Below are positions 1-27,164 of a DNA stretch of 27,164 nucleotides, one piece after another. The stretch is from IMG/VR virus record IMGVR_UViG_3300049169_000038, positions 1 through 27,164 of that record; one strand, 5' to 3'. Each line of letters starts with the position of its first letter. The first letter of the stretch is position 1. Origin of the DNA: a virus. Its lineage: Duplodnaviria; Caudoviricetes. The notes under the pieces were generated by a model. It ran no database searches. It was given only the letters and a program-made list of their open reading frames with translations, and was not told the origin of the DNA. A program made the position numbers and the translations under genes.

Positions 1-905
1 CCTCGGACCTGTTCCGCCAGTACCTGCGCGAAATCGGCCGCATCCCCCTGCTCACCGCGGCCGAGGAGGTCGAACTCGCCCGCCGCGTGGAGGCCGGGCT
101 GTTCGCCGAGGAGCGGCTGCGGCTCGCCCACGACCTGGACAGCCGGCTCGCGGTGGACCTGGACAGGCTGGTCGTCATGGGCCGCATGGCCAAACGGCGC
201 CTCATCGAGGCCAACCTGCGCCTCGTGGTCTCCGTCGCCAAGCGCTACGTCGGCCGCGGCCTGACCATGCTCGACCTGGTCCAGGAGGGCAACCTGGGCC
301 TGATCAGGGCCGTCGAGAAGTTCGACTACGCGCGCGGCTACAAGTTCTCGACGTACGCGACCTGGTGGATCCGGCAGGCCATGTCCCGCGCCCTCGCCGA
401 CCAGGCCCGCACCATCCGCGTCCCGGTCCACGTCGTCGAACTCATCAACCGGGTCGTCCGCGTCCAGCGCCGCATGCTCCAGGAACGCGGCTGCGAACCG
501 ACCCCGGAAGAGGTCGCCGCGCACCTCGACCTGCCGCCGGAGCGGGTCGGCGAGGTCCTCCGCCTCGCCCAGGAACCGGTTTCGCTGCACGCCCCGGTCG
601 GCGAGGAGGAGGACGTGGCGTTCGGCGACCTCATCGAGGACGGCGACGCCACGAGCCCCGTCGAGTCGGCCGCGTTCCTGCTGCTGCGCGAACACCTGGA
701 GGCGGTGCTGTCCACGCTCGGCGAGCGGGAACGCAAGGTGGTCCAGCTCCGCTACGGCCTCGCCGACGGCCGCCCCCGCACCCTGGAGGAAATAGGGCGC
801 CTGTTCGGAGTGACGAGGGAACGCATCCGCCAGATCGAGTCGAAAACCCTGAGCAAGCTCCGCGACCACGCCTACGCGGACCAGCTGAGGGGCTACTTGG
901 ACTGA
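1..905 (+). CDS. hrdA: RNA polymerase principal-like sigma-70 factor, 5'-truncated by the window
   Basis: Frame is open from base 3 ([17 protein letters not shown], region 1.2). Region 2 motifs [36 protein letters not shown]; region 4 [16 protein letters not shown]. The C-terminus [15 protein letters not shown] and the neighbouring ABC/kinase/tRNA genes fit hrdA better than hrdB, from recall. Confidence 0.85.
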
Positions 906-914
906 AGTCCCGGC

Positions 915-995
915 GTGCCGCTGCGACTGCGGTGGCTGCGGGCAGCCGCAGCGGCACCCCGCCGACGCCTGCCCGCAGCGGCACCCCGCCGACGC
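915..995. repeat. Intergenic direct and inverted repeat, likely a bidirectional terminator between convergent genes
   Basis: CCGCAGCGGCACCCCGCCGACGC at 946-968 and 973-995. GTGCCGCTGCG (915-925) is the reverse complement of CGCAGCGGCAC in each copy. Confidence 0.7.
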
Positions 996-1062
996 GGACG
1001 GGCGCTACGGCAACCCCGTCGGCGCGGACGGAGGCAGCGGCCCTCCGGCGCCGGGCCGCGCC

Positions 1063-2991
1063 TCAGTCCACCTCGGCCACGGCCTCCGCGAACTGCGCCT
1101 TGTACAGCCGGGCGTACGCCCCGCCCGCCTCCAGCAACTCGGCGTGCGCGCCCTGCTCCACGATCGCCCCGTTCTCCATCACGAGAATCGTGTCCGCGTC
1201 CCGGATCGTCGACAGCCGGTGCGCGATCACGAACGACGTCCGCCCGTGCGCCAGCTTCGCCATCGCCTTCTGGATCAGCACCTCGGTCCGCGTGTCCACG
1301 GAACTCGTCGCCTCGTCCAGCACCAGGATCACCGGGTCGGACAGGAACGCCCGCGCGATGGTGATGAGCTGCTTCTCACCCGCGCTGACCCCCGTGCCCT
1401 CGTCGTCGATCACGGTGTCGTACCCGTCGGGCAGCGTCCGCACGAACCGGTCGGCGTGCGCGGCCCGCGCCGCCTCCTCGATCTCCCCGCGCGTCACCTC
1501 GCGTGAGGCGCCGTACGCGATGTTCTCCGCGATGGTGCCGCCGAACAGCCAGGTGTCCTGGAGCACCATGCCGATCCGGGCGCGCAGTTCGTCCCGGGAC
1601 ATCCGCGCGATGTCGACGCCGTCGAGGGTGATGCGCCCGCCGGACACCTCGTAGAACCGCATCAGCAGATTGACCAGCGTGGTCTTGCCCGCGCCGGTCG
1701 GTCCGACGATGGCGACGGTCTGCCCCGGCTCGACGGTCAGCGTCAGGTCCTCGATGAGCGGCTTGTCGGGGTCGTACCGGAACGACACGTGCTCCAGCGC
1801 CACCCGCCCGCGCAGCCCGGCCGGCCTCTCGGCCGGCACCGGGTCGGCCGACTGCTCCCCGGCGTCCAGCAGCTCGAAGACCCGCTCGGCCGACGCGACG
1901 CCCGACTGCACGAGGTTCGCCATCGACGCGACCTGCGTCAGCGGCATCGAGAACTGCCGCGAGTACTGGATGAACGCCTGCACGTCACCGATGGACAGCG
2001 CGCCCGAGGCGACCCGCAGACCGCCGACGACCGCGACGAGCACGTAGTTGATGTTCGACACGAACATCATCAGCGGCTGCATGATCCCGCTGTTGAACTG
2101 CGCCCGGAACCCGGCCTCGTACAGCGCCTCGTTCTGCTCGGCGAACTGCCGCGCCGACTCGTCCTGCCGGCCGAACACCTTCACCAGCGCGTGCCCGGTG
2201 TACATCTCCTCGATGTGCGCGTTCAGCGTGCCCGTGGAGCGCCACTGCTGCACGAAGTGCGGCTGCGACCGCTTGCCCACGCGCGTGGCGACGACGAACG
2301 ACAGCGGCACGGTCACCAGCGCGACCAGCGCCAGGATCCAGGAGACGTAGAACATCATGGCGAGCACGCCGATGATGGTCAGCACCGAGTTGATGAGCTG
2401 GCCCATCGACTGCTGGAGCGTCTGCCCGATGTTGTCGATGTCGTTGGTGGCCCGGCTGAGCACCTCGCCGCGCTGCCGCTTGTCGAAGTACGACAGCGGC
2501 AGCCGCGACAGCTTCGTCTGCACGTCCTCGCGCAGCCGGAACATCGTGCGGTTCACGGCCCGGTTCACCAGCCGCGTCGCCACCGCCATCAGCAGACCGG
2601 CGACGAGGAACACGCCCAGCGCGGTCAGCAGGACGTTGCCGACGGCCGTGAAGTCGATGCCCTCGCCCGGCGTGAAGTCCGTGCTGCGGAGCATGTCCGC
2701 GACCTCGCCGTCGCCGCGCTCCCGCATGGCGTCGAGGACCTGCTCCTTGCTCGACCCGGCCGGCATCTCCCGGCCGACGATCCCCGCGAACACCAGGTCG
2801 GTGGCCCGGCCCAGGATCTTCGGCCCCACCACGTTGAGGGCGACGCTGACCACCACGCACACCATCAGCAGCCAGATCGTCGCCCGTTCCGGCCGGAAGT
2901 GCCCGACGAGCCGCCTGCCGGACTCCTTGAAGTTCATCGAGCGCTGATCGGGGCCGCCCCCGGCCATCATCCGCGCCATCGGCCCGGCCAT
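1063..2991 (-). CDS. ABC exporter, fused TMD-NBD subunit (consensus Walker B and switch)
   Basis: TM helices, Walker A GPTGAGKT, signature VSAGEKQ, Walker B LVLDEATS, switch IAHR. Start MAGPM overlaps the upstream stop (TGATG). Confidence 0.93.
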   Translation of the reverse strand: MAGPMARMMAGGGPDQRSMNFKESGRRLVGHFRPERATIWLLMVCVVVSVALNVVGPKILGRATDLVFAGIVGREMPAGSSKEQVLDAMRERGDGEVADMLRSTDFTPGEGIDFTAVGNVLLTALGVFLVAGLLMAVATRLVNRAVNRTMFRLREDVQTKLSRLPLSYFDKRQRGEVLSRATNDIDNIGQTLQQSMGQLINSVLTIIGVLAMMFYVSWILALVALVTVPLSFVVATRVGKRSQPHFVQQWRSTGTLNAHIEEMYTGHALVKVFGRQDESARQFAEQNEALYEAGFRAQFNSGIMQPLMMFVSNINYVLVAVVGGLRVASGALSIGDVQAFIQYSRQFSMPLTQVASMANLVQSGVASAERVFELLDAGEQSADPVPAERPAGLRGRVALEHVSFRYDPDKPLIEDLTLTVEPGQTVAIVGPTGAGKTTLVNLLMRFYEVSGGRITLDGVDIARMSRDELRARIGMVLQDTWLFGGTIAENIAYGASREVTRGEIEEAARAAHADRFVRTLPDGYDTVIDDEGTGVSAGEKQLITIARAFLSDPVILVLDEATSSVDTRTEVLIQKAMAKLAHGRTSFVIAHRLSTIRDADTILVMENGAIVEQGAHAELLEAGGAYARLYKAQFAEAVAEVD

Positions 2992-4724
2992 CAGGCAGCC
3001 TCCGCTTCCGTCAGCTGGGAGAGCACGATCTCCCGGTAGGTCTCGTTGTCCGCCATCAGCTCGTGGTGCCGGCCCGCGCCGACGACCCGGCCCTCGTCCA
3101 GGACGACGATCCGGTCGGCGTCCCGGATGGTCGCCACCCGCTGGGCGACGATCACGACGGTCGCCTCGGCCGTCTCCCGGGCCAGCGCCGCCCGCAGGGC
3201 CGCGTCGGTGGCGTAGTCGAGGGCGGAGAAGGAGTCGTCGAAGAGGTAGATCTCCGGGCGCTGCACCAGGGTTCGGGCGATCGCCAGACGCTGGCGCTGG
3301 CCGCCGGAGACGTTCGTGCCGCCCTGCGCGACCGGCGCGTCGAGCCCGCCCTCCAGGCGCTCCACGAAGTCCCTGGCCTGCGCCACCTCCAGCGCGTGCC
3401 ACAGTTCCTCGTCGGTCGCGTCCGGATTGCCGTACCGCAGGTTGGTCGCGACGGTGCCCGCGAACAGGTACGGCTTCTGCGGCACCAGGCCCACCGTCCG
3501 CGCCAGCAGCTTCGGCTCGATCGTCGCCACGTCCACCCCGTCGACCAGCACCTCGCCGTCGGTCGCGTCGAACAGCCGGGGCACCAGGCCGAGCAGCGTC
3601 GACTTGCCGCTGCCGGTCGAGCCGATGACGGCGGTCGTCTCACCGGGGCGCGCCACCAGGTCGATGTTCCTGAGCACCGGCTCCTCGGCACCCGGGTAGC
3701 GGAAACCGGCCCCGCGGATCTCCAGATGGCCGTGCCGGCGCAGCTCCGTCACGGGTGCCGCCGGCGGCACCACACTGGACGAGGTGTCCAGCACCTCCTG
3801 CACGCGCTCGGCGCACACCTCCGCGCGCGGCACCATCATGAACATGAAGGTGGCCATCATGACGGACATCACAATCTGCATCAGATAGGCGAGGAATGCG
3901 GTCAGGTCGCCGATCTGCATGCCGCCGCTGTCGATGCGGTGCGCCCCGAACCACACCACCGCGATCGACGACAGGTTCACCACCGTCATGACGATCGGGA
4001 ACATCAGCGCGAGCAGGTTCCCGGTGCCCAGCGCCATCCCGGTCAGCTCGGCGTTCGCCCGCCGGAAGCGCTCCTCCTCGTAGGTGTCCCGGACGAAGGC
4101 GCGGATCACCCGGTTGCCGGTGATCTGCTCGCGCAGCACCCGGTTCACCGTGTCCAGCCGCTCCTGCATGGCCCGGAACAGCGGGCGCAGCCGCCGCACG
4201 ATCAGCGTCACGCAGATGCCCAGCACCGGCACCACCGCCATCAGGACCCCGGACAGCGGCACGTCCAGGCCCAGCGCCAGCACGATGCCGCCGACGCACA
4301 TGATCGGCGCCGACACCATCAGCGTGAACGTCATCAGCGCCAGCATCTGGATCTGCTGGACGTCGTTCGTCGTACGGGTGATCAGCGAGGGCGCCCCGAA
4401 GTGGCCGACCTCGCGGGCCGAGAAGGACTGCACCCGGTCGAAGACCGCCGCCCGCAGGTCACGGCCGACCGCGGCGGCGGTGCGGGCGCCGTAGTACACG
4501 GCACCGACGTTGCACACCACCTGCGCCAGCGAGACGCCGATCATCAGGGCGCCGTAGGCGATGATGTGGCCGGTGTCGCCCCTGACGACACCGTTGTCGA
4601 TGATGTCCGCGTTGAGCGTGGGCAGGTAGAGGGTGGCGCAGGTCTGCAGGAACTGCAGCAGCACCAGTACGGCGATGTGTTGTCGGTACGGCCTGAGGAA
4701 GGCCCGCAGGAGTCGTATGAGCAC
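2991..4724 (-). CDS. ABC exporter, fused TMD-NBD subunit (degenerate site); heterodimer partner
   Basis: Walker A GSTGSGKS, signature VSGGQRQ, Walker B YLFDD (E to D), switch VAQR (H to Q), as in TM287/288-type heterodimers. GTG start at 4724 is inferred. Confidence 0.93.
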   Translation of the reverse strand: MLIRLLRAFLRPYRQHIAVLVLLQFLQTCATLYLPTLNADIIDNGVVRGDTGHIIAYGALMIGVSLAQVVCNVGAVYYGARTAAAVGRDLRAAVFDRVQSFSAREVGHFGAPSLITRTTNDVQQIQMLALMTFTLMVSAPIMCVGGIVLALGLDVPLSGVLMAVVPVLGICVTLIVRRLRPLFRAMQERLDTVNRVLREQITGNRVIRAFVRDTYEEERFRRANAELTGMALGTGNLLALMFPIVMTVVNLSSIAVVWFGAHRIDSGGMQIGDLTAFLAYLMQIVMSVMMATFMFMMVPRAEVCAERVQEVLDTSSSVVPPAAPVTELRRHGHLEIRGAGFRYPGAEEPVLRNIDLVARPGETTAVIGSTGSGKSTLLGLVPRLFDATDGEVLVDGVDVATIEPKLLARTVGLVPQKPYLFAGTVATNLRYGNPDATDEELWHALEVAQARDFVERLEGGLDAPVAQGGTNVSGGQRQRLAIARTLVQRPEIYLFDDSFSALDYATDAALRAALARETAEATVVIVAQRVATIRDADRIVVLDEGRVVGAGRHHELMADNETYREIVLSQLTEAEAA

Positions 4725-4858
4725 GCGTGCGTCTCTCGGAGTCGGCAAGAAGGACCGGATGGTTGCCCCTGGCCCCTATCGTCCGGCACTCCCCCCGCGT
4801 TACCTCAACCGATTAACCCAACAGGCGGGTCACTCGCCGTGACGCGACGGCGCCCCGC

Positions 4859-6307
4859 CTACCCGAACGCCCCCGGGTGCGTCTGCTCCCGCACCGACAC
4901 GAACTGCTGGCGGACCGCCTGCCCCACCGCCAGTTCCTCGCCCGGCTCCAGCACCTGCGCGACCGCGCCCTGCCAGACCGGCGGGGTCCGCGGGTCGAGG
5001 GCGCCCTGCGAGACGCCGAGCGCCCAGGCCGCCTGCCGTGCCGCGCCGACCGCGGCGTAGTCGGCGGGCTGCGGCACCACGACCTGCGCCCCGAACAGCG
5101 ACGGCGCCGCAGCCTGCACCGCGGGCAGCTCGGCCGCCGCGCCCAGCAGGAACACCCGCCGCACCTCCACGCCCCGGCCGCGCAGCACGTCCAGCGCGTC
5201 CGCCAGCCCACACAGCATGCCCTCGAAAGCGGCCCGCGCCAGGTGCTCCGGCCGCATCGACTCGCGCCTGAGCCCTGTCAGCGTGCCGGCGGTGTGCGGC
5301 AGCTGCGGAGTCCGCTCGCCCTCCAGATAGGGCAGCAGCACCAGCCCGTGCGCGCCCGGCGTCGACTTCAGCGCCAGCTCGGACAGGCTCTCCAGGTCGG
5401 GCACCCCGAGCAGCTCGGCGGTGCCGCGCAGGGTCCGTACGGCGTTCAGGGTGGTGACGACCGGCAGGTGCATGCCGGTCGCGTCCGCGAGGGAGGTGAT
5501 CATCCCGTGCTGGTCGACCAGCGCCTCCGGGTGCACGGCCATCACCGACCCGGACGCCCCGAGCGACACCACCGCGTCGCCGAGCCCGATCCCCAGACCG
5601 AACGCGGCGGCCTGTGTGTCACCGGTCCCGGCGGAGATCAGCAGACCTTCCGGTGTCGTACCGGCCGCGTCGGCCGGGCCGATCACCTCCGGCAGCACCG
5701 CCTGGTGGCCGAGCGCCAGCTCGACCAGATCGGGACGGTAGGCGCCGGTGGCCGCCGACCAGTAGCCGGTCCCGGAGGCACCGCCCCGGTCCGTGGTCCG
5801 CCGCGCCGGCCGCCCGAGCAACTGCCACACCAGCCAGTCGTGCGCCTGGAGCAGTGCGGCCGTGCGCCGGGCGTTGTCGGGCTCGGTCCGGGCGAGCCAG
5901 CGCAGCTTGGTCACCGGCTGCGCGGCCTGCGGCACGCAGCCCACCGCCTGCGCCCACGCCTCGCGCCCGCCGAGCGCGTCGATCAGGTCGGCCGCGGCGA
6001 CCTGCGTCCGCTTGTCACCGCCGGCCATCGCCGGCCGCACGGTGTTGCCCTGCGCGTCCAGCGGCACGACCGCGTTGGCCTGCGCCGACACACCGATGGC
6101 CTGCACGCCCTCCAGGAGCCCGCCGCCCGCCGCCTCGCCCAGGGACAGCAGCCAGGCCTGCGGATCGACGTCGGAGGGCCGCCCGCCCTCCGGGCTCTCC
6201 AGCGGATGCGGGGCATACCCCTGCCGGAGCACGGCTCCCGTGTCCGCGTCACAGACCACGATCCGAGTGAAATCGGGCGCACTGTCCAGCCCGGCGACTA
6301 TCCCCAT
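4859..6307 (-). CDS. FGGY-family carbohydrate kinase (xylulokinase-like)
   Basis: Motifs GLDS, KLRWL, HDWL, GTGD, SLGASG, LPYLEGERTP, RAAFEG. CAGAAT-N7-ATG suggests a leaderless mRNA. Confidence 0.85.
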   Translation of the reverse strand: MGIVAGLDSAPDFTRIVVCDADTGAVLRQGYAPHPLESPEGGRPSDVDPQAWLLSLGEAAGGGLLEGVQAIGVSAQANAVVPLDAQGNTVRPAMAGGDKRTQVAAADLIDALGGREAWAQAVGCVPQAAQPVTKLRWLARTEPDNARRTAALLQAHDWLVWQLLGRPARRTTDRGGASGTGYWSAATGAYRPDLVELALGHQAVLPEVIGPADAAGTTPEGLLISAGTGDTQAAAFGLGIGLGDAVVSLGASGSVMAVHPEALVDQHGMITSLADATGMHLPVVTTLNAVRTLRGTAELLGVPDLESLSELALKSTPGAHGLVLLPYLEGERTPQLPHTAGTLTGLRRESMRPEHLARAAFEGMLCGLADALDVLRGRGVEVRRVFLLGAAAELPAVQAAAPSLFGAQVVVPQPADYAAVGAARQAAWALGVSQGALDPRTPPVWQGAVAQVLEPGEELAVGQAVRQQFVSVREQTHPGAFG

Positions 6308-6336
6308 GTCCGAAATTCTGCCGTACGCACGGCGGA

Positions 6337-6364
6337 GCCCGCGGCCCGACCGTGGGCCGCGGGC
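6337..6364. terminator. GC-rich hairpin downstream of the small membrane protein gene
   Basis: GCCCGCGGCCC-N6-GGGCCGCGGGC, perfect 11-bp stem. Confidence 0.55.
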
Positions 6365-6392
6365 GTCCGGGTCGTGATCCGCGGGGCGGGTC

Positions 6393-6698
6393 TCAGGTGT
6401 TGCTGCTGCCCCAGTCGTCCTCGCCCGTGCCGTTCACGCTGCGGTCGCGCAGGGTCCGCACCCGCTGGGCGACGGAGTCCGGCACCCGGTCGCCGACCTT
6501 GTGGCTGACGACGTGGTACGCCTTGCCCGCGAACTGCTTGCCCTGCTGGGCGGCGGACTCCGCGGTGTTGCGGACGGCGGGGTTCTGCGCGACGTGCCGA
6601 GCTGACTTCATGAGCTGTTCGTAGCGCTCTCGCCCGGCCCTCGTGCCCAGCACGTATCCCAGAGCGAGTCCGGCGACGAACGTGAGCCGGTAACGCAT
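6393..6698 (-). CDS. Small membrane-anchored protein (YtxH-like)
   Basis: MRYRLTFVAGLALGYVLGTRAGRERYEQL is a conserved actinobacterial N-terminus; purine-rich RBS AAGGGAAGGG upstream. Confidence 0.8.
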   Translation of the reverse strand: MRYRLTFVAGLALGYVLGTRAGRERYEQLMKSARHVAQNPAVRNTAESAAQQGKQFAGKAYHVVSHKVGDRVPDSVAQRVRTLRDRSVNGTGEDDWGSSNT

Positions 6699-6858
6699 GG
6701 CGGCCACCCTTCCCTTGCACAGGTCTCCGGTACGGCGTCGGCGCCGGGGAGTACCGATTGGCGGAGCACCCCCCTGCTTGCGCTAATGTATGTGTCGCAG
6801 CGAGCGCGCGCCCTCTGGCGAATACCCAGACAGCCACGTTCGATGCAGAACGAGGCAT

Positions 6859-6931
6859 TCCTCCGTAGCTCAATTGGCAGAGCAGCCGGCTGTTAACCGG
6901 CAGGTTACTGGTTCGAGTCCAGTCGGGGGAG
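6859..6931 (+). tRNA. tRNA-Asn(GTT)
   Basis: Acceptor TCCTCCG/CGGGGGA, D arm AGCTCAATTGGCAGAGC, anticodon arm GCCGG-CTGTTAA-CCGGC, T loop GGTTCGAGTCC. CCA is not encoded. Confidence 0.97.
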
Positions 6932-6936
6932 CTCGG

Positions 6937-7009
6937 TCCTCCGTAGCTCAATTGGCAGAGCAGCCGGCTGTTAACCGGCAGGTTACTGGTTCGAGTCCAG
7001 TCGGGGGAG
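6937..7009 (+). tRNA. tRNA-Asn(GTT), identical second copy
   Basis: Exact 73-nt duplicate of 6859-6931 after a 5-nt spacer. Confidence 0.97.
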
Positions 7010-7020
7010 CACGCTGAACG

Positions 7021-7043
7021 AGGACCCCGTCGGGGTCCTTTTT
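7021..7043 (+). terminator. Intrinsic terminator of the tRNA-Asn pair
   Basis: AGGACCCC-GTC-GGGGTCCT followed by a T run. Confidence 0.85.
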
Positions 7044-7220
7044 CATGCCCGGTTTCCTGTCCGGTGGAACCACGCGGGCCCCCGGCGCAGTCCTCATGGC
7101 CGTGCGCCTCCGGCCGCGCGCGGCCGACCGAGGCCGTACGAGGCCATCCGAGGCAGGAGATCGTATGAGCGGCTATGCTGCGGCAGACGGCGCGCACACG
7201 TGTACGCGACACGCCGCTAT

Positions 7221-7294
7221 GGGGCGGTAGCTCAGCCGGTTAGAGCAGCGGACTCATAATCCGTCGGCCGTGGGTTCGAGTCCCACCCGCCCCA
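7221..7294 (+). tRNA. tRNA with CAT anticodon (probably Ile2-lysidine; elongator Met not excluded); likely integration target
   Basis: Acceptor GGGGCGG/CCGCCCC plus A, anticodon arm GCGGA-CTCATAA-TCCGT, T loop GGTTCGAGTCC. G1-C72 is paired, so it is not an initiator tRNA. Confidence 0.92.
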
Positions 7295-7334
7295 CTTGGA
7301 CACGCGTTCGAAGAACCGTTGCCACCAGCAATCC

Positions 7335-7370
7335 GAGCGCCCCAACAGGTTTAGACCAGATGGGGCGCTC
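7335..7370. terminator. Hairpin between the tRNA and the integrase stop
   Basis: GAGCGCCCCA-N16-TGGGGCGCTC, 10-bp stem. Confidence 0.6.
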
Positions 7371-8940
7371 AGCCGTTGTCGGCGTCTTGCGTGAGCGGTG
7401 CGTGAGCGGCTGTGTCAGACGGCAGTGGTCGACGGGCACGCGGCACGATGCTCTCGGCGTTCCTCGCCACCTCCTGGTCCACCTGGGGGAGGAGGCTGGT
7501 GTACGTGTCGGATGCTAGCTGGATCGTGCCGTGCCGCAGCGTCTCCTTGATCGCGTGAAGGTCGCCTCCACCCGCATGGATCAGCGTTGCGGCCACGTGG
7601 CGTAGATCACGCAGGTTGATTGGCGGCAACCCGGCCTCCCGGCACAGTCGGCGGAAGACGTCCGAGACCTTTTCCGGGTGCAGCCAGCCGCCGTCCTCGT
7701 CGACGAATACCTTCCCCGTGTCCTGCCAGGGGAGGCCCTTGTCGAGGTACGCCTGGCGCTCGGCCTGCTGCCGAACGCGGTGCTCGGCCAGAACCTGCAG
7801 TGTGGCCGGCCCAAGCGCGATCGTCGCCGCACTGCCCTCCGTCTTCGGGTCGCTCTCCACCGGGGTCCATCCGTCCTGGATGATCGTCTTAGAGACCGTC
7901 AGCTGAGCCTTGGCGAAGTTGATGCCGGACCAGTCCTGGCCGACCGCCTCTCCGCGGCGCAGGCCACGGAACGCGATCAGGTGGAACAAGGCGTACAGCC
8001 GGTCCTGTTCGGCGTGGTCGAGGAACTCACCGACCTGAACCGGCGTCCAGACCATGACCCCTGACGGCTTCTCGCCGGTCTTCTGCCACCGCTCAACATG
8101 CTCAGGCGTCCACAGCACCGCCTTCGGCCGCTTGCCCGAGGCCAGCTCGACGTGCGCGGCCGGATTGAACGTGAGCAGCTGCTGGGAGATCGCCGCGTTG
8201 AGTGCGGACCGCAGCGTCGCCCGGATCCGTTGTTGAGTCGCCGGGCCGGTGACCCGCCTGTACGGGGGGAGCGCGTCCAGCTTCGCGCGCTCCGTGGCCA
8301 GCCGGGCCGTCTCGGACGCCGGCGGCCGTGACCGCTTCCCCCACGTCGCACGCGCCTGCTGCTCGCGCCGCCTCTGGTTCTCCGCCTCGATCGTCTCGTT
8401 CTGGGTGTCGATGGCGTCGAAGAACTCCACCAAGTGACCGACGTTGAGACGGTCGAGGAGGATGTGCCCGAGACCTGGCTTCAAGTGCACACGGATGTGG
8501 GAGCTGTAGCCGTTGAGCGTGGACTTCTTCCGCTTCTTCGACTCCACCCACTCGTCCAGCCAGTCCCCGACCGTCAGCTTCGACGTGAGCGGCTGGCCGG
8601 CGCGGAACCGGCGGCGCGTCTCGGCAAGGTCGGGGAGGGGGGCGTTCTTGTTCTTGCTGACTGTTTCGAGCAGGTCGCCGATTTTCGTCTGTGCTTCCTG
8701 GTCGTCGCCGGGGGCGAGGGCGAGCAGGGCCCGCACCCTGTCGAGGGCTTCCTGGGCGTCCTTGGCGGTGGCGTAGCCGGAGCGGGAGAAGGAGCGCCGG
8801 CCGCCGTCGGCACGCGGCGGGAGCTCCTGCCGTACAGCCCAGACCCCGTGGCGCCGGCTCGACAGCTGCGGGCAGGACTTGCCCAGCGCCCTGCCGTCGC
8901 CGTCCCGGCAGTAACAGCGGCGGTACGTCGAGCCCTTCAT
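7369..8940 (-). CDS. int: Tyrosine recombinase / phage-type integrase
   Basis: TVGDWLDEW and STLNGY core-binding region; catalytic GLRRGE, LRDLRH, LRH, DTYT; RBS AGGAGG; adjacent to a tRNA. Confidence 0.95.
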   Translation of the reverse strand: MKGSTYRRCYCRDGDGRALGKSCPQLSSRRHGVWAVRQELPPRADGGRRSFSRSGYATAKDAQEALDRVRALLALAPGDDQEAQTKIGDLLETVSKNKNAPLPDLAETRRRFRAGQPLTSKLTVGDWLDEWVESKKRKKSTLNGYSSHIRVHLKPGLGHILLDRLNVGHLVEFFDAIDTQNETIEAENQRRREQQARATWGKRSRPPASETARLATERAKLDALPPYRRVTGPATQQRIRATLRSALNAAISQQLLTFNPAAHVELASGKRPKAVLWTPEHVERWQKTGEKPSGVMVWTPVQVGEFLDHAEQDRLYALFHLIAFRGLRRGEAVGQDWSGINFAKAQLTVSKTIIQDGWTPVESDPKTEGSAATIALGPATLQVLAEHRVRQQAERQAYLDKGLPWQDTGKVFVDEDGGWLHPEKVSDVFRRLCREAGLPPINLRDLRHVAATLIHAGGGDLHAIKETLRHGTIQLASDTYTSLLPQVDQEVARNAESIVPRARRPLPSDTAAHAPLTQDADNG

Positions 8941-8954
8941 GAGGAGCCTCCTGG

Positions 8955-9923
8955 CTAGTCCACCAGCTCCGGGAGCTCCCCGCCCAAGGCAGCGAGCCTC
9001 CTACGCAGCGTGTCAGCCAATTCCATCACCTCAAGGTAGTCCTTCTCCCCCTCCTGGAAGTCCGCGGCCATGTCCAACAGATGTTGCAGCTCATCCTGGA
9101 TCTCGCGTCTCTGGCGCTCGTTAGGCAACTCGGCGGCGGGCTTGGCCTGCTTGCCGCGCTCGGCGGGCGCGGTCGGCCTCGCAGCAGCCCGTGCGGCCTC
9201 GTTGGCTGCGGACTCTGCCGGCGGCAGGAACTTCTTGCGGCGTGCAGCCGCGACCCACTTAGCCGCCGTGGAGTGCGGTGCCTTGAAATGGTTCGCTACA
9301 TCCCTGGTCGGCGGCAGGTCCATGTTCTCGGCATACCGATATACCTGTGCCACTTCTCGCAGGAACTCGTCCGTCATCTTGACCCGCTTACGCTTCGGTG
9401 ATGGTGCGCCACGCGCTTCGGCATACGCCTCGGCCGCGTGCGATTGCAGTTTGTCCAGCCACTCCAAGGCAACCTCTGGCCTGCGGCTACGCGTGCCGGG
9501 ACCACTCTCGTAGGCGGTGGGGTCGGTGTCCGGACGGCCCTCTTCCTCTGTGAACTCTGCCAGGTACTGAGTGATGTAGTGGATGCCCAGTCGCTTCCAC
9601 TTGTTGGGGGCAATCACCTTGCGCACGCGCTCATAAACCTCAGGCAGGTCAAAGAACACTGAAGTGGCATGAGCCATGTCCACCTCATCCTCGAAGACCT
9701 GAAAGTCCAAGAACAGGACTGTCGAACCTGCATCAACCCATGGCTGCCCGGAGATGCGGTCGTAGCCCCAGGCGTCTTCCGTCCCGATGACCAAGTGGAA
9801 GAACTCGGGTAGAAGCACCCGACCTACCTGAACCAGTTTCGGCAGGTCGGGGGCGGTGTCTCGAGCGAACCACGGGTAGGCGGCGTAACGCCAGCCGGCA
9901 GGCGGGATCAGGAAGTCGTCCAT
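8955..9923 (-). CDS. Putative regulator with a C-terminal HTH (DUF6214-like), in the repressor position
   Basis: LREVAQVYR..PPTRDVANHFKAPHSTAAKWVAAARRKKFLPP is HTH-like; 14 bp upstream of int. ATG 9923 chosen from a leaderless promoter; AT-richer than its neighbours. Confidence 0.7.
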   Translation of the reverse strand: MDDFLIPPAGWRYAAYPWFARDTAPDLPKLVQVGRVLLPEFFHLVIGTEDAWGYDRISGQPWVDAGSTVLFLDFQVFEDEVDMAHATSVFFDLPEVYERVRKVIAPNKWKRLGIHYITQYLAEFTEEEGRPDTDPTAYESGPGTRSRRPEVALEWLDKLQSHAAEAYAEARGAPSPKRKRVKMTDEFLREVAQVYRYAENMDLPPTRDVANHFKAPHSTAAKWVAAARRKKFLPPAESAANEAARAAARPTAPAERGKQAKPAAELPNERQRREIQDELQHLLDMAADFQEGEKDYLEVMELADTLRRRLAALGGELPELVD

Positions 9924-9929
9924 GTCGCC

Positions 9930-10028
9930 ATCGTGCAGGGTTAGGCAAGTCCTTGGCAAGACGCGCGCAGCGCTATGGCTAGAGATAAAGCCTAGCCACT
10001 TGTGCGACCGGAAAGGGTCTGTCAGGCT
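9930..10028. promoter_or_regulatory. Back-to-back promoters with an intervening operator-like inverted repeat
   Basis: Leftward TTGCCA-N18-CACGAT-N6-ATG(9923). Rightward TTGTGC-N17-CAGGCT-N6-ATG(10035). TGGCTAG-N9-CTAGCCA at 9976-9998. Confidence 0.65.
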
Positions 10029-10034
10029 TCAGGC

Positions 10035-10274
10035 ATGGCCGAGAACCACATCCTGCGCCTCGCACAGGTGCGTGCTGCCGTCACGAGCGGTGAAGCGCGG
10101 CGACTCCGTGAGGCCGCACGCCTATCCATTGGAGAGGTAGCCCACGCTTGTGGGGTAGACCAATCAACCATCTGGCGATGGGAGCGGGGCACCCGTTTGC
10201 CGCGAGGAGATCGGGCCTTGCGGTACGGGGACCTGATCGATTCGCTTCGCAGGCAGCTTCGGGAGACGGCGTGA
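10035..10274 (+). CDS. XRE/Cro-like HTH regulator
   Basis: RRLREAARLSIGEVAHACGVDQSTIWRWERG is a classic XRE HTH. Confidence 0.88.
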   Translation: MAENHILRLAQVRAAVTSGEARRLREAARLSIGEVAHACGVDQSTIWRWERGTRLPRGDRALRYGDLIDSLRRQLRETA

Positions 10275-10585
10275 ACGCCCTGACGATTGCCGAAATCCGC
10301 GACCTGCCTGCTGTCGTCCCGCTGTGGCCGACCGTCGGCAAGGCCCTGGGACTCGCCGAGTCCACCACCTACCAGCTCGCGGCCGAGGGCCGCCTGCCGA
10401 TTGAGGTCATCCGCCTCGGGCGCCGACGCGTCGCCCGGACCGTCGACCTCCACCGCTTCCTCGGGCTCATCCCGCAGGAGAACGGCGCCGCTCCGACGTA
10501 CCAGGTCGGAGCGTCCGCCGGAAACGGCGAAGGGCCCGGGTACCAGCCGGGCCCTCCAGTCGAGCAAACCGCATCCACGCAATAG
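10271..10585 (+). CDS. Excisionase-like DNA-binding protein
   Basis: GKALGLAESTTYQLAAEGRLPIEVIRLGRRRV is an Xis/HTH_17-like pattern; GTGA overlap with the previous gene. Confidence 0.75.
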   Translation: MNALTIAEIRDLPAVVPLWPTVGKALGLAESTTYQLAAEGRLPIEVIRLGRRRVARTVDLHRFLGLIPQENGAAPTYQVGASAGNGEGPGYQPGPPVEQTASTQ

Positions 10586-10599
10586 GAACGGACAGCTCT

Positions 10600-10863
10600 A
10601 TGCATAGCTTCGCACAGATGGCGACGCTGCCGTCGACCCAGCCCGACCCGCACGAGACCGTCACGGCCCTCGCTGCGGAGCATGGCCTGCAGATCGAGGA
10701 GTGGGACACCTCCACCCTCGACGCGAGCCTCTACGACCAGTTCGTGGCCATGTACGTCCAGACCAAGGGTGAGCGCTTCATCGTTGTCCCCGCCGGTCAG
10801 GACCCTGCGCACCGGCTCGCCGTCGTGCGCGCTCTCCTCGCGCACCCGGGGGTGACGGCATGA
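10600..10863 (+). CDS. Hypothetical phage protein
   Basis: High-GC3 ORF with an ATGA overlap to the next gene. Confidence 0.7.
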   Translation: MHSFAQMATLPSTQPDPHETVTALAAEHGLQIEEWDTSTLDASLYDQFVAMYVQTKGERFIVVPAGQDPAHRLAVVRALLAHPGVTA

Positions 10864-11324
10864 CCACCCTGACCGCCTCCCAGCGCGGTACCGCCTGGAT
10901 GCTCCGCTGGGGCTGCCCGCCCGACTGCGCCATCGACCATGACGCCCCGGGCGCCCCCGAGTGGCACGTCAGCCACCGGATCGAGACCGCCCTGCGGGAC
11001 ATCGACTCCAGCCTCACGCCCGAGGAGCGCGCCCGCTGGCCGTGGCTCGCCGCGCAGGTCGTCGTCATCTGCGACCGGCCGCAGGCATACGGCCGGCAGA
11101 CCCGCGTGTGGCTCGACTTCGGTACGTCCACCGGGGAGCTGTCCCCGGCCGAGGCCCGCCAGGCGCTCGCCGAGCTGCGCGGCTTCACCGCCCAGCTTGA
11201 GGCCGTCGTCGCCGCCGCCGAGCAGACCGCCGGCGGCGACTTCGCGGGCGACCCCGAGATAGCCCGGCTCGACCGCGAGGCCGAAGACCGGCGCATCATG
11301 GCGATCACCGAGGGGCGTCGATGA
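10860..11324 (+). CDS. Hypothetical protein, DUF6907-like
   Basis: CPPDCAIDH...WH pattern and C-terminal LSPAEARQALAELR helix; coupled at both ends. Confidence 0.7.
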   Translation: MTTLTASQRGTAWMLRWGCPPDCAIDHDAPGAPEWHVSHRIETALRDIDSSLTPEERARWPWLAAQVVVICDRPQAYGRQTRVWLDFGTSTGELSPAEARQALAELRGFTAQLEAVVAAAEQTAGGDFAGDPEIARLDREAEDRRIMAITEGRR

Positions 11325-12163
11325 GCACGCTGGAGATGGCCCTGACGGAGTCCCGCACGATGCGGGCCCAGACATCCGGCCGTGTCGATGTCCTCGACAA
11401 GGTGAAGGCGCTGGCGCTGCTGCCCGACGGCGTGCACGCCACCACCGAGATCGTCGCCTCCTACTTCGAGGTGGGAACCGACGCAATCGAGAGCATCGTC
11501 CGCCGGCATCGCGACGAGCTGACCGAGAACGGTATGGAGACCCTGCGTGGTGACGCTCTCCGTGCCTTCAATGAGACTGTCAGCCCGACAGTCTCATCCC
11601 GCCGGAACTCGCTCCGGGTCTTCACCCGCCGCACGATTCTGAACGTCGCCCAGTTGCTCACCGAGTCGGACGTCGCCCGCCGGGTCCGCACGTACCTTCT
11701 GGAAGTCGAGGAGCAGGCGACCCCGCAGCAGCGGTACGAGGGAGTCGAGCGGGCCCGTCTCGCGCAGGAACGCTTGTCCGCCATGGGGGTCGCCAAGCAG
11801 TTCGGACTGGTCAACTCCTCCTACGTCGAGGCGATGGCGCGCACCGAGCTGGCGCGGATGAACGGCCAGGAGCCGGACATCGACCCCTCGGACATCACGA
11901 TCACCTGCGACGAGTTCCTGTCGGAGCGCGGCGTCACCGGCTCCGACCTGGCGTCGGCCCGGGTGAGGCTCGGTCGCATCGTCGCCGTGCTCTACCGGGC
12001 GCGGTATGGCCAGGAACCGCAGGTGATCAAGCGACCCATCAACGGGGTGCACCGGGACGTGAAGGTGTACACGCACCGGGACATCGACCTGTTCGAGAAG
12101 GCGTGGGCCGAACTCGGTCGGCACTACGACGTGCAGGGCTCGCTGACGGGGGTGCGGCCGTGA
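11321..12163 (+). CDS. Antirepressor-like DNA-binding protein (ORF6N-like N-terminus)
   Basis: ATTEIVASYFEV..AIESIVRRHRDEL..G...LRG...LRVFTRR..LNVAQLLTESDVARRVR resembles ORF6N-type domains; early-operon position. Confidence 0.6.
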   Translation: MSTLEMALTESRTMRAQTSGRVDVLDKVKALALLPDGVHATTEIVASYFEVGTDAIESIVRRHRDELTENGMETLRGDALRAFNETVSPTVSSRRNSLRVFTRRTILNVAQLLTESDVARRVRTYLLEVEEQATPQQRYEGVERARLAQERLSAMGVAKQFGLVNSSYVEAMARTELARMNGQEPDIDPSDITITCDEFLSERGVTGSDLASARVRLGRIVAVLYRARYGQEPQVIKRPINGVHRDVKVYTHRDIDLFEKAWAELGRHYDVQGSLTGVRP

Positions 12164-12387
12164 GTGCCCCGACGAACGCCGCGTCGGCGGCCGGGGGCAC
12201 TCCCGGCCGCCGGGCCCGTGCCGACCGGCCCGTCCGCTTCGAGGACCCCGCCCGCAACGCCGCGTACTGGGCCCGTATCGACCGCATCGTCGACGAAGCC
12301 CCGCCGCTGACCATTGAGCAGAAGGCCACGCTGCGCGGCATCTTCGCGCCCGTCGTCGCCGCCATGGCCAAGGAGGAGGCAGCGTGA
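12160..12387 (+). CDS. Hypothetical phage protein
   Basis: GTGA overlaps at both ends; IVDEAPPLT motif seen in small actinophage proteins. Confidence 0.65.
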   Translation: MSAPTNAASAAGGTPGRRARADRPVRFEDPARNAAYWARIDRIVDEAPPLTIEQKATLRGIFAPVVAAMAKEEAA

Positions 12388-12701
12388 CGCGCACCCCGCT
12401 GGACACGTTCCTGTCCGACCAGGCGCTGGCCGCCGGCCGTACCGCCGCCGCTGACCCCAGCCTGGTGCCGGTCGTCGTCACCGCGGCCAACGGCGAGCAG
12501 TGCACCTGGTGCGACTGCCCCGACGGACCCGGCTCTCCGCACAACAACCCGAACTACCGGTGCGGCGGGTGCGGCACCGCCGCCAAGCACGTCGTCAGCA
12601 CCTTCTCGGGCCCCAACCGGCGCTACGACTTCCCGGCCTGCGAGAGGCACCGGGACGACATCGTCGCCGCCGTCATCGCCACCACCCAGAGATCGGCCTG
12701 A
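12384..12701 (+). CDS. Cys-rich putative zinc-binding protein
   Basis: CTWCDC, CGGC and CERH motifs; RBS AAGGAGGAGG. Confidence 0.7.
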   Translation: MTRTPLDTFLSDQALAAGRTAAADPSLVPVVVTAANGEQCTWCDCPDGPGSPHNNPNYRCGGCGTAAKHVVSTFSGPNRRYDFPACERHRDDIVAAVIATTQRSA

Positions 12702-12846
12702 CCGGCGCGGGCGGCCACGGTCGCCCGCGCCCCGCCAACGCACAGATCCAGCGCAGAGAAGAGCCGTTCGTGAAGAGCACTACCGGCGGCAGCCGCATCG
12801 CTCGGGAGGTCCCGGGGCGGGCCGACCAGCAGAGGGCGAGGCGGTG

Positions 12847-13710
12847 ATGGGGTTCCTGCTTTTTCGTGAGGTGAAGACGTGGGCTCCTCCCACGCTCACC
12901 CACCAGGAGAAGCTCACGGCCCTGGTGCTGGCGGACGACGCCAACGATGAGACACGCCTGACGTACAACAGCGTCGTCGACGAGGAGATCATGCGCTGCG
13001 CCATGGTCCCCGACAGCCGAAAGATGCTTCGGATCATCGCCCGCCTCAAGCAGGAGAAGGTGCTGGAGCAGGTCGGCAAAGGGCACAACGGCCGTACCGC
13101 CAAATACCGGTTCCTCCACCTTGGGTCGGCCGACTCGAAGGATGGCGGAATCGACCACCCTACAGACCGCGTAGGGGGGTCGAATGAACCACCCTACGGG
13201 CCTGCCCAGGAAGAACCCCAGGGTGGCGAAATGAACCACCCTACGAACCCTGAAGGGTGGTCTTTTTCGACCACGAAGGGTGGTCAAAAGAACCACCCCT
13301 ACACCTCTACTTCCTCAACTACTACTTCCTCCTCTTCCGCGAACGCGTCAGAGGAGCGGCCAGAGGACCCCGCAGCCGACAAGGCGCCGAAGCCGAAGCG
13401 CAAGTCGCGGAAGAAGACGCCCCCGAGGGCGAACCCGCACCAGGTCGCCGACGACCTCACCGACGCCTTCTGGAAGGTGCACGGCAAGGGCCGGGCCCAG
13501 TCCTTCATCGCCATCCGCGGAGTCATCCGCACCGCGATCAAGAACGGCGTCGAACGCAACGACCTCGCCCGCGCCCTCGACCGCGTAGCCCGACAGGGCC
13601 GGTCGATCTCCGGCGCAACGCTCGACATCGCTCTCGGCGAGATCCGCGGACAGCAAGGCCCGTACCGCGACCCCGAGAACCAAGACGACTACGACCAGGA
13701 AGTGGCATGA
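12847..13710 (+). CDS. Putative phage replication initiator (N-terminal wHTH, internal iterons)
   Basis: EKLTALVLADDAND N-terminus, central repeat-coded linker, directly upstream of DnaC-like and DnaB genes (lambda O-like layout). Confidence 0.72.
   Translation: MGFLLFREVKTWAPPTLTHQEKLTALVLADDANDETRLTYNSVVDEEIMRCAMVPDSRKMLRIIARLKQEKVLEQVGKGHNGRTAKYRFLHLGSADSKDGGIDHPTDRVGGSNEPPYGPAQEEPQGGEMNHPTNPEGWSFSTTKGGQKNHPYTSTSSTTTSSSSANASEERPEDPAADKAPKPKRKSRKKTPPRANPHQVADDLTDAFWKVHGKGRAQSFIAIRGVIRTAIKNGVERNDLARALDRVARQGRSISGATLDIALGEIRGQQGPYRDPENQDDYDQEVA
13140..13337. repeat. Putative replication origin: five palindromic iterons plus a pyrimidine-rich tract
   Basis: GGGTGG-N9-CCACCC-type units at 13140, 13174, 13221, 13255 (N10, degenerate) and 13278. 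AATGAACCACCCTACG is exact at 13183 and 13230. Confidence 0.75.
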
Positions 13711-14489
13711 ACCAGCACTTCAGCACCCTCAGCCTCGACCACGCCGGGCTGGGTATCCCGCCCGGCCGCTACGCCCTGCCCGGCGAGCACACCGCCCGCT
13801 CCCACGCGGAGGCGGCCGGCCTCGACCCCGACCAGTTCGCCGAGCACCTGCGCGAGCACTACACCGGCCGGCGCCCCGTCGCCGACCTCGCCCCGGCCGA
13901 GTACGCGTTCCTGCGCGACGAGTTGCTGGAACAGGTCGCCGACCGCCGCCAGGAGGCCCTCGACTACTTCAACGCCCACGTGCCCCGCCGGTTCGCGCAC
14001 GCCGAGCCGGACGCGGCAGCGCGAGACTGGGCGGCCCGCGTCGTGGCCGCGCCACACGACACCCAGTCGCTGCTGCTCGTCGGACCCGTTGGCGTCGGGA
14101 AGACGCACTACGCCTTCAGCGTCCTGCGTGCGGTCGCTGAGACCGGCAGCACGATCAAGTGGCAGGCCTACACCGCGGCGAACCTGTACGCGGCTCTCAG
14201 GCCCCGTGACGACCGCCGCGCGGACTCCGACTACGAGTCCATCGCGCACGCCCCGCTGCTGTTCGTCGACGACCTGGGCGCGGCCAAGCTCACCGAGTGG
14301 GCCGAAGAGGTCACCTACCGGCTGATCAACGACCGGTACGAGCGGTGCCTGCCCTCGATCTTCACCACCAACGTGCTGCCCGGTCAGCTCGGCGCGACCG
14401 TCGGTGACCGCGTCGCCTCCCGGATCGCCGAGATGTGCGAGCGCACCGCACTCAAGGGCACTGACCGGCGGAAGAAGGTCGCCCAGTGA
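13707..14489 (+). CDS. DnaC/IstB-like AAA+ ATPase (helicase loader)
   Basis: VPRRF, Walker A GPVGVGKT, Walker B LLFVDDLG, TTN, GDRVASRI, GTDRR; ATGA overlap. Confidence 0.9.
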   Translation: MNQHFSTLSLDHAGLGIPPGRYALPGEHTARSHAEAAGLDPDQFAEHLREHYTGRRPVADLAPAEYAFLRDELLEQVADRRQEALDYFNAHVPRRFAHAEPDAAARDWAARVVAAPHDTQSLLLVGPVGVGKTHYAFSVLRAVAETGSTIKWQAYTAANLYAALRPRDDRRADSDYESIAHAPLLFVDDLGAAKLTEWAEEVTYRLINDRYERCLPSIFTTNVLPGQLGATVGDRVASRIAEMCERTALKGTDRRKKVAQ

Positions 14490-15814
14490 GCGAGCAGTTC
14501 GACGAGCGCCCCATGCCGCACGACATGGCTGCCGAACGCGCCGTCCTGGGCGGGATGCTCCTGTCCCGTGACGCCATCGCGGACGTCATCGAGATCATCA
14601 CGGGTGCCGCCTTCTACCAGCCCGCCCACGAGGTCCTGTTCGACGCCATCGTCACGATGTTCGCCAAGGGTGAGCCCACCGACCCGATCGCCGTGACGAA
14701 CTACCTGCGTGAGCAGGGCACGATCGGCAAGGTGGGCGGCATGCTCGCCGTCCACGACATGATCAAGTACGTGCCGACGGCGGCGAACTCTGGGTACCAC
14801 GCGGAGATCGTCCGGGACTGCGCGACGCGTAGGCGCCTGATCACAGCTGGCGCGACCATCGCCAGCCTCGGCTACTCGGGCCGCGACGCCGCCGAAGCCG
14901 TCGACGCTGCCGCCGCCGAGGTCGCGGGCATCACCGCCGTCGACGACGACCCGGACGCGGCCCTGCTCGGCGACGACTACGGCGAGTTCCTTGAGGAGCT
15001 CGACGGGCTATCCCGCAACGGCACGGCGATGGGCGTGCCCACAGGCTTCACCGACCTCGACAGCCTGCTGAACGGGCTCCACCCCGGGCAGGTCATCATC
15101 GTCGCCGGGCGGCCCGGCCTCGGAAAGTCGACGCTCGGTGTCGACTTCCTCCGGTCCTGCTCCATCAAGCACGGCCGTCCGTCCGTCCTGTTCAGCCTGG
15201 AGATGTCCCGCCGGGAGGTGCAGGCCCGCATCACCTCGGCCGAAGCCCGTGTCGGCCTGCACCACATCCGCAGCGGGACGATGACCGACAACGACTGGAC
15301 CCGCATCGCCCGGCGCACACCCGATATCGCCGCCGCGCCGCTCGTCATCGACGCCGGCCCCAACCAGACCGTCGCGCAGATCAAGGCCAAGTGCCGGCGC
15401 CTGAAGCAGCAGGGCGGCCTCGATCTGGTCGTCATCGACTACCTGCAGCTGCTCACCGCGGGCACCACCCGCCGGGACAACCGGCAGCTTGAGGTATCCG
15501 AGATGAGCCGCAGTCTCAAGCTGCTCGCCAAGGAGCTGGAGGTGCCCGTCGTGGTCCTCTCTCAGCTCAACCGGGAGTCCGAGAAGCGGCAGGACAAGAA
15601 GCCGACCAAGGCCGACCTGCGCGAGTCCGGGTCCCTTGAGCAGGACGCCGATGTCGTGATCCTGGTCCACCGGGAGGACGCGTACACGAAGGAGTCTCCG
15701 CGCGCCGGTGAGACGGACCTGATCGTGGACAAACACCGCAACGGGCCGACCGCCACGATCACCGTTGCCGCGCAACTCCACTACAGCCGGTTCATCGACA
15801 TGGCCCAGACATGA
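14486..15814 (+). CDS. dnaB: Replicative DNA helicase DnaB (element-encoded)
   Basis: PHDMAAERAVLG, GVPTGFTDLD, GRPGLGKS, FSLEM, IDYLQL, LSQLNR, DLRESGSLEQDAD, KHRNGPT. Confidence 0.96.
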   Translation: MSEQFDERPMPHDMAAERAVLGGMLLSRDAIADVIEIITGAAFYQPAHEVLFDAIVTMFAKGEPTDPIAVTNYLREQGTIGKVGGMLAVHDMIKYVPTAANSGYHAEIVRDCATRRRLITAGATIASLGYSGRDAAEAVDAAAAEVAGITAVDDDPDAALLGDDYGEFLEELDGLSRNGTAMGVPTGFTDLDSLLNGLHPGQVIIVAGRPGLGKSTLGVDFLRSCSIKHGRPSVLFSLEMSRREVQARITSAEARVGLHHIRSGTMTDNDWTRIARRTPDIAAAPLVIDAGPNQTVAQIKAKCRRLKQQGGLDLVVIDYLQLLTAGTTRRDNRQLEVSEMSRSLKLLAKELEVPVVVLSQLNRESEKRQDKKPTKADLRESGSLEQDADVVILVHREDAYTKESPRAGETDLIVDKHRNGPTATITVAAQLHYSRFIDMAQT

Positions 15815-16071
15815 GCGAGCTCACTCCCGAGGACATCGCCGTGGCCCGAGCCCAGGGTGACGTGGTTGCCCTGGTGCTCATGGCGAGCGGCCTACCGGTC
15901 ACGGCACCCAAGGCGAAGCAGCAGGCACCCGTCCAGACATCGCCGCTCCCTCCGCGGTCACGGCCCGGGGCATGGCCTGACGGGACGCGATCCCCGGGGC
16001 CCACTCCGGAGGTCGCCGAGTACCTGGCCCGGCTCTGGCCGGACCGCTACGCACCGGCCACTAGGAGCTGA
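15811..16071 (+). CDS. Hypothetical protein
   Basis: ATGA overlap with dnaB; RPGAWP motif. Confidence 0.65.
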   Translation: MSELTPEDIAVARAQGDVVALVLMASGLPVTAPKAKQQAPVQTSPLPPRSRPGAWPDGTRSPGPTPEVAEYLARLWPDRYAPATRS

Positions 16072-16216
16072 CGGGTCGACTCTGGCTCGACAGCGTCTGA
16101 GTTTTCGACGTCATCAGCCAACGTCTCAACTGGACTTGATCAAAAGCCGGGACGGACACACCGCACCAGTCATACCGTCCCAGCACAGACCCATCCCATT
16201 CCGCTCAGGAGGCTCA

Positions 16217-17125
16217 ATGCCATCCATCTATCTCGCAGGGAAAATCGGCCCGAACGACTGGCGCCACGACCTGACCGGCTGGCAACTCCGCCATGCCTGG
16301 GAGGTCGATGACGCTCACCCTGACGAGCCGTGGCCTGTCATGAAGCGCAGCATCCTCGGCGTCTTCGACTACGTCGGCCCCTACTTCGTCAGCGACGATC
16401 ACGGTTGCGGCCATGGTTCGAACACCCACGGCTGTGGCAACGACGGCGTCGTGCCCTGTTTCACCTACGAGAACTTGCCCAAGCGGGACCGGGTGAGGGA
16501 GCTCTGTCTCTCGGCCATCGACACCGCCGACATCGTCTTCGCCTGGCTCGATGACCTCACCGCCTACGGGACCCTGGTCGAGATCGGCTATGCCAGGGGC
16601 CGAGGCAAGATCATTGTCATCGCAGCGCCCGAGGCGCCCCGGACCTTCGGGTGGTCGTCGAACGCCGACGAGGTTGTCCTGGGCATCGCGGATAGTGCCA
16701 CCAACGATCTCTGGTTCGCGTTCTCCTGCGCCTCCACCATTATCACCGCCGAGACCCCACACGAAGCCGTCAAGGAGGTCGCCCGCCTCTTCCCCGCCCT
16801 CGAATCCCCCATCGAGCAAGCATTCTGGGACGCCTACGTGCAGAAGCTCCCACGGGAGCTGAGCGGGCTGGAGGCCCAACACGCGGTCCTGGGCGGTCGG
16901 TACCGAATCGACTTCGCCCTGCCCAAGCAGAAAATCGGCATCGAACTCGACGGGTACGCCTGGCACTCCAGCCCTGAAGCCTTCACCCGCGACCGAGCCA
17001 GGCAGCGCGAACTCGAACTCGAAGGCTGGCGGATCATCCGCTTCAGCGGCTCCGAGGTCACCAAGGACGCCGACGACTGCGTGACCCAAGCCGCCACCTA
17101 CGCAGCCCGCCTCGGCCGCGACTGA
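16217..17125 (+). CDS. Nucleoside 2-deoxyribosyltransferase-like domain fused to a DUF559/Vsr-like endonuclease
   Basis: N-terminal IYLAG...AIDTADIVFAWLD...GTLVEIGYA; C-terminal ESPIE...YRIDFA...IELDGYAWH...RDRARQREL...GWRIIRFSGSEV; RBS AGGAGG. Confidence 0.82.
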   Translation: MPSIYLAGKIGPNDWRHDLTGWQLRHAWEVDDAHPDEPWPVMKRSILGVFDYVGPYFVSDDHGCGHGSNTHGCGNDGVVPCFTYENLPKRDRVRELCLSAIDTADIVFAWLDDLTAYGTLVEIGYARGRGKIIVIAAPEAPRTFGWSSNADEVVLGIADSATNDLWFAFSCASTIITAETPHEAVKEVARLFPALESPIEQAFWDAYVQKLPRELSGLEAQHAVLGGRYRIDFALPKQKIGIELDGYAWHSSPEAFTRDRARQRELELEGWRIIRFSGSEVTKDADDCVTQAATYAARLGRD

Positions 17126-17149
17126 ACTCCCGATCCGGAAGGCAGCACC

Positions 17150-17488
17150 ATGAAGCACATCGGCGACGCCATCCTCGTCACTGAGGACAGCGCCATCATC
17201 ACTATCAACCTGCCCACGAACCGCGAGCACTTCGCCGAGTTCACCGCCGCGGTCCTCCGCTGCGACACCCTGGAAGCCTTCGACCTCGCCGAGGGGATCA
17301 CTCTCTGGCTCGACGAAGAGGGGCGCAACGCCTGGCCGTATAACACTTTGATCGACGCCCTCGGGCACCTCTACGGCCACACGAACAGCTTCCATGGCCC
17401 CGTCCTGATCACCGGCTACGGCCAGCACGTCGAACCGCTCCCGCAGGAGACCGCGCTTCGCATCCTGGGCGAACTGAACCGCGCCTGA
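17150..17488 (+). CDS. DUF3846-like protein
   Basis: LWLDEEG...N.......HGPVLITG pattern; RBS GGAAGG. Confidence 0.65.
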   Translation: MKHIGDAILVTEDSAIITINLPTNREHFAEFTAAVLRCDTLEAFDLAEGITLWLDEEGRNAWPYNTLIDALGHLYGHTNSFHGPVLITGYGQHVEPLPQETALRILGELNRA

Positions 17489-17501
17489 CCCGCATGAAAC
17501 C

Positions 17502-17530
17502 GGCCGGGCCCGCGGTCATCGGGCCCGGCC
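17502..17530 (+). terminator. Hairpin after the DUF3846-like gene
   Basis: GGCCGGGCCCG-N7-CGGGCCCGGCC, 11-bp stem, no U tract. Confidence 0.5.
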
Positions 17531-17556
17531 ACCCACCCAGCATCCCGCAAGCGTCC

Positions 17557-17623
17557 TGATCACTTTGCGGATGCCCGTCTACTGAAAACCCTTGTCACTT
17601 TCGTGGCCCCCCGAAAGTGATCA
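17557..17623. promoter_or_regulatory. Operator-like repeats
   Basis: TCACTTTCG-N8-CGAAAGTGA (17595-17620); TGATCACTTT (17557) pairs with AAAGTGATCA (17614). Confidence 0.55.
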
Positions 17624-17640
17624 ACCGAAGGAGAGCTGGA

Positions 17641-18267
17641 GTGGCCACCACGTGCGAGCTGTGCGGTGAGGAGACTGCGGGCCGGTACCTCTGCGGGCGG
17701 CACGCGGTCCAGCTCGCCAAACGGCTGGACGAGCTGCCGACCCTGTACGCCGAGGTCGCCGAGTGCCTCGTCCCCCGCCGGGCGGCCTTCGGCGAGATCG
17801 TGTCCACCCGTGGCGCGGCCGGCCCGCGCTCCCCGCTCAACGAGGACGTCTTGGACACGGTGAACTGGGGCCGGGCGGCCGAGGTGGTGCGGTTGTGGCG
17901 GGTGGCCGTGCAGCGTGTGCGCTGGCCGCAGCACGGCCCGCCGCCCGCCGCGGACCTGGCCGCGGACTGCCGGTGGCTGGCCATGGAGCTGGAGTGGATC
18001 GCCAGCGAGTACCCGGCGGCCGGGGATCTGGCGCGTGAGGTGCGGGAGTTGGAGGTGCAGGCGCGGACGGTCGTCGGTGATCCGGCGCCGCGTCCGCAGC
18101 GTCTGGGGACGTGCGTGGCGATCACCGCCGAGGGCGTCGTGTGCGGCGCGGTGATCTCCCGGCTGCCGGGGCAGACCCGGTTGAAGTGCCGCTGGTGTAG
18201 CTACACCTACGAGAGCGCGCAGGACTGGGCCCTGCTCGTGCACTTCCAGGCGGAGGCGACGACATGA
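17641..18267 (+). CDS. Cys-rich phage protein, possible transcription regulator
   Basis: CELC..LCGRH N-terminus, GTC...CGA...CRWC C-terminus; RBS GAAGGAG. Confidence 0.75.
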   Translation: MATTCELCGEETAGRYLCGRHAVQLAKRLDELPTLYAEVAECLVPRRAAFGEIVSTRGAAGPRSPLNEDVLDTVNWGRAAEVVRLWRVAVQRVRWPQHGPPPAADLAADCRWLAMELEWIASEYPAAGDLAREVRELEVQARTVVGDPAPRPQRLGTCVAITAEGVVCGAVISRLPGQTRLKCRWCSYTYESAQDWALLVHFQAEATT

Positions 18268-18317
18268 GTATCGCATCCCCCCTTGTGCGTAACCCCATGT
18301 GTGATAACCTCGGAGAG

Positions 18318-18527
18318 GTGGAAACGCCTCCCTGGCGGGACCGCCTTCGCACGGAAGACGAGTTGCTGGAACAGCTCGACAACCAGGCGGAAGCAGCCCG
18401 CAGACGACGGGCGCAAGCCCTCAAGGACGGGGCCGACGAACTCGGCAGCGTCTACAAGGTCGCGCAGCAGCTGGGCCTCAGCTGGACCGCTGTAGCGAAC
18501 GCGATCAAGAAGTACACAACGGAATAG
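18318..18527 (+). CDS. Small HTH protein, possible regulator of the transfer module
   Basis: GSVYKVAQQLGLSWTAVANAIKKY is an HTH. TTGTGC-N16-TAACCT-N7-GTG suggests a leaderless start; alternative start at 18264. Confidence 0.7.
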   Translation: METPPWRDRLRTEDELLEQLDNQAEAARRRRAQALKDGADELGSVYKVAQQLGLSWTAVANAIKKYTTE

Positions 18528-18655
18528 GACGAGGGCCGGGCAGCAGCTCTCCGGGTGCTGGAACACCTGGAGGCGCGCGCGCCGCCCGACCCTCTACGCC
18601 CCCGGAGCGCAGCAACGCTCTGGGCACTTGACCACGAGAGAGACGGAACCTCCTC

Positions 18656-18817
18656 ATGGACCAGCAGCACCTTAGCGCGCTCGAAAGCGCGCAGGTCAGC
18701 CCTACCCGCAGCCTAATCGCCGCAGGTATCGTCCGCCGCACGCCCGGCCGTACCACCACCGTGCGCGTCACCGCGGCCGGCGCCACCGGGATCATCGTCA
18801 AGGCGGTGACCCGATGA
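18656..18817 (+). CDS. Small hypothetical protein (53 aa, not in the ORF track)
   Basis: MDQQHLSALESAQVSPTRSLIAAGIVRR...KAVTR; its stop overlaps the GGDEF ATG (ATGA). Confidence 0.55.
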   Translation: MDQQHLSALESAQVSPTRSLIAAGIVRRTPGRTTTVRVTAAGATGIIVKAVTR

Positions 18818-19461
18818 GCAACCTGATCACCGCCCTCAGTGCCGCCGCGCCCCTCGCCTCGGGCTGGGCCTGGCACAGCCTCACCCTGCGCCGCCGCCTC
18901 CACGCCGCCCGCCGCGACCCGCTGTCCGGGCTGCCCACCCGCGCCGCGTTCGAGCAGCAGGCACAGCGCGCCCTCGCCCGCCGCCCGCACGCCGTGCTGC
19001 TGATCGACCTGGACGGCTTCAAGGCCCTGAACGACCGCTTTGGACACGCGGCCGGCGACGCGGCGATCCGTGCCACCGCCGCCAGCCTGACCGACGTCCT
19101 CGACGGCCACCGCGGCGCCCTCGCGGCCCGGCTCGGCGGCGACGAGTTCACCGCCGCCGTGCCATGGTCGGACGCCGCCACGCTGCCGTACCTGCTGGCC
19201 GGGCTGCACGGCGCGATCACCGCCCCGTTCCGTCACGCGGGCCGGGACCTCACCGTCGGCGCCTCCATCGGCGCCTACCTCACCACCGGCCTGCCCGCAC
19301 CGTCGCTGCCGCTCGCGCTGCGCCGGGCGGACGAGGCCATGTACGACGCCAAGCGCGCCAGCGGAGGCTGGCGCATCGCCGACGGGCCCGCACCGGCCCA
19401 CGCCACCAGCTGTGGCCGCCGCTCCGGCCGCCCCGGCACCACGGCAGGTGAGACCCGGTGA
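18814..19461 (+). CDS. Stand-alone GGDEF diguanylate cyclase
   Basis: RDPLSGL, IDLDGFKALNDRFGHAAGD, ARLGGDEF, ASIG, ADEAMY.AK. Confidence 0.92.
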   Translation: MSNLITALSAAAPLASGWAWHSLTLRRRLHAARRDPLSGLPTRAAFEQQAQRALARRPHAVLLIDLDGFKALNDRFGHAAGDAAIRATAASLTDVLDGHRGALAARLGGDEFTAAVPWSDAATLPYLLAGLHGAITAPFRHAGRDLTVGASIGAYLTTGLPAPSLPLALRRADEAMYDAKRASGGWRIADGPAPAHATSCGRRSGRPGTTAGETR

Positions 19462-19826
19462 GCACCGAACCCCGCACCGTCACCGTCAACGTCTTCGTCA
19501 CCAAGCCCCTGGAGATCGACGAGCCCGAGTGGTGCGCCGGCCACCCCGACGAGCGCGCCGGATACAAGGTCGACATCACCCATTACGGGCCCGAGCACAC
19601 CATCACCGCGCCGAGCGGCGAGGAACTGTTCCGCGCGATGCTCTCCCAGTCCCCGTTCTCCGGCGTCGACCGCACCATCGGCCTGTACGTCGAGACCGGC
19701 GACTTCACCGGCACCCGCACCCCGGACGAGGTCGAGCAACTCGCCGACGCTTTCGTGCAGGCCGCCGAGCAACTCCGTGCGCTGGGCCAGGAACTCGCCG
19801 AGGTCCTCGGGGGTGAGAGCCGGTGA
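19458..19826 (+). CDS. Hypothetical protein, DUF6907-like
   Basis: EPEWCAGH...H pattern and C-terminal TPDEVEQLADA helix; coupled at both ends. Confidence 0.7.
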   Translation: MSTEPRTVTVNVFVTKPLEIDEPEWCAGHPDERAGYKVDITHYGPEHTITAPSGEELFRAMLSQSPFSGVDRTIGLYVETGDFTGTRTPDEVEQLADAFVQAAEQLRALGQELAEVLGGESR

Positions 19827-20152
19827 CCACCACCAACCTGCCCGAGCCGGTGCGTGACCTGCTCGCCGCCCTCCTGGAGGCGATCGACCTCCCGCACCCG
19901 GCCACGACCGGCGGCACCGCGGCGCACGACCGGCTGCTCGCCACCCGCGTCGTGCACGCCCGGATCACCCTGCGCAACGTCCTCGACGCCGGACCCGACA
20001 TGGGCCCGGCCTGGTACGCGCGCTACCTGCGCGAGCGTCTCGCCGAGCACCCCATCACCGGGTACGTCACCGTCGACCAGGCGCACACCGCCCTCGAAGA
20101 GGGCAAGACCTGGGCCGAGGCCGTCACCCTCCCCGGGGGTGAAGGTCAGTGA
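19823..20152 (+). CDS. Hypothetical protein
   Basis: High-GC3 ORF with GTGA overlaps at both ends. Confidence 0.7.
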   Translation: MTTTNLPEPVRDLLAALLEAIDLPHPATTGGTAAHDRLLATRVVHARITLRNVLDAGPDMGPAWYARYLRERLAEHPITGYVTVDQAHTALEEGKTWAEAVTLPGGEGQ

Positions 20153-21465
20153 GCACCCGCAACCTCACCGCGTGGGCACAGGCCCACCCGCTGCCGGCGG
20201 CCCTCGCCGCCGCCGTCGCCCTGGCCGCGCTCGTCGCGCTCGTCGTGACCGGCCGCCGGGCCGCGCGCCGTACCCCGGCCGCCGTACTCGTGGCCTCCCT
20301 CGCCGCACTCGCCTGCACCGCCTACAGCGCCGACACCAGCTGGCGGTTCGCCGAGCACAGCCTCGGCATGGTGGCGACCGAGGAGCGCGCGGCGATGTTC
20401 GCCGCCGCCGAGCTCGCCCTGTTCGCCTGCGCCCTCATGGCCCGCCAGAACCTCCGCACCCGCGGCGCCCCGGGTACACCCGGCGTACTCGTCTGGGTGA
20501 TCACCGGAGTACAGGTCATCCCCGCGTACTCCGAGTCCGGCATCGTCGGAGGTACGGTCCGCGCGGTCGTCGGCCCCGTACTCGCAGCTCTGCTCTGGCA
20601 CCTCGCCATGGGCATCGAGCTGCGCCACGCCAAGCCGGACACCGAGTCCGCGTCCCTGCCCGCTGTTCTCGCCCGCGAGGTACGCGAACGGCTGCTGTCC
20701 CGGCTCGGCCTGGCCGTGCGGGACCGGTCGGCCGAGCAGATCTCCCGCGACCGCGCCACCGTCAAGGCCGTGGCCCTGGCCGCGAAGCTGTCCGAGATGC
20801 GGCCTGGTCAGCGTGGCCGTGCCCGTGTGGCCCGGCGCCTGTCGGTGGCCGTGGGCAAGGCCCAGGCCGGCGCCTCCGACGAACAGCGCGCGAAGCTCCT
20901 CGACCTGCTCGCCGCCCGCCGCCACGCCGCCGCGCTCGCCACCATCGACCTGCCGTCGCCGTGGCAAGCCGAGCCCGAGCCGATCGCCGAGTACACCGAG
21001 CCCGCTGAGGCTGAGCCTGTACCCGAGGCGTACCCGGCACCCTCGAACGCCGTACCCGAGGGCGCACGGCTGCTGCCGATCATCGCCCGGCCCAAGCCGC
21101 CGCGAAACGAAATCCGAAACGAAACCCCGGTGCCCGTACTCGCCGCCGAGGCGCCGCGTACCCGCGCCGAGGTACACGCCGAGTACGTACCCGAAGAGGT
21201 CCGGCAAGCGGACCACGAGTACCTGACGGGCGACGACCAGGCCGCCGAAGAGGGCAACCCCGCTCAGGAAGACCCGCTCACCCAACTCAGTCTCGACTGG
21301 GCTGCCGAGCAGTTCAAGGACGAGCTGCTGGCGGGCGAGATGCCGTCCATCCGCGCCATCAAGGCCCGGCTGCGCGTCGGCCAGGACCGCGCCAAGGAGA
21401 TCCAGGACGGCTTCCGGCAGGCGCAGGTCGCCTGGCGGCTCGCCGGAACGGGGGCCCGGTCATGA
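20149..21465 (+). CDS. Multi-pass membrane protein with a C-terminal HTH (Spd/DUF2637-like spread protein)
   Basis: Several N-terminal hydrophobic helices, Pro/Glu linker, C-terminal PSIRAIKARLRVGQDRAKEI wHTH-like motif; in the same operon as TraB. Confidence 0.75.
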   Translation: MSTRNLTAWAQAHPLPAALAAAVALAALVALVVTGRRAARRTPAAVLVASLAALACTAYSADTSWRFAEHSLGMVATEERAAMFAAAELALFACALMARQNLRTRGAPGTPGVLVWVITGVQVIPAYSESGIVGGTVRAVVGPVLAALLWHLAMGIELRHAKPDTESASLPAVLAREVRERLLSRLGLAVRDRSAEQISRDRATVKAVALAAKLSEMRPGQRGRARVARRLSVAVGKAQAGASDEQRAKLLDLLAARRHAAALATIDLPSPWQAEPEPIAEYTEPAEAEPVPEAYPAPSNAVPEGARLLPIIARPKPPRNEIRNETPVPVLAAEAPRTRAEVHAEYVPEEVRQADHEYLTGDDQAAEEGNPAQEDPLTQLSLDWAAEQFKDELLAGEMPSIRAIKARLRVGQDRAKEIQDGFRQAQVAWRLAGTGARS

Positions 21466-21761
21466 GCGACCTGGAGAAGGCCGCCCGCGAAGCGGTCGAG
21501 GCCGCCGACAACGCGGAGATGGTCCGGCAGATCGCCGCGATCCTCGCTGCCCAGCAGCTCCTCGCCCAGCAGCAGCCCGCGCCGGCCCCGGCCCGGCCCG
21601 AGTTCGACGCGAAGAAGTGGCTCGTCATCGGTGGCGTCGTCGTCTCCGTCGGCATGGTCGGCGCCCTGTTCGCCGTCGCCATCGCCATCGGCGCCGTGTG
21701 CGCCACCGCCTGCCTCCTCGTACTGCGCGGCATGTGGCGCGACATCCAGAAGGGTCGCTGA
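21462..21761 (+). CDS. Small membrane protein (SpdD-like)
   Basis: Long C-terminal hydrophobic stretch WLVIGGVVVSVGMVGALFAVAIAIGAVCATACLLVL; ATGA overlap. Confidence 0.7.
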   Translation: MSDLEKAAREAVEAADNAEMVRQIAAILAAQQLLAQQQPAPAPARPEFDAKKWLVIGGVVVSVGMVGALFAVAIAIGAVCATACLLVLRGMWRDIQKGR

Positions 21762-21762
21762 C

Positions 21763-21975
21763 ATGGGCATCTTCAACCGCCGCGAGACCGCTGCTGACGA
21801 CGACGCCCGCACCGGCCGCCTTCTGCAGGGCGTCGAGAACGCCTACGCCCAGCGGACCGGCGACCCGGTCGACGGCGGACCCCTCGACGAGTTCGAGGAG
21901 ACCGTTCTCGGCGCGTCCGTGCCGCCGCCCGGCGCGTCGTACCCGCCTCCCGGCCACGGCTACCCCCGCCGCTGA
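21763..21975 (+). CDS. Hypothetical protein (70 aa)
   Basis: MGIFNRRETAADDD...; ATG 1 nt after the previous stop; high GC3. Confidence 0.6.
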   Translation: MGIFNRRETAADDDARTGRLLQGVENAYAQRTGDPVDGGPLDEFEETVLGASVPPPGASYPPPGHGYPRR

Positions 21976-22057
21976 CCGGCTGCCCGCGGGTCCCGCCTCA
22001 CCAGCGGGGCCCAAGGGGAGCCGGGACAGCCCCGGCCCACCACCGAGAGGACACTCC

Positions 22058-22219
22058 ATGTTCGGCACCAGCCACCGCGCCTACGTCGCCTCCCGCGGCG
22101 AAGGCTACGGCCGCTACTCGTACACCGTCACCTGCTCCTGCGGCGCCCAGCTCGGCACCTACGGCAGCGACTCGGCCGCGAACAGGGCGGCCCGCCAGCA
22201 CGAGAAGGCGGGGAAGTGA
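22058..22219 (+). CDS. Small putative zinc-binding protein (53 aa)
   Basis: MFGTSHR...CSCG...AARQHE; RBS GAGAGGA. Confidence 0.6.
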   Translation: MFGTSHRAYVASRGEGYGRYSYTVTCSCGAQLGTYGSDSAANRAARQHEKAGK

Positions 22220-22422
22220 CCATGCCCGCCACGAACCACGACCCGCACACCCTCGGCGAGTTGGCCAAGGTGGTCGTCCTCGGCGCCCGCATCGCTCGCC
22301 GCGACGCCCGCGGCAAGGGCACCGCCCGCCTCGAACGGCGCGTCGAGCAGATCCGCGAGCAGGCCGAAGCCCGCGAGCGCGCCGAGCGGGAGAAGCGCGA
22401 GCAGGCCCGCAAGAAGAAGTAG
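22216..22422 (+). CDS. Small basic protein of the transfer operon
   Basis: GTGA overlap; LGELAKVVVLGARIARR followed by a charged helix. Confidence 0.65.
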   Translation: MTMPATNHDPHTLGELAKVVVLGARIARRDARGKGTARLERRVEQIREQAEARERAEREKREQARKKK

Positions 22423-22510
22423 GTACGCCACGGGGCGCCCGTACCCGGCACAGGTACACCCGGGCGCCCCGTGTCCCGGACCGCCCAACAGAACGACCGG
22501 AGGAACCAGC

Positions 22511-24601
22511 ATGACGGACACCGTCGTACCCGCGACCACCGAGGCTCCGAGTACGCCCGTACCCGCCGTACCCGAGCAGCCGGGTACGGTCCCGGCGCCC
22601 GTACCCGTCGACAACCCGAAGCTGCCCGCGCCTGGTGTCACCGACGAGAAGCGGAAACCGATCCTGCCCGCCTGGCTGCGGGACCGTACCGAGTTCGCCA
22701 CGGCCGCCAGGCACACCAGCAGCCGCCTCGGGTACGCCGCCGCCTACCACGGGGTACGCGCCCCCTGGTACGCCGTGCAGCTGGCCGCCATGTCCCCGCG
22801 CGGCGCCTGCCGCTTCATCGCCGGCACCAACCGATGGATCTGGGACCGGGAGGCCGCGCCGCTGCGCGACCACGCCGTGCGCACCGAGGACGTGGACGAG
22901 TACATGACCCTGGCCAGGCTGCGCGGCAACCGCGTCCGGCTGCGCGGCCTGGTCACGCTCGTCGCCGCGGTGTTCGGTACCGGCTTCGCCCTGTGGCTGT
23001 ACGTCATGGCCCCGGCATTCCTGTGGGCGTTCGCGGCCGGCGGGGTGCTGATCCTCGGCTACTTCGGCCAGCAGCCCGACGCCCCGGTCATCGGCCCGGC
23101 CGTGCTGCGCACCGAGTTGCAGAAGCTCACCGGCACGATCGTGCTGCGCGGCCTGGATTCCATCGGCAACCCGAAGATCAGTGCTGCCATCAAGAAGGGC
23201 GGCGACATGGACGGCATGCGCTTCACCTCGGAGATCGTCCGCGACGGACCCGGCTACCGCGCCGACCTCGACCTCCCGTATGGCGTCACCCCCGACGACA
23301 TCATGGAGAAGCGGGAGCAGCTCGCCTCCGGCCTGCGCCGCAAGGTCGGCTGCGTGTGGCCGTCCGGCGACCCCGACGAGCACGAGGGCCGCCTGGTGCT
23401 GTGGGTCGGCGACAAGCCGATGAACGAGACCAGCAAGCCGGCGTGGCCGCTGCTGAAGGACGGACAGGTCGACCTGTTCCAGCCCGTCGTGTTCGGCAAC
23501 GACCAGCGCATGCGCTGGGTCGAGGTCACCCTGATGTTCGTCGCAATCGTCATCGGGTCCGTGCCCCGCATGGGCAAGACGTTCCTGCTGCGGCTGCTGC
23601 TGCTCATCGCCGCGTTGGATCCGCGGGCCTGGCTGCTGGCGTTCGACCTGAAGGGGACCGGCGACCTCGGCGCTCTCGAACCCGTCGCGCACCGCTACCG
23701 GGCCGGTGAAGAGGACGAGGACATCGAGTACATCCTGCACGCGCTGCGGGAGATCAAGGAGGAACTGCGGCGCCGGGCGAAGGTCATCAAGTCCCTGCCG
23801 CGGTCCCGCTGCCCCGAGTCGAAGGTGACGCCGGCCCTGGCCAACGACAAGCGGCTCGGTCTACACCCGATCGTCCTCGGCATCGACGAGTGCCAGGTGC
23901 TGTTCGAGCACGAGAAGCACGGCGCCGAGATCGAATCGATCTGCACGGACATCACCAAGCGCGGCCCGGCGCTGGGCATCATCGGCATCTACGCCACCCA
24001 GCGGCCCGACGCGAAATCCCTGCCGTCCGGCATCTCCGCCAACGCGATCCTGCGGTTCTGCCTGAAGGTGCAGACCCACCAGGCCAACGACATGGTGCTC
24101 GGGGCCAGCATGTACAAGAGCGGGATCCGCGCGACCATGTTCAGCCGCCGCGACCTCGGTATCTGCTGGATGGCTGGCGAGGGCGACGACCCGCGCATCG
24201 TCGCCTCCGCGTTCGTTGACGCCCCGAAGGCCGAGCTGGTCGTCGCTCGGGCGCGGAAGATGCGCGAGGAGTACGGCAACATTACCGGCCACGCCCTCGG
24301 CGAAGGCCCGTCCGCCACGGTCGGTATGGACATCCTCGGCGACGTCCTGAGGGTCGTGGCCGCGAAGGAAGAGCAGGTGTGGAACGAGCGGGTCGCCGCC
24401 CGCCTCGCCGAGCTGCTGCCAGACGCCTACGGCGGGTGGACGGCCGTGAACGTCACCCAGGCACTCAAGCCGTGGGGCGTGACCATCCGCGACGTGTGGG
24501 GTGAGACCGACGACGGAGAGAAGGCCACCCGCCGCGGCTTCCGCAGGGCCGATGTCGTCGCCGCCGTGACCCGCCGAGAGGCCGACCGGCTCGCCTCCTG
24601 A
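22511..24601 (+). CDS. traB: TraB-like FtsK/SpoIIIE DNA translocase
   Basis: Two TM helices, deviant Walker A GSVPRMGKT, DLKG, Walker B IVLGIDECQ, ATQRP, C-terminal DNA-binding-like domain; RBS GGAGG. Confidence 0.88.
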   Translation: MTDTVVPATTEAPSTPVPAVPEQPGTVPAPVPVDNPKLPAPGVTDEKRKPILPAWLRDRTEFATAARHTSSRLGYAAAYHGVRAPWYAVQLAAMSPRGACRFIAGTNRWIWDREAAPLRDHAVRTEDVDEYMTLARLRGNRVRLRGLVTLVAAVFGTGFALWLYVMAPAFLWAFAAGGVLILGYFGQQPDAPVIGPAVLRTELQKLTGTIVLRGLDSIGNPKISAAIKKGGDMDGMRFTSEIVRDGPGYRADLDLPYGVTPDDIMEKREQLASGLRRKVGCVWPSGDPDEHEGRLVLWVGDKPMNETSKPAWPLLKDGQVDLFQPVVFGNDQRMRWVEVTLMFVAIVIGSVPRMGKTFLLRLLLLIAALDPRAWLLAFDLKGTGDLGALEPVAHRYRAGEEDEDIEYILHALREIKEELRRRAKVIKSLPRSRCPESKVTPALANDKRLGLHPIVLGIDECQVLFEHEKHGAEIESICTDITKRGPALGIIGIYATQRPDAKSLPSGISANAILRFCLKVQTHQANDMVLGASMYKSGIRATMFSRRDLGICWMAGEGDDPRIVASAFVDAPKAELVVARARKMREEYGNITGHALGEGPSATVGMDILGDVLRVVAAKEEQVWNERVAARLAELLPDAYGGWTAVNVTQALKPWGVTIRDVWGETDDGEKATRRGFRRADVVAAVTRREADRLAS

Positions 24602-24617
24602 GTCCCCCGAAACGGCC

Positions 24618-24702
24618 GCTAGGCCTAGCACCCCGCCCTGCTAGGCCTAGCAGCCCTGCTAGCACCCAATCCGGCCCCTGAGCAGGCAACTAGCGTCTAG
24701 CA
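24618..24702. repeat. CTAG-based repeat and palindrome cluster right after traB (clt-like)
   Basis: Seven CTAG in 82 bp; palindromes GCTAGGCCTAGC (24618-24629) and CTGCTAGGCCTAGCAG (24638-24653). Confidence 0.8.
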
Positions 24703-24753
24703 GGGGCGTCATCGAAACCCCGGGACCCGCCCGGAAGTGAGGGGAGACACCTC

Positions 24754-24978
24754 ATGCTGATCGCTATGGCCGCACTCGTTCTCGGGGCCGGCGGATACGC
24801 CGTGCTGTGCGCCGTGAAGCCGTTCGCACCGTGCCGTCGATGCTCCGGCGCGGGCGCCGTCGAGCGGTTCGGCAAGCCGCGGCTGTGCCCGCGCTGCCGG
24901 GGTCGGAAACTGCGGCTACGCGTCGGCCGTCGCGCCCACAATGCCTGGCGCCGCACCCACCAGGCCGGCACCCGCTGA
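24754..24978 (+). CDS. Small membrane-anchored protein with DnaJ-like CxxCxG zinc motifs
   Basis: Hydrophobic N-terminus, CRRCSGAG and CPRCRG; RBS GAGGGGAG. Confidence 0.72.
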   Translation: MLIAMAALVLGAGGYAVLCAVKPFAPCRRCSGAGAVERFGKPRLCPRCRGRKLRLRVGRRAHNAWRRTHQAGTR

Positions 24979-24992
24979 CCCATCATGGAGGC

Positions 24993-25193
24993 ATGGAGTC
25001 CCAGTACATCCGGCCCGGCCACCTCACCGCGCACCAGACCGCACGCGTCCTCGGCGTCACCCTCACCGGCCTCCGCAGCATCGTCCACCGCGGCCAGCTC
25101 ACCCGCTCCGGCGGCAGCCCCCGACAGCCCTGGTACGCCGCCAGCGACGTCGCCGCCCTCGCCGCCAAGCGCGCCCACCGGGCCGCCGCTTGA
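24993..25193 (+). CDS. Small HTH protein (MerR/Xis-like)
   Basis: LTAHQTARVLGVTLTGLRSIVHRGQL...WY...DV; preceded by GGAGG and CATCAT-N6-ATG. Confidence 0.72.
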   Translation: MESQYIRPGHLTAHQTARVLGVTLTGLRSIVHRGQLTRSGGSPRQPWYAASDVAALAAKRAHRAAA

Positions 25194-25264
25194 CCGCAGG
25201 TCACACACAGTGCAACGATCTCGGTGTACACCTGTGCCCGGAAGTGGGCATCACAGACGCACGA

Positions 25265-25300
25265 CGAAGCCCCGGCTCGGTCCCCCCGGCCGGGGCTTCG
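25265..25300. terminator. Strong hairpin downstream of a putative promoter
   Basis: CGAAGCCCCGGC-N12-GCCGGGGCTTCG, 12-bp stem; TTGACC-N18-AACGAT at 25190-25219 upstream. Confidence 0.55.
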
Positions 25301-25416
25301 CCGTGTCACGACACCGGCACGCAATCGCTTAGTCACAGGACGGACACAAGCAGTACACGCCTCCCTGACGCGGCACATGATGCTCCCTCAGAACTCGATC
25401 CCTGGGGGGACAGCAC

Positions 25417-25836
25417 ATGCGCATCCGCATCACCCTCGGCGCCCTCACCGCCGCCGCACTCCTCACGCTCACCGCCTGCGAGGACACCGAGGACACCAGC
25501 CCCACCAAGCCGGGCACCGACACCCCGGCCAGCAGCCCGGCCAAGCAGGACCCGGAACAGTCCGACACCGCCGAGACGGACACCGGCGCATCCGACGAGG
25601 CCCCGGCCGAAAACGCGGAACTCCCCAACCTCGTCGGCATGGACCTCCAGGCCGCACAGGACAAAGCGCAAGCCGCCGGCTTCTACAGCCTCGACGACCA
25701 GGACGCCAGCGGCCAGAACCGCCTGCAGGTCCTGGACCGCAACTGGATCGTGTGCAGCCAGAAGCCCGCGCCCGGCACACATCCGACGGACACTCTCGTC
25801 ACCCTGTTCGCAGTCAAGGACACCGAAAGCTGCTGA
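25417..25836 (+). CDS. Lipoprotein with a PASTA-like domain
   Basis: Signal peptide with lipobox LTAC, acidic linker, LPNLVGMDLQAAQ...VCSQKPAPG. Confidence 0.85.
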   Translation: MRIRITLGALTAAALLTLTACEDTEDTSPTKPGTDTPASSPAKQDPEQSDTAETDTGASDEAPAENAELPNLVGMDLQAAQDKAQAAGFYSLDDQDASGQNRLQVLDRNWIVCSQKPAPGTHPTDTLVTLFAVKDTESC

Positions 25837-25850
25837 CACCTCATTCGTCC

Positions 25851-25882
25851 AGGCCCGGCCGGCCTTCCCGCTGGCCGGGCCT
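25851..25882 (+). terminator. Hairpin after the lipoprotein gene
   Basis: AGGCCCGGCC-N12-GGCCGGGCCT. Confidence 0.5.
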
Positions 25883-25902
25883 TCGCACGCCCCGGAGGCC
25901 CC

Positions 25903-26157
25903 ATGCGAGAGCGTCGATGCCCCTACCAGTACCGGCACACTCCCCACGAGCACCAATCCGGCGGGGCCCCCGCCCAATGCGACGGACGCCCCGACGCTCC
26001 CCAGGAGCCCGAAGGCCTCCCGCCCGGCCTCCTCCTGAAGCTGACTGTTGCCGTCAGCGACGTCCTGGACGAGTGCCCCGAGCACAACACGTTCGCCCAG
26101 CACGAACACGTCGTGCACGAGGTCGTGGCCGCTGTGCTGCAACGCCTCCAGGAGTAG
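25903..26157 (+). CDS. Hypothetical protein
   Basis: RBS GGAGG; ends 2 nt before the HNH gene. Confidence 0.6.
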   Translation: MRERRCPYQYRHTPHEHQSGGAPAQCDGRPDAPQEPEGLPPGLLLKLTVAVSDVLDECPEHNTFAQHEHVVHEVVAAVLQRLQE

Positions 26158-26159
26158 GC

Positions 26160-26534
26160 ATGGTCGCCCGCCGAGCCCTGCAGGTCTGCCCCACCCCAGG
26201 CTGCTCCACGCTCACCCCCAGCGGACGCTGCGAGGGCTGCCAGCGCACCGCCAGCAGTCAACGCCCCAGCGCAGCCTCCAAGGGCTACGACACCCGCTGG
26301 GCCCGCACACGAGCCGAGTACCTGCGCGCGCACCCCTACTGCGAGTGCGACGAGTGCGAGGCGCTTCCTCCCCTACTCAGGCCCAGGGCTACCGAGGTCA
26401 ACCACCGCGACGGGCTCGGACCTCTCGGACCTCGTGGACACGACTGGGCGAACCTGCAGGCCATGACCAAGGCCCACCACTCACGCGAAACCGCGAAGCA
26501 CCAGCCCGGAGGCTGGAACGACCGCCAGTACTGA
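26160..26534 (+). CDS. Phage HNH endonuclease of the terminase-associated type (HK97 gp74-like)
   Basis: CPTPGC...RC..C, RPSA..KGYDTRW..TR..YL..HPYC, ATEVNH, DWANLQAM...HHSRET; RBS AGGAG. Confidence 0.82.
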   Translation: MVARRALQVCPTPGCSTLTPSGRCEGCQRTASSQRPSAASKGYDTRWARTRAEYLRAHPYCECDECEALPPLLRPRATEVNHRDGLGPLGPRGHDWANLQAMTKAHHSRETAKHQPGGWNDRQY

Positions 26535-26577
26535 TGAAGGCCCAACGCCTAGACGCACCATCGGGCAGCATGCCTCC

Positions 26578-27105
26578 ATGGCCGACTGCACCGCCTGGAG
26601 AAGGCGCTCCGCACGCCACATCACGCTGGCTCTCGCTCTGATCGCCGTCCTGACGACGGCTTCAGCGTGCGCCAGCACGCTAGAAGGTACACAAAAGCCG
26701 CTCAGCCGTACTGCAACGACGAAAGCGGATGATGTCAAGAGGTTCACTCTGCGCATCCCACAGCACGATCACATGGGCAAGGTCAGCTACACCAACCTCC
26801 ACGTGACGCTGGAATGCACCCCTTCGCATCAGGTGCAGGTCACTCTGTACACGAAGGGCGCAAGGGACGACCTGCTCTTGACCGTAACCTCCGAACCACA
26901 CGGCCTCCCCGTCCAGGGCTGGCACCAAGTACGAGTGGACATGAGTCGAACCGATCTCTGGCGCCGTACCACCGCGCGGATTTGCCCCAACGGCCTGAGA
27001 CATGGTGTCAGCATCGAAGTGATGTCCCTCAAACAGCGAGAGCAGTACGGCATCAGACAACAGAGCGGCTCGAAAGGCACCGAGGTCAGTCACGCTCAGT
27101 CGTAG
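26578..27105 (+). CDS. Hypothetical exported protein or lipoprotein, AT-richer cargo
   Basis: RRRSARH followed by hydrophobic ITLALALIAVLTTASAC; codon usage differs from the neighbours; start uncertain. Confidence 0.5.
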   Translation: MADCTAWRRRSARHITLALALIAVLTTASACASTLEGTQKPLSRTATTKADDVKRFTLRIPQHDHMGKVSYTNLHVTLECTPSHQVQVTLYTKGARDDLLLTVTSEPHGLPVQGWHQVRVDMSRTDLWRRTTARICPNGLRHGVSIEVMSLKQREQYGIRQQSGSKGTEVSHAQS

Positions 27106-27164
27106 CAGGGGTGGGGGGTGACCCCTTCCGAGTAGGGGTTCCGGAACGCCGGGGAGGGCTCTGG

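What the first reader, a model, noticed from the sequence alone, without database searches (positions are those of the whole stretch)
7369..27164. Prophage-AICE hybrid: a phage backbone carrying a TraB conjugation operon
Seen: the gene order is int, repressor-position HTH, Cro, Xis, antirepressor-like, initiator with iterons, DnaC, DnaB, then GGDEF, Spd-like genes and TraB, then a packaging-type HNH and a cos-like stretch. Known: described AICEs (pSAM2, SLP1, pMEA types) pair TraB with RepSA/RepAM or prim-pol replicases, while initiator-DnaC-DnaB plus a gp74-like HNH is temperate siphophage architecture. I saw no rolling-circle Rep. Inference: a single element that may spread both by hyphal TraB transfer and by virion packaging (conjugative prophage or satellite). 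The transfer genes are co-oriented and mostly translationally coupled, with no second integrase or att, which argues against two tandem elements.
Basis: partly seen in the sequence, partly recalled or inferred. Interest (0 to 1): 0.88.

Follow-up and report, generated by a model that had tools for sequence, protein, structure and literature searches.

The report
Streptomyces prophage with a mating pump
A dormant virus in a soil Streptomyces carries the DNA pump and matching docking repeats that Streptomyces plasmids use for mating, so it likely spreads from cell to cell without virus particles as well as with them; one plasmid-type virus with such a pump is already known.

Summary
Confirmed, with corrections. 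The window is the left arm of one temperate phage inserted at tRNA-Met (att core 7250-7295). It carries an intact TraB-type FtsK pump, an SpdB-like four-helix membrane gene and a CTAG repeat cluster right after traB (candidate clt). The record ends about 90 nt before the packaging genes, so this copy's virion genes are unseen. Its last bases match a motif that precedes the terminase genes in relatives. Two relatives are whole 38-42 kb prophages between att repeats, with one integrase, the same TraB, and head, tail and lysin genes. This is no one-off phage-AICE fusion but a swappable slot: among relatives found without using TraB, 9 of 16 carry TraB, of three other types, each followed by its own repeat; 7 carry none. 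The same TraB also sits on AICEs and satellite-like elements. Transfer itself is untested. Precedents: plasmid-phage pZL12, SpdB2 homologues on phiC31/VWB. No isolated INPHARED phage matched this TraB. This scan already reported the same kind on other DNA (e1-6242619, e1-6245136, e1-5766484). New variant of a known kind; interest 0.6.

The parts
7221..7295 (+). tRNA-Met(CAT), insertion site; att core = 7250-7295 (46 bp)
   Evidence: ARAGORN; the same 46 bp lies between lysin and integrase in record G411 with unlike upstream DNA
7369..8940 (-). Tyrosine integrase (523 aa)
   Evidence: PF00589 3.8e-10, phrog_1 6e-50; 93-95% identical in G411, G412, G414
8955..9923 (-). Repressor-position ORF (322 aa), no family found; repressor role inferred from position only
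   Evidence: No hit; Atlas leads only
10035..10274 (+). XRE-type HTH in Cro position
   Evidence: HTH_31 3e-10
10271..10585 (+). Excisionase-like HTH (weak)
   Evidence: HTH_17 9e-4, AlpA 8e-3, both below cut-off
10600..12701 (+). Five coupled early ORFs incl. DUF6907 (10860-11324) and a 280-aa ORF weakly like antirepressors (11321-12163)
12847..13710 (+). Likely replication initiator with four internal repeats (13139-13302), candidate origin
   Evidence: Repeat family D5; position before DnaC/DnaB; 78-79% in L129/L130; no initiator family hit
13707..14489 (+). DnaC-like helicase loader
   Evidence: phrog_50 1.5e-33
14486..15814 (+). DnaB-like helicase
   Evidence: PF03796 3e-93
16217..17125 (+). 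Cargo: nucleoside 2-deoxyribosyltransferase-like domain fused to a DUF559/MTES_1575 nuclease domain
17641..18267 (+). phrog_1467 protein; marks the left edge of the slot in relatives
   Evidence: phrog_1467 9e-33
18297..18527 (+). Small HTH protein, possible regulator of the transfer operon (inferred)
   Evidence: HTH_50 1.5e-5
18814..19461 (+). Stand-alone GGDEF protein with intact GGDEF motif
   Evidence: PF00990 8e-29; translation
19458..20152 (+). DUF6907 protein and a 109-aa ORF, both recurrent upstream of TraB
20149..21465 (+). SpdB-like membrane protein (438 aa, four predicted helices)
   Evidence: Hydropathy; Atlas neighbours with DUF2637 (10%) and HTH_SpdB_C (56%, score 0.87, lead only); no BLAST match to pSVH1 SpdB2
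21462..22422 (+). Four small ORFs (99, 70, 53, 66 aa), Spd-position genes shared with relatives
22511..24601 (+). TraB-type FtsK/SpoIIIE translocase (696 aa): two membrane helices, motor, C-terminal winged helix
   Evidence: 29% over 346 aa to pSVH1 TraB, E 3e-30; model matches FtsK motor, E 4e-15; C-terminal model pLDDT 94, winged-helix neighbours Z 5-6
24615..24705 (.). Candidate clt: seven CTAG words in direct and inverted repeats just after the traB stop
   Evidence: 4-8 CTAG in 91 of 91 clade members with enough sequence; same position as pSVH1 repeats
24754..24978 (+). Small membrane-anchored zinc-finger protein that follows TraB in most contexts
24993..25193 (+). Small HTH-like ORF; marks the right edge of the slot in phages with and without TraB
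   Evidence: fold label from appearance, no family hit
25417..25836 (+). Secreted PASTA-domain protein (cargo)
   Evidence: PF03793 3.5e-5
26160..26534 (+). HNH endonuclease of the packaging position
   Evidence: phrog_144 3e-21; 87% to the HNH before the terminase genes of G006
27108..27164 (+). Conserved G-rich motif that lies 104-124 nt before the small-terminase-position gene in relatives; record ends here
   Evidence: L005, L051, L109, L003; 481 nt before terL in L112

Best explanation
The window is the left arm of a tRNA-Met-inserted Streptomyces phage that carries a TraB pump gene, an SpdB-like membrane gene and a repeat cluster after traB, and it likely moves its excised circular DNA into neighbouring hyphae without particles, besides likely making tailed virions. 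Inferred steps: Int and the Xis-like protein excise the element at the 46-bp att core; initiator, DnaC and DnaB copy the circle; the winged helix of TraB binds the CTAG repeats; the membrane-anchored hexamer pumps double-stranded DNA into a recipient hypha; the SpdB-like protein helps it cross cross-walls; Int re-inserts it at tRNA-Met. The module fills a swappable slot between the early and packaging genes, and pump and repeat are exchanged as a pair.
For: Single element: G006 (42.3 kb, 47-bp att repeats) and G007 (38.0 kb, 46-bp) hold one integrase, TraB 78%/73% identical, and terminase-to-lysin genes; G003-G005 are circular records with the same content. The window's own lineage has virion genes: G411 (Int 95%, DnaC 91%, DnaB 94%, SpdB-like 78%) shows attP between lysin and integrase plus tail genes; G412 sits at the same tRNA site with a TraB and virion genes. 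End motif precedes terminase genes. TraB is full length with Walker A and B in 93 of 93 clade members, FtsK motor fold and a winged-helix C-terminus. CTAG cluster in 91 of 91. Three other TraB types in the same slot each have a different downstream repeat (6-8 copies against 0.2-0.4 expected), and the 7 TraB-less phages have no CTAG cluster. Close phage pairs give dN/dS 0.10 (L001-L053) and 0.18 (L003-L051); window-L014 0.19.
Against: No transfer, binding or expression data exist. This copy's virion arm is not in the record. No GntR-type TraR/Kor repressor was found in the window, though it is usual beside traB (PMC4447253, passage). 7 of 16 informative relatives lack TraB, so it is dispensable. 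Median pairwise dN/dS is higher among 16 phage copies (0.36, range 0.10-0.59) than among 20 of the 45 AICE copies (0.19); the method is crude for high-GC DNA. Phage and satellite copies interleave on the tree (at least 10 forced changes), so selection may have acted on satellites. The residue aligned to pSVH1's second arginine in 'RGRAAG' is proline in all 93; that this is the arginine finger is recalled. The Pfam FtsK score (20.9 bits) is under the cut-off of 24. The repeat motifs of the other clades were picked by eye.
Confidence: 0.55

Rival explanations
1. The module works only within one colony. After infection or induction, TraB and the SpdB-like protein push phage DNA across cross-walls into adjacent compartments to widen the infection; no transfer to other mycelia occurs.
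For: All 7 TraB-less relatives keep an SpdB-position membrane gene. SpdB2 homologues on phiC31 and VWB were proposed to help phage DNA spread (PMC4447253, passage). The operon is co-oriented between early and packaging genes and lacks a GntR repressor.
Against: TraB plus clt is the minimal unit for transfer between mycelia in plasmids (PMC3583192, passages); pump and repeat are kept as a pair in every type seen.
Confidence: 0.2
2. TraB and its repeats are passengers, repeatedly picked up by recombination with satellites and AICEs that share the flanking genes, and do nothing for the phage.
For: The window's nearest TraB (95%) is on a satellite-like element, L015; phage labels are not clustered on the tree beyond chance (86 of 500 shuffles as low). 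7 of 16 relatives lack it. Higher dN/dS in phage copies.
Against: Fixed slot, intact reading frames in all 16 phage-labelled loci, repeats retained, four TraB types, five terminase types (at most 38% identical between types); dN/dS 0.10 between two whole prophages.
Confidence: 0.13
3. This particular copy has no working virion arm: it is a defective prophage or a TraB element inserted next to or inside another element.
For: The record stops before any terminase gene; public contigs of the one run that holds it stop at the same base.
Against: HNH 87% identical to that of whole prophage G006 and the pre-terminase motif at the very end; no flanking repeats or second recombinase; piece depths are similar along the element (15-33).
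Confidence: 0.07
4. The pump has another job: segregating excised circles, mobilising host chromosome from the integrated repeats, or acting with the membrane protein in defence.
For: FtsK-family motors have such roles (PMC3218068, passage); weak PADLOC mad8 hit over the ATPase part only.
Against: Closest contexts are AICEs and Spd-type operons; the repeat position copies pSVH1's clt.
Confidence: 0.05

Closest known systems
Streptomyces plasmid-phage pZL12 / phage ZL12 (GQ919031; Zhong et al. 2010, seen only as citing passages and the GenBank record)
   Same: A tailed Streptomyces phage genome that also encodes an FtsK/SpoIIIE-like gene (pZL12.71c); cited as transferring by a major tra gene plus two adjacent genes (PMC3583192).
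   Different: pZL12 is a 90.4-kb circular record with ParA/ParB and a GntR regulator. Here: 35-46 kb chromosome-inserted prophages, no Par or GntR gene found in the window, a TraB that did not match ZL12 by tblastn at 1e-5, and a swappable pump-plus-repeat slot.
TraB-clt-Spd transfer system of pSVH1 (and pWTY27 TraA-clt)
   Same: Spd-type membrane gene and small ORFs, then traB, then short repeats directly after the stop; motor 29% identical; membrane helices and C-terminal winged helix.
   Different: Different repeat (CTAG-centred, direct and inverted, against GACCCGGA); no sequence match to SpdB2; no TraR found; carried by a prophage, not a rolling-circle plasmid.
AICEs with Prim-pol replicases (SLP1, pMEA/pSE211 types; PMC3218068, PMC2440964)
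   Same: Tyrosine integrase at a tRNA 3' end, FtsK-type Tra, GGDEF accessory gene (listed for pSE211, pSAM2, AICESco5349). 46 of 93 loci with this TraB have an AICE-like layout.
   Different: Replication by initiator-DnaC-DnaB, not RepSA, RepAM or Prim-pol; integrase at the phage-type end; packaging and virion genes follow.
Temperate Streptomyces siphophages phiSASD1 and Dubu; phiC31 and VWB
   Same: TerL of the matching packaging module is 60% identical to phiSASD1/Dubu; phiC31 and VWB are reported to carry SpdB2 homologues (PMC4447253).
   Different: No INPHARED phage matched the window's TraB, SpdB-like or phrog_1467 protein. Only Gilgamesh (129 kb) gave a weak FtsK hit with another TraB type (E 2e-4).

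Membership tests
AICE (Ghinet 2011 criteria: Int + Tra + Rep) | Tyrosine or serine integrase at an att site, usually a tRNA 3' end | tested here: met
AICE (Ghinet 2011 criteria: Int + Tra + Rep) | FtsK/SpoIIIE-domain Tra protein | tested here: met
   BLAST to pSVH1 TraB E 3e-30, fold; Pfam score below cut-off
AICE (Ghinet 2011 criteria: Int + Tra + Rep) | RepSA, RepAM or Prim-pol replicase | tested here: not met
   No such hit in Pfam/PHROGs; DnaC and DnaB instead
AICE (Ghinet 2011 criteria: Int + Tra + Rep) | Conjugative transfer and pock formation | not testable with these tools
   needs mating assays
TraB-clt-Spd transfer system | N-terminal membrane anchor plus FtsK motor with Walker A and B | tested here: met
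   helices 147-185; GSVPRMGKT and LGIDE
TraB-clt-Spd transfer system | C-terminal winged helix | tested here: met
   Predicted model pLDDT 94; top rows mostly winged-helix domains, best Z 6.3, rmsd 3.4 over 70 residues; Foldseek no hit at E 0.001; moderate strength
TraB-clt-Spd transfer system | Repeat locus (clt) next to traB | tested here: met
   position, conservation and type-specificity
TraB-clt-Spd transfer system | TraB binds the repeats and translocates DNA | not testable with these tools
   needs EMSA and transfer assays
TraB-clt-Spd transfer system | SpdB2-type four-helix membrane protein | tested here: inconclusive
   four helices, Atlas lead, no BLAST match to pSVH1 SpdB2
TraB-clt-Spd transfer system | GntR-type TraR/Kor repressor | tested here: not met
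   none among window ORFs; satellite-like L021 has one
Temperate tailed phage (integrated prophage) | Integrase, att core, divergent early operon, replication genes | tested here: met
   repressor itself not identified
Temperate tailed phage (integrated prophage) | Terminase, head, tail and lysis genes in this copy | tested here: inconclusive
   record ends before them; end motif and whole relatives point to them
Temperate tailed phage (integrated prophage) | Inducible particle production | not testable with these tools
   needs induction
Plasmid-phage (pZL12 type) | Extrachromosomal prophage with ParA/ParB | tested here: not met
   inserted at host tRNA-Met with host genes upstream; no Par hit in the window
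Phage satellite (PICI-like) | Small element lacking a full virion set | tested here: inconclusive
   already 19.9 kb at the break and heading into a terminase module; right arm unseen

The most novel reading that the evidence does not exclude
A widespread group of chromosome-inserted Streptomyces siphophages has a second, particle-free route of infection: TraB pumps the excised genome from hypha to hypha, bypassing receptors and lysis. Phages, satellites and AICEs draw on one pool of pump-plus-address cassettes with at least four specificities, so elements sharing a specificity could mobilise each other.
Probability: 0.45. Interest if true: 0.82.

Novelty: new variant of a known kind. Interest (0 to 1): 0.6.

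Why it matters
If the pump works, temperate phages of filamentous bacteria can spread as naked double-stranded DNA through hyphal contact, out of reach of receptor changes and without killing the donor. That would blur the phage/AICE boundary and mean that AICE surveys requiring RepSA/RepAM/Prim-pol miss a class of transfer-capable elements. It is directly testable: named, cultured strains hold whole examples (Streptomyces typhae p1417, L051/G006; S. caniscabiei NE06-02D, L053/G008), and natural TraB-less relatives serve as controls. The principle is not new (pZL12), which caps the score.

Tried and rejected
Reading past the window: impossible, the window is the whole record; public contigs of the single holding run end at the same base and may be its source; no RNA holder listed. 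Looking for attR/attP in that run: contigs join the 46-bp core to other DNA, but they cannot be assigned to this element; not used as evidence. Separate inserted element at 18-25 kb: no flanking repeats above chance, no second recombinase. Sigma-70 promoter and terminator scan: nothing above shuffles. Repressor-position ORF: no family. Foldseek on the C-terminal model: no hit at E 0.001. INPHARED: no match for window TraB, SpdB-like or phrog_1467 proteins, nor for L109 DNA. No convincing att repeat of 18 nt or more in G008, G009, G010 (serine integrases), G412, G413, G414, G415. The IQ-TREE run did not finish; the tree is FastTree only. The pZL12 paper was not available; its results are second-hand. 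Eight literature searches listed no paper describing TraB-clt in integrated Streptomyces siphoprophages; subscription journals are mostly not held, so this is not proof of absence. Supplements were not read; AICE tables of PMC3218068 and PMC9513070 could include such prophages under AICE names.

Full report
OBSERVATION. The window is a whole 27,164-nt virus record, so nothing beyond it can be read. Host genes (sigma factor, ABC transporter, sugar kinase) and tRNA-Asn, Asn, Met fill the first 7.3 kb. No HTH was found in the repressor-position ORF and the antirepressor label is weak. The host genus is inferred from the relatives, which are Streptomyces.

ONE ELEMENT. The att core is 7250-7295: record G411, the closest early-region relative (Int 95%, DnaC 91%, DnaB 94%, membrane gene 78%), carries these 46 bp between its lysin and integrase with unlike DNA upstream, the layout of an excised circle, followed by tail genes. 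G411 is a fragment and lacks the part where TraB would lie. No repeat above chance flanks the transfer genes. The window's last bases match a G-rich motif that lies 104-124 nt before the gene in the small-terminase position in L005, L051, L109 and L003 (PHROGs calls that gene 'minor tail'; the terminase label is from position). The record therefore likely breaks about 90 nt before the packaging genes. Whether the motif is cos is untested.

RELATIVES WITH THE SAME TraB. I fetched 14 IMG/VR loci and the best 80 of 203 GTDB hits. 92 of these 94 hold a TraB ORF over 600 aa (L063 is cut at its end, L083 is split). By a crude label on flanking genes, the 93 rows with the window are 46 AICE-like, 16 phage (14 distinct proteins), 12 with an opposite-strand tape measure gene, 6 with opposite-strand primase or capsid, 2 probable phage, 11 unclear. 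Ten phage examples were read at length (G001-G010): all show capsid and tape-measure genes and one integrase for the element, and 8 of 10 a labelled endolysin. G006 (S. typhae) is 42.3 kb between 47-bp repeats of a tRNA-Thr end, with TraB 78% and HNH 87% identical to the window's; G007 is 38.0 kb between 46-bp repeats. G003-G005 are classed as direct-terminal-repeat records. G008-G010 have serine integrases and gave no clear att repeat. The 15 terminases fall into five types, at most 38% identical between types.

THE PUMP AND ITS ADDRESS. TraB aligns with pSVH1 TraB over the motor (29%, E 3e-30). Its model (mean pLDDT 74) matches FtsK motors (E 4e-15). The last 92 residues fold confidently and resemble winged-helix domains at moderate Z. 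Walker A and B are kept in 93 of 93; the position of pSVH1's 'RGRAAG' second arginine is proline in all 93, AICEs included, so it is a clade trait, not phage decay. Seven of the window's 14 CTAG lie within 80 bp after the stop (0 of 100,000 random placements), and 91 of 91 members with enough sequence have 4-8 CTAG there. pSVH1's repeats lie in the same position, and published clt loci are repeat clusters next to tra that the protein binds (PMC4447253 and PMC3583192, passages). Binding here is inferred.

A SWAPPABLE SLOT. To avoid selecting on TraB, I searched viral contigs with the phrog_1467 protein (22 loci). Six end too early. Of 16 informative loci, 9 carry a TraB and 7 do not (7 and 6 after merging near-copies). 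These TraBs are 25-36% identical to the window's and form three further types. Each type is followed by its own repeat: GTAG(A/T)G-type 6-7 copies, CAGTG-type 7-8, TTTCG-type 6, against 0.2-0.4 expected, with almost no cross-occurrence (motifs picked by eye). G412 uses the window's tRNA site with another TraB type; G414 uses it with none. All 7 TraB-less phages keep a membrane gene in the SpdB position and have no CTAG cluster. On a FastTree of 86 rows, one branch (35 rows, support 85) holds 13 phage, 16 satellite-like and the window's copy, another (46 rows, support 90) holds 41 AICE-like copies; phage copies interleave with satellites (at least 10 forced changes), and the window's nearest is satellite-like L015 at 95%. 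dN/dS is 0.10-0.19 in close pairs, but the median over phage pairs (0.36) exceeds that over 20 of 45 AICE rows (0.19); the method is crude at this GC content.

HOW IT LIKELY WORKS. Shown: genes, repeats, att core, co-occurrence with virion genes in whole relatives. Inferred: excision, theta replication, TraB loading on the CTAG cluster, pumping of double-stranded circles into a contacting hypha, SpdB-assisted passage of cross-walls, re-insertion at tRNA-Met, with virions as the second route (0.55). Rivals: spread only inside a colony (0.2); passenger traded with satellites (0.13); this copy defective (0.07); another job for the pump (0.05). No GntR repressor was found, so control may rest on the phage switch or the small HTH at 18297; this is a guess.

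COMPARISON WITH WHAT IS KNOWN. It works like the pSVH1 TraB-clt-Spd system but is not an AICE by the Int+Tra+Rep rule (PMC3218068, passages), since the replicase type fails. pZL12 is the precedent for a conjugative Streptomyces phage; I saw only citing passages and its record, a 90-kb circle with ParA/ParB, an FtsK-like gene and a GntR gene. SpdB2 homologues on phiC31 and VWB are noted in PMC4447253, and pWTY27 joins tra, spd, int and a capsid gene. PMC9513070, PMC2440964, PMC12282955 and PMC13587820 were seen as passages only. No INPHARED phage matched this TraB; another type hit only Gilgamesh weakly. Eight searches listed no description of the integrated form. Earlier notes of this scan report the same kind on other DNA; they are unchecked and add no independent support.

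VERDICT. Real, conserved and recurrent; a new variant of a known kind. Function is untested. Interest 0.6.

Noticed in passing
L002/L021, L015, L050, L074, L020, L022 (about 6-21 kb of each locus): Small integrated elements with integrase and primase that carry the same TraB-repeat module plus a capsid gene (L002/L021) or HNH and small-terminase-like genes (L050, L022): satellite-like elements that may move both ways. pWTY27 is a published plasmid with tra, int and a capsid gene.
   Followed up: partly
L006, L010, L019, L023, L026, L044, L054, L071, L086, L089, L091, L093, downstream of TraB: Twelve loci have a large tape-measure-like gene on the strand opposite TraB with no terminase or capsid label within 10 kb; boundaries not mapped.
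   Followed up: partly
window:18814-19461: Stand-alone GGDEF protein with intact motif and no RxxD before it (motif role recalled); similar genes precede TraB in 3 AICE-like loci (L039, L077, L085). Could alter c-di-GMP and delay sporulation in donor or recipient; untested.
   Followed up: partly
window:16217-17125: Fusion of a nucleoside 2-deoxyribosyltransferase-like domain and a DUF559-type nuclease, possibly defence cargo; 81% DNA match in G200; only partial PADLOC hits.
   Followed up: no
window:8955-9923: 322-aa ORF in the repressor position with no family; a related stretch lies beside the integrase of G005.
   Followed up: partly
window:26578-27105: Lower-GC stretch with an ORF of no family between HNH and the pre-terminase motif, about 500 nt longer than the same gap in L051; likely a moron.
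   Followed up: no
L083:10001-12052: TraB is split into two ORFs in this AICE-like locus; the only split copy among 94.
   Followed up: no
L164:8473-10386: Isolated phage Gilgamesh (129 kb, tyrosine integrase) has an FtsK-like gene beside a membrane gene; a cultured test case for phage-borne pumps.
   Followed up: no
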